The notes beneath the pieces were generated by a model. That model was given only the letters and a program-made list of their open reading frames with translations, did not search any database and had not been told where the DNA came from. Positions 1-64,000 of a stretch of DNA of 64,000 bases are shown in pieces (position 1 is the first letter of the stretch; each line of letters begins with the position of its first letter). Both the position numbers and the translations under genes were made by a program. Origin of the DNA: an uncultured Gammaproteobacteria bacterium (lineage in GTDB: Bacteria; Pseudomonadota; Gammaproteobacteria; UBA9214); the NCBI GenBank assembly GCA_963748215.1, contig CAVVHS010000009.1:320001-384000 (forward strand), given 5' to 3'.

Positions 1-581
1 TTGGCCATGCCCAGTGCAACGAGTGCCTGGTACTTCTCGGCAATCACGGTCTCGCGCGGATAGGCCCTGAGCCTTGGGGCAGGGCCACCCAGTAACGTTG
101 GATACTCCATCACGACTGTTTCCGGTGTCACAGCGTCACCGAATCCGATGTCCGCCTGGATCGGGATCCGTGCACCGGCGAGCTGCCCTGTCAGCGTGAC
201 CCGCATGCCACCGTACTCGGTGTCGTCCCGGATGGATTCAACGCGAAGGCTTTCCGGGTCAAACGTGACGCTGTCTCCCTGAGCGGACATGGCGCACAGA
301 TCGCGGAAGACCTCGAGTAAACCCGTTTCGCTGCTGTCGCCAGAGCCAAGAAAGTCGACATCCCGGGTCGGCCGGTGCGGATTGCGACTCCATAGAATGA
401 ACAGCATGGCCCCTTTCAGTACGAAGCGATCTTGATGGGGCGAATGGCTCAGGCGGTAGAGGAGGCGCTCCAGACCGTAGCGCGTCAGCAGCAGCTGGAA
501 ATCCTCTCCACGCTCACGAGCGAGGGCAAGCAGCCGGTCCCGGGCGGATGCTGCAGAATTATTCTTCTCAGAGGGACTCAC
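1..581 (-). CDS. abiEii: Type IV TA toxin, AbiEii/AbiGii-family nucleotidyltransferase (runs off left edge)
   Basis: Manual translation from GTG at 581, which overlaps the antitoxin stop (GTGA): MSPSEKNNSAASARDRLLALARERGEDFQLLLTRYGLERLLYRL...RFVLKGAMLF...HRPTRDVDFL, a typical AbiEii N-terminus. Confidence 0.9.
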   Translation of the reverse strand, partial: MSPSEKNNSAASARDRLLALARERGEDFQLLLTRYGLERLLYRLSHSPHQDRFVLKGAMLFILWSRNPHRPTRDVDFLGSGDSSETGLLEVFRDLCAMSAQGDSVTFDPESLRVESIRDDTEYGGMRVTLTGQLAGARIPIQADIGFGDAVTPETVVMEYPTLLGGPAPRLRAYPRETVIAEKYQALVALGMA

Positions 582-1180
582 GCGGCCAGGGATTCCAGGT
601 AGGGCCGCATGACGTTGCGAACGCGGCAGACATCGGCGTAATGCCAGAGGTCGTCCATTTTGCAACGGCGTTCTTTCCAGCATTCCCGAAGGGCCTCGAT
701 CGCAACGTCGAGACCGATCTTGTTCCTGTACTTGAAGCAGTCGGCAACCGTTTTGGCCGGATTGAAGATGCGCACAGGCACACCTCCCAGTTTCTTGACA
801 ACGACCCCTTCATCGAGCGCCGTCTCCGAAAAATGCACGATGCGCAGGCGGGGATGCACGCCCCGAGGTCGCCAGGCCTTTTCGCCGATTGCGATCCATA
901 TTTCGAAAGGCGCCTGGGTGGTCAGCTCGTGAAAGCGGAGCGCGGATAGCAGACAGATCACGCCATTGGGAACGCGCTTTGCGGCTTCGGCGAGCGTGCG
1001 GTGCTCTGTGGCGCCTGTGGCCGGAAGTACGTACAAACCGCGCCCGATGCGCTCCAGGCGCCCGGCTTTGTGGAGACGGCTCAGGTAAGTTCGGGGTATG
1101 CCCAGTGGCTCGAGGTCGCGCGGCCGCAGTACCCCGGCATCCCGGACGAGCTCGAGCACCCTATTTGCCTGTTCGGACAT
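578..1180 (-). CDS. abiEi: Type IV TA antitoxin, AbiEi family
   Basis: 200 aa; N-terminal wHTH (LERIGRGLY), VICLLSALRFHELTTQ, KTVADCFKYRNKIGLDVAIEAL; translationally coupled to abiEii. Confidence 0.9.
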   Translation of the reverse strand: MSEQANRVLELVRDAGVLRPRDLEPLGIPRTYLSRLHKAGRLERIGRGLYVLPATGATEHRTLAEAAKRVPNGVICLLSALRFHELTTQAPFEIWIAIGEKAWRPRGVHPRLRIVHFSETALDEGVVVKKLGGVPVRIFNPAKTVADCFKYRNKIGLDVAIEALRECWKERRCKMDDLWHYADVCRVRNVMRPYLESLAA

Positions 1181-1249
1181 GGGCCAAATGTTACATTACC
1201 TCGGGGAATATGCAAATACCCCGAGGTATCGTAACATCAACTTTGGCCC
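1181..1249. promoter_or_regulatory. Inverted repeat, probable AbiEi operator
   Basis: ATGTTACATTACCTCGGGG (1188-1206) / CCCCGAGGTATCGTAACAT (1219-1237), 17/19 match, with outer GGGCCAAA/TTTGGCCC arms; directly upstream of the abiEi start. Confidence 0.7.
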
Positions 1250-1386
1250 AGTCAGGACATGAAGCCGCGCTGAGGGCTGAGTGAACTCGGGTAATATCTG
1301 GAGAGCTAATTACGCGAAGCAAGGGGGATTCATGGAGATTTTCCGGGCAGGTGATTGATGAATTGCGTAAGGGAAGCTAGACGATC

Positions 1387-2841
1387 ATGAGTCTGGACTT
1401 CAACACGCTGGATTTGCTGCGTCAGACTCATCCGGCGTGGCGGCTGCTAAATTCACCCCACGCACCACTGGTTGTGAGTTTTCTGCATCGGGCCTTCATC
1501 GATCCCAACGAGAGGGTGATCGCACAGGCAGACCTGGTGGAAAAACTGGAAGATGAGCTGTTTACACTGCGTGAACAGTTGGGTGATGAGATTTTTCCAA
1601 AGGCTGCACTGGAGTATCTGAATGACTGGGCCGGTAATGACAAGGGCTGGTTGCGAAAATTCTACCGCCAGGGTTCGGATGAGCCGTATTTTGACCTGAC
1701 GCCGGCCACAGAAAAGGCCGTCGCCTGGCTTGGTACCCTGACCGAGCGAAACTTTATCGGAACCGAGTCGCGTCTGTTGACGCTGTTCGAATTGCTCAAG
1801 CAGATCAGTACAGGCAGCGAGACCGATCCGCTAGTACGAATTGCCGAGCTGCAGAGGCGCCGTGATGAAATCGATGCCGAGAATGCTCGTGTGCTCGAGG
1901 GTGATATACCACTGCTGGACAACACGGCGCTGAAGGACCGCTTTCAGCAGTTCATGTTGATTTCGAGGGAATTACTCTCTGATTTTCGTCAGGTGGAGCA
2001 TAATTTCCGGTTGCTGGACCGGGGGGTGCGAGAACGGATCGCACTGTGGGAAGGAGGCAAGGGAGAATTGCTGGAGGAAATCCTGGGTGAGCGCGACACC
2101 ATTGCTGATTCTGATCAGGGACGCAGCTTTCGTGCATTCTGGGACTTCCTGATGTCCAGCGCACGACAGGAAGAATTCAGTCATTTGCTGGATCGGGTAT
2201 TGGCCCTGCCGGCGGTTGCCGAACTCAATCCGGATGCCCGTACCCGGCACGCACACTATGATTGGCTTGAGGCCGGTGAACATACCCAACGAACCGTGGC
2301 CCAACTTTCGCAACAGCTGCGCCGTTTTCTCGACGATCAGGCCTGGCTGGAGAATCGTCGCATTATGGAGATACTGAGAAGCATCGAAAGCAAGGCGCTG
2401 AGCGTGCGCGCGAGACCGCCGGATGGTGAGGTTGCAGTGATTCCGGCTATCGGGGTTGATATCGAACTGCCGATGGAACGACCGCTGTATTCACCGGCGC
2501 TGAAGATGCGAATCGCCGATCTCATCCTTGATGCAGAAGAGGCGGAGGTGGATGCCGCAGTGCTTTTTTCCCAGGTCGCTATCGACAAGGCGAAACTGTC
2601 GACGCATATCCGTCGTGCCCTGCAAGAAGTTCCGCAAATTACTCTGCAAGAACTGTGTGCACGATGGCCTCTCCAGCACGGATTGGCTGAACTGGTCGCC
2701 TATCTCGAGTTGTCGTGTGAAGATTTCAGATACACGATTGATGAGGCAGAGCAGGACAGTATCGTTTGGTGGGGCACGAGTCGTGATGGAGTGAAACAAA
2801 AGAAGCAGGCACAGCTTCCGCGGGTGATATTCGTTCGATGA
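1387..2841 (+). CDS. jetA: Wadjet JetA (DUF3375)
   Basis: 484 aa, HPAWRLL...PL, FIGTESRL, SDQGRSFRAFWDFL motifs; first of four overlapping genes. Confidence 0.9.
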   Translation: MSLDFNTLDLLRQTHPAWRLLNSPHAPLVVSFLHRAFIDPNERVIAQADLVEKLEDELFTLREQLGDEIFPKAALEYLNDWAGNDKGWLRKFYRQGSDEPYFDLTPATEKAVAWLGTLTERNFIGTESRLLTLFELLKQISTGSETDPLVRIAELQRRRDEIDAENARVLEGDIPLLDNTALKDRFQQFMLISRELLSDFRQVEHNFRLLDRGVRERIALWEGGKGELLEEILGERDTIADSDQGRSFRAFWDFLMSSARQEEFSHLLDRVLALPAVAELNPDARTRHAHYDWLEAGEHTQRTVAQLSQQLRRFLDDQAWLENRRIMEILRSIESKALSVRARPPDGEVAVIPAIGVDIELPMERPLYSPALKMRIADLILDAEEAEVDAAVLFSQVAIDKAKLSTHIRRALQEVPQITLQELCARWPLQHGLAELVAYLELSCEDFRYTIDEAEQDSIVWWGTSRDGVKQKKQAQLPRVIFVR

Positions 2842-3503
2842 ACAGCGAACAGGAAACCGGGATAACAGGTGCGGCACAGGGCCTGTCATCTCTGGTCATT
2901 CCCTTGCTCAAGGGCGTGATCTATCGCGATGAAGCAACCGCGCGTGGCACCGGCCAATGGAACGCTCTGCTCGATCTGCAGGCACGAGTGCGCGATTATG
3001 TATCCGTGATAGGTTTGGAACTGGTGCTGGACGAGGCCGAAGGTTATGCCTTCCTGCGTGCGCGTGGTCATGAGGATGAAGAGAGTGCGAAAAAATTGCC
3101 ACGCCTGGTGGCACGCCGGTCACTCTCGTTTCCGGTCAGCCTGTTGCTGGCCCTGTTGCGCAAGAAGCTGGCTGAGTTCGATGCAGGTGGTGGCCAGGAC
3201 GTGGAGGCGGGCAGGTTGGTGATGTCACGTGATGACATTGTCGAACTGGTGCGCGTTTTCCTGCCCGACACCAGCAACGAAGTCCGTTTGATGGATCGTG
3301 TGGATGGCGATATCAACAAGGTTGTCGAGCTGGGTTTCCTGCGCCGTATGCAGCCGCAGCCGGGGCAGCAGGCCCCGGAATTCGAGGTGCGCCGCATCCT
3401 GAAGTCCTTCGTCGATGCGCAATGGCTGGCTGAATTCGACGCACGTTTGGCTGCCTATCAGGCGCAACTTAGCGAGCAGGAACCCGATAAACGTGATGTC
3501 TGA
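2838..3503 (+). CDS. jetB: Wadjet JetB (DUF4194)
   Basis: 221 aa, [36 protein letters not shown]; ATGA overlap with jetA. Confidence 0.9.
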
Positions 3504-6500
3504 ATCTCCGCATACACCCGGACTGGATTTTGTTGCCGACGATACCCTGACGGGCTTTCGGCTGCAGCGGCTGGAGGTCTATAACTGGGGTACCTTTGAT
3601 AGACGAGTCTGGATCTTGCAAGCCGACGGCAACAATGCGCTGCTGACGGGTGATATTGGATCTGGCAAATCGACTCTGGTCGATGCCGTCACGACCCTGC
3701 TGGTGCCAGCGCACCGTGTGGCCTACAACAAAGCCGCCGGCGCCGACAGCAGAGAGCGGACGCTCAAGTCCTACGTCCTGGGTTATTACAAGACGGAGCG
3801 TAGTGAAGTCAGTGCCGCGGCAAAGCCCGTTGCCCTGCGTGATAACAGCAACTATTCAGTTATCCTCGGTGTGTTTCATAACGCCGGGTACGATCAGACA
3901 GTGACCCTGGCGCAGGTATTCTGGATCAAAGACGCGCAGGGGCAGCCTGCGCGTTTTTTTGTGGGTGCCGAGCGGGGTCTTGCCATCGCGAGCGACTTTG
4001 CCGGTTTCGGTACAGAGATAGTCTCGTTACGCAAGCGCTTGCGTGGAGAGGATGTTGAAGTGTTCGACAGCTTCCCACCCTACGGTGCCTGGTTCCGGAG
4101 ACGTTTCGGAATCGAAAACGAGCAGGCAATGGAGCTGTTTCATCAGACCGTTTCCATGAAATCCGTGGGCAATCTTACCGAGTTTGTCCGCAACCATATG
4201 CTCGAGCCATTTGATGTGATGCCGCGCATCGCGGCTCTTATCGCACACTTCGATGACCTGAATCGTGCTCACGAGGCGGTTCTCAAGGCCAAGCGACAGA
4301 TTGAGTTGTTGATGCCACTGGTGGCTGATTGCGATCGCCACCTGGAAGTGGCCAGTTCCACAGAAGATCTGCGCGGTTGCCGCGAGGCCTTGCGCATGTA
4401 TTTTGCAGTACTCAAGCTCGAACTCCTGGAGCATAGGATTACCGGACTGGGGGAGGAATGGGCGCGTCAGAACTTGCGCATCCAGGACCTCACGGAACAT
4501 CGGGATGCGCAACGTGCCCGGATTGTTGAGTTTAAACAAAGTATTGCCGACAATGGTGGCGACCGGCTGGAACGTCTCACGGAAGAGATGCGCGTCAAGG
4601 CGAGTGAGCGTGACGTTAGAAAGGCCAAAGCCGATCGCTACGCGGACCTGGTGCGAGCCGCCGGCGGGCATCCAGGTACGGATGCGGCTGCCTTCCAGGG
4701 ACAACACAAGGAATTCCAGCGTCAATTGGAGCTGTCCGCTGCGCGTGAGGCAGAACTGCAGAATGCACTGACCGAACAGACCGTGGAACTCCGTCAGTGC
4801 AAGCAGCAACATGACCAGCTCACGGCTGAGATCGACAGCCTGAAGGCCCGGCGCAGCAATATCCCTGCTGAACAGATCCGAATGCGCGACGCCCTGTGTG
4901 ATGCTCTGAATTTGTATACTGCTGACCTGTCGTTTGCCGGAGAGCTGCTGCAAGTGCGTGAGGATGAGCGGGACTGGGAGGGGGCTGCCGAGCGGTTGTT
5001 ACATAATTTCGGCCTGTCATTGCTGGTACCGGATGCCCATTACCAACGGGTCTCGGAGTGGGTGGATCGTACCCATCTGCGTGGCCGTCTGGTCTACTTC
5101 AGGGTGCGCGCTGGCATCCGTGGTGAGTTGCGGGCGCTGCACACTGATTCTCTGGTGCGCAAGCTTGCGATCAAGCCCGATACACCGTTTTACGAGTGGC
5201 TCGAAAGCGAGCTCGTGCGCCGTTTCGACGTTGCCTGCTGTGCAACCGGTGAGCAGTTCCGGCGTGAGACAAGGGGTATTACCCGGGCGGGCCAGATCAA
5301 GTCACCTGGCGAACGCCACGAAAAGGATGACCGACACCACATCAATGACCGCCGCCGTTATATATTGGGCTGGACCAATACCGGCAAGATTGCCGCCCTG
5401 GAGGCCGAACAGCGGCAACTGGAGATGCGGTTGGGCGAACTGGGGAGTCGCGTCGCGAAGGTGCAGTCCGGGCAGGCCGCCCTCAGCAAGCAGCGAGATC
5501 TGTTGCTGAAACTCGATGAATATCGCGATTACCGGGAGCTGGACTGGTGTTCTCTGGCCGCCGAGGTGGCGCGGCTTGAAGAGGAGAAACGGCAGCTGGA
5601 GAGTGCCTCTGACATGCTCAGGGAACTGACCGGCCAACTGAATGCGCTGGCACAATCATTAACTGCAACCGAGAAACAGCTGGAGGAGCGCCTGGCCGGG
5701 CGGGCCAGAACCGAGCAGAAACAGGAGGACGCCGCTGCCCTGCAGGTGCAGACCCGGACATTGCTTGCAGAACCGGTGGTTCAGGCCCATGAGGTTCGAT
5801 TCACGGCCTTGGATAAACTGCGTGCCGAGGCCCTGGGGGAGCATCGATTGACCGTGGAGTCCTGCGACAACCGCGAGCGTGACATGCGCGAATGGCTGCA
5901 GGCTCGAATCGACGCAGATGAATCACGTCTTAAACGGCTGGGTGAGAAGATTATTCGCACAATGACCGAATACAAGGAGGCCTTCCGGCTGGAAACGGCG
6001 GAGGTGGATGCCAGTATCGAGGCGGCACATGAGTACAGCGCAATGCTGGTTGCACTACAGGCTGATGATCTGCCGCGTTTCGAGGCGCGCTTCAAGGATC
6101 TGCTTAACGAGAACACCATCCGCGAGGTGGCCAACTTCCAGTCGCAACTCGCCCGCGAACGCGAGGAAATCAAGGAGCGCATCACGCGCATCAACGAATC
6201 GCTGGCGCAGATTGACTACAACCCGGCACGCTACATAAAAATCGAACCCCGGCCGAGTACAGATGCCGAGATTCGAGACTTCCAAAACGAGTTGCGCGCC
6301 TGTACCGAAGGTGCGCTAACCGGTTCCGAAGATGCGCAGTATTCAGAAGCCAAGTTTTTACAGGTCAAGCATATCATCGAGCGTTTTCGCGGGCGTGAGG
6401 GCCAGACTGAGTCTGATCGCCGCTGGACTGCCAAGGTGACTGATGTACGCAATGGCTTTACATTCGCTGCCAGCGAGCGCTGGCGCGAGGATGATAGCGA

Positions 6501-6873
6501 GCACGAACACTATTCCGACTCGGGCGGGAAGTCAGGTGGTCAGAAGGAGAAGCTCGCCTACACCATCCTGGCCGCCAGTCTGGCCTATCAATTTGGGCTG
6601 GAATGGGGAGCAGTGCGCTCGCGATCGTTCCGCTTCGTGGTGATTGATGAGGCATTCGGGCGTGGCTCGGATGAGTCCGCGCAATACGGCCTACGGCTGT
6701 TCGCGAAACTCAATCTGCAACTGTTGATCGTCACACCCCTGCAGAAAATCCACATCATAGAGCCCTTCGTTAACAGTGTCGGTTTTGTCCACAACGAGGA
6801 CGGCCGAGCCTCCATGCTACGCAATCTCACCATCGAGGAGTACCGGGAGGAGAGAGCGAGGGCTGTCCAGTGA
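3496..6873 (+). CDS. jetC: Wadjet JetC, SMC-like ATPase
   Basis: NWGTF, Walker [10 protein letters not shown], long coiled coil, signature KSGGQ, Walker B VVIDEAF; ATG 3496 (overlapping jetB end) preferred over 3415. Confidence 0.92.
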
Positions 6874-8078
6874 ACTGGACCGGTCCCCGTGAACTGCATG
6901 TGCAATTACTGCGCTGTTGGAATCGCGGTGATCTGCTGACCGGAATGGTTTCCGGTGAATCAATATTCCCCCAACGATTGACATTGAAAGCACCCACATC
7001 CGCACAGATGACGGATGACTTCGACAAGGTGCGCGACTGGATCGCCGCCTTACGCTCACTGCCACACTACCGGATCGAGATGCGCGAGGTGCGTCATCGG
7101 GTACTCGGCGCAAACGAGGTGCCGGCGGCAGTCTGGGTGGATACTCTCGACGATGCCCTGGCCATATTGGGTAAATCCCGTGAGGCCAAACGTTTCGCGA
7201 GTATGGTCGAGCGTACTCGACTGCGGCAACCTCTGCTGCTCGAATGGCTTGCCTGCAAGCCGCTCAAGGCGCACGAGTTGGCTGAGGTCTGGGATCGGCT
7301 CCTGGATGTAACCGAGTGGGTCCAGCAGCACCCTCGTCCGGGCATATACCTGCGACAGATTGATATCCCCGGAGCCCATAGCAAATTCATCGAGGCACAC
7401 AGGGGCGTTCTGCTCCAGTGGCTGGACCGGCTCTTGCCGCCTGAGGCTGTCAATAACAGTGCCACTGGCGTCTCCGGGTTTGCCAGCCGGTACGGATTTC
7501 GTGACAAGTCCCAGCGTATTCGTCTGCGTGCGCTAGATCCCGAGCATGCACTATTACCGCGGTCGGTGAATGCGGACATTACTCTGGATGCTGAAAGCTT
7601 TGACTCCCTGTCGCCTGCAGTTTCACGGGTATTTATCACGGAGAATGAGATCAATTATCTGGCTTTCCCGCCGGTGCCAGACAGCCTGCTGATATTCGGC
7701 GCCGGTTACGGTTTTGAGGTGCTGGCACAAGCTGCATGGTTGGCTAGCTGCCAGGTGTATTACTGGGGTGACATTGATACACACGGTTTCGCGATACTGG
7801 ATCAGCTGCGCGCATATCTGCCCCATGCGCATTCCCTTTTAATGGACCGTGATACGCTACTGGCCTTCAAGGCCCAATGTGGCAGGGAGGAAAAACAGAC
7901 GCTTCGGGACTTGTCTCGCCTGAATACTGAGGAGCGCGCACTGTACGATGACCTGAGAGACAACCGTCTGGGCAAGAATTTGCGCCTGGAGCAGGAACGC
8001 ATCGGATTCGGCTGGGTCGAGAATGCACTGGCTTTATTGCTGTCTCGCAAGCAGATTTCCAGCATGGAAAATGGTTGA
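6870..8078 (+). CDS. jetD: Wadjet JetD, Toprim nuclease (DUF3322+DUF2220)
   Basis: [44 protein letters not shown]; catalytic E and DxD intact. Confidence 0.92.
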
Positions 8079-8150
8079 GGGTACAGGAGGAAGAGCTGGC
8101 CCTGCGCGGACCTTCCAGCATTTTGTCTGTATTGCTGTCGCCATTCCTCT

Positions 8151-8560
8151 GTGGGAGTTTTGCGGGACTCGGTTATGCATCGTCCTGCATCGTGGTGCAC
8201 AGATCGCAACGGGCGCTACGGTAAGTTGTTGAATAAAAAGGCTGAAAAATCGCCTTTCTGTACTTTTAATCTGATGGTCGTTGGTTCGAGCCGAGGACGA
8301 CGCAGTCGGCCGAGACAACAGCGTCGCATCAGCGACGCTGACCCCGAAGGGGCGAGGGCGCAGCCCGAGTAATCCAACACGACCCACCATTAAATCAATC
8401 ACTTAATTCCGATTTTTCATCCCGGTAAAAATTGATTGCGGGGATTTTGCGGGGATTAACCGCAAATCTTCTCCATTAACATAATCTCGCCCGTAGTAAA
8501 TTCAATTGCTTGCGCGTCAGCAACCGATTCGAACTGTCGTTTCCTGGACCAAAAAATCCG
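8151..8560 (+). repeat. att-like repeat copy 1 (tRNA-Lys 3' half with 82-nt T-loop insert)
   Basis: Arm-like GGGAGTTTTGCGGGA; phased TGCA repeats; IHF-like TAAGTTGTTGAA 8222-8233; tRNA-Lys fragment 8262-8289; insert 8290-8371; ATCCAACACGACCCACCA 8372-8389; IHF consensus AATCAATCACTTA 8393-8405; arm GGGGATTTTGCGGGGAT 8440-8456. Confidence 0.9.
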
Positions 8561-8586
8561 CTGCTCGTAATCGTGTAAGGGTTCAT

Positions 8587-8604
8587 GGGGACAGATCACG
8601 TTTT
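8587..8604 (+). repeat. Solo copy of the RAYT terminal repeat
   Basis: GGGGACAGATCACGTTTT, 17/18 identical to 13308-13325. Confidence 0.75.
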
Positions 8605-8816
8605 TTCCGCTTTCGTTCCAGTCGCGAACTGCATACGGCCCAAGAATGTATCGGGCCCCTTGTTACTTGAGCGGCATGATATGGCCAGAATGACTCGTGC
8701 TGGCGTGCAATGATCATTCACTGGGTCACGACCTGCGAGCAGGGCGATGAGATGTCGATGAACGCTGGCTGTGCGGGTAGTTGTAACACGCAGATACCCT
8801 GGAGGGCGGAGAGGAC

Positions 8817-9218
8817 ATGATGATGTCAATATGTTTCATGCCAGTTTCTTGCAGAACGGCCATGGTGTTGTTCGCATTGCTTGTGTTTGTGACGGGTTAT
8901 GCGTCGGCAGCTGACAAGACACTGAAGATTGACCCGCGGCATGTGGAAGGGGTGCAGGACATGCGTTCTGAAGTCAGGTCCTTGCTGGAAGATCTGGGTT
9001 TCGAATGGCAGCCCATAGCTGATCCCACCACAGGGCAGCCAGTGCAGGTGGCCGAACAACACGGTCAGTACAGAATGTTGTCCAGTGCTGCAGACAATGC
9101 CTCTGTACAGATCGATGTGCACATTCGGATATCCGACAAGGTGACAGGCCTGCATTTCCAGGAACTGGGCGCAGACTCGCCCGGTGACGCTGCAATGGAC
9201 TATTTCCGCAAGATCTAG
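8817..9218 (+). CDS. Exported hypothetical protein, probably cut short by a premature TAG
   Basis: Signal-peptide-like N-terminus; the frame continues after TAG 9216-9218 as ERLILEFGA. Confidence 0.5.
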   Translation: MMMSICFMPVSCRTAMVLFALLVFVTGYASAADKTLKIDPRHVEGVQDMRSEVRSLLEDLGFEWQPIADPTTGQPVQVAEQHGQYRMLSSAADNASVQIDVHIRISDKVTGLHFQELGADSPGDAAMDYFRKI

Positions 9219-9254
9219 GAACGGCTCATACTGGAATTCGGCGCAACTACGGCA

Positions 9255-9585
9255 ATGAATCTCAACCTTGACGCTGGTATCCTGTACGTGGACGAGAACT
9301 TCGATGTGGCCCCGGATTATGACTACCGGGCACTCGGCTGGATGTTCAGTTTCGACCGCTTCCTGGCGCCCGACCGCGTGCAGTTCTACCACCGGGATAA
9401 CGGCCTGCTGGACGTCAGCGACAGTGACAACCTCACCATCAATTCCTGGACTGGCTTCCGCTTCCCGCTCTACAGGGGCATCGTTGCCAGCACCGAGGCC
9501 GAAAATTGAGTACGACGGCGGGGCACCGGATAATGTCGACAAGACCGACACAACCTACCGGATCAAGCTGGGTTACCAGTGGTAA
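9255..9585 (+). pseudogene. C-terminal fragment of a DUF481-like outer-membrane beta-barrel, frameshifted near 9503
   Basis: Alternating beta-strand pattern ending TDTTYRIKLGYQW; N-terminal half missing; extra A in GAAAATT. Confidence 0.6.
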
Positions 9586-9610
9586 CCGCTGATACAACGG
9601 GGCAAGGGGC

Positions 9611-12600
9611 ATGAAGACAGTCAGCTGCGCGCTATGGTTTATATTGATCCTTGCCCCGTTCCTGCCGGTAACCCCGGCCTGGCCGGCTGATACAACATCC
9701 GCCATTGTTACCGCCGACAAGCTGAATGCCAGGCTCAAGGAAGTCGAGGCGGCAACGTCCCTGGATGAGGCGAGCAGGGACACTCTGACTGGATTACTCA
9801 ACAATGCACTGGGCAACCTGGAGACGATCCGTGCCAACAAGGCCACCACGGAGACCTATATCCAGGCTGTGAAAACTGCACGGCAACAGGCCAGTGAGAT
9901 CCGTGCGCGGCTGGACAAGGACATCCAGGCCGATCGAGAGGTGACGGTCACTGCCACGGAAGCCTCTCCTTTCGAGGAGATTGAGCAGGAACTGTTGCAG
10001 GAAAAGGCCAATCTTGCGGCCGTGCAGGCCAAGCTTTCTGACCTTGAGTCGCAGCTGGAAGCGTCTAAAGCCCGGCCGTCAATTGCACAGCAACAGCTGC
10101 TTGCTGCGGAGCGGGAAATAGAAGAGATTGAATCAACACGCAAGTCGCCGGTGGCCGAGGATGAACTGCCCTGGGCAACGGAGGCACGTCAGTGGGCGCA
10201 GACCACCCGGGTCGCTGCACTGCGCAGCAAGAATGTCATGCTTGACCAGGAGCTGCTGAGCATGCCGATGCGGATCGCGTTGCTCGAGGCGCAGCGCGAC
10301 CGGAGCCGCTACACGGTTGAGCGGGTTGCCGTCAGGGTCAAACGGCTGGCTGCATTGGCAAGTCGCCAGTTGGGAACGGAGGCGGAGCAGGCAGGGGCCG
10401 CAGCCAGGCAGGCAGTCCTGGATGCCGCCGGAAAACATCCGCTGGTTCAGGATCTGGCTGAACAGAACGCTGCCCTGTCCGATGAAATCAGTACCCTGGC
10501 GACGGAACTCAAGCAACACGGTTCCAGTAACGAGACACTCACGGAGGAGTCGGAACGTATCGAGGAAAACTTCCGCACTGCCAGGGAAAAGCTCGAGGTG
10601 GCAGGGTTGACCGACGTGCTGGGCCAGGTACTGCGGCAGCAACAGCGGGCATTACCGGACCAGCGCATGCTCGAAAAGAGAATCAGGGAACTCGAACAGG
10701 ATAATGCCCGGTCCACACTGCGCCAGATCCAGTACGCTGCCGAATACAAGGGCCTGCGCAGCATCAAGGACTATGTCAGGGAGCGTACTGCCGGACTCGA
10801 GGCGGCCGAGGCTGAACAGGCGGGTGCGGATATGACGGAACTCGCCAGCGCCCGGCGCGTGTTGCTCGAAAACGCGATCAGCCTCGGCAAGTCCACTTCG
10901 AGGACACTGACGGAGCTTGAAACGGGTAACCGCCGCCTGCTCGAGACGACGGCGGATTTCGACAACCTGCTTGCAGAAAAACTGCTCTGGATCCGCAGTA
11001 ACCCGCGGCCGGACCTGGCGACCCTGCAGGCCATTCCCGTGCAGGTTGTCGGGCTGGTGTCCCCGGCAAGCTGGCTTGGCGTCTACAGAACACTCGCTGA
11101 CCGTGTGGTGCGCTCGCCAGTGTTCGTGCTGTTGCTTGGCCTGGTCGGGATCCTGCTCTTCAGGGTGCGCCGGTTACTGGCGTTGCTCAGGGAGACGGGC
11201 AATACGATCGGCAAACCGTCGCGGGATAAATTCTCGTTCACGTTCAAGGCACTCGGCCTGACCCTGTTGCTGGCAGTGCCCTTGCCATTACTGCTGGCTG
11301 TAACAGGCTGGGAACTCGGATCGGTAGCGGAGGCGACGCAATTTTCCAGGGCGGTTTCTGAGGCACTGTTTCAGGTTGCACCCACATTCCTGTACCTGCA
11401 GTTTTTCAGAATGTTGTGTGTCCATGGTGGTGTTGCCGAACGGCATTTTCGCTGGCCTGAATCGATGACTAAACAACTGCGGCGTGGATTCAGATGGTTG
11501 ATGGCAGTTCTTCTGCCGGCCATTTTTATTCTCGTGCTGCTCTTAAATGATAAAGAGCAGCAAGTTTTTCATGCCGGGCTGGAGCGCCTCGTCATGGCCG
11601 TGGCGCTGGTTGCGTTGGCGGTATTTTTCTACCGCTTGACCGGGTTGCTGGTCGAACACTCAATCGGACCCGTGATGCGCCTGCGCTACCTGTGGGTGAC
11701 GCTGACCGTGGGCACCCCCCTGGTGCTGGCTGGACTGGCGCTCGATGGGTTTCTGTATACGGCCGGCACGCTGGGGCGCAGCCTGGTAGAAACCCTGTGG
11801 TTTGTCTTCGGTCTGGTTGTGCTGCACCAGGTGGTGGTGCGCTGGCTGTTGCTGGCACAGCGGCGGCTGGCTCTGCAGGCCAGACACAAGCGCATGCGTG
11901 CCGCGCAGGATGAGAAAGCGCCGGTCGACTCCGGGATGGAGGGTATGCCGGCCATGGCAGATGAACCGGAAATCGACCTGGTCGTGATGAGCGAGGAAAG
12001 CCGCAAGCTGCTCAATATGCTGCTGGTGATTATCGGTGTTGTCGGTTTCTGGCAGATCTGGTCCGAAGTCCTGCCGGCATTCAGGGTGCTTGACGAGATT
12101 GTGCTCTGGCACCACACGGTGGTGGTCGCCGGTGAGGAGACCTTTGCCCCGGTGTCGCTGGCAGATTTCGGGTTGGCCCTCCTGATTGCCATCGTGACCT
12201 ACGTCGCGATGAAACGCCTGCCGGCAGTGCTGGAAATCGTGCTGTTGCAGCGCGTCAACATGACTTCGGGTGCGCGCTACACCGTCACCACGCTCTACAC
12301 TTATTTAATCGTGGGCATTGGCCTGCTGGCCTTTTTCAATGTCATTGGTGCCGACTGGTCGAAGCTGCAGTGGCTGTTCGCGGCCCTGGGCGTGGGCATC
12401 GGTTTCGGCCTGCAGGAAATCGTGGCCAATTTCATCAGCGGCCTGATTATCCTGTTCGAACGCCCCATCAGGATCGGGGATGTGGTCACCGTCGGTGATA
12501 CCAACGGCGTGGTCACCCGTATCCAGATCCGTGCGACCACGATACGCACCTGGGACCGGCAGGAACTGCTGGTGCCCAACAAGGAATTCATTACCGGGCG

Positions 12601-12982
12601 ACTGCTCAACTGGTCGCTGTCGGACCAGACGACCCGCATCAAGGTTGCTGTGGGTGTGGCATATGGCAGTGATGTGTCACGGGCCATGGCGTTGATGTAC
12701 GAGGCCGCGCTGGAAAATGAACACGTGCTTGCCGAGCCTGCACCGTCAATCATATTCGTGGCCTTCGGCGACAACTCGCTCAACCTGGTATTGCGCTGCT
12801 TCGTCGGTACGCAGGATATCCGCATGACCGCGCTCACGCAGCTGCACGAGGCGATCAACAGGAAGTTCAACGACGCCGGAATCTGTATCGCGTTTCCACA
12901 GCGCGATGTGCACCTGGATGCCTCGCAGCCGCTGGAGGTGCGTATCCGCCATGATGATGCTGCGGGAGAGGCCGCTTCCTGA
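9611..12982 (+). CDS. Large mechanosensitive channel, MscK/KefA-like (MscS family)
   Basis: 1123 aa; signal peptide, periplasmic coiled coil, many TMs, ALGVGIGFGLQEIVANFISGLIILFERPIRIGD, PFPQRD-like end. Confidence 0.92.
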   Translation: MKTVSCALWFILILAPFLPVTPAWPADTTSAIVTADKLNARLKEVEAATSLDEASRDTLTGLLNNALGNLETIRANKATTETYIQAVKTARQQASEIRARLDKDIQADREVTVTATEASPFEEIEQELLQEKANLAAVQAKLSDLESQLEASKARPSIAQQQLLAAEREIEEIESTRKSPVAEDELPWATEARQWAQTTRVAALRSKNVMLDQELLSMPMRIALLEAQRDRSRYTVERVAVRVKRLAALASRQLGTEAEQAGAAARQAVLDAAGKHPLVQDLAEQNAALSDEISTLATELKQHGSSNETLTEESERIEENFRTAREKLEVAGLTDVLGQVLRQQQRALPDQRMLEKRIRELEQDNARSTLRQIQYAAEYKGLRSIKDYVRERTAGLEAAEAEQAGADMTELASARRVLLENAISLGKSTSRTLTELETGNRRLLETTADFDNLLAEKLLWIRSNPRPDLATLQAIPVQVVGLVSPASWLGVYRTLADRVVRSPVFVLLLGLVGILLFRVRRLLALLRETGNTIGKPSRDKFSFTFKALGLTLLLAVPLPLLLAVTGWELGSVAEATQFSRAVSEALFQVAPTFLYLQFFRMLCVHGGVAERHFRWPESMTKQLRRGFRWLMAVLLPAIFILVLLLNDKEQQVFHAGLERLVMAVALVALAVFFYRLTGLLVEHSIGPVMRLRYLWVTLTVGTPLVLAGLALDGFLYTAGTLGRSLVETLWFVFGLVVLHQVVVRWLLLAQRRLALQARHKRMRAAQDEKAPVDSGMEGMPAMADEPEIDLVVMSEESRKLLNMLLVIIGVVGFWQIWSEVLPAFRVLDEIVLWHHTVVVAGEETFAPVSLADFGLALLIAIVTYVAMKRLPAVLEIVLLQRVNMTSGARYTVTTLYTYLIVGIGLLAFFNVIGADWSKLQWLFAALGVGIGFGLQEIVANFISGLIILFERPIRIGDVVTVGDTNGVVTRIQIRATTIRTWDRQELLVPNKEFITGRLLNWSLSDQTTRIKVAVGVAYGSDVSRAMALMYEAALENEHVLAEPAPSIIFVAFGDNSLNLVLRCFVGTQDIRMTALTQLHEAINRKFNDAGICIAFPQRDVHLDASQPLEVRIRHDDAAGEAAS

Positions 12983-13051
12983 CGCATCGTTCGTCGCAGT
13001 GAAAAATGAATTCATCCCGCCTTCGCGACACGGTCAGGATGTCCGGTACTC

Positions 13052-13184
13052 AGGGAACCTCTGATCTGTCGTCATTCCGGCCGGAGCGCAGCGGAGTACC
13101 GGAAACCGGTTCATATAATTAATCCGGTTACTGGATCCCGGCCTTCGCCGGGATGACGGGATAATAATGATTCAGAGCTTCTCT
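13052..13184. repeat. MITE/REP-like nested palindrome
   Basis: Outer AGGGAACCTCTGA / TCAGAGCTTCTCT (11/13) enclosing GTCATTCCGG (13071)...CTGGATCCCGGCCTTCGCCGGGATGAC (ends 13157). Confidence 0.6.
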
Positions 13185-13307
13185 CGCTAAATCGGGGCTA
13201 CGCGGATGCCGGTTAGCCGATCTTCCCGATGCTGGCCTGCGCGATCTGATATTGGCGTTAAATGGCCAGATAAGCTCCCGCGAACAGCCTAAAGACTAGG
13301 AAGAATA

Positions 13308-14133
13308 GGGGACAGACCACGTTTTTCAATCTGATTTGGCGGGTCTTCCCGGGTTTCTACGTGTAACACGTCGTTGCAGCATGTGGGAGATCTCAGACTT
13401 AAAGCGTTCATTACCCAGAGCATAGTTACCATGCGAAGCAGTCCGGATCTCGGCAAGCAGATCGGGGTCTATAGCTGTGTGAAACAGGCCACGGTAATTG
13501 GCAAGACGCGTTTCTTCACTCCCTCCGAGTGCCAGGTATTCTGCGTGTGGCGTCAGGCCGTCGTGCTGTGCGCCTTGACCGTTAATCCTGTAACTTGACC
13601 ACTGATATTCTGCCGGGTGCTCTACCATGACTGCGCGAACCGGGTTCAATTCGATATATCGGTAACAGGCAAGTACATAGTGACTTTCCTGAACCAGACA
13701 GGAGCGAAAACGGCCTTCCCAAAGCGTTCCGCTGCGCTGGTAGCGACGGTTACTGTATTGGACGTAACGCTGACCAAGCTGTTTCATGAGCAGAGCGGCG
13801 CTATCACGCGCTGCTGGGGTAAGGAGCAGGTGTACATGATTCGTCATCAGGCACCAGGCATGTACACTGCAACGATATCTAGCGCCCTGCTCAGCCAGGG
13901 TATCAAGGTAATACTGGTAATCGCAGTTGTCGTAGAAGCAGGGGCTGCGATTATTGCCGCGCTGGATGATATGCCAGGGAATGCCAGGAATGACCAGGCG
14001 GGCACGGCGTGGCATAAGAATAACCTTGTTCAATTTAGAGTAAGAGTTGAATGGTGAATGCATGAATACGGCGGTTATGTAGTGAATGTGCGTGAAGGTG
14101 CGTCAGTAATTGACGAAAACGTGGTCTGTCCCC
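13308..14133 (-). mobile_element. RAYT/Y1 transposase element with perfect 18-bp inverted ends
   Basis: GGGGACAGACCACGTTTT (13308-13325) and AAAACGTGGTCTGTCCCC (14116-14133) bracket the transposase; the left repeat abuts its stop codon. Confidence 0.8.
13326..14015 (-). CDS. REP-associated tyrosine transposase (Y1_Tnp, HUH)
   Basis: MPRRAR...HIIQRGNNR, WCLMTNHVHLL (HUH), GTLWEGRF, YIELNPVRA, YQWSSY; start at MPRR preferred over 14063. Confidence 0.9.
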   Translation of the reverse strand: MPRRARLVIPGIPWHIIQRGNNRSPCFYDNCDYQYYLDTLAEQGARYRCSVHAWCLMTNHVHLLLTPAARDSAALLMKQLGQRYVQYSNRRYQRSGTLWEGRFRSCLVQESHYVLACYRYIELNPVRAVMVEHPAEYQWSSYRINGQGAQHDGLTPHAEYLALGGSEETRLANYRGLFHTAIDPDLLAEIRTASHGNYALGNERFKSEISHMLQRRVTRRNPGRPAKSD

Positions 14134-14220
14134 CCCCCTTTTTCTTTTTTCAGAGACCAGTTGTTAGAGATCTAAACAGGTGCTATTGTTAGACCAGTTA
14201 ATGGCCCATTTGGAACTGGT

Positions 14221-14490
14221 ATGAGCACGAAATTTTCAGAGGATGTCATTCCTCTTACCGACCTGAAAACCAACCCCGGTCGTGTGGTGAAACATGTCTC
14301 GGATGCGCATCGGCCGGTACTTGTTACCAGCCGTGGTCGCGGTGTTGCCGTGGTCCAGTCCGTGGCCGATTATGAACAAACACAGGAGGACTGCGCCTTC
14401 ATGCGCGCGGTTGTGGAGGGCCTGGCGGATCTGGAGGCAGGACGGGAAGTTTCACTTGTGGAAGCCAGGAAGCGGCTGGGACTGAAATAG
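14221..14490 (+). CDS. Phd/YefM-family antitoxin
   Basis: 89 aa, IPLTDLK.NPGRVV...RPVLVTSRGRGVAVV. Confidence 0.88.
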   Translation: MSTKFSEDVIPLTDLKTNPGRVVKHVSDAHRPVLVTSRGRGVAVVQSVADYEQTQEDCAFMRAVVEGLADLEAGREVSLVEARKRLGLK

Positions 14491-14494
14491 ATCA

Positions 14495-14812
14495 ATGCCG
14501 CGGATTGTTATCAGCTTCTCGGAGTCGGCATTGCGCGATCTCGAGGAGATAAAGGCATGGTATGTGGAGCAGGGCGTGTCCGATATCGGTGAACGGTTGG
14601 TAGCTGAGGTCTTTCAACGGGTCGAGACGCTTGCCGAACATACCGACATAGGCCGGACAGTCCCCGAATTTGAGCAATCATTCCTCCGGGAGTTGATTCA
14701 TCCGCCATTTCGACTTGTCTACCGTCACGATACGAAGCGTGTGAGGGTTGTGCGTATCTGGCGCAGTGAACGGCTGCTGCGTCTCGATCCGGATTCGAAG
14801 ACTTCAGGGTAA
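14495..14812 (+). CDS. RelE/ParE-family toxin
   Basis: 105 aa, FSESALRDLEEI, GRTVPEF...LRELIHPPFRLVY; follows the antitoxin. Confidence 0.88.
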   Translation: MPRIVISFSESALRDLEEIKAWYVEQGVSDIGERLVAEVFQRVETLAEHTDIGRTVPEFEQSFLRELIHPPFRLVYRHDTKRVRVVRIWRSERLLRLDPDSKTSG

Positions 14813-14977
14813 ATCGTCGGGTCTTTATGACGCACTGGCACAGAACGCGTGTGTGTGAAGAATTGTTGCTCGTGCGGCTATGAGCAGTTTGAATTGTATT
14901 GGCTCTCTAGTAACCCGGGGTGGTTCATACAGTGCATTGTTGCTCTGGTCTTGGGCCAGATATAGGCAAACGACCCT

Positions 14978-15393
14978 GTGGGGATTTTGCGGGGATCAGT
15001 TTTGCATTGTTATGCATCGTGGTGCACAGTGTGCAACGGGCGCCACGGTAAGCTGTTGAGATTAAAAGCGTAAAAATGCTTTTTCTGTCCTTTTAATTCG
15101 ATGGTCGTTGGTTCGAGCCGTGGACGACGCAGTCGGCCGAGACAACAGCGTCTCATAGGCGACGCTGACCCCGAAGGGGCGAGGGCGCAGCCCGAGTAAT
15201 CCAACACGACCCACCATTAAAACAGTCACTTCCCTCTGATTTTTCATCCCGGTAAAAATGGATTGTGGGGATTTTGCGGGGATTAACTGCAATTTTTTCT
15301 CGTTGGGTCAATTTCGCCTGTAACCAATTCAATTGGTTGCGTATCAGTAGTCGACTCGAACAGCTATTTTCTGGACCAAAAATCCGATGCTCG
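14978..15393 (+). repeat. att-like repeat copy 2
   Basis: Same layout as copy 1: tRNA-Lys fragment 15090-15116, insert 15117-15198, ATCCAACACGACCCACCA 15199-15216, arm repeats on both sides. Confidence 0.9.
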
Positions 15394-15999
15394 ATCGCAT
15401 GCAGATAATCTGAAGTGGTTGCAAAACAGCAGTTATGATTCTTTAGGTACATCCGTGACAAGCTTGGTAGGGATCAAGATCTGCGGAATTGGTTTTAAAA
15501 GATTCAACACTCAATGATTAATCTCCAACCATGTGGGCGTGAAATATTGAGGCAGCATTGAATACCGATATACGGTGATTACAAATAGACTTTTGTTGCC
15601 ACATAAATAGCAGCATACAGGATGCAGTACTTGATGGCGCATATCTGTCTTATGCCGACATCCTCGTTAGGATAATGGTAAACAGGGACAGTATTCATAA
15701 GAATCAAAGGGATTCAATTATTGCGGACGATAGCTGCTTCAGGAGCAGGCTGTCGGCGACAATGGTCTTCGCGCCACAAGGCCCCAGGAGCTTGGCAATT
15801 ATGCTCAGTAGATGGCAAGGAGTATCAGCAGATCATTCATGGCGCAGCAGGGTAGGGAGTCTAGCCATCAGGGGCAAGTCTGTCCAAGTCGTCGATTTCA
15901 GCTGAAAATTATTAATTCAGCAGGGACAGGCGCATACACTGGCGCCGTTGTTGCCGCGTTGTCTTGACGGATCGACGCGATAGAATTGATCGAAAACTG

Positions 16000-16332
16000 T
16001 CAATCCAGGCCGAAGAAGTCTCGGAAGAAACTGAACCGTTCGGATTTCTTCTTCAATAGAAGATCCTCCAGTTCTCCTCGGTCGAAGTAGAGCCCTTCAC
16101 AGAAAGTACAATGATCGATCTCGATGTCGTGCAGTTTCTTGGGTTGCATGTCATGGCCGCATTTGGGACATTTCATCCAGTGCGTCTGTCGAAGATTTTC
16201 AAGAGTTACCTGGTCTCCCTGTTTATTAAGCAGCTCAATGCGATGCTCGCGATTATGCCGCGCACTTTCGATTAAAACCTTCTCGTTGAGCCGAAACCAG
16301 TCATCTTCACGTTTTCTTGCATCTCTATTCAT
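16000..16332 (-). CDS. zf-TFIIB-type zinc-ribbon protein
   Basis: MKCPKCG...IEIDHCTFCEGLYFDRGEL. Confidence 0.8.
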   Translation of the reverse strand: MNRDARKREDDWFRLNEKVLIESARHNREHRIELLNKQGDQVTLENLRQTHWMKCPKCGHDMQPKKLHDIEIDHCTFCEGLYFDRGELEDLLLKKKSERFSFFRDFFGLD

Positions 16333-16344
16333 ATTCGTTAGTCC

Positions 16345-16554
16345 TCACACTAGAGAGGTCTCAGTAGAAGTGTCGGAGACGTGGCCATAGGGGAGCCGGT
16401 TCGGGATTTCATTGTCCAGCAAGGTCTCGACTACCAGGATACGCCTGGCTCTTTCTTCGAGTTGAAACAGATGATGAATTGCCAGCCTACGTCGGTCAGT
16501 GGAAAATCGCATGCTTGAAAATCGATCTGCATCGTTATCTCCAGTTATTCGCAT
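16345..16554 (-). CDS. Small hypothetical protein
   Basis: 69-aa ORF between a LysR-box promoter and the zinc-ribbon gene; no recognisable motif. Confidence 0.3.
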   Translation of the reverse strand: MRITGDNDADRFSSMRFSTDRRRLAIHHLFQLEERARRILVVETLLDNEIPNRLPYGHVSDTSTETSLV

Positions 16555-16600
16555 GGGTACTTGTTAAAATCCAGGGTAGGCCGGTTTTAAATAAAGTAAA

Positions 16601-16731
16601 AGTCGATAATAGTAATTATATTATTCGTAAATAACGAAGCATTGGAAATCCGATGGTTAACTACAAGGTCATTTCATCATCGATAGCAGATATTACGTAA
16701 AAAACGAGTATTGCAGTTTAAATATTCGACT
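16601..16731. promoter_or_regulatory. Two divergent LysR(NhaR)-type boxes plus a 5-codon nhaR stub
   Basis: TTCG-N7-CGAA 16624-16638 with AGTCGAT 16601-16607; TACG-N7-CGAG 16694-16708 with ATTCGACT 16724-16731; ATGGTTAACTACAAG 16653-16667 is identical to the nhaR start. Confidence 0.65.
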
Positions 16732-16803
16732 AATTGAAACCTGCGTTCTCTGTTAGTTTGTGGCTGAAACATATATTAATGGCTGTGAAGCAAGGAGTAC
16801 GAT

Positions 16804-17745
16804 ATGCAAAGGTTCAAGAACATTCTGTTGGTATTGAATCCTGAGATAGATGAAAAGACGGCTCTGAACAAGGCTGTCTCGCTGGCCAGGCAGAATGATG
16901 CGCGGTTGACGCTCTTCTCGGTTGTGTATGAGCATCCCGATCTTGAGAGCTATCCGGACTCGGTCGGAGAGACTCTACTGGCAGCTTATATTTCTGACCG
17001 GCGGCAATGGTTACAAGACTTTATACCGACCTTGCAGGAACATGGCGTCGATGGTGAGGCCGTTGTGGTGATAGGTATTCACTTTCTGGAGATCATTCGT
17101 CAGGTACTACGCGAACAACACGACCTGGTAATAACAACGGCGGAAGAAAAGAAAGGTATTCGCGCACGTGTATTCGGAACCACCTCCATGCACCTGATGC
17201 GAAAATGCCCCTGTCCCGTGTGGGTGGTCAAGCAGGCGCAGACGCGGCCTTATGCCCGCATCCTGGCGGCGGTCGATCCATCGGTCTATGACCCGAAACG
17301 TGATTCGCTCAATCCACTGATCCTGCAACTGGCCGGCGGTATAGCTCGCAGGGATGCGGGAGAGCTACATATCGTCCATGTGTGGCATTTGTTCGGTGAG
17401 CATTATGTGCGCAACCGCGGCATGACTGAGAAGGACCTTCAGGACGCAAAGGCGCATGAGAAGATGCAGCATAAAGAGCGCCTCGATACCCTGTTGGCCC
17501 GGGTTGATGTCACCGATCTGAAGCCCTACCTGCACCTGATTGAGGGCGATCCCTATGAACGTATACCGGAACTGGTGGCAGCGCAGGGTATCGACCTGCT
17601 GGTCATGGGTACGGTCTGCCGCACGGGAATCGCCGGGTTTCTGATCGGCAACATAGCGGAAGAGGTGCTCAATCAGGTGGACTGCTCTGTGATGACGGTT
17701 AAGCCGGATGGTTTTGTTACACCGGTGACGCTTGAAGATGCATGA
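16804..17745 (+). CDS. Universal stress protein (tandem Usp, UspE-like)
   Basis: FKNILLV, HLMRKCPCPVWVVK, DLLVMGTVCRTGIAGFLIGN.AE.VL. Confidence 0.92.
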   Translation: MQRFKNILLVLNPEIDEKTALNKAVSLARQNDARLTLFSVVYEHPDLESYPDSVGETLLAAYISDRRQWLQDFIPTLQEHGVDGEAVVVIGIHFLEIIRQVLREQHDLVITTAEEKKGIRARVFGTTSMHLMRKCPCPVWVVKQAQTRPYARILAAVDPSVYDPKRDSLNPLILQLAGGIARRDAGELHIVHVWHLFGEHYVRNRGMTEKDLQDAKAHEKMQHKERLDTLLARVDVTDLKPYLHLIEGDPYERIPELVAAQGIDLLVMGTVCRTGIAGFLIGNIAEEVLNQVDCSVMTVKPDGFVTPVTLEDA

Positions 17746-17918
17746 TCCACAAGTTCTGATGGAGAAAGATGAACGATGGAAACAAGCGAACTACTGATAG
17801 AGAAACTGCATATTATTATTTATTGGTCGGTACACGCCCCGACCATGAACTTGGCACTCCATATTGAACCATCCTTGGCCGTTAGTCGGTATCCCAGTCC
17901 TGGGCCCAAACCAGTATC

Positions 17919-18899
17919 TTAGGAAGCGTTGACAAAGAGCCAGCCTTGGTAGGCTGCAAATACCGCTAGCAGCATTGCACCCTCCACGCGGGTGACGCGT
18001 CCTGGCCCCTTGCGGTGGAAATCACCTGCCATGAAAAACAGTGCGACGGTCAGGGCAATCATTAGGGGGAAATCACGTGTCAACACAGCGGTGTCGAAAC
18101 CGCTTGGCCCCACGGTGCCTGCAACGCCCAGCACCGCCAGTAGATTGAACAGATTGGAGCCGACCACGTTGCCTATGACGATGTCGTGCTCGCCCTTCCG
18201 TGCCGCCGCTACCGAGGTGGCCAGTTCGGGCAGGCTGGTGCCTGCGGCGACTATGGTCAGGCCGATCACCAACTCACTGACCCCAAGCCCCTCGGCAATA
18301 CCAACTGCGCCCCAGACCAGCAGGCGCGAGGCGATCAATAGCAGTACCAGGCCGGAGATCAGCAGCCATCCGGTGCGGGCACGGGGCATGGGATCGGGCA
18401 TCTCTGCAGTGAATTCGCATACCATCGGGTCATTCGGTGCCGAGGCACGGGCCAGGTGCACGGTCCACAGCAACAGGGCGCCGAGGCCCGTGATCAGCAG
18501 GAGGCCGTCGAATCGGCTCAGATCCCTATCCCACAACAGGGCCAGTGTCGCCAGGGTCACGGCGATCAACAGCGGAAACTCGCGCCGCAGGGTGCACGAC
18601 TGTACCGTCATCGGGACGATCAAGGCGGCCACCCCTAGTACCAAGCCGATGTTGGCGATGTTGGAACCGATAGCGTTGCCGATGGCGATGCCGCTGTTGC
18701 CTTCCCAGGCCGCCATGGCGGAGACTAGCATTTCCGGGGCCGATGTGCCGAAGGCGACGATGGTGAGTCCAATGACCAGGGGGGATACACCCAGGCGTCG
18801 CGCCAGCCCCGTGGCTCCTGTTACGAAGCGGTCCGCGCTCCAGACAAGTAGAAACAGACCGACGCAGGTGGCGATGATGTAAGGCAACAATTCTGGCAT
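17919..18899 (-). CDS. Ca2+/Na+ antiporter, YrbG/CaCA family
   Basis: Two alpha repeats GLTIVAFGTSAPE / GLTIVAAGTSLPE, GN..GSN. Confidence 0.92.
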   Translation of the reverse strand: MPELLPYIIATCVGLFLLVWSADRFVTGATGLARRLGVSPLVIGLTIVAFGTSAPEMLVSAMAAWEGNSGIAIGNAIGSNIANIGLVLGVAALIVPMTVQSCTLRREFPLLIAVTLATLALLWDRDLSRFDGLLLITGLGALLLWTVHLARASAPNDPMVCEFTAEMPDPMPRARTGWLLISGLVLLLIASRLLVWGAVGIAEGLGVSELVIGLTIVAAGTSLPELATSVAAARKGEHDIVIGNVVGSNLFNLLAVLGVAGTVGPSGFDTAVLTRDFPLMIALTVALFFMAGDFHRKGPGRVTRVEGAMLLAVFAAYQGWLFVNAS

Positions 18900-18929
18900 G
18901 TATATTTCCTGCTTGGGTGCGGCCTCTGT

Positions 18930-19682
18930 TCAACTTGATACATTTTCGTGCTCATTCTGCGGGCGAAGTGAGACCAATATCTCTTCCAGCGTGAACCCGG
19001 TCATGCCATGAATCGTGCGCCATAGGTAATAAAAGATTGCCAGCATCATGAGCATGGAGGGGATAGCGATCACCGGATAGCTGAGCAGGGTCAGCCGCCC
19101 GAGTTCCTCGTTGAATGCGGCGCTACCCGCCGGACTGACAACAATCCACTTGGCGAGGATGTAGTTCATCACAGCCGAAAAGAAAAAGGTGCTACCCATC
19201 AGGTACGTGGCATTCAACAGGCGACCTTCAAAGGCTGCGGTATTTCCCAGATTCTCGAGTCTTTGCCTGATCTTTCCGACATCAATAACTGCAGGGCTAT
19301 AGAGCAGGGTTCTGATCAGCGGATAAGGTGTGCGCGTGGAGACCAGCACCGCTATGCCGATCAGTCCGGGGATGGCGGCTTCCTTGACAGCCAGCCACTG
19401 CGGGTCGAGTTGCAGCAAACCGATGCCGCCGGTAAGCAACACGCTGATTAACCCCAGCAGTGCAATAAAATTGAATTTCCTGTACTTCAGAAGTTCGTAA
19501 AGGCCCCAGCCCAGAGGAAACGCCAGTGCCACGATTAGCGCAGTACTTGATCCAAGGGCATTATCGTCACTGAACTTCGTCAGGATCAAGGAGGGAATAA
19601 CAATGCTGAACAGCAGGTCAACCAGTGGGCGTGGCTTATGGTCAGGCGATGTTTGTTTGAAGGTGGCAGGGGTGTTGGTCAT
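18930..19682 (-). CDS. VC0807-family membrane protein
   Basis: SIVIPSLIL.K.S, LLTGGIGLL.L...WLAVKEAAIP, FNEELGRLTLLSYPVIAIP. Confidence 0.7.
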   Translation of the reverse strand: MTNTPATFKQTSPDHKPRPLVDLLFSIVIPSLILTKFSDDNALGSSTALIVALAFPLGWGLYELLKYRKFNFIALLGLISVLLTGGIGLLQLDPQWLAVKEAAIPGLIGIAVLVSTRTPYPLIRTLLYSPAVIDVGKIRQRLENLGNTAAFEGRLLNATYLMGSTFFFSAVMNYILAKWIVVSPAGSAAFNEELGRLTLLSYPVIAIPSMLMMLAIFYYLWRTIHGMTGFTLEEILVSLRPQNEHENVSS

Positions 19683-19856
19683 ACTGTATCTCTATGTCTG
19701 ATGTGGATTATCACAAGCGTGTTTTCGGTCTTCCAGTATTTATCTATCGGGTAATCTGATCGCAACTCTGGATGGAATGGCTTGTCGGCCAGGCGTTTGC
19801 TCATCACCGGATTCGCTTGAGAAGCCGGACATTGATCGCAAACATGCCCGCACCCC

Positions 19857-21065
19857 TCAGCTGGTTGCAACTGCAGGCTCAGTTTGTTTATTGATCTGTG
19901 TGCCGAGGGGGGTGCGCAGCAGACAGCCGACGCCGCCCAGAGACATCAGCGCGTCGGCGTTTTCCACGATTTCCACCGGACGTTCCAGCTGGTCGGCCAG
20001 GCGCAGCAGTTCCTCCCTGACATCCATCGGTCGCGTGGCTGGCTTGCCGCACTGCGGGCAGATGGATGTTTCGGGCGGCTCGGTGCCGCTGGCTCGACAG
20101 GCGGTACAGGTCCAGCCGGGATCGGGCTGATAGTTGCTGGCCATGACCAGCGTATCCACTTCACTCCAGCGCAGCGCATCCAGTGTGGCCGCCGCGCCCG
20201 CAACCGTCAGGTTCTGGCTGCGCAGTCCCTCGATCAGGCGTTCGGTAACTGACCGGTATTCATGTTTTTCATGCTCGATAAAGCTGGACAGGGTCATGAT
20301 GATCACTTCGGTCTGCAGATCGCGTGCGCTGGCCGGTGCCATATCCACCAGCTTTTCCGCCAGATCCTTGGGCATGGCATGGCGTAGCCGCTCGGTTATC
20401 TCGGGATCGCCGGCCAGGATCAGGTGAGTATGGCCCCCGGCGCGCATCAGCTTGTCTAGAACCGCGATCTTTTCGTGTACAAACCGGTCCCCGCGATGCG
20501 CCTGGTTCACGCAATAGTGGATGCGGGCCCATTCCGACCCCACACGCGTACGTAGCCCCGATTGATCTATCCAGGCGCGGACCGTGGCGGCGCCCAGATT
20601 CACTGCCACGATACTGACCCGATCTTGCAGAGCCAGCAAGACGACGTAGCGGTGGTAGTCGTCCTTGAGTTCTATCAGGTGGTAGATATTGGGTGTGGGA
20701 TAGACTGCGATCCAGTTGGGCAGCGAGGCGGCAAACTGCATGGCCAGCATGAAGCTTCCGCCGCAGGTGCCGCGGGCAAAGATGGCCACCCCTTTGGCCT
20801 CGGGCAGCAGATCGGTGGCCATCCAGGACTCGATTTTGCCCAGAACTTCCTCGAGGTCGTCGAGATCATTGCCCTTGAGAATGTGCCGCAGGATGCGGGC
20901 GCGTTCCTCAAGCACATCGCGCCAGCCAGTCTGCCCGTTCTCAAGGTTAAGGTAGCAGCTGATAAACGGTGCATCTGATTCTTCCACGCTGGCCAGTACA
21001 GTGATTTGCTGTTTGAGTTCGTCGGAAGTCGTCATGTGTGTCATATCAACAGGCCTCATGTTCAT
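19857..21065 (-). CDS. Bacterial eRF1-like (baeRF) protein with zinc ribbon
   Basis: FISCYLNL, KGVAIFA, YVVLL, HLILAGD, LDAL...VDTLV, CTAC...CPQCG, LMSLGGVGCLLR (L7Ae-like end); no GGQ. Confidence 0.7.
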   Translation of the reverse strand: MNMRPVDMTHMTTSDELKQQITVLASVEESDAPFISCYLNLENGQTGWRDVLEERARILRHILKGNDLDDLEEVLGKIESWMATDLLPEAKGVAIFARGTCGGSFMLAMQFAASLPNWIAVYPTPNIYHLIELKDDYHRYVVLLALQDRVSIVAVNLGAATVRAWIDQSGLRTRVGSEWARIHYCVNQAHRGDRFVHEKIAVLDKLMRAGGHTHLILAGDPEITERLRHAMPKDLAEKLVDMAPASARDLQTEVIIMTLSSFIEHEKHEYRSVTERLIEGLRSQNLTVAGAAATLDALRWSEVDTLVMASNYQPDPGWTCTACRASGTEPPETSICPQCGKPATRPMDVREELLRLADQLERPVEIVENADALMSLGGVGCLLRTPLGTQINKQTEPAVATS

Positions 21066-21086
21066 CCAGACCCGCCATAGGCGGGT

Positions 21087-21728
21087 CTATGCGCGGTTAG
21101 CCTGAACCGTGGCGTGGATCTCGCCTGCCAGACCGGCCTCCAGGCCGAGCTCGCGCGCCAGGGTATCAAGATAGATTTGTTCGGGTGCTGACGGTGGGTC
21201 GACCATCATTACTGAGGCTGCATACACTTCGGCGGCATGCTCCTTTGAATCGATGGCGGCCGTCAGGCCCGCTACGTCCAACGGGCGACCGTACTCCTCG
21301 AAAAGAAATGCCTTGTCTTCTGCAGGCATATCCAGGCTGTTGATCTGGTTGAGGATCATTTGGCTTTCCTGCACGTTTATCTGCCCATCGGCCTTGGCGG
21401 CAGCAATCATGGCGCGGGCGAGGAGCAGGCTGAGTGCTTTGGCCCCCGCTGTGTCGTTGCCCGCAGGCAGAAACGCACTGTCCGCAGGCGGGGTAGCAAA
21501 ACCGGTGCCGGCCTTGGCGCCCGCTCCCTGCTGGTAGTTCTGCCATGCCTTGTAGGCCAGCCCGCCAACCAGTGCCATACCACCAAGCTGCAGTGCCGAA
21601 CCGGCGACTTTTCTCGCCTTCTTGCCGGACAGTACATTGGCCAGCGCGCCACCGGCCAGTCCCCCGGCAAAACCGCCAGCGGCTCCACTGCCGACGAGTT
21701 GATCAAGCAAGCGTTTGGCGTCAAACAT
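21087..21728 (-). CDS. DUF533 (YebE/TerB-like) protein
   Basis: LLDQL, GGLAYKAWQNYQ, LARAMIAAAKADG, AAEVYAAS. Confidence 0.85.
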   Translation of the reverse strand: MFDAKRLLDQLVGSGAAGGFAGGLAGGALANVLSGKKARKVAGSALQLGGMALVGGLAYKAWQNYQQGAGAKAGTGFATPPADSAFLPAGNDTAGAKALSLLLARAMIAAAKADGQINVQESQMILNQINSLDMPAEDKAFLFEEYGRPLDVAGLTAAIDSKEHAAEVYAASVMMVDPPSAPEQIYLDTLARELGLEAGLAGEIHATVQANRA

Positions 21729-21829
21729 GATTCTGTTCTCCTTTGGCTGGTATTAGCGAAACGGGTAGCCGTCAGCCGGATTATGTCTGGACTGCTGTCT
21801 TGGCGTTGGTATCGCGCCTGGGGTAACCA

Positions 21830-22474
21830 TCACGACCACATGGTGAGCGGTGGATCATTCATCACCGCACGCAGGATGTCGCTGCGTGCGACAATGCCTA
21901 TCAACTTGTCCTGATCATCGGCAATGGGTACGGAGTGAAGATGGTATTCCAGCATTACCTGGGCAATCCTGCGAATATCCGATACCGGGTCGGCTGTAAT
22001 GACCCCTGGTGACATGGCATCTGCTACACGCTTGCCACCCACATATTGCATCTTGTCATCGTCAATGATGATGAACTGCAATAAATCCTCAACCGACAAC
22101 ATGCCGACAATGCGATGTTCTGCACTCATGACCGGCATCTGCCGGAATCCCCATTGCTGAAAGTGACGCTGTGCCTCGAGTATTCCCATCTCCATGGACA
22201 CGGTACTGACCGGGTAACTCATTAGTTGATAGGCGTGGTAAACCGGTTCCCGCCGGTTAAGTTGGCGCATTTCACGGTAGGACTCTATAGCCTTGCTGGA
22301 TACCGGTGCCTTGCCGGGTTTACCGCTGGAGGCGCTATCAATCATTCCTGGTTGTGGTTCAGGCTCATCAGGAAATGAACGTGTCCGCGCGCTGGCCTGG
22401 GCTTCACGCACCTTGCGCAGATTTTCCAGTGTGTCACGGAAGCTTCGGCCCTGGATGTCGTAGATGGCAAACAT
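21830..22474 (-). CDS. CBS-domain protein
   Basis: CBS pair: LMSYPV.TV, FRQMPV, VADAMS..VIT, LIGIVARSDILRA. Confidence 0.85.
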   Translation of the reverse strand: MFAIYDIQGRSFRDTLENLRKVREAQASARTRSFPDEPEPQPGMIDSASSGKPGKAPVSSKAIESYREMRQLNRREPVYHAYQLMSYPVSTVSMEMGILEAQRHFQQWGFRQMPVMSAEHRIVGMLSVEDLLQFIIIDDDKMQYVGGKRVADAMSPGVITADPVSDIRRIAQVMLEYHLHSVPIADDQDKLIGIVARSDILRAVMNDPPLTMWS

Positions 22475-22594
22475 GAAATTTTACCCTGAGTGGTTCGTTT
22501 ACATTAAATCAAGCATATTAATCCGGTTACGCCGCAACCCGTGTCGTTGATGTATGCTCCTGGATCAAGCTCCACCCTCGCAAGCAAATCGTTA

Positions 22595-23266
22595 CTACTC
22601 CTGACCTCCTGCCGCGCCGAGCAGATGCAGCATACTGGTGAACAGGTTGAAGATGGCGACGAACAGTGTGACGGTGGCCATGATGTAGTTGGTTTCGCCG
22701 CCGTGAATGATGTTGCTGGTCTCGTACAGGATCAGGCCCGCCATTAGCAGCACGAACATGGATGACACCGCCAGCGACAGGCCGGGCATCTCGAAGAACA
22801 CCGCACCCAGGCCGGCCATGAAGGCGACCAGAATGCCGACCATCAGAAAACCACCCATGAAACTGAAGTCCTTGCGTGTGGTTAGCGCGTAACCCGATAG
22901 GCCGAGGAAGATGGCACCGGTGGCACCCATGGCCATCATTACGACCTGGCCACCGTTGGGCAGGGCCAGATAGGCGCTGAGAATCGGCCCCAGGGTGTAA
23001 CCCATGAAGCCGGTCAGGGCGAACACGAAGGCCAGCCCCAAAGCGCTATCACGGAATTTCGCGGTCAGGAATAGCAGGCCGAAATAACCGCCGAGAGTGA
23101 GCAGCAGCCCCGGATGGGGCAGGTTCAAGGCCATCGAAATGCCCGCTGTCAGTGCACTGAACAGCAGTGTCATGGACAGTAGCGTGTAGGTGTTACGGAT
23201 CACCTTATTGGTGGCTAAGACGGCCGTTTGTGCATGGGTTGCCGCATTTGTTATTGATGTATTCAT
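22595..23266 (-). CDS. yccA: Bax inhibitor-1 / YccA family membrane protein
   Basis: NKVIRNTYTLLSMTL, FTGFMGYTLGP-like, TRKDFSFMGGFL, IIHGGETNYIMATV. Confidence 0.92.
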   Translation of the reverse strand: MNTSITNAATHAQTAVLATNKVIRNTYTLLSMTLLFSALTAGISMALNLPHPGLLLTLGGYFGLLFLTAKFRDSALGLAFVFALTGFMGYTLGPILSAYLALPNGGQVVMMAMGATGAIFLGLSGYALTTRKDFSFMGGFLMVGILVAFMAGLGAVFFEMPGLSLAVSSMFVLLMAGLILYETSNIIHGGETNYIMATVTLFVAIFNLFTSMLHLLGAAGGQE

Positions 23267-23306
23267 GGTGGGTTGTCTCCTGTCAGGGTAATCAAGTGAT
23301 TGCGGT

Positions 23307-23657
23307 TCATTCAGTAATCGCTACCGTGTCGCGCAGACCGGATGCGCGAGCCGTGTCGCGCTGACGCGCCAGCCGACGCCCAACAGTACGCCCGGCACGA
23401 CCGGTCGCACGGTCGATGGCGACGTACAGATCGGCCTCGGTATCTTCGACCACCACATCGGGCAGACCGGTCAGCACCACCCGCAAGTGGCAGCGCTTGT
23501 CCGCTCCGCCCCGCGGGCCGTTGATGTCGGATAGCCGCATCACCACTTGCTGAATGTGATCGCCACAGCAGGTCAGGACGAAACGCAGCCGCCGTTCAGC
23601 ATGGCTGCGCAAGGCGTTGGTCAGTGAAAATTGGCGTGCCTGGATGTCAATCTGCAT
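23307..23657 (-). CDS. HPF/RaiA-family ribosome-associated protein
   Basis: MQIDIQARQFSLTNALRSHAERRL, LSDINGPRGGADKRC, DLYVAIDRA. Confidence 0.85.
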   Translation of the reverse strand: MQIDIQARQFSLTNALRSHAERRLRFVLTCCGDHIQQVVMRLSDINGPRGGADKRCHLRVVLTGLPDVVVEDTEADLYVAIDRATGRAGRTVGRRLARQRDTARASGLRDTVAITE

Positions 23658-23728
23658 AGGGTCCTCTGCTACTTTGCTGTTGTATGTTTCATGAACAAAC
23701 AGCCTAGGCGGCTTTGGTAAACAATAAA

Positions 23729-23766
23729 AGTCGAATAAAATAGCTATACTATTCGTTAATTACGAA
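23729..23766. promoter_or_regulatory. LysR(NhaR)-type box in the hpf/nhaR divergent promoter
   Basis: TTCG-TTAATTA-CGAA 23752-23766 (contains T-N11-A) plus AGTCGAAT 23729-23736. Confidence 0.7.
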
Positions 23767-23781
23767 GTAACGGGAATCCGT

Positions 23782-24681
23782 ATGGTTAACTACAAGCATC
23801 TGCACTACTTCTGGGCGGTAGCCAGGGAAGGTGGCGTCGCCCGGGCCAGCGAACGGCTGCACTTGACACCACAGACCATCAGCGGGCAACTGAGCCTGCT
23901 TGAGGAATATCTTGGGGTGGACCTGTTCAGCCGGGTCGGACGCAATCTGGAACTTACCGAGGCCGGACGATTGGTGTTGAGCTATGCCGATGAGATCTTC
24001 TCCTTGGGCGGTGAGCTGGAAGAGGTGATGCATCAGCTGCCGGAGGGTCGTCCCCAGTTGTTCAGGGTTGGTGTAGTCGATGTGCTGCCCAAGTCCATCG
24101 CCCATCGTATTCTTCAGCCTGCGCTGCAAATGTCGGAGCCGGTGCGCATGATCTGCCGCGAGGCGAGTCTTGATACGCTGTTGGCGGAGCTGGCCGTGCA
24201 CCGCCTTGATCTGGTGCTGGCCGACCGTCCTATCCCTTCCACGGTCAGTACGCGGGCCTTCAGTCATAAGCTCGGCGAGTGTGGGGTCAGTTTTTTTGCC
24301 ACTAAAAAACTTGAAAAGAAACTCAAAGGTGATTTCCCCCGCTGTCTGGATGGTGCACCATTACTCTTGCCCAGCAGCGGCAATCAATTGCGTTCTCGTA
24401 TTGACCAGTGGCTGGACACACATCGCATCCATCCGCGCATGATTGCCGAGTTTGATGACAGCGCACTAATGAAAGCATTTGGTCAAGAAGGGGCGGGGAT
24501 CTTTATCGCGCCCGCCGCTATCGAGGAAGAGGTAGAGTGGCAGTATCAGGTGACCGCGATTGGCCGGGTCGATGAAGTAAAAGAACATTTCTACGCCATT
24601 TCAGTCGAGCGCCGGGTCTTGCACCCTGTTGTCTCTGCAGTGATGGAGGCAGCGCGTGAATCGCTGTTTGCCGATGAATAA
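23782..24681 (+). CDS. nhaR: LysR-family activator, NhaR-like
   Basis: NYKHLHYFWAVAREG..ARASERLHLTPQTISGQ, EFDDSALMKAFG, YAISVERR..HP. Confidence 0.88.
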   Translation: MVNYKHLHYFWAVAREGGVARASERLHLTPQTISGQLSLLEEYLGVDLFSRVGRNLELTEAGRLVLSYADEIFSLGGELEEVMHQLPEGRPQLFRVGVVDVLPKSIAHRILQPALQMSEPVRMICREASLDTLLAELAVHRLDLVLADRPIPSTVSTRAFSHKLGECGVSFFATKKLEKKLKGDFPRCLDGAPLLLPSSGNQLRSRIDQWLDTHRIHPRMIAEFDDSALMKAFGQEGAGIFIAPAAIEEEVEWQYQVTAIGRVDEVKEHFYAISVERRVLHPVVSAVMEAARESLFADE

Positions 24682-24695
24682 TTATGATATGGAAG

Positions 24696-24914
24696 ATGAC
24701 CGATTAGAATGAAAAAGGGAATCCTGACCTCAAGGTGAAAACAGGCGTTTATCACGCCCCCTGGGAAAAGAGTTTCGACAGGATCCTCACGCCTTTTGAA
24801 TAGTTTATACACCGCCAGACCGCCATTGGCTTACAACCGAGGGCCAGGACCGGAATTCTTGCCGTCTCCCTGCTGGCGTGTGTAGCTGGTTTTATAGGGT
24901 CAGCAGGCCAGTAG
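24696..24914 (+). pseudogene. nhaA: Internally deleted nhaA relic (N- and C-termini fused)
   Basis: In one frame: MTD*...GVYHAPWEKSFDRILTPFE*FIHRQT joined to ARTGILAVSLLACVAGFI, resembling the first and last segments of NhaA; two in-frame stops; directly behind nhaR. Confidence 0.7.
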
Positions 24915-24940
24915 CGGCTGAGGACTAGCCTGGAGCGAAG

Positions 24941-26146
24941 ATGGCAGCGCACGACTTTTTTCTTACCCTGCTCATTATCCTGCTGACGGCGCGGATATTC
25001 GCCGAGCTGGCCACGCGCCTGCAGGCGCCGTCAGTAATCGGTGAATTATTCGCCGGCGTGGTGCTGGGACCCAGCTTGCTGGGCTGGATCGAGCCGACGG
25101 AGGCGATCCGTCTGATGGCGGGCATCGGCATTATCCTGCTGTTGTTTGAGGTGGGGCTGGAGACAGACGTCAAACGCCTGGTAAGCACAGGCCTGGAATC
25201 CATCGTCGTCGCATTAGCCGGTTTTATCCTGCCATTTCTGTTTGGTTTTGGGCTGGCTTACGGGCTGTACGAATTGCCGTTGCTGGTATCTCTGTTTATC
25301 GGCGGGACACTGACCGCGACCAGCATCGGCATCACCGTGCGGGTGCTCAGCGACCTCAAGCGCCAGCATTCGAAAGAGGGACAGGTCGTGCTGGGTGCGG
25401 CGGTGCTGGACGATGTGATGGGCGTGGTGCTGCTGGCGTTGCTCTACGAGTACTCTATCGGTGGCGGTGTGAGCCTGGTAAACACCGGCAAGGTGCTGAT
25501 CTTCGTGGCGGCGTTTTTTGTGCTGGCGCCGGCGGCCGCCAAACTGATGTCCATGGTCATCAAACGCTTCGATACGACCAGCGAAATACCCGGCTTGATT
25601 CCAACGACTATTGTCTCACTGGTGTTGTTTTTCGCCTGGCTGGCCCATGCCATAGGTGCGCCGGAACTGCTGGGCGGCTTCGCTGCCGGACTGGCGCTAT
25701 CGCGGCGTTTCTTTCTGCCCCTGGGCGTTGCGTTGCATGCCGACGAGGCCTTTGCGGAACGTATCGAAACGCAGATGAAACCCATTGTGCAACTGTTCAC
25801 GCCGATCTTCTTTGTCATGGTGGGACTATCGCTGAACCTGCGCGAGATCGACTGGAGTTCATCCTTCATCTGGCTGTTCTCCCTGTCGTTGCTGGCCGCC
25901 GCTGTTGCCGGGAAACTCTTCGGGGCAGTCCTGTTGAAAGAGAGCTGGCCTGTCCGTTGGATGATCGGCACGGCGATGATTCCGCGCGGTGAAGTCGGAC
26001 TCATTTTCGCCGAGCTAGGCAGGGAGAGCGGAATTTTCAGCAACGAGGTCTATGCCGGGATGGTAATCGTCATCGCCCTGACCACGTTGCTGCCGCCCTT
26101 TGTCATGAAGTGGTATTACGGGCGCTATGGAGCGCAGATGCTGTAG
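24941..26146 (+). CDS. Cation:proton antiporter (CPA2, NapA-like)
   Basis: LLFEVGLET, TATSIGITVRVL, GAAVLDD, MIPRGEVGLIFA. Confidence 0.9.
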   Translation: MAAHDFFLTLLIILLTARIFAELATRLQAPSVIGELFAGVVLGPSLLGWIEPTEAIRLMAGIGIILLLFEVGLETDVKRLVSTGLESIVVALAGFILPFLFGFGLAYGLYELPLLVSLFIGGTLTATSIGITVRVLSDLKRQHSKEGQVVLGAAVLDDVMGVVLLALLYEYSIGGGVSLVNTGKVLIFVAAFFVLAPAAAKLMSMVIKRFDTTSEIPGLIPTTIVSLVLFFAWLAHAIGAPELLGGFAAGLALSRRFFLPLGVALHADEAFAERIETQMKPIVQLFTPIFFVMVGLSLNLREIDWSSSFIWLFSLSLLAAAVAGKLFGAVLLKESWPVRWMIGTAMIPRGEVGLIFAELGRESGIFSNEVYAGMVIVIALTTLLPPFVMKWYYGRYGAQML

Positions 26147-26237
26147 TTGATTGCTGTTTGGATGCCGGGCATTGCGGGAAAATCAACGGTAACCGAAAAA
26201 CGTTACGGAGTTGAGGTGTGGTTCAACCGATCATATG

Positions 26238-26275
26238 ATCGGAATATACGAACAAATGGCTTAAAAGATTCGACT
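26238..26275 (+). promoter_or_regulatory. Fourth LysR(NhaR)-type box
   Basis: ATCG-GAATATA-CGAA 26238-26252 + 15 nt + ATTCGACT 26268-26275. Confidence 0.6.
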
Positions 26276-26348
26276 TATCATTACTTCACGAAAGGCATAG
26301 AGTGATCCGTGAAAGCAAAGCCAATAGCACGTTTCCACGGAGGTTCTT

Positions 26349-26516
26349 ATGTCTATCAACGCGTATCAAAAAATACTTGGAGCTATCAGGCAGTGGTTTG
26401 AGATCACCCGGTTTCCCACCGGGTATCTTCCCGTCAGGGTGCGGATTGATGAGGCAGGGCATTATCAGCCTGTGAGAATTCGGGAATATCGAGCCTTACA
26501 GCAGAGGTTCAAGTGA
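26349..26516 (+). CDS. Small protein (55 aa), below the ORF-track cut-off
   Basis: GGAGG RBS; MSINAYQKILGAIRQWFEITRFPTGYLPVRVRIDEAGHYQPVRIREYRALQQRFK; stop overlaps the BON gene start. Confidence 0.55.
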   Translation: MSINAYQKILGAIRQWFEITRFPTGYLPVRVRIDEAGHYQPVRIREYRALQQRFK

Positions 26517-27043
26517 TGAGCGAGTCAATGATGCGTACTGGTGGGCCTGTTTTGTTGCTGATACTGGTCCTGTTTCAGGCAAGCCCGGTGCTGGCCCGGA
26601 GCGATGATGTTATACAGCGAGAGATCGAGGCGCAGATCGCAGAGTCTGCGATACTGCGTGACACCCTGATCGAGGTACGCGTGGAAAAACGGCTGGTAGT
26701 GCTCACAGGACAGGTTAGGCTTTACGAGCAGAAGCTGATCAGTGACCGTATTGCCTGGACTACGCTGGGCGTGTTCGAGGTGGACAACGAAATACGGGTG
26801 GCACCGAAGGTGCCAGTGGCGGATGCGGCAATCGAACATAAGATCAGGGAGATCGTGAAAACTGACGAGCGCTTCCATGGTGTCGGGGTGGTGGTCGCGG
26901 TTGACAATGGCGTTGTATCTATCCAGGGCAGTTTTTTCGGACTGAGTGATCCGGTTTTCCTGAAACACAAGGTGGCGGAAATCGAAGGGGTGGTCGATAT
27001 CAATATTCGCGCCACGTTCCTTGCCCGGTCAAGCGGAACCTAG
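26513..27043 (+). CDS. Exported BON-domain protein
   Basis: Signal peptide; SDDVIQREIE...VVLTGQV...GVFEVDNEIRV; second BON repeat. Confidence 0.85.
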   Translation: MMSESMMRTGGPVLLLILVLFQASPVLARSDDVIQREIEAQIAESAILRDTLIEVRVEKRLVVLTGQVRLYEQKLISDRIAWTTLGVFEVDNEIRVAPKVPVADAAIEHKIREIVKTDERFHGVGVVVAVDNGVVSIQGSFFGLSDPVFLKHKVAEIEGVVDINIRATFLARSSGT

Positions 27044-27102
27044 GATATATCATGCGTAAATCCACAGAGAAAGCTGCTGAATAATGACCTCCATATATGA
27101 CG

Positions 27103-27217
27103 AGTCTTTGCCGAAATGGCGTCGCTGCTGTTGGTAGCCGACGTCGTTAGCGCTATCGGTGTGCGTTTCGGCAGCCGCTGATCGCCGCCTTCATGGCTGT
27201 CGGCATATTGGTGGGGG
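27103..27217 (+). pseudogene. Degenerate 5' fragment of a Kef-type antiporter, paralogous to 30060
   Basis: VFAEMASLLLVADVVSAIGVR / RQPLIAAFMAVGILVG aligns with VFTEMAVLLLLAAGVGAIGVRLRQPLIVSFIAVGILVG. Confidence 0.65.
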
Positions 27218-27308
27218 CGAGCGTCACACGGGTCCTTCATGGCCGAGAAGGTAGACCTTTTATCGGACCGCCTGCGTTCGTGTTGTATATTTAGTTTGAA
27301 ATAGGCCC

Positions 27309-30053
27309 GTGACTAATAGAAACGTCAACATGGATACCTTGCTTTCAAGACATTGGCATCATCTGCCACGCGATGAGATCGCCACACTGCTGGAGTCGGA
27401 CGCTGCCAAGGGACTCGATATCTTCGAGGTGGCGCACCGGCAGACGCATTTCGGGCCGAATCGCCTCACCCTGAAGAAAGGCAAAAGTCCGCTGCTATTA
27501 TTTCTGCTGCAGTTTAATCAGCCGCTTGTTTATATCCTGCTGGGCGCGGCGGCCGTCACTTTCGCACTGCAGGAATGGGTTGATAGCGGTGTCATCTTCG
27601 CTGTCGTGCTGGTCAATGCCATTATCGGTTTCATCCAGGAATCAAAGGCATTAAAGGCCATCGAGGCGCTGGCACATGCCATGGAGGGCATGGCGACCGT
27701 CGTCCGGGCGGGGAAAAAAGAAAAAATCGCCGCCACTGAACTGGTTCCCGGGGATCTTGTGTTGCTGCAGTCCGGAGACAAGGTGCCCGCGGACCTGCGC
27801 CTGCTGCGTACCCGGGAACTGCAGATCGATGAGTCGGCCTTGACTGGCGAGTCTGTGCCGGTGCAGAAGCAGCCGGAACATCTGGCGCAGGAAACGCTGC
27901 TTGCCGACCGCAGCAATATCGCGTATTCGTCCACCCTGGTTACCTATGGCACCGGCGCAGGGATTGCTGTTGCCACGGGTGACGGCACCGAGATCGGACA
28001 GATCAATGCACTGATCGCCAGCGCAGATACCCTGGCAACCCCCCTGACCAGGAAAATTACGCACTTCAGCGGAATTTTGCTGTGGGTCATTCTGGGCCTT
28101 GCCGGCTTGACCCTGCTGGCTGGCTGGTACCACGGGACACCCCTGCTCGACAACTTTATGGCGGCAGTGGCGCTGGCCGTTGGTGCGATACCGGAGGGCC
28201 TTCCAGCGGCGATGACTATCATGCTGGCAATCGGCGTGAGCAAGATGGCGCGGCGTCACGCGATTATCCGCAGGATGCCAGCTGTTGAAACCCTGGGCAG
28301 TACGACCGTCATCTGTTCCGACAAGACGGGCACCCTGACCCAGAACCAGATGACGGTGCAGCTGGTCTGTACCGGCGGTAACTGTTACGAGTTCACGGGC
28401 GTGGGTTATGCGCCGCAGGGAGAGGTTTGCCTTGATGAATCCGCAATCGATCCAGAAGCGCATCCTGTCCTTGTGGAGTGTCTCAAGGCCGGCCTGTTAT
28501 GCAACGATTCATGTTTAATCAACAAGGGCGAACAGTGGGGCATCGAGGGAGATCCAACAGAAGTTGCCTTGATTACCGCAGCAGCCAAGGCAGGGCTTTC
28601 ACGGGAGGTGCTGGAGCAGGAATTGCCCCGCATCGATACGTTGCCGTTCGAATCCCAGCATCAATATATGGCCACGCTACACGATGCGGGAACAGCGGCA
28701 GCGGCTGTTATTTATTTGAAGGGTTCCGTTGAAAGCGTGTTATCGCGCTGTCGCGACGCCTATGCCGCAGGACCTGAGGCCGGGTTGCTAGATCCGGCAA
28801 GTGTTCATCGCGAAGTGGAGGAGATGGCGGCAAGGGGATTGCGGGTGCTGGCTTTTGCACGCAAGGTGGTGACTGCCACAAGTCAGTCGGTCTCCCATGC
28901 CGACGTGGCTGATGGCCTTAGCTTTCTTGGTCTGCAGGCCATGATGGATCCTCCGCGACAGGAGGCGATCGCTGCCGTCAGTGCCTGCCAGCGAGCCGGT
29001 ATCCAGGTCAAGATGATTACTGGCGATCATGTGGCCACGGCTGCGGCGATCGCGCATCAGATTGGACTCAAGGGCGCCGCTGGAAGTGACCCTGACAAGT
29101 TCGCTGTCAGCGGGCACAGGCTGTCGCAATTGGTCGATCATGAGCTGGTGGATGTCGCCTGGCAAACGACTGTGTTTGCACGCGTTTCACCCGAACAAAA
29201 GCTGCGCCTGGTGGAGGCGCTGCAGGCCGCAGGCCACGTGGTTGCAATGACGGGCGATGGCGTCAACGATGCGCCCGCGCTCAAGCAGGCCGATATCGGC
29301 GTTGCCATGGGTGTGGGAGGCACCGAGGTGGCTAAAGAGGCGGCTGATATGGTGCTCACCGACGACAACTTCTCGACCATTGAGGCGGCTGTCGAGGAAG
29401 GCAGGGCGGTGTTCGACAACCTCGTTAAGTTCATCACCTGGACCCTGCCTACCAACATCGGAGAAGGGTTGGTGATACTCGTTGCCGTATTCGCCGGCCT
29501 CACACTCCCCATTACACCGGTCCAGATTCTATGGATCAATATGACTACAGCCGTGTTGCTTGGTCTGATGTTGGCCTTCGAGGGTAAGGAGCCGGGGATC
29601 ATGGAGCGTCCGCCGCGACGTCCGGAGACGCCGGTCATCACGACGGAGCTTGCAGTACGTGTCGGTCTCGTGAGCCTGATGCTATTGCTTGGTGCCTTTG
29701 GTCTTTTTGAATGGACGTTGCTGCATGGCAGGAGTGTCGAAGCGGCGCGAACCGTCGCAGTTAATATGTTCGTGTTCGGTGAGCTCTTCTATCTCTTCAA
29801 TTGCCGATCGTTGCGGTACTCGATGTTCAAGCTGGGCGTTTTTTCGAACCGCTGGCTCATCCTCGGTGTGGTTGTAATGGCCTTGCTGCAAGTCTTGTTC
29901 ACCTATACCCCGGCAATGAATCAATTATTTGGAACGGCCCCAATGGAGACTACCGAATGGGTGTGGGTTCTGACTGGCGGATTGGCTATCTACACGGTGG
30001 TGGGCACCGAGAAGTGGCTGCGTCGTCGCGCCGGCGATGAGATAGGCAACTAA
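27309..30053 (+). CDS. Cation-transporting P-type ATPase (type IIA, Ca2+-like)
   Basis: LTGES, AIPEGLP, CSDKTGTLT, MITGDH, MTGDGVNDAPAL, QILWIN. Confidence 0.95.
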   Translation: MTNRNVNMDTLLSRHWHHLPRDEIATLLESDAAKGLDIFEVAHRQTHFGPNRLTLKKGKSPLLLFLLQFNQPLVYILLGAAAVTFALQEWVDSGVIFAVVLVNAIIGFIQESKALKAIEALAHAMEGMATVVRAGKKEKIAATELVPGDLVLLQSGDKVPADLRLLRTRELQIDESALTGESVPVQKQPEHLAQETLLADRSNIAYSSTLVTYGTGAGIAVATGDGTEIGQINALIASADTLATPLTRKITHFSGILLWVILGLAGLTLLAGWYHGTPLLDNFMAAVALAVGAIPEGLPAAMTIMLAIGVSKMARRHAIIRRMPAVETLGSTTVICSDKTGTLTQNQMTVQLVCTGGNCYEFTGVGYAPQGEVCLDESAIDPEAHPVLVECLKAGLLCNDSCLINKGEQWGIEGDPTEVALITAAAKAGLSREVLEQELPRIDTLPFESQHQYMATLHDAGTAAAAVIYLKGSVESVLSRCRDAYAAGPEAGLLDPASVHREVEEMAARGLRVLAFARKVVTATSQSVSHADVADGLSFLGLQAMMDPPRQEAIAAVSACQRAGIQVKMITGDHVATAAAIAHQIGLKGAAGSDPDKFAVSGHRLSQLVDHELVDVAWQTTVFARVSPEQKLRLVEALQAAGHVVAMTGDGVNDAPALKQADIGVAMGVGGTEVAKEAADMVLTDDNFSTIEAAVEEGRAVFDNLVKFITWTLPTNIGEGLVILVAVFAGLTLPITPVQILWINMTTAVLLGLMLAFEGKEPGIMERPPRRPETPVITTELAVRVGLVSLMLLLGAFGLFEWTLLHGRSVEAARTVAVNMFVFGELFYLFNCRSLRYSMFKLGVFSNRWLILGVVVMALLQVLFTYTPAMNQLFGTAPMETTEWVWVLTGGLAIYTVVGTEKWLRRRAGDEIGN

Positions 30054-30059
30054 ATAAGT

Positions 30060-31707
30060 ATGTTTCCTGACGTCTTCACTGAAATGGCGGTGCTGCTGCT
30101 GTTGGCGGCCGGCGTGGGTGCCATCGGTGTGCGCCTGCGACAGCCGCTGATTGTGTCCTTTATTGCGGTGGGCATTCTGGTCGGTCCCTCGGTGCTGGCT
30201 TGGGTAAGCGCGAACGACCAGATCGATCTGCTGGCGAAATTTGGCATCACCTTGTTGCTGTTCGTTGTCGGGCTCAAGCTGGACCTGCATATCATCCGCA
30301 CCATGGGGCCCGTGGCGCTGGCAACGGGGCTTGGCCAGGTCATATTTACCAGTGTCATCGGGTATTTCATTGCGTTAGCGATGGGCATGGCGCCGATTTC
30401 CGCCCTGTATGTGGCGGTCGCATTAACCTTTTCCAGCACCATCATTATCGTCAAGCTGCTCTCTGATAAACGCGAGGTGGATACGCTGCACGGCCGCATC
30501 GCCCTGGGTTTCCTGATCGTGCAGGACCTGGTCGTCGTGTTGGTCATGATCGGTCTCAATGCCCTGGGCGAGACCGGTGAGGCCTCTGTGGCTCACACGG
30601 CTTTTACCGTGTTGATGAAGGGTGTTGCGTTTCTGTTGGTCATTGCCTTGGTCATGCGCTATATCCTGCCACGGCTGCTCCATTTGCTGTCCCGCTCCCA
30701 GGAACTGCTGGTACTGTTTGGCATTGCCTGGGCCGTGAGCCTGGCGATTCTGGGTGATACACTGGGTTTCAGCAAGGAGGTGGGCGCCTTTGTCGCCGGG
30801 GTGTCATTGGCTTCCACACCCTACCGGGATGCGCTGGGCGCGCGCCTGGTAAGCCTGCGTGATTTTCTGTTGCTGTTTTTCTTCATCGATCTGGGGGCAC
30901 GACTCGACCTCGGACTGCTGGGTGCCCAACTGGTAGAGGCTTTGGTGTTCTCCTTATTCGTGCTGATCGGGAATCCGCTGATCGTGATGGTCATCATGGG
31001 AGCGTTGGGGTACCGCAAGCGTACCGGGTTTCTGGCGGGGCTTACGGTGGCGCAAATCAGCGAATTTTCCCTGATTCTGGGAGCGTTGGGATTGAGCCTC
31101 GGTCATATTGACGCCGAGACCATGGGGTTGATCACCCTGGTTGGCATCATCACTATCAGCGCCTCGACCTATATGATCATTTATTCCCATCCGCTCTATG
31201 AATGGTTGGCACCCTGGCTGAAGGTGTTCGAGCGCCAGCGTCCCCACCGGGAGCTCGGGCAGGGCGTGGCGCCTGAGGACGGCGTCGCGGAGATCATACT
31301 TTTTGGAATGGGGCGCTACGGGTCCGGCATCGCGCAGGCACTGCGGCAGCGCGGCTGCCGGGTGCTGAGTGTCGACTACAACCCGGAACTGGTACGCTCT
31401 GGCGACAGCCATGGGCTATCCGGTGCTTTACGGCGATGCCGAAGATCCCGAGTTCATCGCGTCGCTGCCGTTTGCACGCACCCAATGGGTCGTCTGCACG
31501 GTGCGCGAACGTCACGTCAGCCAGGCGCTTATCCATTCCCTGCGAAGTATGGGCTATGCGGGACAGATCGCGGTAACCGCCCGCACCCCCGGTGAGGTTG
31601 CCAGACTGGAGCGAGCGGGCGCCGACCTGGTGCTGGTGCCGTATACTGATGCCGCTCGCGAGGCAGCTGGCCGGCTACTGGGACAGGATTCCCCGGTGAT
31701 ACCGTGA
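30060..31707 (+). CDS. Kef-type CPA2 antiporter with TrkA-N/RCK domain; +1 frameshift near 31414
   Basis: LLFVVGLKL, LIVQD, AQISEFSLI, FGMGRYG; continues in the next frame as GYPVLYGDAEDPE to 31707. Confidence 0.85.
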
Positions 31708-31932
31708 CGAGCCGCGTTCTCAAGACCAGTCATTCTGGCTCGTGGGGTTGCTGATGGAATTGGTCTCTTCCTGGCATTCGGCAGCACACGATCTGTGGCC
31801 AGGCAGACAGAGTATTAGTCGCTTATCTGATGGGGGACATGGCCAAGGCCAAGGTCTTCGGTACTATGTGTCTGGAACGGGTGATGGCTACGACTGCGAG
31901 GCTGCGCAGTTCTCTCGCCAGGGTACTGACGA

Positions 31933-32442
31933 ATGACATTGATGAAGGCGAAAATCAGTTGGTCGACCATCGTCTCGCGGGGGCTTCTGTTCACACTCAT
32001 CTGGTGGAGCCTCACCGACGGCGCCGCACCGTCATGGTGGATCGGTGTGCCGGCGGTGTTGCTTGCGGTTATTGCCAGCGTCGCGCTATTGCCACCTGCA
32101 CCTTTAGTCTGGTACGAGTTGCTGAGGTTCGCGCCCTTTTTCCTCATGCGCTCCTTGCGTGGTGGTGCGGACGTGGCATGGTGCGCGTTTCATCCTGATA
32201 TGCCCATTGCCCCTGACCTTATTGAATACCCGCTGCAGCTGCCGCCGGGATTGCCGCGGGTATTCATGGCCAACGCAGTCAATCTGCTGCCAGGCACTTT
32301 GACCGCCGAACTCGGTGCGAATTGTTTGAAAGTGCATGTGCTGGACAGGCAGAAAGGTTTCCTAGCCGAGCTCGAGGCGGTGGAGCAAAGCGTGGCCCGG
32401 ATATTCGCTATATCTATGAAGGTTTCTGGAGGAGGTGAATGA
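31933..32442 (+). CDS. mrpE: Mrp/Mnh antiporter subunit E
   Basis: SLRGGADVA, FMANAVNLLPGTL, LKVHVLD. Confidence 0.85.
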   Translation: MTLMKAKISWSTIVSRGLLFTLIWWSLTDGAAPSWWIGVPAVLLAVIASVALLPPAPLVWYELLRFAPFFLMRSLRGGADVAWCAFHPDMPIAPDLIEYPLQLPPGLPRVFMANAVNLLPGTLTAELGANCLKVHVLDRQKGFLAELEAVEQSVARIFAISMKVSGGGE

Positions 32443-33427
32443 AATGAAGCGATTCAAGGATATTCTTTGCGTGGTGGAAACCACGGCGGCATGCGAGCCT
32501 GCGCTGGCGCGTGCCGTCACGCTGGCAGAGGACAACCAGGCCAGCCTGACGATCGTTGACGTGGCCGAGCGCGTTACAGCCGGCATCGGGATGCCGGATG
32601 GTGGGCCGATATCTGTCGACCTGCAGGCCGCGACGGTGAGCGCGCATACGCAGGATCTGGAAACCCTGGTCGATCCTTACCGCAAACGGATCGAGATCCA
32701 CACCAGGGTATTACTCGGTGTGCCTTTTCTGGAAATCATCCGCGAGGTACTGCGCAACGGACACGACCTGGTGATCAAAATCCCCGAAACATGGGATTGG
32801 CTGGACCGGTTTTTCGGCAGCGATGATATGCACCTGCTGCGCAAGTGCCCCTGCCCGGTTTGGCTCATCAAGCCTCAGGCGCCGAAAGCCTACCGGCGTA
32901 TTCTGGCGGCGGTTGATGTAGACGATGCGTACCCGCCGGCGGAGTTAGAATCACGACGCGCGCTGAACCGGCAGATTCTAGAAATGGCCAGTTCCCAGGC
33001 GCTGTCCGACTTCGCCGAGCTGCACATTGTGCATGCCTGGGATGCAATCGGCGAAAGTGCCATGCGCAGCGGGGCATTCATGAGTCGGCCAGAACACGAG
33101 GTCGACGCTTATGTCGAACAGGTGAGGCGGCAGCACACGGCCAATTTGGACGGGCTGATACGCGAGGTGACCAGCCATCTGGGGCAGGACGCCCTTAATT
33201 ATCTCAAGCCTCAAACGCATCTGGTGAAGGGATGGGCTCGCAAAGAGATACCGGCATTGGCCAAACGGATCGAGGCCGATCTTGTCGTCATGGGGACCGT
33301 GGCGCGCACCGGCGTTCCCGGATTCATCATGGGCAATACGGCGGAGACAATCCTCAACCAGATCGATTGCTCTGTGCTCGCGATCAAGCCGCCCGGCTTC
33401 ATCACGCCGGTCACGTTGGGGGGTTGA
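32435..33427 (+). CDS. Universal stress protein (tandem Usp), inside the mrp operon
   Basis: FKDILCVV, HLLRKCPCPVWLIK, DLVVMGTVARTGVPGFIMGNTAETIL. Confidence 0.92.
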   Translation: MNEMKRFKDILCVVETTAACEPALARAVTLAEDNQASLTIVDVAERVTAGIGMPDGGPISVDLQAATVSAHTQDLETLVDPYRKRIEIHTRVLLGVPFLEIIREVLRNGHDLVIKIPETWDWLDRFFGSDDMHLLRKCPCPVWLIKPQAPKAYRRILAAVDVDDAYPPAELESRRALNRQILEMASSQALSDFAELHIVHAWDAIGESAMRSGAFMSRPEHEVDAYVEQVRRQHTANLDGLIREVTSHLGQDALNYLKPQTHLVKGWARKEIPALAKRIEADLVVMGTVARTGVPGFIMGNTAETILNQIDCSVLAIKPPGFITPVTLGG

Positions 33428-33433
33428 ACACAC

Positions 33434-33712
33434 GTGCAGATCCTTTACCTTGCATTGGCATTGTTTCTGCTGCTGAATCTCGGCGCAGGAATGTGGCGCG
33501 TGCTGCGCGGCCCGACTGCCGCCGATCGTATGCTGGCCGCGCAGTTATTTGGTACCACTGCGGTGGCCGTGCTACTGCTGCTGGCGCAGGCGACTGGAAA
33601 TGCAGCCTTGCGCGATGTGGCTCTGGTGTTCGCCCTGTTGGCCGCGGTCACGGCGGTGGCCTTCGTGCGGCGCGCCTGGCCGGATCAGGGGGTGGACCAT
33701 GATTCCGAGTGA
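33434..33712 (+). CDS. mrpF: Mrp subunit F
   Basis: RVLRGPTAADRMLA, DVALVFALL. Confidence 0.88.
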   Translation: MQILYLALALFLLLNLGAGMWRVLRGPTAADRMLAAQLFGTTAVAVLLLLAQATGNAALRDVALVFALLAAVTAVAFVRRAWPDQGVDHDSE

Positions 33713-34000
33713 TTATCCTCTCCGCGGCACTGCTGATCATCCGGGGCCGTCTTCTTTCTGGCCGGCACCCTGGGCCTGCTGCGCTTTCCCGATGTGTATA
33801 CCCGCCTTCACGCCCTGACCAAGGCCGACAATGTTGGTCTGGGTCTTATGATAGCGGGGCTGGCCGTGCAGGCGGAATCATGGGCGGTGGTGGGCAAGCT
33901 GCTGCTGATCTGGGTCTTGGTGTTGCTTGCCGGAGCCAGTGTTGCCCATCTGGTCGCCAGGGGGGCATTGCAGAGGGGAATACAGCTGTGGAGACGCTGA
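33699..34000 (+). CDS. mrpG: Mrp subunit G; two +1 frameshifts (~33717, ~33742)
   Basis: Pieces DY/LSAALLII/GAVFFLAGTLGLLRFPDVYTRLHALTKADNVG lie in three frames. Confidence 0.8.
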
Positions 34001-34281
34001 CCCTGTTGGCATGGACGTTCGATAGCCTGTTGGGATTGGGATTGTTGTGGTTGGCCTGGCGGGCGTTGGCCTGCCCGGATCTGTTCAGGGCCATAGTGTT
34101 GTTCGTCGCCTTTGGCCTGCTGATGGCACTGGCCTGGGCGCGCCTGGATGCGCCGGATATCGCCCTGGCGGAGGCGGCCATCGGTGCAGGACTCACGGGT
34201 GCCTTGTTGATGGCGGCGCTGGCGCGTCTCAATCGCGCCGATCGGGAACAATGGAAACAAAAACAGCACGATGAGCAATAA
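33988..34281 (+). CDS. DUF4040 / MrpB-N-like small subunit
   Basis: DLFRAIVLFVAFGLLMALAWARLDAPDIALAEAAIGAG; GTG at 33988. Confidence 0.8.
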   Translation: METLTLLAWTFDSLLGLGLLWLAWRALACPDLFRAIVLFVAFGLLMALAWARLDAPDIALAEAAIGAGLTGALLMAALARLNRADREQWKQKQHDEQ

Positions 34282-34750
34282 GAGAACGATGCATCGCGGC
34301 TCAACACAACACCTCTATACGGGAAAATCAACAATGATTGGCTATCTGAAAAAATTCGAGCGCGTGGTTGTCGGGGCATTGCTCCTGATGCTGGCGCTGG
34401 TGGTGTTTCTGTCGGTAGTGGAGCTGGGCTGGGTATTGATCAAGTATATAGCTACGCCCCCGCGATTCATTCTTGAAATCAGGCAATTGCTGGAACTGTT
34501 TGGACTGTTTCTCCTGGTCCTGATTGGTATCGAGTTGCTGGAAACCATAAAGAAATACTACACGGAAGGCCGGGTGGACCTGGATGTGATCATTGCCGTC
34601 GCCCTGATCGCACTTAGCCGCAAGATTATCACTGTGGATCCGAAGGAATATGATCCCCTTACCTTGGTCGGAATGGCGGCCATCATCCTGGCGTTGGTGC
34701 TGGGTTACTGGATCGCAAAGAAGACAAACCGAGACGCACAAAATGCATGA
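34271..34750 (+). CDS. PsiE-family membrane protein
   Basis: LFGLFLLVLIGIELLETIK.Y, VALIALSRKII; true start may be 34334. Confidence 0.8.
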   Translation: MSNKRTMHRGSTQHLYTGKSTMIGYLKKFERVVVGALLLMLALVVFLSVVELGWVLIKYIATPPRFILEIRQLLELFGLFLLVLIGIELLETIKKYYTEGRVDLDVIIAVALIALSRKIITVDPKEYDPLTLVGMAAIILALVLGYWIAKKTNRDAQNA

Positions 34751-35447
34751 CAAGACGGCACGGCTGACAACCGATGAATACACACAGGTCGCGCCGGTGG
34801 TTCGCCTGGTGATTGCGCTACTGGTCTCGGCGGTTGCTGCAGGGCTGGCTTATGCCGTGTCGTCATTACCGCTGGTCACCACGGGTTTGCAGGAAGCTGT
34901 TGCAGAGCAAATGGCGCTGAGCGGGGTCAGCCATCCGGTGACCGCAGTGCTGCTCAACTTCCGCGGCTATGACACATTACTCGAGATGGGCGTATTGCTG
35001 CTGGCGCTGGTGGGCGTCTGGTCGCTGGGCTCGGCACCATCGAGTCGCGAACCCTCGCCGGGTGCCGTGCTGGAATTTCTCGCCCGGTTCTTTGCCCCGC
35101 TGATGATCCTGATAGCCGGTTATCTGCTTTGGGCCGGTGCCCATGCACCAGGTGGCGCCTTTCAGGCGGGGGCGGTGCTGGGCGCCAGCGGCGTACTGCT
35201 GCTGTTATCGGGCTGGCATCTGCCTGCGTCGCTGGCGGGCTGGCCGCTGCGCTTGACGTTGGTTGCGGGCCTGGCGGTGTTCGCCGCAGTGGCGGCAGGT
35301 GTCATGTGGACAGGGGCATCGCTGCTGGAGTATCCGCCGCAATGGGCTGGCGGCCTGATCCTGCTGATCGAGGCGGCAGCAACCCTGTCCATCGGCGCGA
35401 CCCTGGCGGCCCTGTTTCTGGGCGGACGGCCGGAGGATCGTCCGTGA
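34743..35447 (+). CDS. mrpB: Mrp subunit B
   Basis: SGVSHPVTAVLLNFRGYDTLLE, GAHAPGGAFQAG. Confidence 0.85.
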   Translation: MHDKTARLTTDEYTQVAPVVRLVIALLVSAVAAGLAYAVSSLPLVTTGLQEAVAEQMALSGVSHPVTAVLLNFRGYDTLLEMGVLLLALVGVWSLGSAPSSREPSPGAVLEFLARFFAPLMILIAGYLLWAGAHAPGGAFQAGAVLGASGVLLLLSGWHLPASLAGWPLRLTLVAGLAVFAAVAAGVMWTGASLLEYPPQWAGGLILLIEAAATLSIGATLAALFLGGRPEDRP

Positions 35448-35752
35448 CACCTGCGTTGCTCTATGCGCTGACCGGGTTGGGGCTCTTTTCCCTGGGCCTT
35501 TATGCCTTGATTGTTCATGCCCACCTGTTGCGCAAGATCCTGGCGCTGAACGTCATGGGCAGCGGCGTATTTCTGGTGCTTGGCGGACTGGCACGCCGCG
35601 TGCCGCAGGGGGCGCCAGACCCGGTGCCGCAGGCGATGGTGATCACCGGCATCGTGGTGGCGGTGGCGGCCACCGCCCTGGCCCTGGTGCTGATGTTGCG
35701 CGTGCGGGCGGCCACTGGCCGCACCGTGTTGCCCGACGGACAAAGTGACTAG
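35444..35752 (+). CDS. mrpC: Mrp subunit C
   Basis: LLRKILALNVMGSGVFL, PDPVPQAMVITGIVV; GTG start overlapping the mrpB stop. Confidence 0.88.
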   Translation: MTPALLYALTGLGLFSLGLYALIVHAHLLRKILALNVMGSGVFLVLGGLARRVPQGAPDPVPQAMVITGIVVAVAATALALVLMLRVRAATGRTVLPDGQSD

Positions 35753-37224
35753 CCCAATGGAACAAACCACTATCGCCCTCACCTGGAGCGTCGTGCTCAT
35801 CCTGTTGCCGCTAGCGGGGGCCCTGCTGGCTTTTTTGTTCCGGCGCGTAGCCACTTTAATCGGTATCGGCACCGCAGTAGCGACGAGCTTCACCGCTGTG
35901 GCACTAGCCCGGGCGGTGATTATGGACGGCACAGTGCATCACGCCGTCGGCGGCTGGGGCGCACCGCTCGGCATTGATCTGCGTGCGGATGGCCTGAGTG
36001 TGCTGATGCTGCTCATGACCGCCGCAGTCGGTCTGGCGATCAGCCTCTATGCACCGGCTTATTTCCGGGACGAGTCGCGCAAGGCAGAACAATTCTGGCC
36101 ACTGTGGCTGTTCTTGTGGACGGGACTGAATGCGCTGTTTCTGTCCGCCGACATCTTCAACCTCTATGTCACCCTGGAGTTGCTGGGCCTGGCGGCGGTG
36201 GCGCTCACTGCACTGTCCGGTCGGGCCGATGCCTTGACCGGCGCCATGCGTTATCTGCTGGCTACGCTGCTGGGGTCGCTCCTGTACCTGCTTGGCGTCG
36301 CGCTGCTCTATCACGGCTTTGGCAGCGTTGACATCGCGATACTTGCCGTGCGGGTCGAGCCCTCTCCAGTGGTCTGGGCCGCGTTGGGGCTGATGAGTGC
36401 CGGCCTGTTGCTCAAGACAGCACTTTTCCCGTTGCATTTCTGGCTGCCGCCGGCCCATGCCAGCGCCCCTGCACCCGTGAGTGCGTTGCTGTCAGCGCTG
36501 GTGGTGAAAGCCTCTTTCTATATCCTGCTGCGTTTGTGGCTGGAGATCTTCGGTACCCTCGGCGAGGGCGTCGACACACTGTTCGGCCTGCTCGGTGCTG
36601 TGGCCATACTCTGGGGCTCCTTGCAGGCCTTGCGCCAGACCCGGCTGAAGCTGCTCATCGCCTATTCCACCGTAGCGCAGCTCGGCTACCTGTTCCTGGC
36701 ATTTCCGCTGGCGGTCACCGCCGGGGCTGCTGCCTGGAGCGCGGCCGCGTACCTGGCGCTTTCTCACGCCCTGGCGAAGGCGGCCATGTTTCTGGCGGCC
36801 GGCAATCTGTTGCGCTTTGGCGGCCATGACCGCATCGCGGACCTGGATCGGGTGGTGCAGCGTCTGCCGCTCACCACCGGCGCCTTCGCGCTGGCCGGGG
36901 TGAGCATCATGGGCCTGCCGCCGAGCGGAGGTTTTATCGGTAAGTGGCTGCTCCTTGAGACGGCCCTGGCACAGGGACGATGGGACCTCGCGGCGGTGCA
37001 TGATCCTCGGCGGTTTGCTGGCGGCGGGCTATATTTTCAAGGTGCTGGGGCACGCCTTTACCCAGGCGCCTGAAACACACGAGCCAATTGAAGTGCCCGC
37101 CAGCATGGAATGGGCGGCGCTGTTGCTCGCGATGGGGGCGGTGCTGCTGGGCTTTCTGGCCGTTCCTGTGTTGTCGCTGATTGGCATCGGCGACCCATTC
37201 GGCGCCGGTGAGGTCATGCCATGA
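35745..37224 (+). CDS. mrpD: MrpD-like subunit 1; +1 frameshift near 36999
   Basis: GGWGAPLGIDLRADGL, DIFNLYVTLEL, KTALFPLHFWLPPAH, GLPPSGGFIGKW; tail MILGGLLAAGY in the next frame. Confidence 0.85.
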
Positions 37225-38720
37225 ACTGGGATGCGTGGATTCCTCTCCTGGTAATTGCAAGCTCTCTGCTGCCGGGTTTGATCATCTTCGGTCTGGCAGA
37301 AGACCGGGTACGTACACGCACGCTGCTCAACCTGCTTGGGGCCTCGGTCAAACTCGCATTGGTAGGCTGGATGCTGTGGGGTGTCTACCACGGGCATCAT
37401 TTCGAAACGCGGCTGGCACTGTTACCGGATCTGGAACTGGTGCTGCGTGCTGGCCCACTGTCGCTGTTGTTCGTCACCCTGTCCACCGGGCTCTGGCTGG
37501 TCACTACGGTCTATGCGATCGGCTACCTGGAAGGCTCGCCCCATCGCAGCCGTTTCTTCGGCTTTTTCAACCTGTGCGTAACCGCCACTGTTGGCGTGGC
37601 CCTGTCCGGCAACCTGATCACCTTCCTGGTGTTCTACGAGCTGTTGACCCTGGCCACCTACCCGCTGGTCGTGCATCGCGGCACGGAAGCGGCTCGCCTT
37701 GCCGGGCAGACCTATCTTGCCTACACCATCTTCGGTGGCGCCTTGCTGTTGTTGGGAACTGTGTGGCTCTACACCTTGACGGGTACCCTGGAATTTACCC
37801 CGCGGGGTTTTCTTGAGGGTGTGGAGGAAGGGCATCGCCCGGCGCTGGTGGTCATCTTCGCCCTGCTGATCGCCGGATTCGGCGTGAAGGCGGCGCTGGT
37901 GCCGCTGCATGGCTGGCTGCCAAAGGCCATGGTCGCCCCGGCACCGGTCAGCGCCCTGCTGCATGCGGTGGCTGTGGTGAAGGCCGGCGCGTTCGGCATC
38001 GTGCGTGTGGTCTATGACGTGTTCGGGGTGGAGTATGCCGCCGGACTGGGTGTCACCGGTCCGTTGGCGGTCGTGGCCGCCGTGACGATTATCTACGGAT
38101 CGCTGCGTGCCCTGTTTCAGGATGATCTGAAGCGCAGGCTGGCCTTCTCGACAGTGAGTCAGGTGTCCTACATTGTCCTGGGTGTCGCCATTGTCGGACC
38201 GGTCGCTACCATCGGCGGCGTGGTGCACCTGGTGCACCAGGGCGTGATGAAAATCACTTTGTTTTTCTGCGCGGGTAATCTGGCCGAGACCCTGGGGATT
38301 CACAAGATCAGCGAGATGAACGGCGTGGGCCGGCGCATGCCCTGGACCATGGCGGCGTTTACTGTCGGTGCCTTCGGCATGATGGGTGTGCCGCCGATTG
38401 CCGGATTCATTAGCAAATGGTATCTGGGTCTGGGCGCGCTGGAGGCCGGCCAGGGCTGGGTGATCTTCGTGCTGGCCGGCAGCAGCCTGCTCAATGCCGC
38501 CTATTTCCTGCCCATACTGCATGCGGCCTGGTTCAGGGAGCCTCCGGTTGTCTGGCCGGAGGAGCACGACTTTGGCCGCAAGGAGACTGCCTGGGCGCTG
38601 TTGCTGCCACCGCTGATTACGGCAGTCATGGCCCTGGGCGTGGGGCTGTTGGCCTCGGTGCCCTTCAGTCCGCTGGAGTGGTCAAAACTGATAGCGGCAC
38701 GGGAGTTTTACCGGCCATGA
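37221..38720 (+). CDS. MrpD-like subunit 2
   Basis: FLVFYELLT, GFGVKAALVPLHGWLPKAMVAP, DDLKRRLAFSTVSQ, GFISKWYL. Confidence 0.88.
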   Translation: MNWDAWIPLLVIASSLLPGLIIFGLAEDRVRTRTLLNLLGASVKLALVGWMLWGVYHGHHFETRLALLPDLELVLRAGPLSLLFVTLSTGLWLVTTVYAIGYLEGSPHRSRFFGFFNLCVTATVGVALSGNLITFLVFYELLTLATYPLVVHRGTEAARLAGQTYLAYTIFGGALLLLGTVWLYTLTGTLEFTPRGFLEGVEEGHRPALVVIFALLIAGFGVKAALVPLHGWLPKAMVAPAPVSALLHAVAVVKAGAFGIVRVVYDVFGVEYAAGLGVTGPLAVVAAVTIIYGSLRALFQDDLKRRLAFSTVSQVSYIVLGVAIVGPVATIGGVVHLVHQGVMKITLFFCAGNLAETLGIHKISEMNGVGRRMPWTMAAFTVGAFGMMGVPPIAGFISKWYLGLGALEAGQGWVIFVLAGSSLLNAAYFLPILHAAWFREPPVVWPEEHDFGRKETAWALLLPPLITAVMALGVGLLASVPFSPLEWSKLIAAREFYRP

Positions 38721-40444
38721 TCGAGGTAACAACCTCTCTGGCCTTGTTGCTGGCTGTGACCTGGCCGCTGCTGTTGGCTGTGGGGTTGGCTTTCGGCGCC
38801 ACGCGCTCTGTGGCCTTAAGACTCGTGCCCTGGGCGGCGTTGCCGGCGCTGGCGACGGTGGCAACGCTCGCCGATACCGGGCTGCGGCTCCCCGGTGCCA
38901 TGCTGGGCAGTGCGCTGGTACTCGATGGAATGGGGCGGGTGTTCCTGCTGTTGAGCGCCTTCCTCTGGCTGGCAACCGGATTGCTCGCGCGTCCCCAACT
39001 GCATAACGCCGGGGCTAACCGCTTCGCTGTTCTGCTGCTGCTTGCCATGACGGGCGCATTTGGTCTGGCGCTGGCGGCCGACGCCCTGTTGTTTTTCACC
39101 GCAGCCACCCTGGCAGGCTATGCCCTGTACGGCCTGCTGGTCCACGAGGCGAATGTCTCAGCGCAGAAGGCGGGCAGGGTGCTGGTGGTGCTGCTCGTGG
39201 TGAGCGATCTTCTGGTGTTTGAACTGCTGTTGATGCTGGGCCAGGCGGCGGGGAGTGTTGATTTCCCGTCCCTGCGCCAGGCTTTCGTGGACTCTGGCAA
39301 CCAGGGGCTGATGCTCGGGCTGTTGATTGTCGGCTTTGGGATCAAAACAGGTGTCGTTGGGGTGCATTTCTGGCTGGCGCCGGTTTTCGTGACCTCGGTA
39401 ACGGCGGTACGCCCGGCGCTGATCAGCTTCATATTCAGTGCCGGGCTGCTGGGCTGGTTGCGTTTGCTGCCGCTTGGTGACATACACGATATACACTGGA
39501 CCGTTGCGGGAGCCGTGCTGCAGTGGCTGGCGTGGGTTACGCTGGGGTACGCCGTCTTCGTGGGTCTGTTGCAGGCCCATTTTCGCTCGGTACTGGCTTA
39601 TGCCGCCATTGCCCTGTCCGGGTTTTGGGTAGCGACGCTGGGGTCGGCCTTGCTGTACCCGCAGGCCTGGAACGGGATGGCCGAGTCGACACATGCTGCC
39701 GTTCTCCAGTCGGGATTCGCCCTTGCCGCTTTGCTGCTGCTCGATTGGCGTACAGGCGGTTGTGCCCCGGTATGGCTGTGTCGTATGTCAACTGGCGTGA
39801 TGTGGTTGGCCACTCTGTTATTGGCGGCCGCACCCGTGGGCATCACTGGGTTCCTGTCGAAGGTCGATGGCATGGCGGCGGTGCAGATGTCCTGTGCGAC
39901 GGCTGCTATCGCCTTCCTTGTCATTCGCGGCCTGCTGCTGATTGGTCCCCCCGGCCAGGGTGCTCGCGACATGAGTACTTCCCTGTACGTCATGCAGCAA
40001 CCCGCGCAAGCGCCCACGACAACGTCCCTGCTGGTGGCCGGGGGGCTGGCGGCAGCGGCCTTGCTGGCTGCGGCATACAACCTGGCCGGGCTATCACTTT
40101 CCGAACTGTTGCGTCCCGCCATGGTGGTGTCAGCTGCCGCGCTGGTAGCGTGGCTGAGCGCTGAAAGGCGCGTGCCGCGCCTGACGACTCTTCCTCCAGG
40201 TGATCTGTTGGTGCCCATCAGCCGCGGTTTGTCTCAAGCCCTCACCTTTGTCCGCCGCTTGGCCGACGAGCAATTGCCACGTTGGTGCGATGCGTGGTTG
40301 GTCTCGTTGGGACGGCCCTGGTCCAATGTGGATTGGAGGGGGATGGTCGAACGGATCGACTTCGGGCTTACTCGCTGGCGGACCGTGTTGGTGGTTCTCT
40401 TGCTGCTGGGTCTGATGGTGGCCTGGTGCGGTAGAAACGGATAA
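38717..40444 (+). CDS. Divergent MrpD/NuoL-like subunit 3
   Basis: Starts MIEVTT (ATGA overlap); GFGIKTGVVGVHFWL and SVLAYAA retained; C-terminal LPPGDL. Confidence 0.7.
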   Translation: MIEVTTSLALLLAVTWPLLLAVGLAFGATRSVALRLVPWAALPALATVATLADTGLRLPGAMLGSALVLDGMGRVFLLLSAFLWLATGLLARPQLHNAGANRFAVLLLLAMTGAFGLALAADALLFFTAATLAGYALYGLLVHEANVSAQKAGRVLVVLLVVSDLLVFELLLMLGQAAGSVDFPSLRQAFVDSGNQGLMLGLLIVGFGIKTGVVGVHFWLAPVFVTSVTAVRPALISFIFSAGLLGWLRLLPLGDIHDIHWTVAGAVLQWLAWVTLGYAVFVGLLQAHFRSVLAYAAIALSGFWVATLGSALLYPQAWNGMAESTHAAVLQSGFALAALLLLDWRTGGCAPVWLCRMSTGVMWLATLLLAAAPVGITGFLSKVDGMAAVQMSCATAAIAFLVIRGLLLIGPPGQGARDMSTSLYVMQQPAQAPTTTSLLVAGGLAAAALLAAAYNLAGLSLSELLRPAMVVSAAALVAWLSAERRVPRLTTLPPGDLLVPISRGLSQALTFVRRLADEQLPRWCDAWLVSLGRPWSNVDWRGMVERIDFGLTRWRTVLVVLLLLGLMVAWCGRNG

Positions 40445-40569
40445 ATCTCACGGTCGTGTCAGACGTTCAAGCCATAGTGCGAACCGCGCTCTCTATGCGG
40501 GCAGACTGCGTCCCGGGTGTTTATGGCGTATTCATAAGTATGCCGCCGATTGGAAAGGCAGAAATCCCT

Positions 40570-40815
40570 GCGGGGATTTTGCGGGACTCGGTTGTGCATT
40601 GTTATGCATCGTGGTGCACAGTGTGCAACGGGCGCCACGGTAAGTTATTGAAGTGAAAGGCTGAAAAATCGCCTTTCTGTCCATTTAATCCGATGGTCGT
40701 TGGTTCGAGCCGAGGACGACGCAGTCGGCCGAAACAACTGCGTCGCATCAGCGACGCTGACCCCGAAGGGGCGAGAGCGCAGCCCGAGTAATCCTTCACG
40801 ACCCACCCTTTAATC
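40570..40815 (+). repeat. att-like repeat copy 3 (no right arm; variant tRNA 3' end)
   Basis: Left arm, TGCA repeats, IHF-like box, GGTTCGA 40702-40708, insert 40709-40790, then ATCCTTCACGACCCACC 40791-40807. Confidence 0.88.
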
Positions 40816-40994
40816 AAGTTAGTAACAGCTAGATTTCAGCGCTCTTTTCATGTAGACGTTATATAGCCGAGTTACCCACCGACAGGCGTGACTGGCGGAA
40901 CAGAACCAGAACTCGAACATCGAGATACCACTCCATGCGAATGATTCACAGACAGGGAGTCATATAACCCGAAACGTTCATGAGGTAGTGTAAC

Positions 40995-42137
40995 GTGGAG
41001 CAAAATGTTGGAGGTACTGGAATGACCAGGTGCTGGATAACAGTAGTCGGATTGGCGCTGCTCACCTGCGGTGTCGCCGCCGCGCAGGATGCTGCAGTGC
41101 TTGAGAGTGACAAGGCACGGCTAAGTTACACCCTCGGCATGAATTTCGGGAACCGGCTCCAGGACCAGTCGATGGCGGTGGACTCAGAATTCAGCATTCA
41201 GGAATTCAGGGATGCCCCGACCGGCGGCAAGACGCTGCTGACCGAAGCGGATGTACAAAGCATCCACGCCGGACAGCCAGCCAAGCTGAAGCAGCAGCAG
41301 AATGCCTTGCAGGACGACAAACGGTTACTGAATAAACAGACAGGGGAAGCGTTTCTTGTCGCAAACAAGGACACGGAGGGCGTCATAACCCTCAAGAGCG
41401 GTCTGCAATACAAGATCCTCGAGGCTGGTCATGGCGACAAGCCCACCCGCGATGACACGGTCGTAGTCCACTACCGTGGGGCCCTGGTCGACGGGTCCGA
41501 GTTCGATAGTAGCTACCAGCGTGGCCAGCCGGCGACCTTCGCCGTCAATCAGGTCATCCGGGGCTGGGGTGAAGCCCTGCAACTGATGCCGGTAGGATCG
41601 AAGTGGCAGCTCTTCATTCCTCCGCACCTTGCCTACGGCACGCGCGGCACGGGCCACCAGATCGGTCCCAACGCGACACTGATTTTCGAGGTGGAACTGC
41701 TTGCCATTAAAGGTCCGCCTGGCGGAGCTGCCCGGGTCCCTGCAAGCATCGATACGGCTGCCGTGACCGATAATCTCACGGATATCCAGGCATCGTTCAA
41801 GCTGGACCCGCGACTCACCCGGAGTTTGTACATGGGCGAGCGCTGGGTTACGCCGCCCACCTTTGCCAGTACTCACCATGCGGGGGATGAGTACACGCTG
41901 GAGTTGCGGGTACATGGTATCGATGACCGGGGTCGGCGCATTCCAGTCGATCCCGAGTGGATACCCTCCGACCCTGATATGGTGGTCTTGTCCTCCGTAC
42001 GGGGTGATAAGATCAAAATAACCGTGAAGCATGCCGGGGTGAGCACGCTGAACGTGTCGGCGCTCGGATTTACCAAGAAATTGCTCATCAAGGCGACAAA
42101 TGTTGGTAATGCCATTCAGGTAGAAATATCCCAGTAA
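40995..42137 (+). CDS. Exported FKBP-type PPIase (FklB/Mip-like) with extra C-terminal beta domain
   Basis: LSYTLG, SGLQYKIL, V.VHYRG.LVDGSEFDSSY, VIRGWGEAL, IPPHLAYG, LIFEVELL, plus ~140 extra aa; start probably 41022. Confidence 0.88.
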   Translation: MEQNVGGTGMTRCWITVVGLALLTCGVAAAQDAAVLESDKARLSYTLGMNFGNRLQDQSMAVDSEFSIQEFRDAPTGGKTLLTEADVQSIHAGQPAKLKQQQNALQDDKRLLNKQTGEAFLVANKDTEGVITLKSGLQYKILEAGHGDKPTRDDTVVVHYRGALVDGSEFDSSYQRGQPATFAVNQVIRGWGEALQLMPVGSKWQLFIPPHLAYGTRGTGHQIGPNATLIFEVELLAIKGPPGGAARVPASIDTAAVTDNLTDIQASFKLDPRLTRSLYMGERWVTPPTFASTHHAGDEYTLELRVHGIDDRGRRIPVDPEWIPSDPDMVVLSSVRGDKIKITVKHAGVSTLNVSALGFTKKLLIKATNVGNAIQVEISQ

Positions 42138-42257
42138 CAGGATTGGTCAGCAGTGCAGGTTGCACCGTGTGTATTGCGAATTGCTGTTCAGGCGGCTTCG
42201 GCAGCTGGTAAAGACAGTGGCCATGAGATTTCCGACTGGTGGAAGCCGGAAATCCTT

Positions 42258-42594
42258 GCGGGACTTTTTGCGGGACTCGGTTATGCATCGTCCTGTCTCG
42301 TGGTGCAGAGTGTGCAACGGGCGCCACGGTAAGTTATTGAAGTGAAAGGCTGAAAAATCACCTTTCTGTCCTTTTAATCCGATAGTCGTTGGTTCGAGCC
42401 GAGGACGACGCAGTCGGCCGAGACAACAGCGTCGTATAGGCGACGCTGACCCCGAAGGGGCGAGGGCGTAGCCCGAGTAATCCAACACGACCCACCATTA
42501 AAGGGGATTCTGCGGGGATTAACCGCAAATTTTCCTCGTTGGTTAAATTCTGCCTGTAGAGAATTCTTGGTTGCGCACCAGTAACAGACTCGAA
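42258..42594 (+). repeat. att-like repeat copy 4 (about 50 bp deleted right of the core)
   Basis: GGTTCGA 42391-42397, insert 42398-42479, ATCCAACACGACCCACCA 42480-42497; the right arm follows almost immediately. Confidence 0.9.
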
Positions 42595-42692
42595 TCATGT
42601 CCTTCCCGAAAATACGTACTGCCTGATATTCTTGACCTTTTTCAGAGACGCTATCAATCTGGTGTCCGCTGTCATTGTTAGTATCCAGAATC

Positions 42693-43720
42693 ATGAAGCC
42701 CATTGTCTGCGCGCTGTTACTGCTGGTGTCTACTGTGGTCCGTTCGCGGGTTTCCCTGCAGCTCGAGATTGTGGCACTGCGACATCAACTTGCCGTGTAT
42801 CAGAGATCAACCAAACACCTGCAGATTAGCTCCGAAGACCGTATTCTCTGGTCGTGGTTCGCGCGCCGCTGGTCGGGGTGGTGTGATGCGCTGGTTTTTG
42901 TCCAGACAGGGACTGTGATTGCCTGGCAGCGTAAACGTTATCGCGATCGTTGGGCCAAATTGAGCAAGCATGGCAGGCCCGTTAGACCGCCGGTATCAGA
43001 ACAAATCAAGGCGTTGATCCGCAAGATGTCGGCAGCCAATATCAGCCGGGGTTCACCACGGATTGTCGGGGAGCTACACAAGCTCGGCATCGATGTTGCT
43101 AAATCAAGCGTGGAGAAGTACCGGGTGCGGCCCAGTAAGCCATCCTCTCCGACGTGGAAGGCTTTTCTGAATATTCATCTCAGGGACCTGGTGTCCATTG
43201 ATTTCTTCGTGGTGCCAACCGTGAGAAACATCGCGCTGTTAGTTTTGGTGGTACTCGCACATCATCGTCGCAGGGTTGTGCACCTCAATGTCACGGAGCA
43301 TCCGACCGCCCTGTGGACAGGTCAGCAGATCATTGAAGCATCCCCTGGGATACGGCACCGAAATATCTACTGCGGGACCGAGATGCTGTCTATGGAAGCC
43401 AATTCCAGAAACGCGTCCAAAGCATGGGTATCGAAGAGGTGCTCTCGGCGCCGCGAAGCCCCTGGCAGTATGCATTTGTGGAACGCGTCATTGGCAGCAT
43501 CCGGCGAGGTCGTCTGGATCATGTCGTTGTGTTGAACGATTGTCATTTGAAACGAATGCTGACGTGTTATTTCAACTATTACCATCACTGGCGCACGCAT
43601 CTTTCGCTGGGAATGGACAGTCGCGGGTCGCGATCTGTGCAGTCACCAGACCTTGGAAAGGTAGTACAATTTCCAGAAGTCGGTGGTCTACATCACCATT
43701 ATGAACGGTTGGCGGCATGA
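42693..43720 (+). pseudogene. IS transposase relic (rve integrase-core, DDE), frameshifted near 43340
   Basis: LEIVALRHQL, GSPRIVGELHKLG, SIDFFVVPT, HPTA.W..QQI; later frames give PKYLLRDRD and ERVIGSIRR...GGLHHHYERLAA. Confidence 0.85.
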
Positions 43721-44248
43721 TAGGGTGTGATACGAGTTTTCAGGAAGGACATCTTTCCTGACCTGGGGCGGGGGCAAAGCGGACCGCGAAAAAGAAGCCG
43801 GCCCCGAAAACCCTCATATCCGTGCGACGGACAGGCCGAAAAAGCACAAAAATGGGGGGTTCCCACCGGTAACGGCGAAATCCGGGCCAATTTTGTGGCG
43901 GCCCTGGGGCTGGGTTGGCCTTCAACTGCATCCAGGGAAGGGTTAGGCGTGACTGGGCCTGATATGCGCTGCGTGTTTATGAGGACATTAAAAGATTTTG
44001 CTGTGAGAATTCACACTTTTCCGGAAGCTCGGCTACCATAGGGTAGCAGCGCAATGGGGTATTCGAAACACACGATTGCACGTAGGCTTTAACCCTGTGG
44101 CATGGTTGCTGTCATACACCTGAGTAGAACTTTTTGTCCGTTGATCGATCTACTTAATTCGAACGTCCGGGTCAGTGGCTGATGCTTGAGGCGGGCACTC
44201 CGTCTCGGTGTGGTTCGTATAAACAGCTAACACAATGAGGATAATTTA

Positions 44249-45101
44249 ATGTTCACCAGCAATCCCTTTTCCGAGCTTTCGGCATCTATATCACCCATAG
44301 TCATGCAGGGGTACGTCATCTTGATGGTCCTGCTGGTCATAGGCGGAACTGTACTTGATATGATTCACAAGAAAAGTGCGCAGTACTTTTTCGAGAATGC
44401 GAAAAAAGCGAAAAAGAGCGCGAAACGGTCTGTGGGCACTGGTGAAAAGGCATCAATTGCCGTTCAAGGTGCTGGCTAATGAAGTGTTAACTTCCGGTGA
44501 ATTCTGCAACATAAAACGCAGGCTTTCCCATCTTTTGACCATGTATGGCTTCATTATTTTCGTCGCAACGACCGCCATTATGATTTTTGCCTATCCGACG
44601 CCGGCGACGCCTACGCCAGCCATCCTGCCGCAACTGTGGCATATCGGCGCACTGATGCTGGCTATTGGTGGATACTGGTTCTGGTTCTTTATCCGCGTTG
44701 ATGTGTCTGCGGAAGGCCTTTCGTGGTATCGCTTCGAACGTACGGATTTGTTTATTGTCTCGCTGCTCACTACTGCGACATTCGGATTAATCTGGTCCTA
44801 TACGCAGTCGCAGGGCATTGCCGGATGGTCAACCCTGGTCTTCGTTTTGTTCATCGTCTCAAGCACGATGCTTTTTGGCAGCGTATTCTGGTCCAAGTTC
44901 GCACATATGTTCTTCAAGCCTGCCGCTGCTTTTCAGAAACGTGTTACCCGTGCCGATGGTTCAAGAGAGAATTTACCTGCTGATTACGATCTGACGGATC
45001 CTGCAGTACAGGCAAAATTTCCGGATATCCCGGAATATATGGGCAAGAACCCAGCTTACATGGGGCATGGTATCAAGCGTGAGTCAGCAAACCACTACTA
45101 A
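44249..45101 (+). CDS. aprM: APS reductase membrane anchor AprM; +1 frameshift near 44464
   Basis: MFTSNPF...LDMIHKKSAQYFF, then EVLTSGEFCN.KRRLSHLLTMYG...WSKFAHMFFKP; directly upstream of aprB. Confidence 0.88.
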
Positions 45102-45142
45102 CATTCATTCAATTACCGTTACAGGAATAGAGAGAATATATT

Positions 45143-45625
45143 ATGCCAACTTTCGTATATATGACTCGTTGTGATGGTTGTGGCCAGTGCGTTGATATCT
45201 GTCCATCTGACATCATGCACATCGATAAAACACTTCGTCGTGCTTACAACATTGAACCTAACATGTGCTGGGAATGTTATTCCTGCGTAAAAGCCTGCCC
45301 TCACCACGCGATTGATGTGCGTGGTTATGCAGATTTCGCTCCACTGGGTCACTCGGTACGCGTGCTCCGTGATGAGGAAAAAGGCACGATTGCGTGGCGC
45401 ATCAAGTTCCGCAACGGCAAAAAAGACATGGATCTTCTGGCGCCTATCACAACCAAACCCTGGGGCACCGCAATTCCCCAGCTGTCCGAAGAAGCAGCAC
45501 CAAGTAACGAAATGCGTGACAGTGAGCTGTTGTTTAACGAGCCCAAGTATATCCGCCTGGATGAAGGTGGCTTGCACACACTTGAGTCAAATGGCCTGAA
45601 ACTGAAAGAAGGGGTGTACTACTAA
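45143..45625 (+). CDS. aprB: Adenylylsulfate reductase beta subunit
   Basis: MPTFVYMTRCDGCGQCVDICPSDIM...CWECYSCVKACP..AIDVRGYADF. Confidence 0.97.
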   Translation: MPTFVYMTRCDGCGQCVDICPSDIMHIDKTLRRAYNIEPNMCWECYSCVKACPHHAIDVRGYADFAPLGHSVRVLRDEEKGTIAWRIKFRNGKKDMDLLAPITTKPWGTAIPQLSEEAAPSNEMRDSELLFNEPKYIRLDEGGLHTLESNGLKLKEGVYY

Positions 45626-47491
45626 TGGGCTACAAAACTATTATTGAAGACGATATCGACATCCTGGTAGCAGGTGCCGGCCTCGGTGGTACCGGTGCTG
45701 CATTTGAAGCAAGATATTGGGGCAAGGACAAAAAAATTGTCATTGCAGAAAAAGCAAACATCGATCGTTCTGGTGCAGTAGCCCAGGGTCTTTATGCGAT
45801 CAACTGCTACATGGGTACACGCTTCGGCGAAAACAATCCAGAAGATCACGTCCGTTATGCGCGTATGGATCTGATGGGTATGGTTCGTGAGGATCTGGCC
45901 TTTGATATGGCGCGTCACGTTGACTCCACTGTTCACCAGTTTGAAGAGTGGGGCCTGCCGTTGATGAAAGACCCCAAGACGGGTCACTATATGCGTGAAG
46001 GGCGTTGGCAGATCATGATTCACGGTGAATCATACAAGCCGATCGTTGCAGAAGCCGCGAAAAAATCAGCAGACAAGGTATTCAACCGTATCTGCGTAAC
46101 CCATCTGCTGATGGATGATGCCAAAGAGAACCGCGTCGCGGGTGCTGTTGGATTCAATGTGCGTACGGGTAACTACCACGTATTCAAGTCCAAGACCGTT
46201 ATCTGTGGTGCCGGTGGTGCTTCTAACATCTTCAAGCCACGTTCAGTCGGTGAAGGTGCGGGTCGTGTCTGGTATGCCCCATGGTCATCCGGTTCTGCAT
46301 ATGGTCTGATGATCGAAGCAGGCGCGAAAATGACACAGATGGAAAACCGTATCGTACTGGCTCGATTCAAGGATGGTTACGGCCCGGTGGGCGCCTACTT
46401 CCTGCACCTCAAGACTTATACACAGAATGGTCTGGGTGAAGAGTATGAATCCAAGTGGTTCCCGGCGCTGACCGAAATGGTCGGTAAGGAATATCTGGAT
46501 ACGGAAGGCCAGCATTTGTCCCACAAGCCAATACCGACCTGTTTGCGTAACCATGCATTTATCTCTGAGGTGAATGCCGGTCGTGGTCCTATCCACATGG
46601 TGACCATGGAAGCCTTCCAGGATCCTCATCTTGAAGAGATCGGCTGGCACAACTTCCTGGGCATGACCGTTGGTCAGGCGGTACTTTGGGCGGCAACAGA
46701 CGTTGATCCTAAATACGAAAACCCTGAACTAACCACTTCTGAGCCATATGTTATGGGTTCACATGCAACGGGTTGTGGTGCATGGTGCTCAGGTCCGGAA
46801 GATGTTTCTCCACCGGAGTACTACTGGGGCTATAACCGTATGACCACAGTTGAAGGTCTGTTTGGCGCGGGTGATGCGGTCGGTGGTACACCGCACGCAT
46901 TCTCATCGGGTTCTTTCACTGAAGGTCGTCTGGCTGCTAAAGCTGCCTGTAAGTACATTGATGATGGCAAGGCCGAAGGCATTCGAGTTTCTGAGAAGCA
47001 GATTTCTGATCTTAAAGAGAAGATTTACAAGCCATTGGAAACCTATCAAAGTTTATAGCAATGAAATCGTTGGCGGTTCAGTTAATCCAAACTTCATCAA
47101 CCCAAGACAGGGTCTGGATCGTTTGCAGAAACTGATGGATGAGTATTGTGGTGGTTTTGGTGTCAACTACATGACCAACGAAAAACTGCTCCAAATCGGT
47201 CTCAAGAAGCTTAAAACGCTTGAGGAAGACATGGAGAAGATTGCGGCGGAAGATATCCACGAGCTGTTGCGTGCATGGGAATTAAATCACCGTGTTCGCA
47301 CTTCTGAAAGCGTGTTCCAGCATACCTTGTTCCGTAAGGAAACGCGTTGGCCTGGTTACTACTACCGTGGTGATGCGATGAAACTGGATGATAAAAACTG
47401 GCACGTGCTGACAGTTTCTCATCGTGATCGTAAGACGGGTGAGTACACTATGGAGAAAGCACCCCTTTACCACCTGGTGGGTGATGAATAG
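45625..47491 (+). CDS. aprA: Adenylylsulfate reductase alpha subunit; +1 frameshift near 47047
   Basis: EKANIDRSGAVAQGLYAINCY, WQIMIHGESYKP, HAFSSGSFTEGR; continues RLQKLMDEY...FRKETRWPGYYYR. Confidence 0.96.
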
Positions 47492-47540
47492 GGTAATAGC
47501 CGAGTAAATATCAAGATTAATTTCTACTTGTCTTTGAAAT

Positions 47541-47574
47541 AAAGACCAGCATATTGTTTGTTGGTCTTTTTTTT
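47541..47574 (+). terminator. Rho-independent terminator after aprA
   Basis: AAAGACCAGCA-loop-TGTTGGTCTTT followed by a T run. Confidence 0.75.
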
Positions 47575-47637
47575 CCATAGTTTAGTAGTATGCGGCCTTT
47601 GTTCGATCGATAGTCCTGCGAAACTTATATGTTTTAA

Positions 47638-48003
47638 GTGAACAATAGAATGATGAATATTATTGAAAAAACAGATGAAGAGATATTGGCGCTCGCTAAC
47701 CCAATGTGGGCTGATCTTGTTAAATACTCGAATGAACAAAACTACGGTGCTTTCACCCGACATTTCGCAGCAGCTATGCTGATGGGTGCAAATGAAATCG
47801 AGATGGGCAAACAGTTTGCAAGAAGTGAATTGACAAAGAACCTGTCTGAAAATTACGAATATCTTGGCATAATACGCCGTGGTGAACATGTAACGGTTTT
47901 ATATAAACAAAGACATACCAAGAAAGAGGGCGAGTGGCTGGGCAGGCTGGTGCTGGGTTATGAAAAGGACAAGGTAAAAATATTTGGTGCTACGCTGTTC
48001 TAG
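47638..48003 (+). CDS. Hypothetical protein (possibly NTF2/DUF3887-like)
   Basis: 121-aa AT-rich ORF co-oriented with apr; no firm motif. Confidence 0.6.
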   Translation: MNNRMMNIIEKTDEEILALANPMWADLVKYSNEQNYGAFTRHFAAAMLMGANEIEMGKQFARSELTKNLSENYEYLGIIRRGEHVTVLYKQRHTKKEGEWLGRLVLGYEKDKVKIFGATLF

Positions 48004-48035
48004 GGCAGCTTTATCGATAACAGGTTTTTCTGGTT

Positions 48036-48545
48036 ATGTCAGATACAATACAAAACGAAAAATTCGTTGAACTAAGTTATAAAATCATCGATGAAAAAAC
48101 CGGTGACATACTTGTTACTGTTGATTATCCTCTGGGGTATGTTCATGGTGTGAATGATGTTTTGTCTGATCAGGTGACAAAGCAACTGGATGGCAAAAAA
48201 GTCGGTGATATCATCGAAGTGCCTGTTGACACTAAACTGCTATATGGTGAGAGAGACGAATCACTTGTGTTTACTGACCACATCGAAAATGTTCCTGAAG
48301 AGTATCGAGAGATCGGTATGACCATTACCATGGAAAATGAAAAGGGTGAGCCCAGAAATTTTATCGTCACCCGTTTCGATGACAAAACATTAACCGTCGA
48401 TGGAAATAATCCACTGTGTGGTAGAGACGTTGTTTTCAGGTTGGAAGTGTTGAACATACGTGAAGCGACCGATGAAGAAATCGATCTTGGCGGAGCTGTT
48501 GACGCCGACCCAGACTTAAATGATATTTTCAGCCGGGCAAAATGA
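48036..48545 (+). CDS. SlyD-like FKBP-type PPIase
   Basis: FVELSYKI, PLGYVHG, LYGERDE, VDGNNPLCGRDVVFRLEVLNIREATDEEI. Confidence 0.85.
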   Translation: MSDTIQNEKFVELSYKIIDEKTGDILVTVDYPLGYVHGVNDVLSDQVTKQLDGKKVGDIIEVPVDTKLLYGERDESLVFTDHIENVPEEYREIGMTITMENEKGEPRNFIVTRFDDKTLTVDGNNPLCGRDVVFRLEVLNIREATDEEIDLGGAVDADPDLNDIFSRAK

Positions 48546-49720
48546 AATTCTCCAATACTTACATATTTTACCCGGTCAATAAGGCCTTGGAACGTGCAAT
48601 AGCAAATTCTATAGCCGGGCTTGGTGAGGAATCGGCCAAAGTTGCTGCTCCGGATACCAGGGTAACCGCAGCTGATAATTTTCTTTATACACGGGGAAAT
48701 TATGAACAGCATCGTTTCAGTTCCAATATTCTTGACAGTGCGCGTGAGGCACTTGAAGCATCACTGACAGATGAATATCGCGACAAGGAGCCATTAGCCT
48801 GGGCTGAGACTCATAATAGTCTTGGCAATATTCTTGCGGCACAGGGGCAACAGCAGAGAGATGTTGAATTGTATGAAAAGGCCATTCAGTGTTTTAACAA
48901 TGCGCTAGCAGAGTTTAACCAGGAAAAGTCACCCCTCGACTGGGCAGCAACACAAAATAACCTGGGAACCGCAAAGCAAGCTTTGGGCCGGCAACTGGAT
49001 AACTCGAAATTGCTGAAAGAATCCATTGATGCTTATACTAATGCGTTATTGGAATGGTCTCGAAAAAAGACGCCTGAAGAATGGGCATCAGCCATGCATC
49101 AACTTGGTGCTACTTTCCATACTTATGGCAAACTTTTAAAAGGTAACCGTACTTTTCAAAAGTCCGTTGTCGCCTATAAAAATGCAATCGCAGAGTTCGA
49201 TGCTGATAATAATGCTTTCGAGTTGGCCGCTACACACAATAATTGTGGTGCAGTACTGCATAATTTGGCTGAATCAGAAGAAAACCCGGATCGCCTGGAA
49301 GAGGCAATAAGATCATATGAGACGGCATTGACAGTTTGCATGGAGCAGCAACTTCCCATTCATCTCGCAGTACTATGCAAGGTAAACAGGTCTACCGCTC
49401 GAGGCGTGCTGGCTGAGTTAACAAAAGACACTACAATTGCCGACGAAGCGGCTGATGAGTTTGAATTGATTATCGAATGTTTTCCGCATGCGCTTCAACC
49501 ACTCTGTTTAAAGCATTGCGAGGAGCAAATTAATAGGGCAAAGTGCGCTAGCATGCGATTAGCTCTAGCAGATGAATCAGGAAACAAGAAGGCGCTTGAT
49601 TTTGTTATTTACGTCAGTCAAGTGGGAGGGCTGACATACCTGTTTATATTCCACTCGTTTCAACCATTTAGGAGTTATGACTATGAGCGATGCACCAAAA
49701 ACCAGGCCCAAAGTTCCTGA
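48542..49720 (+). CDS. Tetratricopeptide-repeat protein
   Basis: Repeats of P..WA.T.N.LG..L (WAETHNSLG, WAATQNNLG, WASAMHQLG, LAATHNNCG); the last ~55 aa may be read-through. Confidence 0.8.
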   Translation: MKFSNTYIFYPVNKALERAIANSIAGLGEESAKVAAPDTRVTAADNFLYTRGNYEQHRFSSNILDSAREALEASLTDEYRDKEPLAWAETHNSLGNILAAQGQQQRDVELYEKAIQCFNNALAEFNQEKSPLDWAATQNNLGTAKQALGRQLDNSKLLKESIDAYTNALLEWSRKKTPEEWASAMHQLGATFHTYGKLLKGNRTFQKSVVAYKNAIAEFDADNNAFELAATHNNCGAVLHNLAESEENPDRLEEAIRSYETALTVCMEQQLPIHLAVLCKVNRSTARGVLAELTKDTTIADEAADEFELIIECFPHALQPLCLKHCEEQINRAKCASMRLALADESGNKKALDFVIYVSQVGGLTYLFIFHSFQPFRSYDYERCTKNQAQSS

Positions 49721-49844
49721 AGGCAAGTCACGTTTTCTGACAACCACTCAGATGGAGGCTAATGAAAAAGGCTACGTTGGCTATAAAACTACCTGGGAAG
49801 CATTCCAGAAAGAAGTACCATACAAGACCCCCAAGAAGCCTTGA
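49683..49844 (+). CDS. Small protein (53 aa), not in the ORF track
   Basis: AGGAG RBS at 49670-49674; MSDAPKTRPKVPEGKSRFLTTTQMEANEKGYVGYKTTWEAFQKEVPYKTPKKP; followed by hairpin GCCGCGCG...CGCGCGGC. Confidence 0.65.
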   Translation: MSDAPKTRPKVPEGKSRFLTTTQMEANEKGYVGYKTTWEAFQKEVPYKTPKKP

Positions 49845-50174
49845 GATATTCAGCCGCGCGTACCTGCAAGGTCGCGCGGCCACCAAGTCTGATTTTTTGT
49901 TTGTATAAGGGTGTTTTTTTTGCGGGCTTTTTTGAAATCCGAAATATTAACTTTGCATACGGCTAAGTCGCTTGTGCTTGGACTTGGTACTGGCGGGTGA
50001 CAGCACCTTGCAGCCACCTTCTAATTTCGTTGGCTCTTCCCCAAATCGAGTGGGTAGATTACCGTTGTAGGGCCGAATTCATTCGTCCAACAACCTTGGC
50101 ATCATAAGGAATGCGTCTCGTCTGAATTGATGTGTTACCCACTCAATCAGGGGAAGATCCATTTCGTTTATAGC

Positions 50175-50591
50175 TTAAATACGATTAGAAAGCTGGTAAT
50201 CCACATTAATAAAAGCGCCAATATCTGCCAGGAAACGAATCGTTCTGGCGCCGAAACCAACATCGGGTGCTGTTTCGTTTTTATCGACTGACAAAACCAG
50301 GACCACGCCAATTCGGGGTGATAAATTATGGCTTTTTATCACTTCAAGGATCTTTTCCTTGACCGGTTCAATTTGCTTGATAAGTTCGTTCGTCAAATCA
50401 TAAACGTCCACATCATCAGTAATCGTTTCCGTAGATAACTCCCATGAACTGATCACGGGTTTGTCCAATCCGCTGCTTGCACCGGAAGCATCGACTGCGG
50501 TGGGTTCTATGCCAAGCAGGCGAGTGATGTCATCGGGATTGAAATGATAGCCACTTAGTGTGAAGTAGGCCCTTCCTTTATTAGAAGCCAA
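50175..50591 (-). CDS. DUF4279-like protein
   Basis: AYFTLSG..FNPDDITRLLGIEPT, W.LS, FLADIGAFINVD. Confidence 0.75.
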   Translation of the reverse strand: MASNKGRAYFTLSGYHFNPDDITRLLGIEPTAVDASGASSGLDKPVISSWELSTETITDDVDVYDLTNELIKQIEPVKEKILEVIKSHNLSPRIGVVLVLSVDKNETAPDVGFGARTIRFLADIGAFINVDYQLSNRI

Positions 50592-50655
50592 GATATTACC
50601 CTGATCAATTGATTGTAAATATGATGGGTGATTATAGCGTGTGTGTGGCGAATTG

Positions 50656-51713
50656 TTACACAGGCTGCTGCGGGCACCTGGTATAGCTCACGGCAATGAG
50701 ATTTCCAACTGAGTTTGTTGAGATCCGCACGGTGGATAATGGCTTCACCACTGATTTCTGACGGTGTATTGCCGTCGAGTGGATTGTGCACACGATGAGC
50801 GTTGTAATACTGCCGAAAGTTTTCCAATTTCCTCTCCAGGTCGCTGGCGTTCCAGAAGAGTGCCTGGTCAAGATATTCGCGGCGAATGGTCCTGATCAGC
50901 CATTCGACGAAGGAATGCGATAACGGTACGTACGGAACGGGTTTGATCTCTTCGACATTCATGATGCGAAGATTCGCTTGCCATCGGTGATACAGGAATA
51001 AAGGGTCATTGTCAGAACTGAGGTAGTGTGGAATACCTCTGGGTAGAGGACGCCTTGTTGAACATGCGACAAAGGGCAATACCATCGACATCGCCCGTAT
51101 GGACGCCAAAGCCGATGATGCGCCGAGTGAACTGATCCATGATGACGAGTACCCGGTGGCTCTTCGAAAGAATGGATTCACACCGAAACTGATCAATGCT
51201 CCAGAGGCTGTCCTTCGTGTGTTCTGGAAAAGACAGCCATGATGGCCCATTGTCATCGGAGCTTGGCCGGTAATGTGCGGCGAGGACACGCCGCACTACA
51301 TCTTTATCGATGTCGATTACGAACGCGTTGTTGATCTGTTGTGCGATTCGTGGGCATCCGAATCGAGGATTGCGTTGCTTCAGTTCGACGTTAGCCTGGA
51401 TGGGTTCCTGCGATGGGCCCTTGGGACCTGGCTTGCTTTTGCTGCCAGATGAATACAGCCGTTGATAATTTCGCTTCTTGAGAATGTCGTCAAATGCCAA
51501 AAGCGTCGATGGCCGAATAATCACGTCGACCCGCTGAATGCGGCATGGGCTGAGAAACAGCGACCAGAAGCCGAGCAGGAGTCTATCAAGTGCCGAAAGA
51601 TTGGGTGCGCGTCTCCTGGCGCGGTTCATAACCAGGAGCTGCTGCTTCATGAGGAGGCTGTCAGCGACGACAGCCCCCGCCCCGCCGGGCCCCGGCAGTA
51701 ACCTGCTCAGCAT
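50656..51713 (-). pseudogene. Second IS transposase relic (rve family), fragmented, opposite orientation
   Basis: LMKQQLLVMNR.RRRAPNL, NPRFGCPRIAQQI, WSID.FRCES, then SSDNDPLF...FVEWLIRTIRREYLD...YYNAHRVH. Confidence 0.85.
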
Positions 51714-51826
51714 AAAGTGGAGATGAATTCTGGATACGTAATAGCTTGCTACTTACCCTTTACATGATGTTCTTCGCTACAATAGCTCCCTGTTACACCT
51801 TATTCATTTGACAAGCATAGAGAAAT

Positions 51827-53035
51827 TTGAACTCATCGATTACGAGAGCGGTTGACGTCCTCATCATCGGCGCCAGCGCCGCCGGGCTGATGTGTGCAAT
51901 CGAGGCAGGCAAGCGGCAACGCAGTGTGCTGGTCATCGATCACGCCAACAAGGCCGGCAAGAAGATCCTGATGTCCGGTGGCGGCCGCTGTAACTTTACC
52001 AACTACCAGGTCGGTGCGCATAACTTCCTGTCCCACAATCCGCATTTTTGTAAATCCGCCTTGAGTCGTTTCACTCAATGGGATTTTATCTCCATGGTCG
52101 AACGCCACGGCATTCCTTACCACGAGCGCGAGCATGGCCAGTTGTTTTGTAATGACAGCGCCAAGGACATTCTGAACATGTTACTCGAGGAATGCCAACG
52201 TGCAGAGGTGCGCGTACAACTCGACACCTCGGTTGGAGAAATTAAAAAAAACAGTGATGGCCGCTTCCAGGTTAAGATCGAAAATCGCCTTCAACCCGCT
52301 GTTACCGATTGCCAATCCCTGGTGGTGGCCAGCGGCGGCCTCTCGATCCCCAAGATGTGCGCCAGTCCGATTGGTTACCGTATTGCCGAACAGTTTGGAA
52401 TAAACATCCGGGCCACCCGTGCCGGTCTTGTACCCTTTACCCTGCATGAGGCAGATAAACAACGCTTTGCAGAGTTGGCTGGGATCGCGGTGGAGAGTGT
52501 CGTCTCGAATAACCGCGCCCGGTTTCGCGAGAACATCCTGTTCACCCATCGGGGCTTGAGTGGTCCGGCGATCCTGCAAATTTCTTCCTACTGGCAGCCC
52601 GGCGAAAGTGTCACGATTAATTTATTACCCGACAAACACGTCGCCGAACTGCTCACCGTTGCACGCCAGACTGAGGCCAGTAAAAAACTCAAGACCATCC
52701 TGACGCAATGGCTACCAAAGCGATTGGTGGCGGCCCTGATCGATGATGCACTGCTGGAGAACCCGTTACAGCATCTGAATCAGGAGCAGATTCAGTTTGT
52801 CAGTGACGCCATCCATCAATGGGCGCTGCGACCCAATGGGACCGAAGGCTATCGTACGGCAGAAGTCACGCTCGGGGGTGTGGATTGTGATGCACTCTCG
52901 TCAAAAACCATGGAATCCCAAAACGTGGCCGGATTATATTTTATTGGTGAGGTGCTGGACGTGACGGGCTGGCTAGGCGGTTATAACTTTCAGTGGGCCT
53001 GGTCGTCCGGCTGGTGTGCGGGACAATATGCCTGA
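51827..53035 (+). CDS. HI0933/YhiN-family NAD(P)/FAD-dependent oxidoreductase
   Basis: GKKILMSGGGRCNFTN, ILFTHRGLSGPAILQIS, AEVTLGGV, GEVLDVTGWLGGYNFQWAWSSG. Confidence 0.92.
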   Translation: MNSSITRAVDVLIIGASAAGLMCAIEAGKRQRSVLVIDHANKAGKKILMSGGGRCNFTNYQVGAHNFLSHNPHFCKSALSRFTQWDFISMVERHGIPYHEREHGQLFCNDSAKDILNMLLEECQRAEVRVQLDTSVGEIKKNSDGRFQVKIENRLQPAVTDCQSLVVASGGLSIPKMCASPIGYRIAEQFGINIRATRAGLVPFTLHEADKQRFAELAGIAVESVVSNNRARFRENILFTHRGLSGPAILQISSYWQPGESVTINLLPDKHVAELLTVARQTEASKKLKTILTQWLPKRLVAALIDDALLENPLQHLNQEQIQFVSDAIHQWALRPNGTEGYRTAEVTLGGVDCDALSSKTMESQNVAGLYFIGEVLDVTGWLGGYNFQWAWSSGWCAGQYA

Positions 53036-53619
53036 ATGCATAGGCCGGCAACCAGGCGGTTACCGGCTTATCATGGCATGTTTATCTGGCAGTCTTTTTC
53101 AGTAAAGGGAAAGACATCGGTAAATCCCATGATGTCGGCGAACGGCAACACCAGAAACACCAGTGCCGCGGCACCAGGCAGGCTGCTACCGTCGGCAGGC
53201 AGCTCCTCGAATTTTTGATTCATGCTGCGCACATCCTCCGGGGTCATGCGTGCAGCGCGCGCGACGGCCATGGCCGGATACACACTGCGTTCGATCAAGG
53301 CGGATTTCACCTCTTGCCGGTCGAGCAGTTTACCAACCTGTCACAGGCAAGTTGATCCTGCTGCTTCGGGCAATAGCTGCCTCGCCGCTACGCTCCATGC
53401 AATGACCAGGAATGTCAAACGGTCGAAATCGGACAGAGATAACTCCCGATTCGCCATTATTAAATAGCATAATAGTGTTTGTATCCTTTCCCCTTGCTGT
53501 ACCGAATCCAGCCTGTAACAGGATTAATCTGCCCGCCTGAAGTTACCTGACCTGCGTTAGAATACCCAACCACCACCCGAACATGCAGACTCACCACAGA
53601 GCAAACCGGATTATCCTAC

Positions 53620-55245
53620 ATGCTACGTTTGACCGAAATCAGGCTTCCCCTCGATCACACCGAAGACTCGCTCAAGCTCGCGATCCTCGAGCGGCTGGGG
53701 ATTCCGGCGGAGGACTTGCTCGGATATTCCATCGCCCGCAGCGGACATGATGCGCGCAAGCCGAAGGCGATCGTGGCCGTGTACACATTGGATGTTGAAA
53801 TCAAGGGTGAAGCGGCAATGCTTCAGCGATTCGCGCACGATCCGCATTGCATACCCACGCCGGATACCGAATATCACTTCGTCGCACAGGCACCCACCGA
53901 TTTTGAATCACGCCCGGTGGTGATCGGCTTGGGGCCAGCGGGTCTGTTTGCCGCGCTTATCCTGGCACAGTCGGGCTTCAATCCCATCGTGCTGGAGCGC
54001 GGCAAGGCGGTACGTGAACGCACCAGGGACACCTTTGCACTGTGGCGCCAGGGTGTTCTCAATCCGGAATCCAACGCGCAGTTTGGCGAGGGTGGTGCGG
54101 GCACGTTCTCAGATGGCAAGTTGTATAGCCAGATCAAAGATCCGAAACATCATGGCCGCAAGGTGCTCACGGAATTCGTTAAAGCCGGCGCACCGCCGGA
54201 AATTCTTTATGTGAGTAAGCCACACATCGGCACCTTCCGGCTGGTGGGCATGGTGGAAACCATGCGCAACACTATCGAGGCGCTCGGCGGTGAGATTCGT
54301 TTCGAATCGCGGGTGGACGATTTCGAAATTGATAATGGACAGCTGCGTGGCGTAGTGCTCGCCAGTGGCGAACGCATCGCGACGGAGCATGTGGTACTGG
54401 CCATAGGCCACAGTGCACGCGACACCTTTCAGAAACTGTTCGATCGCGGTGTGTATATCGAGGCCAAGCCGTTTTCAATTGGCTTCCGCATCGAACACCC
54501 GCAATCGCTTATCGACACATGCCGCTTTGGCAGGAATGCCGGCAACCCGCTGCTCGGCGCTGCCGATTACAAGTTGGTGCATCACTGCAGCAATGGCCGC
54601 TCGGTATACAGCTTCTGCATGTGCCCTGGCGGCACGGTGGTCGCTGCCGCCTCTGAACCGGGTCGCGTTGTCACCAATGGCATGAGCCAGTATTCACGCA
54701 ACGAGCGCAATGCCAACAGCGGCATTGTGGTCGGCATCACGCCTGAAGATTATCCGGATGGCCCCTTGGCCGGCATCGCCTTCCAACGGCAGTGGGAAGA
54801 ACGCGCTTTTGAGTTGGGCGGTGAAGATTATTCAGCGCCAGGTCAGTTGGTCGGTGATTTCCTGGCCGGACGCCCTTCGACTCAATTGGGCTCGGTCATA
54901 CCGTCGTACAAACCGGGTGTACATCTATGTGACCTGAGCAAGGCGCTCCCCGATTACGCGGTTACCGCAATCCGCGAGGCACTGCCTGCCTTCGGCAAAA
55001 AAATTAAAGGCTTTGCCATGAACGACGCCGTGCTCACCGCCGTCGAGACGCGCACCTCGTCACCGATCCGTATCAAGCGCAATGAAGATTACCAGAGCCT
55101 GAATACGCGCGGACTGTATCCGACGGGTGAAGGCGCGGGCTATGCGGGCGGCATTCTGTCCTCAGCGGTGGATGGCATCAAGGTCGCCGAGGCGGTGGCA
55201 TTAAGTATGGTGCGAAGCCTTAATCCACACGCCCACGATTGCTGA
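53620..55245 (+). CDS. Uncharacterised FAD-dependent dehydrogenase (COG2509-type)
   Basis: VVIGLGPAGLFAAL, QFGEGGAGTFSDGKL, YSFCMCPGG, ETRTSSPIRI, GEGAGYAGGILSSAVDG. Confidence 0.9.
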   Translation: MLRLTEIRLPLDHTEDSLKLAILERLGIPAEDLLGYSIARSGHDARKPKAIVAVYTLDVEIKGEAAMLQRFAHDPHCIPTPDTEYHFVAQAPTDFESRPVVIGLGPAGLFAALILAQSGFNPIVLERGKAVRERTRDTFALWRQGVLNPESNAQFGEGGAGTFSDGKLYSQIKDPKHHGRKVLTEFVKAGAPPEILYVSKPHIGTFRLVGMVETMRNTIEALGGEIRFESRVDDFEIDNGQLRGVVLASGERIATEHVVLAIGHSARDTFQKLFDRGVYIEAKPFSIGFRIEHPQSLIDTCRFGRNAGNPLLGAADYKLVHHCSNGRSVYSFCMCPGGTVVAAASEPGRVVTNGMSQYSRNERNANSGIVVGITPEDYPDGPLAGIAFQRQWEERAFELGGEDYSAPGQLVGDFLAGRPSTQLGSVIPSYKPGVHLCDLSKALPDYAVTAIREALPAFGKKIKGFAMNDAVLTAVETRTSSPIRIKRNEDYQSLNTRGLYPTGEGAGYAGGILSSAVDGIKVAEAVALSMVRSLNPHAHDC

Positions 55246-55354
55246 AGGCGGCACTATTGATATCCTGTGTATGGCGAATTACTGCTTATGCAGCCACAGG
55301 CAGCTGATGAAGGCCTGGGCAAGGGATTTCCGGCAGAATCGACTGTTCACAGTT

Positions 55355-55765
55355 CGGGACTTTTACGGGACACAGTCCTGCACAACTATGCACCGTTATG
55401 CAATCGAGGCAACGGACGCCCCAAATTACCCGTATAAAAACAATCATATACATGCCAACTCTGTCACTCATAATGCTGGGGTCGGTGGTTCGAGCCGAGG
55501 AAGACGCAGTCGGCCGGGACAACCGCGTCGCATTAACGGACGCTGACCCCGAAGGGGCGAGGGCACAGCCCGAGTAATCCAACACGACCTACCATTAAAA
55601 CAACTAGTTACCTCTTGTATTTCTTCCCACAAAAATTGATTGTGGGGATTTTGCAGGGATTAACCGCATACTTTCTCGTTGGCTTGATTTCACCTGTAAT
55701 AAATTCAATTGGTTGCGAATCAGTAACCGACTCGAACTGTCGTTTCCTGGACAAAACATTCGATG
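55355..55765 (+). repeat. att-like repeat copy 5 (tRNA-Met-type left half, Lys-type right half)
   Basis: CGGGACTTTTACGGGAC arm; TCACTCATAATGCTGGGGTCGGTGGTTCGA 55464-55493 (CAT anticodon); 83-nt insert 55494-55576; ATCCAACACGACCTACCA 55577-55594; right arm as in copies 1 and 2. Confidence 0.88.
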
Positions 55766-56035
55766 CTTGTCGTCGAATGTCGCAGAGTGGCGAATTCGGA
55801 CATACGAAACTGATATCGGAACAACTTCGCTGCATTGTTCAGCCTATGGGGAAATTCCATTTCCTGGCGCCGCTATTTTCAGCGGCGAATTGCCGAGCGT
55901 TCAGGCCTCTGCTGTTCCACATCATGAGTCAGCAGTGAACGAATGACTGATTCAATCAGCCTCCCTCAGGGAATCGTAATTTTCGCCGATAATCAACCAA
56001 CTAGCTGAACAGGCGTTGCACGCGGCAGTGATGCA

Positions 56036-57520
56036 GTGGGGCGAAGAGTGCCCAGGGTGTGGCCGACATCGCGATGGCGTGTGCCTGTCAATGCAGTCGC
56101 TACGGAGATTCGAGTATTGAACATGTTGGCGCAAAAGTTGGCGGAACCGCAACCGGTAATCACTGATAACCGGCTGCCGAAAATCATCGAGCTGGTATCA
56201 CTCACGCTGGATCAGCCGCATTTCCAGAGTGCGGCAATCGCGCTGGCGACGAAACTGGCCGTCGAACTATCCTGCAGCCGTGTCAGCATCGGCTTCCTGC
56301 GAGGCAGGTTCATCACCGTGCGTGCCCTCTCACACAGTGCCAGCCACGGCGTCAAGACCAGCCTGCTGCGTGCGATTGCGGAGGCGATGGAAGAGGCGAT
56401 TGACCAGGATACGGTGCTGGTCTGTCCGGGCAGGGGCCATGTCAATATCGCACACCGCACACTCATGGAACAGAACCGGGATACAACCGTCTGCAGTATT
56501 CCGCTCGTCGATGACCAGCGGATCATCGGTGCCATGACCTTCGAGCGCAACAACGGGATTGCCTTCGATGCCGATACCGTCGAGCTCTATACCCATGTCG
56601 CGAACCTGGCCGGGCCGATCCTGGAACTCAAGCGCCGTAATGATACCTGGCCGCTTATTCGGCTGGCCCAATCCCTTGGCGGTGTGCTGCACAAGCTGTT
56701 CGGTGCGCGACATGTGATGCTCAAGCTCGCCGCGTTGCTGCTGACCCTATTGACAGGTTTTCTTGCCCTTGCAACCGGCACCTGGCGTGTAACGGCGGAT
56801 GCCGCCCTGGAAGGTACCATCCAGCGCGCGATCGTAGCACCCATCGACGGCTTCATCCTCGATTCCGACATTCGGGCCGGTGATCTGGTGCAGGCCGGGC
56901 AGGTGCTGGGGACTCTGGATGACAGGGAGCTGAAGCTCGAGCAGCAGAAAATCACCAGTGAGAAGGCGCGCCATGCGCGCGAGTATCGCAACGCCCTCGC
57001 CGGGCATGATCGCGCGCAGGTCTCGATCCTCAGTGCGCGCATCAGCCAGTCGGATGCCCAGTTGCAGCTGATCAACAAGCAGCTGGAGCGCATGCAGATC
57101 ACCGCGCCATTGACCGGCGTTGTGGTCAGTGGCGACCTGTCCCAGTCGCTGGGCTCGCCGGTCGCGCGCGGCGATGTGCTGTTTGAGGTGGCACCGCTCG
57201 AAGCCTACCGCCTGGTGCTGCGCGTGGACGAGCGGGACATGAACGCGATCGCGACGGGGCAGGCCGGCAGGCTGAAACTGTCGGGATTGCCCGGTGATGC
57301 CCTGGCTTTCGAGGTCAGCCGGATTACCCCGGTGTCCGAGTCCGCGGATGGCGGCAACTACTACCGGGTCGAGGCACAGTTGCACGAGACCCCGGCGCTG
57401 CTGCGTCCCGGTATGGAGGGTGTCGGCAAAATCGAGCTCGGCGAGCGCAAGCTGTTATGGATCTGGACGCACCGCCTGTTCGACTGGATGAAGCTGAAGG
57501 CCTGGTCCTGGTTGCCCTGA
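56036..57520 (+). CDS. GAF + HlyD-type membrane-fusion protein (N-terminus uncertain or decayed)
   Basis: LSCSRVSIG...AMEEAIDQ...CSIPL (GAF), TM, RAIVAPIDGFI...AGDLV (biotinyl-like), ITAPLTGVVVSGDL, LRPGMEGVGKI. Confidence 0.82.
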   Translation: MGRRVPRVWPTSRWRVPVNAVATEIRVLNMLAQKLAEPQPVITDNRLPKIIELVSLTLDQPHFQSAAIALATKLAVELSCSRVSIGFLRGRFITVRALSHSASHGVKTSLLRAIAEAMEEAIDQDTVLVCPGRGHVNIAHRTLMEQNRDTTVCSIPLVDDQRIIGAMTFERNNGIAFDADTVELYTHVANLAGPILELKRRNDTWPLIRLAQSLGGVLHKLFGARHVMLKLAALLLTLLTGFLALATGTWRVTADAALEGTIQRAIVAPIDGFILDSDIRAGDLVQAGQVLGTLDDRELKLEQQKITSEKARHAREYRNALAGHDRAQVSILSARISQSDAQLQLINKQLERMQITAPLTGVVVSGDLSQSLGSPVARGDVLFEVAPLEAYRLVLRVDERDMNAIATGQAGRLKLSGLPGDALAFEVSRITPVSESADGGNYYRVEAQLHETPALLRPGMEGVGKIELGERKLLWIWTHRLFDWMKLKAWSWLP

Positions 57521-57521
57521 C

Positions 57522-58343
57522 ATGGCCCGGTCGATGTACAGCCAGCACTGGTACCGGGTGGCGGACATCAGGCCTCGGCTGCGCGGACATATCAGCCTGC
57601 ACCGTCATTACTACCGTGGTAACCGTTGCTATCTCCTGCAGGATGAGGCCACCGGTGCATTTCATCGCTTCGGCCCCGAAGTCTACGAAATGATCGGCCA
57701 GATGGATGGCGTACGCACGGTCAACGAGATCTGGGAAGAGACACTCGACCGGCTTGGCGATGACGCGCCGGGCCAGGAAGAAACGATGCACCTGCTCGGA
57801 CAGCTGCATGCCGCTGATATCCTGCAGTGTGATCTGACGCCGGATGCGCTCGAGGTGTTTCACAGGCATCGTCACAAGCAGCGCCAGGACTGGAAGCAGC
57901 GCGTGCTGAATCCGATGTCGTTACGGCTGCCGTTGTGGGACCCGGACCGTTTCCTGTTACGCTGGCTGCCGTACCTGCGCCCGGTGTTCACCTGGGCCGG
58001 GCTGGCCGTGTGGCTGCTGGTCGTGGCCACGGGCGTGGTGCTGGCCGGCCTGCACTGGGAATCCATCACGGCAGACATCGTTGACCGGGTGCTGAATCCC
58101 TGGAACCTGGTCATCATGTTTTTCACCTATCCCTGCATCAAGCTGCTGCACGAGTTCGGGCATGCCTTTGCCACGCGCCTGTGGGGTGGAGAGGTGCACG
58201 AGATGGGCATCATGTTCCTGGTGCTCATGCCCATCCCCTATGTCGATGCGACCGCGTCGGCCGGCTTTCGGGAGAAGCACCGGCGCCTGGCGGTGAGTGC
58301 GGCGGGCATGATGGTCGAGCTGTTTCTCGCACCGCCGCGGTGA
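57522..58343 (+). pseudogene. Peptidase M50-family membrane metalloprotease, 3'-truncated
   Basis: PqqD-like N-terminus, LPLWDPDRFL, HEFGH zinc motif, GGEVHEMG.M, PYVD; breaks after AGMMVELFLA and runs into adhesin repeats. Confidence 0.8.
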
Positions 58344-61300
58344 TCAACGTGAATAATGCCCCAACCGGCAGCGTGACGATCGACAACATCACTCCTGCCG
58401 AGGGTGACACGCTCACCGCATCCAACACCCTGGCCGATGTGGACGGCCTCAGTGGTCCGGTCAGTTACCAGTGGTACCGTGACGGGCTGGCGATCGGCGG
58501 CGCGACAGGAACAACGTATACCACTACACAGGCCGACGTGGGCGCAGTGATTTCGGTGGCTGGCAGTTACACCGATGACCAGGGCACAGTCGAGAGCGTG
58601 AGCAGCGCGGGCACCGCCGCGGTCACCAACGTCAATAATGCCCCGACGGGTGCGGTGACGATCGACAACACCACGCCGGCCGAAGGCGATACGCTCACGG
58701 CATCAAACATCCTGGCCGATGTCGATGGACTTAGTGGCCCGATCAGCTACCAGTGGTACCGTGATGGCGTGTCGATCGGTGGGGCCACAGCCTCCACCTA
58801 CACGACGGTCCAGGCCGACGTCGGTGCAGTAATCACTGTAATAGCGAGCTATACCGACGACCAGGGTACGGCCGAGAGCGTGAGCAGCACCGGTACGTCA
58901 GCAGTCACCAACGTCAACAATGCCCCGACGGGTTCCGTCAATATCGGTGGTACGCCGACCGAGGACCAGATGCTCACGGCCTCGAACACCCTGGCGGATG
59001 TGGATGGTATGGGGCCGGTTTCGTACCAGTGGTACCGGGATGGTGTCGCCATCGTCGGCGCAACCGCGAGCACCTATATCCTCGGTGATGCCGATGTGGG
59101 TACGACGATTACGGTCGCGGCCAGCTACACCGACGGTCAGGGTACGAATGAGAGCGTGACCAGTGCCGGTGTGGGTCCGATCGCCAATGTTAATGACGTG
59201 CCGACCGGCAGCGTCACGATCGACAACACTACGCCGGCCGAGGGCGACACGCTGACGGCTGCCAACACCCTGGCCGATGTCGACGGCCTGAGCGGGGCGA
59301 TCAGTTACCAGTGGTATCGTGACGGTGTGGCGATCGGTGGGGCTGCCAATAGTACCTATACCACCGTACAGACGGATGTGGGTGCCGTAATCAGCGTGGT
59401 CGCCAGCTACACCGACGACCAGGGTACACCCGAGAGTGTCAGCAGTACGGGTACCGCGGCAGTCACCAACGTCAACAATACCCCGACGGGTTCCGTCAAC
59501 ATCGGCGGTACGCCGACCGAGGACCAGACGCTCACGGCCTCGAACACCCTGGCGGATGTGGACGGGATGGGGCCGGTCTCGTACCAGTGGTACCGGGATG
59601 GTGTCGCCATCGTCGGCGCGACCGGAAGCACCTATACCCTGGGTGATGCCGATGTCGGTACGACGATGACGGTCGCGGCCAGCTACACCGACGGGCAGGG
59701 TACGAGTGAGAGTGTGACCAGCGCCGGTGTGGGTCCGATTGCCAGCGTCAACGATGTACCAGCAGGCCAGCCGGTCATTACCGGTACGGTAGCCGAGGAC
59801 CAGGTGCTCACGGCAGACACCTCCGGCATCAGCGATGCGGACGGGCTGGGTACCTTTGGTTACCAGTGGTATCGCGATGGCATGGCCATCGGCGGTGCGA
59901 CGAACTCCACCTATACCCTGGGTGATGCCGATGTCGGCGCCACGATATCCGTCGAGATCAGTTACACCGACGGGCAGGGAACCAGTGAGGCGATTACCAG
60001 CGCCGGTGTGGGTCCGGTTGTGAACGTGAACGATGCACCGGCTGGGCTACCGGTTATTGCCGGCACACCTGTGGAAGATCAGATAATCACGGTTGATACA
60101 ACAGGCATCACTGATGCCGACGGCATCAGCGGTGCGTTCAGCTACCAGTGGTACCGCGATGGTGTCGCCATTGCCGGTGCAAATGGCGGGGGCTATATCC
60201 TTGGGGATGCGGATGTTGGCGCAATCATTACCGCTACCGTCAGCTACGTCGATGACCAGGGCGCCAGTGAGTCCGTTTCCAGTGCCGGTGTCGGCCCGAT
60301 TGCCAATGTCAATGATGCGCCGACCGGCAGCGTTTTTATCGACAACATGACACCGGCTGAGGGCGACATGCTCACCGCGTCAAACTTCCTCGTTGACGCC
60401 GATGGCCTGAGCGGTGCGATCAGTTACCAGTGGTACCGGGATGGCATCGCCATCGGCGGTGCAACAGCCTCCACCTACACCAGCGTGCAGGCAGATGTGG
60501 GCGCCATGATCAGCGTGGTGGCAAATTACACCGACGACCAGGGCACCAGCGAGAGTGTCAGCAGCGCCAGCACGGCGGCGGTCACCAACGTCAACAATGC
60601 CCCGACCGGCAGCGTCATCATCGATAACATGACACCGGCCGAAGGCGACACCTTGACCGCCAGCAACACCCTGGCGGATGTCGATGGCCTGAGTGGCCCA
60701 ATCGGTTACCAGTGGTATCGCGACGGGGTTGCCATCGGTGGAGCCACCGGCAGTGCCTATACCACCGTGCAGGCCGACGTCGGTGCGGTAATTACCGTCG
60801 TGGCGAGCTACACCGATGACCAGGGCACGGCCGAAAGCATAAGCAGCGCCGGGACCGCGGCGGTCACCAACGTCAACAATGCTCCGACCGGTGCGGTGAG
60901 CATCAGCGGCACACCGGCCGAGGATCAGACGCTTACGGCCTCGAACACGCTGGCGGATGTCGACGGGCTTGGAGCCATCAGCTACCAGTGGTACCGCGAT
61001 GGTATTGCCATTGCCGGTGCGACTGGAAGCGCCTATACCCTCGGTGACGCCGATGTAGGTGCCACGATAACGGTGGCCGCCAGCTATACCGACGGACAGG
61101 GTACAAATGAGAGTATGACCAGTAACGGAGTGGGTCCGGTGGTCAACGTGAACGATGCTCCAACGGGCAGTGTCACCATCGAAAACCCGACGCCGGCCGA
61201 GGGTGACATGCTGACGGCGAGCAACACCCTGGCAGACGCTGATGGCCTGAGCGGTGCGATCAGCTACCAATGGTACCGGGATGGCGTGGCCATTGCCGGT

Positions 61301-62902
61301 GCCACGGGATCGAATTACACCACAGTGCAGGGAGACGTCGGTAGCGTCATTACGGTGGTGGCAAGCTACACCGACGATCAGGGCACGGCCGAGAGTGTGA
61401 GCAGTACGGACACAGCGGCAGTCACCAACGTCAACAATGCCCCGACGGGTTCAGTGAGCATCAGCGGCACGCCGGCAGAAGACCAGGCGCTCACCGCCTC
61501 TAACACGCTGGCGGATGTGGATGGTATGGGACCGGTCTCCTATCAGTGGTATCGGGATGGTGTTGCCATTACCAGCGCGACCAGGTCCTTCTATACCCTG
61601 GGAGATGCTGATGTGGGCGCGATGATTACCGTCGCCACCAGCTATACCGACGGGCAGGGTACCAGTGAGAGCGTGACCAGTGCGGGCGTAGGTCCGGTTG
61701 CCAATGTCAATGATCTGCCAGGTGGCTTGCCGGCCATCACAGGCATGGCGCAGGAAGACCAGGTCCTGGTCGCCGACACATCCACCATCAGCGATGCTGA
61801 CGGTCTCGGAGCCTTCAGCTATCAGTGGTTGCGTGACGGATCAGCCATAGCCGGTGCCACCGGCAGTACCTATGCCCTGGACGATGCCGACGTCGGTAGC
61901 CAGATCAGTGTGACGACCAGTTACATCGATGCCAAGGGTACTGCAGAGAGCCTGACTTCAGCGCAGACCGCGCCGGTCGCGAATGTGAATGATATTCCGA
62001 CCGGTGCCGTGACGATCGATAACCTGATGCCGGGTGAGGGCGACACCATCAGCGTCAGTCATACGCTGGCGGATGCCGATGGTATCAGCGGCCCGATCAG
62101 TTATCAGTGGTACCGCGGTGGCGTCGCCATTGCCGGGGCAACCGGCATGACCTATACGACCACCCAGGCCGATGTCGGTACTGTCATTACCGTAGAGGCG
62201 AGTTACACCGATGATCAGGGTTTCGCCGAGAGCCAAAGCAGTGTGGGCGCGCTGGTTGCGGGTGTTTTTGTCGACCCCAGTGAAGATACAACTGATGAAA
62301 CAGTTGTGCCGCAAACAGAACCCCCTGTGGTTTTGCGTGACAGCATTGGCGCGACCCCGGTGGGAAATGAAGAGCAATCCGGTGTAATGAAGGAAATAAT
62401 TGCCATCCACGAAGTTGCAGCGGAAGGCGATACCGATTACCGGGTCGATCCGTATCAGTATCTGGACGATGCTGACCTTGAACTGGATGAAGTTCGGAAA
62501 GACAACGTTATAAAACATGCGGTGCGCAGTATTGTCCAGGCCGGGTATCAGATAACCGAGGAGATGCTGCAACTGTTTGATCTTGTACGTATCAAGATGA
62601 GTGAAGTGGACGATCAGCCGGCGAGTGGAGTTATCAAGTCTGTGGGTGGTCTCGCCCTGTCTGTGTCTGCGGGCGTTGTGAGCTGGGTGCTTCGCGGCGG
62701 TGCCCTTGCTGCGAGTATGCTGTCATCAGTCTCTGTGCTGAAAGGGTTTGATCCCTTGCCAGTCATGGACATGAATCCCAAGAAGGGTAACCGTCCCGGG
62801 CATGAAGATGATGCAGACAGTGATGTTGATAATATGTTCGAAGAGGCGGATCTGGAAGAGAAGGGAGAAGCTTCGCAGACAGCAGGGAAAGCGGATAAAT
62901 GA
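58330..62902 (+). CDS. Large repetitive surface protein/adhesin, 5'-truncated; 14 Ig-like repeats and a conserved hydrophobic C-terminus
   Basis: 14 units of ~92-94 aa (NVNNAPTG...YQWYRDG...YTDDQG), acidic linker, SVSAGVVSWVLRGGALAASMLSS...FDPLPV; no plausible start or signal. Confidence 0.85.
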
Positions 62903-64000
62903 CAAGACTTGGTCCTGCGATGCGAATAAGCCTCGGCCTGATCATGGCCGTAGTTTCCATTATCCTGCTGTCTGACCTGATCGGAATTATTCCGGACCGC
63001 TCATCAGCCGTGATTGATGGCAGAAAACGAATCGCAGAGACAGTGGCCGTACAGTACTCTATGGCAGTCAGAAAAAACGATTACGACTCCATTGAGTCCA
63101 GCCTCAAGATGCTGGTCGAGCGGAATGACGACGTGCTCTCTGCAGCATTGCGTGCAGAGAATGGCAGATTGATTGCAGTATCGGGTGATCATGAAGCCCA
63201 CTGAGATGCCAGTCTTGGCGACAAGTCTACTGCCACCCAAATGCAGGTTCCGTTGTATAAGAATGCGCGTTTGAAACAGAAATGGGGCAGCGTTGAATTG
63301 CGCTTCAGGCCTGTAAACCGGACCAATATTCTCGGATTCGGAATCAGTCCCATGCTGGTGCTGACGCTGTTTGTTGCAATCTTCGGATTTCTCGTCTTCC
63401 TGTTTCTTGTCAAGAAAATATTCACATCTATCGATCCCGGCTCGGTGGTTCCCTCGCGGGTCAAACGTGCGCTGGATACGTTGACCGAAGGTGTGCTGCT
63501 GATTGATAACAAGGGCATGATCCTGTTCGTGAATACAACGTTCCTGACAGCCACCGGTACCCGTGAAAAGGAACTGATTGGGAAGCGGGCGGTGAGCCTG
63601 CGCTGGAAGAACATTGATGGCGAGATCCCCTGGTTGAAGACGCTGCAATCCGGTGACAGTGCTACAGGTGAAACAATAGCGCTCGAAACTCCCGGCCAGG
63701 CCGACAGGCAGTTTACCGTTAACAGTTCGCCCGTGCTTGATGAAAAGGGTGTCCGCAAGGGTGCCATGGTGACATTTGATGATGTCACCGAACTGGAAGA
63801 AAGAAATGATGCGCTCAGGGAGATGGTCAATAAGCTCAGGGAGTCTTCGGAGGTAATCAACAGGAAAAACGAGGAACTGCTCATCCTGGCAACCCACGAT
63901 CCGTTGACCAACTGCAAGAACAGGCGCGTACTCTTCAGCAAGTATGAAGGTGTCTATCACGACGCCGTTGATGAAAAGAGCGAATTCAGCTGTCTCATGA
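62899..64000 (+). CDS. Membrane PAS/GGDEF diguanylate cyclase-like protein; in-frame TGA at 63202; runs off right edge
   Basis: The frame continues past TGA: DASLGDKSTATQMQVPL...VVPSRVKRALDTLTEGVLLID (PAS)...TFDDVT...LATHDPLTNCKNRR. Confidence 0.8.

Follow-up and report, generated by a model that had tools for sequence, protein, structure and literature searches.

Attachment-site junctions with RtT-like inserts in a probable decayed array of genomic islets behind a gammaproteobacterial tRNA-Lys(UUU) gene

The repeated non-coding units in the window, which is the whole 64,000-nt stretch of contig C9 that was analysed, are probably the internal junctions of a tandem chain of genomic islets, at least eight in number, that follows a single tRNA-Lys(UUU) gene. 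The series is best read as a tandem island array in decay, comparable to CIMEs or tycheposon islands, and not as an integron, because no integrase gene is present on the contig and the sole near-full-length copy of the relevant integrase family in this genome, located on contig C5, is split over three frames. If this is right, approximately 98 kb of a sulfur-oxidiser-like gammaproteobacterium would be a stack of swappable modules on one tRNA gene, with cargo for defence (Wadjet, AbiE-like), osmotic and Na+/pH homeostasis and metal efflux, as well as sulfur/FAD enzymes and a secreted adhesin; the array would then show how island arrays go on exchanging cargo after integrase loss. It is not a new class of element, as both serial tRNA integration and integrase-less, att-flanked modules are known. 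What is unusual here is that all integrase genes are gone and that every tRNA remnant contains an odd folded insert.

By reading of the sequence, the window holds five same-strand units (8149-8569, 14976-15393, 40568-40817, 42257-42594 and 55355-55770; Table 1), which bears out the five co-oriented non-coding copies described in the sequence-only reading; the TGCA repeats noted there at 15003/15013/15023/15032 are likewise present. Copies of the repeat families D5 and D6 were found in all five units by repeat search, while family D4 has four copies with 76-87% identity over 300 nt. The arm motif GGGRNTTTTRCGGGR, allowing at most one mismatch, occurs eight times in the window versus 0.18 expected, the left-arm motif of U6 (the fourth unit of the window), which has an extra T, being missed by this pattern; none of 100 shuffled sequences reached eight copies. 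All eight are on the + strand and inside units. A genome-wide blastn search, proposed earlier for deciding between clustered and dispersed copies, gave a clear result in favor of clustering. It returned twelve matches to the unit, ten of which are on C9 and merge into nine units within C9:310628-408789 (~98 kb), all on the + strand; the two remaining matches, on C6, are short and weak. No full unit was found elsewhere in the genome by this search, and the five units of the window represent five of the nine genomic copies.

The series starts with an intact tRNA-Lys(UUU) gene (C9:310571-310646), 9.4 kb upstream of the window, which is abutted by U1, a unit consisting of a right arm only. It ends 24.6 kb downstream of the window with U9, where only left arm and core are present. 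Thus, the intact tRNA gene that had been expected at an end of the array is found at its left end, but the tyrosine integrase expected along with it is absent from the contig. U2-U4 and U6-U8 possess both arms, U6 with a partly deleted right arm, whereas U5, like U9, is made up of left arm and core only. Both arms therefore survive at six of the seven internal junctions, and, counted over the eight tRNA-distal junctions (U2-U9), the full left arm is kept at seven and the right arm, too, at six. The tRNA-Lys stretch from the anticodon loop to CCA is contained in eight of the nine co-oriented units. The units are mutually 70-92% identical, with the core and the RtT-like insert as the best-conserved stretch; the right arms of U1 and U2 share 96.9% identity over 320 bp, extending past the usual unit end. 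An attL (tRNA plus P') at the start, hybrid attP sites (P-core-P') inside and a terminal attR (P-core-B') constitute the pattern of serial site-specific integration at one tRNA. The five units of the window are confirmed as real, co-oriented and non-random, and they are read as true attachment-site junctions.

Table 1. Modules and units of the array in the window (unit and module numbers count from the tRNA-Lys gene)
Feature	Position in window	Strand	Content and supporting evidence
Module 2, right part	1-8148		AbiEii toxin-like 3-683 (-); Wadjet JetA/B/C/D 1387-8078 (+); Pfam AbiEii (3.5e-31), DUF3375 (3.9e-151), DUF4194 (1.8e-45), AAA_29/SbcC_Walker_B, DUF3322+JetD_C; starts at C9:318202, outside the window
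U3, hybrid attP-like junction	8149-8569	+	Rfam RtT 8257-8389 (35.8 bits, E 2.3e-5)
U3 left arm	8149-8261	+	Motif GGGAGTTTTGCGGGA at 8153
U3 tRNA-Lys positions ~32-58	8262-8289
U3 RtT-like insert	8290-8371
U3 tRNA-Lys 3' end to CCA	8372-8389
U3 right arm	8390-8569	+	Motif at 8440; distal part is inverted pseudo-tRNA-Lys
Module 3	8570-14975		MscK-type mechanosensitive channel 9611-12982 (+); RAYT 13326-14063 (-); Phd/ParE pair 14221-14812 (+); Pfam
U4	14976-15393	+	Left arm; tRNA-Lys piece; insert 15117-15198; 3' end 15199-15216; right-arm motif 15267; Rfam RtT 32.6 bits at C9:335071-335216
Module 4 (~25 kb)	15394-40509		Zn-ribbon protein, Usp, baeRF-family protein, two Na+/H+ exchangers, P-type cation ATPase, Mrp-type antiporter subunits; Pfam
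U5, attR-like	40510-40817	+	Extended left arm from 40510, motif 40572; no right arm
U5 RtT-like insert	40709-40790
U5 tRNA 3' end	40791-40808
Module 5	40818-42256	+	Single FKBP-type peptidyl-prolyl isomerase gene 40995-42137; FKBP_C (7.4e-31), FKBP_N (8.8e-18)
U6	42257-42594	+	Left-arm motif with extra T; insert 42398-42479; 3' end 42480-42497; proximal ~45 nt of right arm deleted, motif at 42503; Rfam RtT 28.7 bits
Module 6	42595-55354		Truncated transposase-like ORF 42675-43535; conserved FAD-binding protein 45625-47058; TPR protein; rve_3 IS-like ORF 50555-51289 (-); HI0933-like and FAD-dependent proteins 51827-55245; Pfam, translation
U7, chimera	55355-55770	+	Insert 55494-55576; tRNA-Lys 3' end 55577-55594; Lys-type right arm, motif 55644
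Module 7, start	55771-64000 (to C9:400529)	+	GAF-HlyD membrane-fusion protein 56036-57520; 1573-aa repeat protein 58181-62902

The core of the units, earlier described as a tRNA 3' half, is tRNA-Lys(UUU) from the anticodon loop to CCA, but the T-loop of this remnant is split by an 82-nt insert resembling RtT RNA (Rfam RF00391). All internal units of the Lys array carry the insert between the two halves of the T-stem, while many units of congeners are without it. RtT RNA designates repeats located behind tyrT in E. coli. Its function is described as unsettled (bioRxiv 10.1101/2024.07.17.603846). The RtT model is matched over its full length (1-130) by six Lys units with 28.7-35.8 bits, below the Rfam gathering score of 45, and seven other RtT copies in the genome score 45.9-61.2 bits. 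Altogether, the genome contains 18 RtT-like elements; those at the loci read lie directly behind tRNA genes and, according to the alignment, end in the 3' strand of the cognate tRNA plus CCA. The insert with its flanking tRNA-derived strands resembles RtT in its match to the full model, in its cognate 3' strand with CCA and in its location downstream of that tRNA. It differs in its sub-threshold scores, in the retention of the tRNA-Lys anticodon and variable region instead of the usual 5' hairpin, and in its occurrence within att-like units kilobases apart, not as a short tandem repeat. Between orthologous units here and in a congener, the insert is cleanly present or absent, and the core of an orthologous unit has the T-stem of each host (GAAGG/CCTTC in G051, GTTGG/CCAAC here).

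The resemblance of the core to the RtT family, the further RtT-like elements behind tRNA genes and the clean presence or absence of the insert would also suit a self-spreading repeat or a family of small, tRNA-derived RNA genes inserted between immobile native blocks. This explanation is given a very slight chance and is largely refuted by clustering and end structure, with full units confined to the 98 kb behind tRNA-Lys in one orientation and half-units at both ends. In addition, congeners lack entire blocks at the units or have others in their place, and many congener units consist of arms without the RtT insert.

The distal right arm is an inverted pseudo-tRNA-Lys. A reading frame in this arm was first taken for an integrase tail, which was rejected upon recognition of the pseudo-tRNA; searches with three candidates for a longer protein relative of the frame gave no match. 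The IHF-like boxes that had been assigned to the units are not supported beyond chance, because only one of the four sites with the exact consensus in the window is located inside a unit; 1.41 sites would be expected, and four were reached in 3 of 100 shuffles.

The link of the arm motif to an integrase family was shown in congeners. In G024, the gene of a 375-amino acid Phage_integrase protein (PF00589, 1.1e-16) terminates 45 nt behind tRNA-Met, and its last codons include the motif GGGACTTTTACGGGAC. Full-length relatives are encoded in G017 and G049, each on a locus with a tRNA-Arg gene, and the G017 gene, which also contains the motif, ends ~25 nt from the tRNA-Arg 3' end. At the Lys site, tRNA-Lys, motif and integrase 3' end follow each other in G014 (the gene being cut by the contig end), and an integrase 3' end is also found in G003; at the loci inspected in five congeners tested with PF00589, no integrase neighbors the Lys units. 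In G048, one junction comprises an integrase together with left arm, core and right arm. Together with the half-units at both ends, the position of the motif beside or inside these integrase 3' ends upholds the description of the units as attP-like junctions of a tRNA-anchored tandem array. Lys-, Met- and Pro-type left arms belong to a common motif family, and C-terminal integrase remnants adjoin the units at tRNA-Met and tRNA-Pro in the present genome, in which the family is represented, apart from the frame-split copy, by short remnants. Of five PF00589 matches in this genome none is on C9, PF00239 has no match in the genome, and tblastn with the G024 integrase found nothing at E<=1 in the Lys array. 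The earlier statement that the window is free of recombinase genes is accordingly valid for site-specific integrases (PF00589, PF00239), but not for transposase-type genes, since a RAYT/Y1 gene, an rve_3 IS-like ORF and a truncated transposase-like ORF are present. No conjugation genes were found among 40 ORFs scanned with Pfam from the array and its flanks.

Comparison with congeners, as had been suggested, revealed gain and loss of blocks exactly at the cores. In G051, tRNA-Lys and the right arm are directly followed by module 2, which is syntenic as a whole at 81-88% identity, module 1 (C9:310.9-317.8 kb) being absent between the cores. An islet of 3.3 kb in G023 has the same two arms, right and left, at its borders. 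The right arm and beginning of module 7 recur in G045 (90.7% over 2762 bp), where they are attached to another left arm, with the switch at the T-loop. G018 has a near-empty site, where the homologue of C9:414626-415470 lies 2.7 kb behind tRNA-Lys versus 104 kb here; in the same genome, the right 6.8 kb of module 4 are 92.3% identical, and homology ends at window position 40509, where the left arm of U5 begins. Parts of module 6 are 89-97% identical in G047, G019, G051, G008 and G045. Modules with 89-97% identity occur in species whose flanking genes are 71-84% identical, which reflects recent transfer. Two units of the window are themselves mosaic. U5 has mismatched T-stem halves, GTTGG on the 5' side being the type of this genome and CCTTC on the 3' side that of the congeners; in U7, the tRNA-Met type (CTCATAA) is found in the left arm and anticodon region, with 79-85% identity to C8 units behind tRNA-Met. 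These chimeras place the exchanges between the two T-stem halves.

The gain and loss pattern could also be explained by homologous recombination alone. It is quite conceivable, albeit not the probable case, that the units are relics devoid of site-specific activity and that modules move only when RecA-dependent homologous recombination takes place between the direct repeats of 250-420 bp, also with DNA taken up from congeners in which the units are shared. The mutual identity of the units with their best-conserved core and insert, the nearly identical U1 and U2 right arms, as recent recombination or duplication would leave them, and the lack of an intact integrase in the genome are in line with this. 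The origin of the array and the presence of an integrase-family motif in the arms would, however, be left unexplained. Furthermore, the switch points in G045, U5 and U7 are all in the short tRNA-derived core and none is in the longer arms; this is weak evidence, because the core is also the most identical part.

Serial integration with subsequent loss of the integrase genes is the simpler way to read the decayed island array. Each islet would arrive as a circle with an attP composed of left arm, a copy of the tRNA 3' part and right arm. A tyrosine integrase would recombine circle and tRNA gene at a point within the tRNA-derived core, the T-loop being the probable place. The newcomer would rebuild the tRNA and move older islets outward, and each internal junction would therefore be a hybrid attP, to which the islet closer to the tRNA contributes its left arm and its next older neighbor the right arm. 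Related elements have their integrase genes immediately next to the right arm, oriented toward the tRNA; in the present array, these genes would since have disappeared from all islets. Inference extends to the sequence of events, to where the crossover took place and to integrase loss rather than primary absence. In this genome, the array is probably frozen for site-specific movement; it can still gain, lose and swap modules by homologous recombination through the units, and later exchange via the cores could have been either site-specific or homologous.

The decayed-array reading is weakened by the failure of tblastn to show an integrase remnant inside the Lys array, by the right-arm frame having turned out to be a pseudo-tRNA, and by the Lys units without a neighboring integrase at the loci inspected in the five congeners. 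Against plain decay, the integrase is missing from all eight islets, while the arms are well preserved at seven of the eight tRNA-distal junctions. Such a combination is unlike the prediction of plain decay and fits cassettes that never carried an integrase. It would be accommodated by a working integron-like system, in which a family integrase, provided in trans by another element or another cell, excises and shuffles integrase-less cassettes with complete sites and captures them at tRNA-Lys. Survival of both arms at most internal junctions, the absence of an integrase or a detectable remnant from any module, and the recurrence of modules at unit boundaries in other species speak for it; the host-specific T-stems suggest exchange with the tRNA of the host since divergence of the species, and the common motif family of the Lys, Met and Pro left arms implies that one integrase family could serve all. 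Movement by an integrase in trans, as the sequence-only reading had assumed, is possible, but with no intact family integrase in the genome and an 82-nt insert that should disturb a core site of usual geometry, and that many congener units are without, a working system of this kind is deemed unlikely.

The label integron-like, in particular, is not supported. The array shares with integrons its single direction, structured recombination sites and modules without their own recombinase. None of the defining integron parts is present, however: integron integrase (intI), attI and Pc promoter are missing, and the family integrase scores 16 bits on the NCBIfam integron-integrase model versus a cut-off of 265. 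Its sites are double-armed and attP-like with a tRNA core (250-420 bp), unlike folded attC hairpins, and its modules (1.4-25 kb) are multi-gene with genes on both strands, whereas integrons mostly hold single, promoterless, co-oriented ORFs.

Closer counterparts are CIMEs and tRNA-anchored islands. CIMEs are att-flanked, have no integrase of their own, stand in tandem with integrase-bearing elements and rely on the integrase of the neighbor. The modules described here are similarly att-flanked, without recombination or conjugation genes detected (PF00589, tblastn, PF00239; 40 ORFs scanned). Unlike CIMEs, they are adjoined by no ICE, conjugation module or integrase-bearing partner, and a run of eight is unusual. 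The ICEberg 2.0 article (PMC6323972) and PMC5704250 name CIMEs as well as site-specific accretion with ICEs. Serial tRNA integration leaving partial tRNAs and degenerate integrases is described for the tycheposons of Prochlorococcus islands (bioRxiv 10.1101/2020.12.28.424599), and tandem arrays from serial integration at the tmRNA gene for the ssrA islands of Dehalococcoides (PMC3146451). In common with these, the present array has an intact tRNA at one end, partial tRNA direct repeats between adaptive cargo blocks, a presumed outward displacement of older elements by newer ones, degenerate or absent integrases and a content varying among relatives. In contrast to them, a full left arm, and mostly a right arm as well, is retained at most distal junctions instead of a mere tRNA scrap, no integrase or detectable remnant is found in the eight modules, and the tRNA remnants include an RtT-like T-loop insert, with an inverted pseudo-tRNA in the right arm.

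A wider and rather improbable proposal regards the units as active, portable recombination sites of a macro-cassette system, in which a one-motif integrase family (Lys, Met, Pro and Arg tRNAs) shuffles integrase-less modules in trans within and between species and the RtT-like fold is part of site function. This fold may join the T-stem halves in single-stranded DNA or RNA, or may switch the site off. A role at att sites would thereby be given to RtT repeats, for which no explanation has been available since they were first found in E. coli. If the array reading is right, the array also offers a clean natural test of whether an integrase can act in trans on orphan att sites and of the role of RtT-type tRNA mimics inside them.

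Repeats also occur within the modules. The 1573-amino acid protein of module 7 is built on 279/282-nt repeats (families D1-D3). The RAYT of module 3 matches NCBIfam REP_Tyr_transpos (1.9e-19) with 70 bits versus a cut-off of 80, and an 843-bp segment comprising it recurs in module 1 with 99.9% identity.

The five units of the window are real. They are non-coding stretches of 250-420 bp on one strand, beginning at 8149, 14976, 40568, 42257, and 55355, and are confirmed by site reading as well as by a repeat search, in which families D5 and D6 had five of five copies each and D4 had four copies with 76-87% identity over 300 nt. Within the genome (3.52 Mb, 9 contigs), they are clustered and not dispersed; blastn with one unit gave 12 matches, ten of which lie on contig CAVVHS010000009.1 (C9), whose positions 320001-384000 make up the window, and merge to nine units, U1 to U9, at C9:310628-408789, all on the plus strand, the other two being short and weak matches on contig C6. 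The intact tRNA sought at the array end was found by ARAGORN as tRNA-Lys(UUU) at C9:310571-310646, and U1, which is a right arm only, begins within its 3' end. By alignment, U2-U4 and U6-U8 consist of left arm, tRNA-derived core, and right arm; U5 and the terminal U9 lack the right arm and consist of left arm and core. Such an order of attL, hybrid attP junctions, and attR is expected from repeated integration at one tRNA. Origin of the array by serial site-specific integration at tRNA-Lys is well supported.

The anatomy of a unit is exemplified by U3 (see the table). The arm motif GGGRNTTTTRCGGGR, allowing at most one mismatch, occurs eight times in the window against 0.18 expected, a number reached in none of 100 shuffles, and all eight matches are on the plus strand and within units. 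The TGCA repeats, spaced by 10, 10, and 9 nt, agree with the phasing of ~10 bp given in the sequence-only reading. The IHF-like boxes reported there on either side of the core were not supported, the exact consensus not being meaningfully enriched (4 in the window versus 1.41 expected, one of the four in a unit). The proposed tRNA 3' half proved correct as a piece of tRNA-Lys from the anticodon loop to CCA, but its T-loop is broken by an insert of 82 nt; no tRNA gene was found in the window by ARAGORN.

Coordinates and contents of unit parts, related loci, modules, and dispersed repeats (C, contig)
Feature	Position	Content or context
U3 left arm	window 8149-8261	arm motif, phased TGCA repeats
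U3 tRNA-Lys piece	window 8262-8289	anticodon loop to 5' side of T-loop
U3 insert	window 8290-8371	82 nt
U3 tRNA-Lys remainder	window 8372-8389	remaining T-loop, 3' T-stem, acceptor strand, CCA
U3 right arm	window 8390-8569	second motif copy at 8440
RtT locus	C6:381933-382238	
RtT locus	C3:218181-218314	
RtT locus	C6:476888-477032	
RtT locus	C5:12665-12988	
RtT locus	C5:191319-191474	
RtT locus	C8:224874-225282	
RtT locus	C2:152802-152944	
tRNA-Met array	C8:207183-211949 (-)	behind tRNA-Met c221035-221111
Integrase C-terminal remnant, tRNA-Met array	C8:211573-211737	
tRNA-Pro array	C6:884165-884510 (-)	behind tRNA-Pro(GGG) c890561-890637
Integrase C-terminal remnant, tRNA-Pro array	C6:890398-890505	
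Module 1		CBS protein, CrtC, MacB-type ABC transporter, RAYT, PIN toxin
Module 2		433-aa hypothetical, AbiEii, Wadjet JetABCD
Module 3		MscK, RAYT, Phd/ParE
Module 4		Usp, baeRF, Na+/H+ exchangers, P-type ATPase, Mrp
Module 5		single FKBP gene
Module 6		FAD enzymes, IS remnants
Module 7		GAF-HlyD, repeat adhesin
Module 8		metal ATPase, CusB-like efflux
Dispersed repeat	window 50031-50163 (C9:370031-370163)	~95-130 nt
Dispersed repeat	C9:308813-308928	~95-130 nt
Dispersed repeat	C9:399403-399518	~95-130 nt
Dispersed repeat	C9:417352-417497	~95-130 nt

Together with its tRNA-derived flanks, the U3 insert matches the full Rfam model of RtT (RF00391, 1-130) at 35.8 bits (E 2.3e-5; gathering score 45), a match seen only in the E-value scan of one unit, the scan of the window at gathering thresholds being blank. 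Six Lys units have matches that score below the gathering score (28.7-35.8 bits). The genome is unusually rich in RtT, with 18 matches at E<=0.01, seven of them above the gathering score (45.9-61.2 bits). Sampling of 100 other genomes of the class gave 15 with a match at E<=0.001 and three above the cut-off; among 14 control genomes, only E. coli has one. The copies that were read lie directly behind tRNA-Glu (twice), Ser-TGA, Ser-GGA, Gln-UUG, and Val, and end with the 3' strand of the cognate tRNA; another is located ~6 kb behind tRNA-Pro, past a partial tRNA-Pro copy, and the other matches, judged by coordinates, are just downstream of listed tRNA genes. In an alignment of 15 copies, the single-stranded motifs are conserved, and the second hairpin contains compensatory changes, with one pair occurring in five standard pair types. 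Some copies are in tandem, as 169-nt repeats behind tRNA-Glu. A split tRNA-Gln copy is found at C8:225160-225300 (-), just upstream of tRNA-Gln(UUG) (c225037-225111); it comprises the full-length 5' part, whose T-loop contains an RtT-like insert and whose acceptor end is broken, and is followed by the intact tRNA-Gln(UUG) and another RtT copy.

The distal right arm contains a conserved minus-strand frame (..YEHRIFGP..NPRK..) that is coding in appearance. Its interpretation as an integrase 3' remnant was rejected, nhmmer identifying the stretch as an inverted, degenerate tRNA-Lys, which covers D-stem to T-loop. Alignment against shuffles gives z-scores of 4.0-9.1 for seven copies from congeners but only -0.2 to 3.5 for five from the genome under study. 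No open frame of more than 151 aa holding the minus-strand frame is present in 37 genomes of the genus, no longer protein relatives were obtained (three candidates, none of which scored), and blastp of the frame against the family integrase, the motif-bearing tyrosine integrase of congeners, gave nothing below E 0.5.

This integrase family is best seen in the congener G024, where a 375-aa Phage_integrase protein reads toward tRNA-Met, its stop codon lying 45 nt past the tRNA and its last codons holding GGGACTTTTACGGGAC. Full-length relatives with 63% identity are encoded in G017 and G049, each at a locus with tRNA-Arg(ACG); the end of the motif-bearing G017 gene adjoins that tRNA. In G014, the motif and then an integrase 3' end, broken off at the contig edge, come after an intact tRNA-Lys; G003 is arranged likewise, with a tRNA-Lys 3' part that lies at the contig start in place of the intact gene. 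At a junction in G048, left arm, core, and right arm are followed by an integrase interrupted by TAG, and in many genomes only the last 60-130 codons are kept. In five congeners, none of the PF00589 matches lies close to Lys units.

The modules, which may or may not once have carried integrases, might now be moved in trans by one, and exchange at present may be either site-specific or homologous. A live system in this genome is opposed by the lack of an intact family integrase in the genome and of an integrase-bearing element adjoining the array, and by the parting of the T-stem halves by the 82-nt insert in every internal unit. The tyrosine integrase looked for at the array is missing, since none of the five PF00589 matches in the genome is on C9, and tblastn of the G024 integrase against the array gave no match at E<=1. 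With no serine recombinase match in the whole genome, the earlier statement that the window has no recombinase gene stands as regards integrases. Of ten rve matches, only one, at 17.7 bits, is within the array. The sole near-full-length family integrase, beside tRNA-Arg at C5:1503-2650, is split over three frames. The left-arm family of the Lys array is also found behind tRNA-Met (two units, C8) and tRNA-Pro (one unit, C6), with cores of tRNA-Met or tRNA-Pro type; integrase C-terminal remnants sit where expected in these two smaller arrays.

Gain and loss of blocks at the cores were evaluated in congeners, which are species-level representatives and many of them fragmented. One conserved protein has its best named match, at 98%, in a Sedimenticola MAG, which is only a hint at affiliation given the high conservation of that protein. 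In G051, module 2 (81-88% identity), which extends to a U3-like unit, comes directly after the flank, tRNA-Lys, and a right arm, so that module 1 is an insertion delimited by the U1 and U2 cores. The U3 orthologue of G051, which closes the Wadjet module (14126-14282 of locus L053, on its contig C10, versus window 8149-8389), is cleanly devoid of the RtT insert. On both sides, the T-stem matches the host tRNA, with GAAGG/CCTTC in the G051 orthologue and GTTGG/CCAAC in U3. Among congener units in general, many lack the insert, some have it, and one has a stump. A 3.3-kb islet in G023 is composed of right arm, 433-aa gene, left arm, and core. In G045, a U4/U5-like left arm is fused to the U7 right arm and module 7 (90.7% over 2762 bp), the switch point being the T-loop. 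In G008, a unit directly precedes a gene whose counterpart is internal to module 7. Homology of G018 to module 4 (92.3% over 6.8 kb) ends at the first base of the extended U5 left arm, and its homologue of C9:414626-415470 lies 2.7 kb behind tRNA-Lys. Modules are 89-97% identical to congeners, compared with 71-84% for the conserved flank, an indication of recent interspecies transfer. U5 and U7 are chimeric: the T-stem halves of U5 come from different lineages, and in U7 the left arm and the anticodon region (CTCATAA) are of the tRNA-Met type and are joined to a Lys-type 3' end. This places the exchange points between the two T-stem halves.

Plain decay of integrated islands may also account for the array; against it stand the well-preserved arms at seven of the eight junctions distal to the tRNA (U2-U9), the uniformity of integrase loss, and cores that follow the tRNA of the host. 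The array is an integrase-less tandem island array with complete att units and RtT-like cores. The notion of a tRNA-anchored array of attP-like junctions is borne out by site layout and congener break points; the label integron-like is not, as the array matches none of the defining parts of integrons. CIMEs are att-flanked elements without integrase, and the Lys array would stand near them by analogy, integrase-less att-flanked modules being the common feature. Among described systems, the nearest are arrays of islands that are anchored at a tRNA and built by successive integrations, such as the tycheposon islands of Prochlorococcus, for which this origin and anchoring are described in bioRxiv 10.1101/2020.12.28.424599.

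The eight modules are mutually unrelated in gene content. The RAYT-type (Y1_Tnp) gene is present in two 843-bp copies with 99.9% identity, both in the array (window 13292-14134 and C9:315959-316801); after each comes either a toxin gene or a toxin-antitoxin pair, beyond which lies a unit. RAYT was rejected as the mobilizing enzyme, its copies being ~1 kb off U2 and U4 and not at the units, with PF01797 scattered genome-wide (six matches, four outside the array); it is treated as an IS-like passenger. Also rejected, as a hidden recombinase, was the 433-aa gene beside a right arm (C9:318316-319617, minus strand; 18316-19617 of locus L011), which has no Pfam or NCBIfam match. Its product is one of a widespread family of conserved hypothetical proteins, with 1329 members at E<=1e-5 when 8000 candidates were scored and with unnamed atlas matches, and the neighbours of the gene are an AbiEii nucleotidyltransferase toxin gene (window 3-683, minus strand) and the Wadjet operon. 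The gene is treated as cargo of module 2; together with AbiEii, it may make up an AbiE-like pair in which the partner is unusual. A single 701-aa fusion is annotated for the two genes in one congener. In the Na+/pH module, window 19857-21065 (-) encodes baeRF, a bacterial archaeo-eukaryotic release-factor family 10 domain protein. Downstream of the GAF-HlyD gene, a 1573-aa ORF of 279/282-nt tandem repeats with 64-87% identity (window 58181-62902, plus strand) probably encodes a type I secreted adhesin. Finally, the dispersed repeats belong to at least two families with more than 20 genome-wide copies at 85-95% identity and are MITE- or REPIN-like.

Follow-up and report, generated by a model that had tools for sequence, protein, structure and literature searches.

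An 82-nt sequence that occurs five times in the window (the whole 64,000-nt stretch of DNA analysed) is very probably the structured core of an RtT-type repeat, present as a discrete insertion in displaced 3' halves of tRNA-Lys(UUU) that form the att-type junction cores of integrase-less islands; we put the probability of this reading at roughly 85%. The window copies are a divergent RtT variant, which scores below the cut-off of the family, is devoid of its 5' hairpin and is embedded in island junctions. The explanation that we find best as a whole, and reasonably probable, is that an RtT-type core was inserted in displaced tRNA-Lys halves and acts there as an RNA module. Among the readings weighed below, a structured RNA module ranks as the most likely, and a selfish DNA insertion that seeks T-loops is its main rival.

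Copies of the insert in displaced tRNA-Lys halves

The sequence at 8290-8371 agrees with its earlier description and constitutes copy 1 of the insert. A search of the source genome with these 82 nt returned nine matches, eight of which are located on contig C9, all on the + strand, while the ninth is partial and adjoins a tRNA-Val. The preliminary description had placed five copies in the window, and all five are borne out: in addition to copy 1 they occupy 15117-15198, 40709-40790, 42398-42479 and 55494-55576 (83 nt) on the + strand, with identities of 92-100%. Three more copies on C9 lie outside the window, again on the + strand: one at C9:317923, 2 kb ahead of it (100% identity), and two beyond it, at C9:400670 (83%, with hairpin 2 deleted) and C9:408680 (79%). 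Identity to copy 1 thus drops away from the tRNA-Lys gene, from 100 through 95-96, 92 and 83 to 79%. A 22-nt piece of hairpin 2 has four occurrences in the window with no more than three mismatches, compared with an expectation of 0 from 100 shuffles.

Each C9 copy divides a tRNA-Lys(UUU) 3' half exactly at TTCGA|ATCC. In copy 1, the tRNA sequence ahead of the insert (8263-8289, + strand) comprises the anticodon loop, the variable region and the 5' T-stem to TTCGA, and the sequence behind it (8372-8389, + strand) comprises the last 18 nt, ATCC...ACCA. Once the insert is excised, what is left corresponds to the intact, uninterrupted tRNA-Lys(UUU) gene at C9:310571-310646 between the anticodon loop and CCA (copy 1 has a single mismatch), so the restoration of a tRNA-Lys(UUU) 3' half proposed earlier holds. 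This gene is the sole tRNA-Lys(UUU) found by ARAGORN; its 3' end is ATCCAACACGACCCACCA, and it is located 7-98 kb upstream of the copies on the + strand. ARAGORN detects no tRNA gene in the window, which indicates that all five window copies are fragments, and the tRNA 5' half is absent from every one of them. A tRNA intron was considered and ruled out, as no complete tRNA is interrupted and no intron family (group I or archaeal type) is among the Rfam matches at E ≤ 1.

The insert had been thought to be better kept than its flanks, especially in copy 5, and the identities agree. Averaged over all pairs of the five window copies, identity is 93% in the insert, compared with 84% in the preceding 27-nt tRNA piece, 72% in the arm upstream and 55% in the arm downstream; between copies 5 and 1 the insert retains 93%, while the tRNA piece has decayed to 70% and the upstream arm to 54%. 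Copy 4 shows the change of the last loop from GCA to GTA that had been pointed out before, as well as a U.G wobble in hairpin 2.

Relationship to the RtT family

RtT is a long-known tRNA-linked repeat, first found beside E. coli tyrT, and the tyrT repeats have been known for four decades; the E. coli repeat was reportedly studied by Bösl and Kersten in 1991. A scan of the window at the Rfam gathering threshold gave no match. The curated gathering cut-off of the RtT model (RF00391) is 45 bits, and window copies 1 to 4 score 35.8, 32.6, 31.3 and 28.7 bits, all below it, with copy 5 unlisted at E ≤ 0.01. The alignment of copy 1 is nevertheless full-length, extending over 8257-8389 (35.8 bits, E 1.2e-5 in a 231-nt search), and the motifs in common with the model are GGUUCGAG.CGAG, CGAGA.AAC, CCCGAAGGGGCGA and CGAGUAAUCC. 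In the source genome as a whole there are 18 matches at E ≤ 0.01, seven of them above 45 bits, and all seven adjoin tRNA genes; paralogues beside tRNA-Glu, Gln and Ser reach 45.9-61.2 bits.

We also built a covariance model, R1, from 11 inserts of the source genome with their flanks excluded. It scores the five window copies, in order, at 79, 67.7, 70.0, 70.9 and 58.0 bits, and in E. coli K-12 it finds all four tyrT/tyrV RtT units at 31.6-43.0 bits; the same units score 132.9-137.5 bits against RF00391. The fact that a flank-free model recovers the E. coli units identifies the insert as the RtT core. The novelty claimed for the element in the preliminary description is therefore refuted: it belongs to Rfam RtT, with matches that are weak in the window, above cut-off for the paralogues, and reciprocal with E. 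coli.

The four K-12 tyrT-tyrV units consist of GGTTCGA, a 68-nt four-hairpin core ending in GAGTA, then ATCC and the tRNA-Tyr 3' end, and one of them is annotated as the 171-nt ncRNA/sRNA RttR (rttR). The window copies exhibit the same features, namely GGUUCGA, hairpins linked by CGAG, CGAGA.AAC, CCCGNAGGG(G)CGAGG and CGAGUA, and then AUCC with the tRNA 3' end. The T-arm-like 5' hairpin with loop AUGAGAA (GGAUGAGAAC) is deleted in the RF00391 alignment of the window copy, and is present in the Glu, Gln and Val copies of the source genome and in E. coli. Successive window copies are spaced by 6827, 25592, 1689 and 13097 bp with unique cargo between them and no short-period tandems; tandem RtT units have a period of 169 bp at the tRNA-Glu locus of the source genome and of 178 bp in E. 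coli. The tRNA-Lys locus thus presents an RtT core stripped of its usual 5' hairpin and tandem setting.

Homologous T-loop inserts are found in the source genome beside tRNA-Glu(UUC), Gln(UUG), Gln(CUG), Ser(UGA), Ser(GGA), Ser(GCU), Arg(CCG) and Val(GAC), often as short tandems of a tRNA 3' end, a terminator, a T-arm-like hairpin, GGTTCGA and the insert. RF00391 matches 33 of the 37 genomes of the genus (24 above cut-off), 25 of 150 other families sampled in the class (5 above cut-off), and one of 14 control genomes, that of E. coli. Among complete E. coli genomes, 4738 of 5426 carry the label 'RtT sRNA', at 1-10 places each. A comparison of insert identity within tRNA types (0.65-0.94) and between them (mean 0.71) gave no clean separation, and nothing was drawn from it. 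Since divergent RtT cores escape the Rfam cut-off, island junctions of this type will look unexplained in annotation.

Fold, covariation and strand preference

When folded as single-stranded DNA, the insert forms four hairpins at -24.4 kcal/mol (z = -4.33), and none of 200 shuffles is as stable; these are exactly the four hairpins named in the preliminary description. Independent per-sequence folds of the paralogues give the same row of consecutive hairpins despite unrelated stem sequences. Exactly four hairpins are predicted for 29 of the 50 distinct inserts gathered across the genus; the set was chosen by a pattern requiring TTCGA and ...GTA|AT, so its flanks are no test of the site.

For alignment, MAFFT with RNAalifold on flanked copies yielded hairpins 2 and 4 only, owing to misalignment of hairpins 1 and 3, and was replaced by folds of the individual sequences and by A5, an alignment based on a model, with 88 matches and 80 distinct rows. 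Across the 80 distinct rows 90.1% of the cells pair and 10 of the 17 pairs show double changes, and the covariation score is 0.331, as compared with 0.120 for shuffled alignments (reached in 0 of 500) and at most 0.085 when the partners are slid; because A5 is fitted to a model and its rows are kin, these figures support the fold and are not probabilities. Covariation of the stems, whose absence would have counted against the earlier proposal, is thus observed. Hairpin 3 is invariant in A5, and hairpin 1 lies outside model R1.

With RNA parameters the tRNA-sense (+) strand gives the more stable fold of the two strands in 38 of the 50 inserts, and with DNA parameters in 48; the rows, as in the covariation test, are related and non-independent copies. 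The same 50 inserts contain 63 G.U pairs versus two C.A mismatches. GNA triloops prevail, as had been noted for the window copies, accounting for 96 of 164 predicted loops, and in 88 of the 164 they are closed by C-G; loops of this kind have exceptional stability in DNA. We conclude that the stems of the insert covary and that folding favours the tRNA-sense strand over its complement. The maintenance of the fold by compensatory change from E. coli to the source genus argues for selection on the folded + strand.

Filled and empty sites

Comparison with related genomes indicates that the insert is a discrete, precisely bounded insertion, since orthologous and paralogous junctions in four related species are without it. 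In genomes G050 and G051 a continuous, insert-free tRNA-Lys half, from the anticodon loop to CCA, comes after the upstream arm. The right junction of an island carrying Wadjet genes is filled in the source genome, where it is copy 1, and empty in G051, and its flanks align over more than 200 nt. Among the tRNA-Lys half fragments at the loci fetched, those of G000 (seven distinct), G015, G008 and G006 are filled and those of G023, G045, G050 and G051 are empty, as are all five intact tRNA-Lys genes. Apart from one ambiguous A the boundaries are exact, there is no target duplication, and the empty sites restore TTCGAATCC exactly relative to the filled ones. It should be noted that gene conversion by the real tRNA gene could also have turned filled sites into empty ones.

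Model R1 gives 43 hits in the source genome: 26 strict T-loop sites, three T-loop sites with a longer 3' part, three D-loop sites, and 11 that are composite, degenerate or weak. The D-loop inserts are found in 5' tRNA-Ser fragments, in tandem ahead of intact genes, after GGTCGA or GGTTGA. The word common to T-loop and D-loop sites is GGT(T)(C)GA followed by A, and the orientation of the insert relative to its target is fixed. The three D-loop copies mean that the preference for the T-loop is strong and not absolute. The idea of a T-loop-targeting insertion, put forward from the window, thus stands with regard to precise bounds and empty junctions in relatives, and fails with regard to exclusivity; likewise, the constancy of site looked for by covariance model is seen in the 26 strict sites and not in the D-loop, composite, degenerate and weak ones. 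We searched the literature on RtT, rttR, tyrT and pseudo-tRNA T-loop insertions and found no description of the RtT core as a T-loop insertion; as far as these searches show, the filled/empty pairs and the D-loop copies are apparently undescribed. They make the nature of RtT, functional RNA or site-specific selfish insertion, directly testable.

A possible selfish insertion element

These observations bear most directly on a reading in which a selfish, non-autonomous element seeks GGT(T)(C)GA^A in T- and D-loops, moves or is copied as folded single-stranded DNA with the help of an HUH (Y1) or other enzyme acting in trans, and survives only in dispensable tRNA fragments. We consider this reading unlikely, yet it accounts for much of the evidence. 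It agrees with the homologous filled and empty sites, with exact restoration and no duplication, and with the fixed orientation at like sites, GGTTCGA^A in the T-loop and GGTCGA^A and GGTTGA^A in the D-loop. The hairpins begin a few nt from each end and terminal inverted repeats are absent; the folding is strand-biased, more strongly so with DNA parameters (48/50); and C-G-closed GNA triloops (88/164) are more typical of stable DNA than of RNA hairpins. The better preservation of insert 5 than of its decayed flank fits as well, as does the number of R1 hits in the source genome (43), set against 1-8 RF00391 matches per genome in 32 of the 36 other members of the genus.

The enzyme that had been proposed to mobilise the insert is a RAYT encoded at 13326-14063. 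The source genome has five matches to the Y1 domain (PF01797). The RAYT gene is flanked by its own inverted repeat, GGGGACAGACCACG, which is dispersed in the genome in 59 copies and does not resemble the insert; the three other Y1 genes also have flanks unrelated to the insert, GTAG-type REPs among them. No insert-like sequence was found beside the Y1 genes of the source genome. As the RAYT owns an unrelated repeat family, a link between the insert and HUH enzymes is unsupported, and, judged by sequence, the nearby RAYT does not use the insert as a substrate.

The lack of a Y1 gene with insert-like flanks counts against selfish movement, and so does the absence of near-identical inserts across tRNA contexts: the stems are wholly different between tRNA types, giving no sign of recent jumps between loci. 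A search of 50,697 phage records gave no match to the window junction, and plasmid records gave one 49-nt piece only, from a Providencia megaplasmid. The E. coli RtT unit matched one mislabelled Salmonella contig among the phage records and 27 plasmid records, which are non-mobilizable and chromosome-like. In addition, RtT is confined by position to the tyrT locus in the three of 5,426 E. coli genomes inspected; for the others the evidence is the 'RtT sRNA' label. Recombination between 420-bp junctions can account for how the insert spread within the array, and the extra conserved 5' hairpin of canonical RtT, which lies outside the insert, is left unexplained by a simple insertion. If the insertion were nevertheless selfish, the tyrT repeats would be relics of such events, and insert-bearing halves would be safe landing and locking sites at which tRNA loci turn into growing cassette arrays with no resident integrase.

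Junction modules and the island array

Around each copy the repeated sequence extends over no more than about 420 bp, and the cargo between copies is unique. Junction module 1 (8149-8567, + strand) comprises an upstream arm, the tRNA half with its insert, and a downstream arm; modules 2 (14976-15393), 4 (42240-42594, with a short downstream arm) and 5 (55460-55908) are on the same strand, as is module 3 (40551-40817), in which only the upstream arm and the core are present. The upstream arm contains TGYGGGA/TTTTGCGGGA and ATGCATCGT repeats and a covarying hairpin, and the downstream arm contains TGCGGGG words like those of the upstream arm. The intact tRNA-Lys gene is followed by a downstream arm only, and the last copy is without one. 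The insert is present in all eight displaced tRNA-Lys halves and absent from the functional gene. The flanks of copy 3 form a hybrid T-stem, GTTGG on the 5' side and CCTTC on the 3' side, which shows that recombination at or inside the insert has occurred.

The cargo of the array comprises Wadjet, an MscK-type channel, the RAYT, ParDE (toxin-antitoxin), a cation-transport block, an FKBP isomerase, flavoproteins, and a secretion protein with a large repeat protein (adhesin). The FKBP cargo between copies 3 and 4 has no high-identity match in other species. No tyrosine integrase (PF00589) was found on contig C9, including the 98-kb array, no serine recombinase in the source genome, and no integrase near the Lys junctions of five related genomes.

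The arm motif is found elsewhere in the genome as well. It is 35/39 identical in front of a tRNA-Arg(ACG)-type half at C6:884.3 kb that has no insert and heads a second array of insert-bearing junctions at C6:807-884 kb (about 77 kb); on contig C5 the motif also lies within the 3' end of a frameshifted integrase gene that neighbours tRNA-Arg(ACG). A BLASTN comparison of the downstream arm with the region by the frameshifted integrase gave a short TTGCGGG word only. A conserved 26-aa frame in the downstream arm was considered as a possible integrase C-terminus; across the genus it corresponds to open frames of 26-76 aa in 14 of 37 genomes and is never part of a long gene, which makes it a loose hint at most.

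The junctions have the anatomy of att sites, with an identity block from the anticodon loop to CCA and repeat-bearing arms, and they bound acquired DNA. The intact gene, the layout of the arms and the fall-off of identity form the pattern expected of islands integrated successively at a tRNA gene; as there is no integrase on the contig, this reading rests on junction anatomy and on the shared arm motif. We infer that the junctions are probably att sites belonging to a single island family whose integrases have been lost, with at least eight islands over 98 kb. The two integrase-less arrays with an RtT core, of 98 and about 77 kb, represent a useful case for the build-up of defence and stress genes at tRNA loci.

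The position of the insert within these junctions suggests two further roles. In one of them, the insert would fix the islands or make their loss lethal, since excision would wreck the sole tRNA-Lys(UUU): with an identity block starting in the anticodon loop, excision of the island closest to the tRNA would link the 5' half of the tRNA to a 3' half that bears the insert. The identity block in the empty sites, the distribution of the insert over displaced halves and functional gene, the single tRNA-Lys(UUU) gene reported by ARAGORN, the array without integrase and the hybrid T-stem of copy 3 are all consistent with such a lock. We nevertheless hold it to be improbable, because any insertion would have this effect, and a four-hairpin fold kept from E. 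coli to the source genus is not explained by it. Most RtT copies, moreover, are found behind tRNA genes without island cargo, the crossover position of the island integrase is taken from general knowledge of tRNA-targeting integrases, and with the integrase absent there is nothing to lock at present.

In the other, the folded insert is a working part of the recombination site, recognised by the island integrase or an accessory protein as attC is by integron integrases. The insert is always within the junction core, it folds on one strand, and two long arrays (C9 310-409 kb and C6 807-884 kb) have insert-bearing junctions; all the same, this role seems very improbable to us. Junctions of the same family border islands without any insert in G050, G051, G023 and G045, the half at C6:884.3 kb has the same arm motif and is insert-free, and the tyrT repeats of E. 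coli hold the same core without an island. Furthermore, the contig has no tyrosine integrase, integron-type or other, and the genome no serine recombinase. The ideas of a lock and of a folded att site are possible, and explain less than the RNA and selfish-insertion readings.

A proposed role as an RNA module

By comparison with E. coli, and given its conservation, the RtT core may work as a structured RNA module on the tRNA-sense strand, a role that we propose tentatively, at slightly under even odds. An insertion event would have placed the core in a non-essential tRNA-Lys half, whereas in the real gene it would destroy the sole tRNA-Lys(UUU). From there it may have spread along the array with the junction modules, or by recombination between them; conversion instead of insertion is also conceivable as the founding event in the island junctions. 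As RNA, the four hairpins would replace the T-loop of a truncated tRNA-like module, whose T-stem, acceptor strand and CCA would provide a 3' end like that of a tRNA, as E. coli RttR (171 nt) has. The E. coli RtT unit is reported to be a stable RNA (PMC3318445).

Among metatranscriptome runs, only two, both from an estuary, share parts of the stretch, 0.14 and 0.08 of its words. A 203-nt contig covers 8207-8386 with 24 differences, which indicates that it comes from a relative of the source organism, and it may represent DNA carry-over; a second contig covers 8440-8587 with 0 differences and one gap, and contigs of RNA libraries may likewise be DNA. Ahead of each window copy there is a hairpin that could act as a terminator, and no sigma-70-like promoter was found upstream of the inserts. 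It also counts against the explanation as a whole that the window copies are below cut-off, without the GGAUGAGAAC hairpin and not in tandem, and that C-GNA-G loops are more typical of DNA.

Comparison with known systems

IS200/IS605-derived miniature elements and REP/RAYT systems are well known, and the insert shares with them precise, oriented insertion by a short conserved word without target duplication, hairpins near its ends, a single-strand-biased fold, and Y1 genes in the genome. It differs from them in that it flanks no Y1 gene, in that it has four hairpins with conserved linkers and not two end hairpins, and in that it is confined to tRNA-like sequence whereas those elements are dispersed; the REP families of the source genome also differ from it in sequence.

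The surroundings of the insert, as distinct from the insert itself, resemble CIME-like elements, which lack an integrase, are flanked by att sites and take part in the tandem accretion of tRNA-targeting genomic islands. Common to both are an intact tRNA gene followed by a row of islands, junctions composed of an upstream arm, a tRNA 3' half and a downstream arm, a last junction without the downstream arm, and accessory cargo (Wadjet, toxin-antitoxin, ion transport, adhesin). The C9 array differs in having no integrase in 98 kb and an RtT core in every displaced half.

The insert itself is to be compared with RtT/rttR of E. coli. The window copies differ from it in their scores (28.7-35.8 bits against the 45-bit cut-off), in being without the GGAUGAGAAC hairpin, in a longer native tRNA piece from the anticodon loop on, and in being set 1.7-25.6 kb apart by cargo and not in tandems of 169-178 bp. 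In both cases, a GC-rich four-hairpin core splits the T-arm at TTCGA|ATCC, and behind it come the final 18 nt of the cognate tRNA, CCA included; the linkers CGAG, CGAGA.AAC, CCCGNAGGG(G)CGA(G/A)G and GAGTA are common to both; and the core is located downstream of the tRNA gene and on its strand, with model matches in both directions.

Recombination within the insert-bearing tRNA halves

The third of the five tRNA-Lys(UUU) 3' halves split in the window by the 82-nt, four-hairpin RtT-type insert has a hybrid T-stem. In this copy (window 40709-40808), GTTGG stands 5' of the insert and CCTTC 3' of it, and these are the two T-stem variants of tRNA-Lys genes in different species. The joining of the two variants across one insert places a past crossover at copy 3 in the T-loop or within the insert itself.

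Related inserts occur at other tRNA loci of the same genome. A second long array (contig C6, 807-884 kb, reverse strand) has junctions in which RtT cores adjoin a tRNA-Arg(ACG)-type 3' end; at its head is an insert-free half that shares its arm motif with the Lys junctions. The actual tRNA-Arg(ACG) gene lies on a different contig, adjoining a frameshifted integrase gene (locus C5:1800-2742). Immediately upstream of the intact tRNA-Gln(UUG) gene we found a full-length pseudo-tRNA-Gln(UUG) (C8:225311-225170, reverse strand) whose T-loop is interrupted by the insert and whose acceptor stem has decayed on the 3' strand, and one more unit is present downstream at this locus. Cores of a longer subfamily, whose last hairpin carries ~70 additional nt (GGTGAGACCATTTTTACGGGCAT...), are found beside tRNA-Val(GAC) (C6:898740-898905, reverse strand), in the tRNA-Ser(GGA) row (C5:187900-188030, reverse strand) and in the C6 array (848-877 kb).

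At tRNA-Ser genes, cores are also found in the D-loop. Upstream of tRNA-Ser(UGA) there are three tandem 172-bp units (C6:477140-477700, reverse strand), each of which carries the leader and the initial 22 nt of the gene together with an RtT-type core, inserted 3' of GGTCGA in the D-loop. A similar D-loop core copy precedes tRNA-Ser(GGA) (C5:191665-191742, reverse strand).

With respect to the arm downstream of the first copy, an estuary metatranscriptome run contains a contig of 151 nt that matches window 8440-8587 without substitutions, differing by a single inserted base; this contig represents either RNA or carried-over DNA.

Genes carried by the islands

The RAYT-like Y1 gene (window 13326-14063, reverse strand; region 13310-14140) lies between the arms of a perfect inverted repeat of 18 bp, GGGGACAGACCACGTTTT, a word that occurs 59 times in the genome when up to 2 mismatches are allowed. 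A second copy of this 843-bp unit, 99.9% identical, is located in the tRNA-nearest island (C9:315959-316801).

Cation transport and stress genes make up a 25-kb island (window 16804-40444), which encodes a Na/Ca exchanger, two Na/H exchangers, a P-type ATPase and Mrp-type antiporter subunits together with two tandem-Usp proteins, a LysR regulator and a baeRF family 10 protein. Further along, a GAF-HlyD protein precedes a 1573-aa protein of Ig-like repeats (window 58181-62902, forward strand), which is encoded by tandem DNA repeats of 279, 282 and 558 bp.

The island preceding the first insert copy is occupied by a complete Wadjet (JetABCD-type) defence operon (window 1387-8078, forward strand), encoding DUF3375, DUF4194/MksE, an SMC-like ATPase of 1152 aa and DUF3322+JetD_C proteins. 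In the orthologous island of a related species (G051) the Wadjet operon is broken, and an AbiEii gene is also found there.

Follow-up and report, generated by a model that had tools for sequence, protein, structure and literature searches.

What are the 131 bases at positions 55464-55594, one junction in a chain of genomic islands, and how did they come to join a left half that reads as one tRNA to a right half that reads as another? The positions are those of the window, by which we mean the whole 64,000-nucleotide stretch studied here (C9:320001-384000), from the 3.5-Mb genome of an uncultured gammaproteobacterium assembled in nine contigs. A sequence-only reading of the window had proposed that the halves of several such junctions came from elements targeting different tRNAs, that they were exchanged in or at a shared insert, and that the insert acts as a common crossover hub that lets islands of different tRNA specificity concatenate.

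Islands stacked behind tRNA-Lys(UUU)

The only tRNA-Lys(UUU) gene that ARAGORN finds in the whole genome (C9:310571-310646) lies 9.4 kb upstream of the window, and an array of about 98 kb extends downstream of it. Eight junction units, c0 to c7, were located by blastn between C9:317780 and C9:408789, all in direct orientation; c1 to c5 are copies 1 to 5 of the window, and c0 (C9:317780), c6 (C9:400530) and c7 (C9:408557) lie outside it on the same contig. A repeat search (families D4-D9) placed the window copies at about 8149, 14976, 40568, 42257 and 55353, and a MAFFT alignment sets them in a common register, as do repeat families D4-D6, while shuffles gave an expectation of zero chance matches to the 57-nt core pattern. 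Copy 1 (8149-8575, on the plus strand as are all five), delimited by repeats and alignment, consists of a type-A left arm, a Lys-type left tRNA half (8263-8289), the core (8290-8371), a right tRNA half (8372-8389) and a full right arm. The same layout is found in copy 2 (14976-15400; core 15117-15198, right half 15199-15216) and in copy 4 (42257-42600; core 42398-42479, right half 42480-42497), the right arm of the latter being without about 45 nt. By blastn, the right arm of copies 1, 2, 4 and 5 also adjoins the live tRNA-Lys gene directly.

The array has an intact target tRNA-Lys gene at one end with element DNA immediately after it, its elements are bounded by direct repeats of the tRNA 3' part, and each of the eight units begins at the anticodon loop. 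The cargo between units is accessory in nature and includes Wadjet JetABCD, AbiE, ParE, PIN, a large MscK-type channel, cation pumps and antiporters, an FKBP isomerase and APS reductase subunits, among others. The array is a series of old, decayed tRNA-targeting islands stacked behind tRNA-Lys(UUU), and each junction, judged from its layout, looks like an attP site, with a P-type left arm, a displaced tRNA 3' fragment, a tRNA tail and a P'-type right arm.

Within the cargo of the window, an AbiEi/AbiEii pair occupies positions 3-1180, and a complete JetABCD-like Wadjet operon, which comprises DUF3375, DUF4194/MksE, an SMC-like ATPase and DUF3322 with JetD_C, makes up, at 1387-8078, the island that copy 1 closes. 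Beyond copy 5, the next island holds a gene for a 1573-aa protein of ~93-aa Ig-like repeats (58181-62902), which has a DNA periodicity of 279-282 bp (repeat families D1-D3) and is preceded by an HlyD-type gene. The FKBP block to the right of copy 3, considered as an ancestral chromosomal flank, gave only paralog-level matches of ~70% in 8 of 36 congeners.

A comparator for the array as a whole is provided by the tycheposons, which are described as having partial tRNA copies between adjacent elements and scattered degenerate remnants (bioRxiv 10.1101/2020.12.28.424599). The Lys array is similar to them in having an intact tRNA at one end, direct partial tRNA copies between cargo blocks, degenerate elements, and cargo of defence and niche genes, but it differs from them in holding no integrase in ~98 kb, in that every partial tRNA is split by the insert discussed below, and in having one junction with a tRNA-Met scar.

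No tyrosine recombinase was found in the array or its flanks; the whole genome has five PF00589 matches, none of them in the array, and the same-locus islands examined in three congeners contain no integrase. The block of identity that the units share with the tRNA has its left end in the anticodon stem or loop, as it does at the tRNA-Met scars, and runs to CCA, which suggests that the integrase of this family crosses over there. In the class I tRNA att sites reportedly described by Williams in Nucleic Acids Res in 2002, a tyrosine integrase is said to cross over in the anticodon loop. The units resemble such sites in the extent of their identity block, and a further likeness is the presence of a decayed integrase 3' end that is convergent to tRNA-Arg(ACG) and overlaps an arm motif. 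This frameshifted 3' end (...GHKSGRITTHYSAAELENLIEAANRVCG; ...HDLKHTFGRRLRAAGVSYEDRQDLLGHKSGRITTHYSAAELENLIEAANRVCGENSRKSP) lies at C5:2201-2620, facing the tRNA-Arg(ACG) gene at c2666-2742, with the arm motif GGGACTTTTGCGGGA overlapping its last codons, and it stands alone as a clear trace of the integrase family responsible for these islands. Another decayed integrase trace lies at a tRNA-Met scar, and the Lys right arm bears a weak, uncertain likeness to the C5 integrase 3' end. Behind tRNA-Pro(ggg), at C6:890561-890250, lie an arm containing GTGCGGGACTTTTGCGGGAC and an apparent decayed integrase 3' end, and this locus would be another island site of the same family.

The array contains an 843-bp IS200-like element (Y1_Tnp, Pfam PF01797) on the minus strand at 13292-14134, and a second copy, 99.9% identical by megablast and tblastn, lies at C9:315959-316801. 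The element encodes a 245-aa Y1 transposase, with a homolog of 49% identity on C3, and each copy sits within one of the array's islands and adjoins a toxin-antitoxin gene (ParE or PIN). The idea that the junction units are IS200/IS605 miniature elements was set aside because the Y1 transposase belongs to this unrelated element, and an integron cassette array was likewise rejected, since no integrase lies beside the array and the units, as tRNA fragments with arms, do not resemble the imperfect palindromes of attC sites.

The insert as an RtT-family core

The insert is an RtT core (Rfam RF00391). RtT RNA, also called the rttR repeats, came to light with the tyrT operon of E. coli; we know of no accepted function or origin for it, and literature searches for RtT returned passing mentions only. 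The window copies score 35.8, 32.6, 31.3, 28.7 and 21.4 bits (c1 to c5), all below the curated gathering score of 45 bits. Across the Lys array the family matches 7 of the 8 units at 21-36 bits, the match to copy 5 covering 55447-55594 with an E-value of 0.097 in a 501-nt search. Because the units are partial tRNAs with sub-threshold RtT, ARAGORN reports no tRNA in the window and Rfam at the gathering threshold reports no match there.

The motifs GGUUCGAG, CGAGA.AAC, CCCGAAGGGGCGAG and CGAGUAAUCC are in register with the RtT model, and the order of parts in the units is that of RtT, with GGUUCGAG, the hairpins, CCCGAAGGGCGAG and CGAGUAAUCC followed by the T-stem 3' strand, the acceptor strand and CCA of the neighbouring tRNA. 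The Rfam consensus, GGUUCGAgucgAG...CGAgUaAUCC..CCACCA (printed as ...aAGGUuCGAgucgAG...CGAgUaAUCCuuCcCccaCCACCA), splits the T-loop after UUCGA and resumes with AUCC, and the split is therefore part of the design of the family and not a peculiarity of this locus. The units are split at the same place, all eight junction fragments carrying the 82-nt core exactly between TTCGA and ATCC of the T-loop.

The units also depart from typical RtT in several respects. They fall short of 45 bits and are without a leader that pairs with the tail, the leader position being taken by the tRNA left half and the island arm, and the outer-helix pairs of copy 5 were flagged as non-canonical. Their identity to tRNA reaches left to the anticodon loop, island arms flank them, and some of their halves come from different tRNAs or alleles. 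Their tails, which differ from tRNA-Lys(UUU) by 0-3 mismatches, lie 7-98 kb from the gene with cargo between.

Elsewhere in this genome the family trails tRNA genes and is sometimes found in tandem. RF00391 matches 25 places in the whole genome at E<=1, seven of which exceed the 45-bit cut-off (45.9-61.2 bits). Eighteen of the 25 lie outside the Lys array, and for 14 of these 18 a tRNA gene of the same strand lies no more than ~500 nt away, 13 of them being downstream of the gene and one upstream of tRNA-Gln(ttg). The downstream hosts are Glu-ttc (3 in tandem), Gln-ctg (2), Ser-tga, Ser-gct (2), Ser-gga, Arg-ccg, Ser-cga (2) and Gln-ttg (1), such that RtT stands behind at least eight other tRNA genes, usually with the first copy ~30-50 nt past the gene. 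The places at C6:836610, 879434, 883974 and 884160 have no tRNA gene nearby. A free-standing RtT(Lys) unit that could have served as a donor was found neither in this genome nor in the loci fetched from relatives; the core-only matches considered for this role belong to the Ser(gct), Arg(acg), Ser(tga) or Gln(ctg) loci or to a truncated Lys remnant.

Cores also occur in longer tRNA copies. Upstream of tRNA-Gln(ttg), at C8:224874-225282 (L008), lies a near full-length tRNA-Gln copy that has an RtT core in its T-loop and has lost its acceptor 3' strand, and downstream of the same gene is a second RtT unit with an extra internal hairpin. A congener has, on the minus strand at about 130-381 of L026 (G003:C130), a pseudo-tRNA-Ser(GCT) close upstream of the real gene. 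Two RtT-type cores, 81 and 80 nt long and of different subtypes, interrupt it, one following GGCTGA in the D-loop and the other GGTTCGA in the T-loop. With both cores removed, this pseudo-tRNA is identical to the gene at 76 of 78 positions, its 3' acceptor strand being missing, and the same two-core arrangement is present in G019 (L025).

Lys junctions of congeners were found both without the core (about 10 loci) and with it (6 loci), under both arm types, and the boundary of the core is always TTCGA|ATCC. Lys cores are 87-95% identical between genomes, and a Lys core and the Ser(tga) core of the same genome are ~76% identical; the Lys cores are thus closest to cores of the same locus in other species, which argues for inheritance within the locus rather than hopping between loci.

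Mixed halves in copies 5 and 3

The flagged junction, copy 5, opens with a P-arm-like left arm at 55353-55466 that is of the tRNA-Met-island type and contains GGGACTTTTACGGGAC and TGCA-rich repeats. Its global identity is 77% to the arm of one tRNA-Met scar (C8:211835), 70% to that of another (C8:207207) and 55-60% to those of the other units of the Lys array (c0-c4, c6 and c7), where shuffles gave a mean of 48% and a maximum of 54%; by blastn, it aligns with C8:211949-211808 (84.6%) and C8:207320-207183 (78.6%). The left tRNA half, CTCATAATGCTGGGGTCGGTGGTTCGA (55467-55493), runs from the anticodon loop CTCATAA to the T-loop TTCGA and is Met-type through GGTGG. It has 1 mismatch in 27 positions to the elongator tRNA-Met(CAU) of this genome (C8 c221035-221111) and 7 in 27 to tRNA-Lys(UUU), and all seven differences from tRNA-Lys agree with tRNA-Met. 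The RtT-family core that follows (55494-55576, 83 nt, GC-rich) has hairpins P1-P4 between CGAG motifs, ends in CGAGTA, and is 88-91% identical to the cores of c0-c4. The right tRNA half, ATCCAACACGACCTACCA (55577-55594), which contains the 3' side of the T-loop, the T-stem strand CCAAC, the acceptor strand and CCA, is Lys-type, with 1 mismatch in 18 to tRNA-Lys, a C>T change, and 7 in 18 to tRNA-Met. The P'-arm-like right arm (55595-55770) has GGGGATTTTGCAGGGATTAACCGC followed by ~130 nt common to other units; it falls in repeat families D7 and D9 and matches the c0-c2 right arms at 75-77% identity.

The T-stem of this unit, GGTGG/CCAAC, contains one G.A mismatch. The Met-type left half under a divergent left arm, the Lys-type right half and right arm, and the mismatched T-stem, all of which the sequence-only reading had noted, are thus present in the sequence, and the mixed Met/Lys origin held when the tRNAs of the host were listed with ARAGORN and each half was assigned to its source. 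On these comparisons, copy 5 is apparently the remnant of a tRNA-Met scar spliced to a Lys-type RtT unit.

The position of the joint can be narrowed considerably. The last Met-specific base of copy 5 is the second G of GGTGG (55485), and the first non-Met base is the G of TTCGA (55492), since copy 5 has TTCGAGC in place of the TTCAAGT of the tRNA-Met gene and scars. Both tRNA-Met scars on C8 have an intact tRNA-Met 3' half and no core; if the partner was such a core-less Met scar, the joint falls within the shared TGGTTC at 55486-55491. We infer that the Met/Lys joint is this 6-nt stretch, at the left edge of the core rather than within it. Neither this genome nor any of 36 congeners yielded a Met-type unit that carries a core, and in the congeners the matches to the Met-type arm all stop at the T-loop, with none continuing into a core. 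A pattern search for the reciprocal product, with a Lys-type left and a Met-type right half, returned nothing in 37 genomes.

Copy 3 (40568-40808) has a type-A left arm, a Lys-type left half with GTTGG (40682-40708), a core (40709-40790), a right half of different sequence, ATCCTTCACGACCCACCC (40791-40808), and no right arm, in agreement with the earlier description. That description also had the tail pairing with GAAGG, and such a tRNA does exist, since the CCTTC tail is the T-stem strand of an intact GAAGG...CCTTC allele of tRNA-Lys(UUU) that is carried by 18 of 36 congeners, and the AA>TT change in the tail reproduces exactly the T-stem of this majority allele. The GTTGG...CCAAC allele of this genome, for comparison, occurs as an intact gene in only one other congener. 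Copy 3 accordingly joins a left half of the local GTTGG allele to a right half of the genus-majority GAAGG/CCTTC allele, and the exchange took place somewhere within the core or at its border. The proposal that the two halves had different sources is supported for both copies, copy 5 combining tRNA-Met with tRNA-Lys and copy 3 two alleles of tRNA-Lys.

The halves are mismatched in three of the eight units, with T-stem mismatches in c3, c5 and c6; in c6, GTTG- faces CCAGC and half of hairpin P2 has been lost, and c6 and c7 show plain decay, with deletions and scattered substitutions. In the terminal unit c7 (C9:408680-408779; L012), compensated pairs are seen in both the T-stem, GCTGG/CCAGC, and hairpin P2, GCATCGC/GCGATGC. 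An intact tRNA-Lys allele with GCTGG/CCAGC was found in none of 54 genomes of the order, and the compensated T-stem hints at selection on pairing within the unit.

Exchange between units is also seen in c0 and c1, which differ by one base over ~185 nt that span the left half, core, tail and proximal right arm, whereas the left arm of c0 is of a second type, unlike that of c1, and their distal right arms are ~82% identical. The distal right arm of c0 is 96.9% identical over 320 nt to the sequence behind the live tRNA-Lys gene. The core is the most conserved part of the unit, at 88-100% identity among c0-c5 compared with 55-86% for the arms. Mosaic tracts of this kind support exchange at or in the insert, and to that extent the earlier placement of the exchange stands, but the joint of copy 5 lies at the edge of the core and not within it.

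Origin of the chimeras

By a small balance, we favor an origin of the chimeras in host recombination and gene conversion among repeated attP-like scars. The units are direct repeats whose core, tail and proximal right arm are the best conserved parts, and they would therefore exchange by host recombination or conversion. The family's integrase does not explain the chimeras, because their joints lie at the T-loop or core and not in the anticodon loop. The agent would be the host's own recombination machinery, not an enzyme dedicated to the task, and the succession of events given next is likewise our reconstruction. Copy 3 may have arisen when a GTTGG-type unit and one with the GAAGG/CCTTC allele recombined across the core, and c0 and c1 may share a recent conversion tract under different left arms. 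In copy 5, a tRNA-Met scar with no core would have been joined to an RtT unit of Lys type by short-homology or illegitimate recombination at TGGTTC, a sequence common to all T-arms. The fused form itself could have been produced if a deletion brought the T-arm of the displaced fragment up to the sequence, resembling a T-arm, with which a trailing RtT begins. At C6:884560 a left arm precedes an intact Arg(ACG) 3' half, after which come a terminator hairpin and two RtT(Arg) units, and at C6:836800 an arm of this kind leads into an Arg left half, core and tail that are fused at the T-loop, as is also seen in a congener. An unfused precursor for Lys was not found in this genome or in the fetched loci of relatives.

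Several observations weigh against host recombination. Only 6 nt are shared at the joint of copy 5, so homologous recombination cannot explain it and illegitimate joining is an assumption, and the arrival of a Met-type scar inside the Lys array is left unaccounted for. If crossover was in the anticodon loop, the displaced 3' halves were once part of a live tRNA and could not then have carried the core; the cores would thus have been gained after displacement, and their presence in all eight units would need repeated conversion or an active process, which is much to ask of chance conversion. Neither this genome nor the fetched loci hold a free-standing RtT(Lys) donor of the core. The precise D-loop and T-loop cores of the congener pseudo-tRNA-Ser are not explained by recombination with a trailing RtT, and the compensated T-stem of c7 has no matching intact allele in the 54 genomes. 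On a rival reading, the RtT core is, or was, a site-specific module, either a mobile or intron-like insertion in tRNA loops or a recombinase site, with the chimeras as its products; this corresponds to the crossover hub of the sequence-only reading. The exact TTCGA|ATCC position in every unit, its precise presence or absence in homologous congener junctions under both arm types, its occurrence in all eight units here and in the T-loop of the tRNA-Gln copy, the pseudo-tRNA-Ser that regains its 76 of 78 identities once two cores are removed, and the T-loop edge position of the copy 5 joint all fit that view, and yet we regard it as unlikely, though with an appreciable chance. No candidate enzyme adjoins the units and no integrase lies in the array, whose only transposase is that of the IS200-like element, which is present twice and has no evident connection with the units. 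The cores group by tRNA locus across species and not by genome, and those of the pseudo-tRNA-Ser are of different subtypes, so there is no sign of recent movement between loci, and the reciprocal product and a Met unit with a core are both missing from the genomes searched. A bolder form of the idea, in which RtT cores are precise ~80-nt insertions specific to tRNA loops (following TTCGA in the T-loop and, in a single congener, CTGA in the D-loop) and copy 5 is the outcome of their own joining reaction, strikes us as improbable, but the eight cores in eight units and the D-loop core of the pseudo-tRNA-Ser keep a loop-specific insertion module alive as a reading.

Another view is that the units are working RtT-type RNA genes carried on islands, with the mixed halves being variants under RNA selection. 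The conservation of the core above that of the arms is consistent with this, as is the compensated T-stem of c7 without a matching tRNA allele; hairpins P2 and P4 covary among 26 aligned units of this genome, with pairing kept through changes on both sides, and copy 1 folded as RNA beats 200 of 200 shuffles (z -3.6). Against it, the units have no Rfam leader helix and score below the cut-off, c6 is missing half of P2, the T-stems of c3, c5 and c6 are mismatched, and scans for promoters and terminators around c1 and c5 gave signals at chance level; nor does it explain the Met-type left arm of copy 5, and it too seems to us a poor prospect. Point decay of a single ancestral Lys-type unit, the case that the sequence-only reading had itself named as fatal to its proposal, can be given almost no credence as the source of all the differences. 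Decay is plain in c6 and c7, and the tail of copy 5 is one C>T change from tRNA-Lys, but decay would not have made all seven departures of the copy 5 left half from tRNA-Lys Met-like, set a 114-nt arm homologous to Met-locus arms beside it, left the right half with the opposite pattern of one mismatch to tRNA-Lys and seven to tRNA-Met, or turned AA into TT in copy 3 to give exactly an allele of half the congeners sampled. The crossover hub shares the low probability of the site-specific module: the insert is a known RtT core with no associated recombinase, a Lys-left/Met-right reciprocal was found in none of 37 genomes, and one Met/Lys chimera is insufficient to establish that islands of different tRNA specificity routinely concatenate through it.

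Returning to host recombination as the favored origin, RtT cores and stacked tRNA islands are each known, and what is found here is the RtT core within island junctions, together with one cross-tRNA chimera. One consequence of a core in every junction fragment is that excision at the anticodon loop would rebuild a split, dead tRNA-Lys, and the islands may in this way be locked in. With its core inside att-like junctions, an orphan RNA family becomes connected to the way in which tRNA-linked islands grow and are reshuffled, and the paired core-bearing and core-less junctions, with the cross-tRNA chimeras, provide material for deciding whether RtT is a passenger, a substrate or a mobile module. 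If the core is only a passenger, the locus is a tidy case of the mosaic evolution of island scars; if the cores are indeed insertions, they would have given all of the junctions a portable block of homology.
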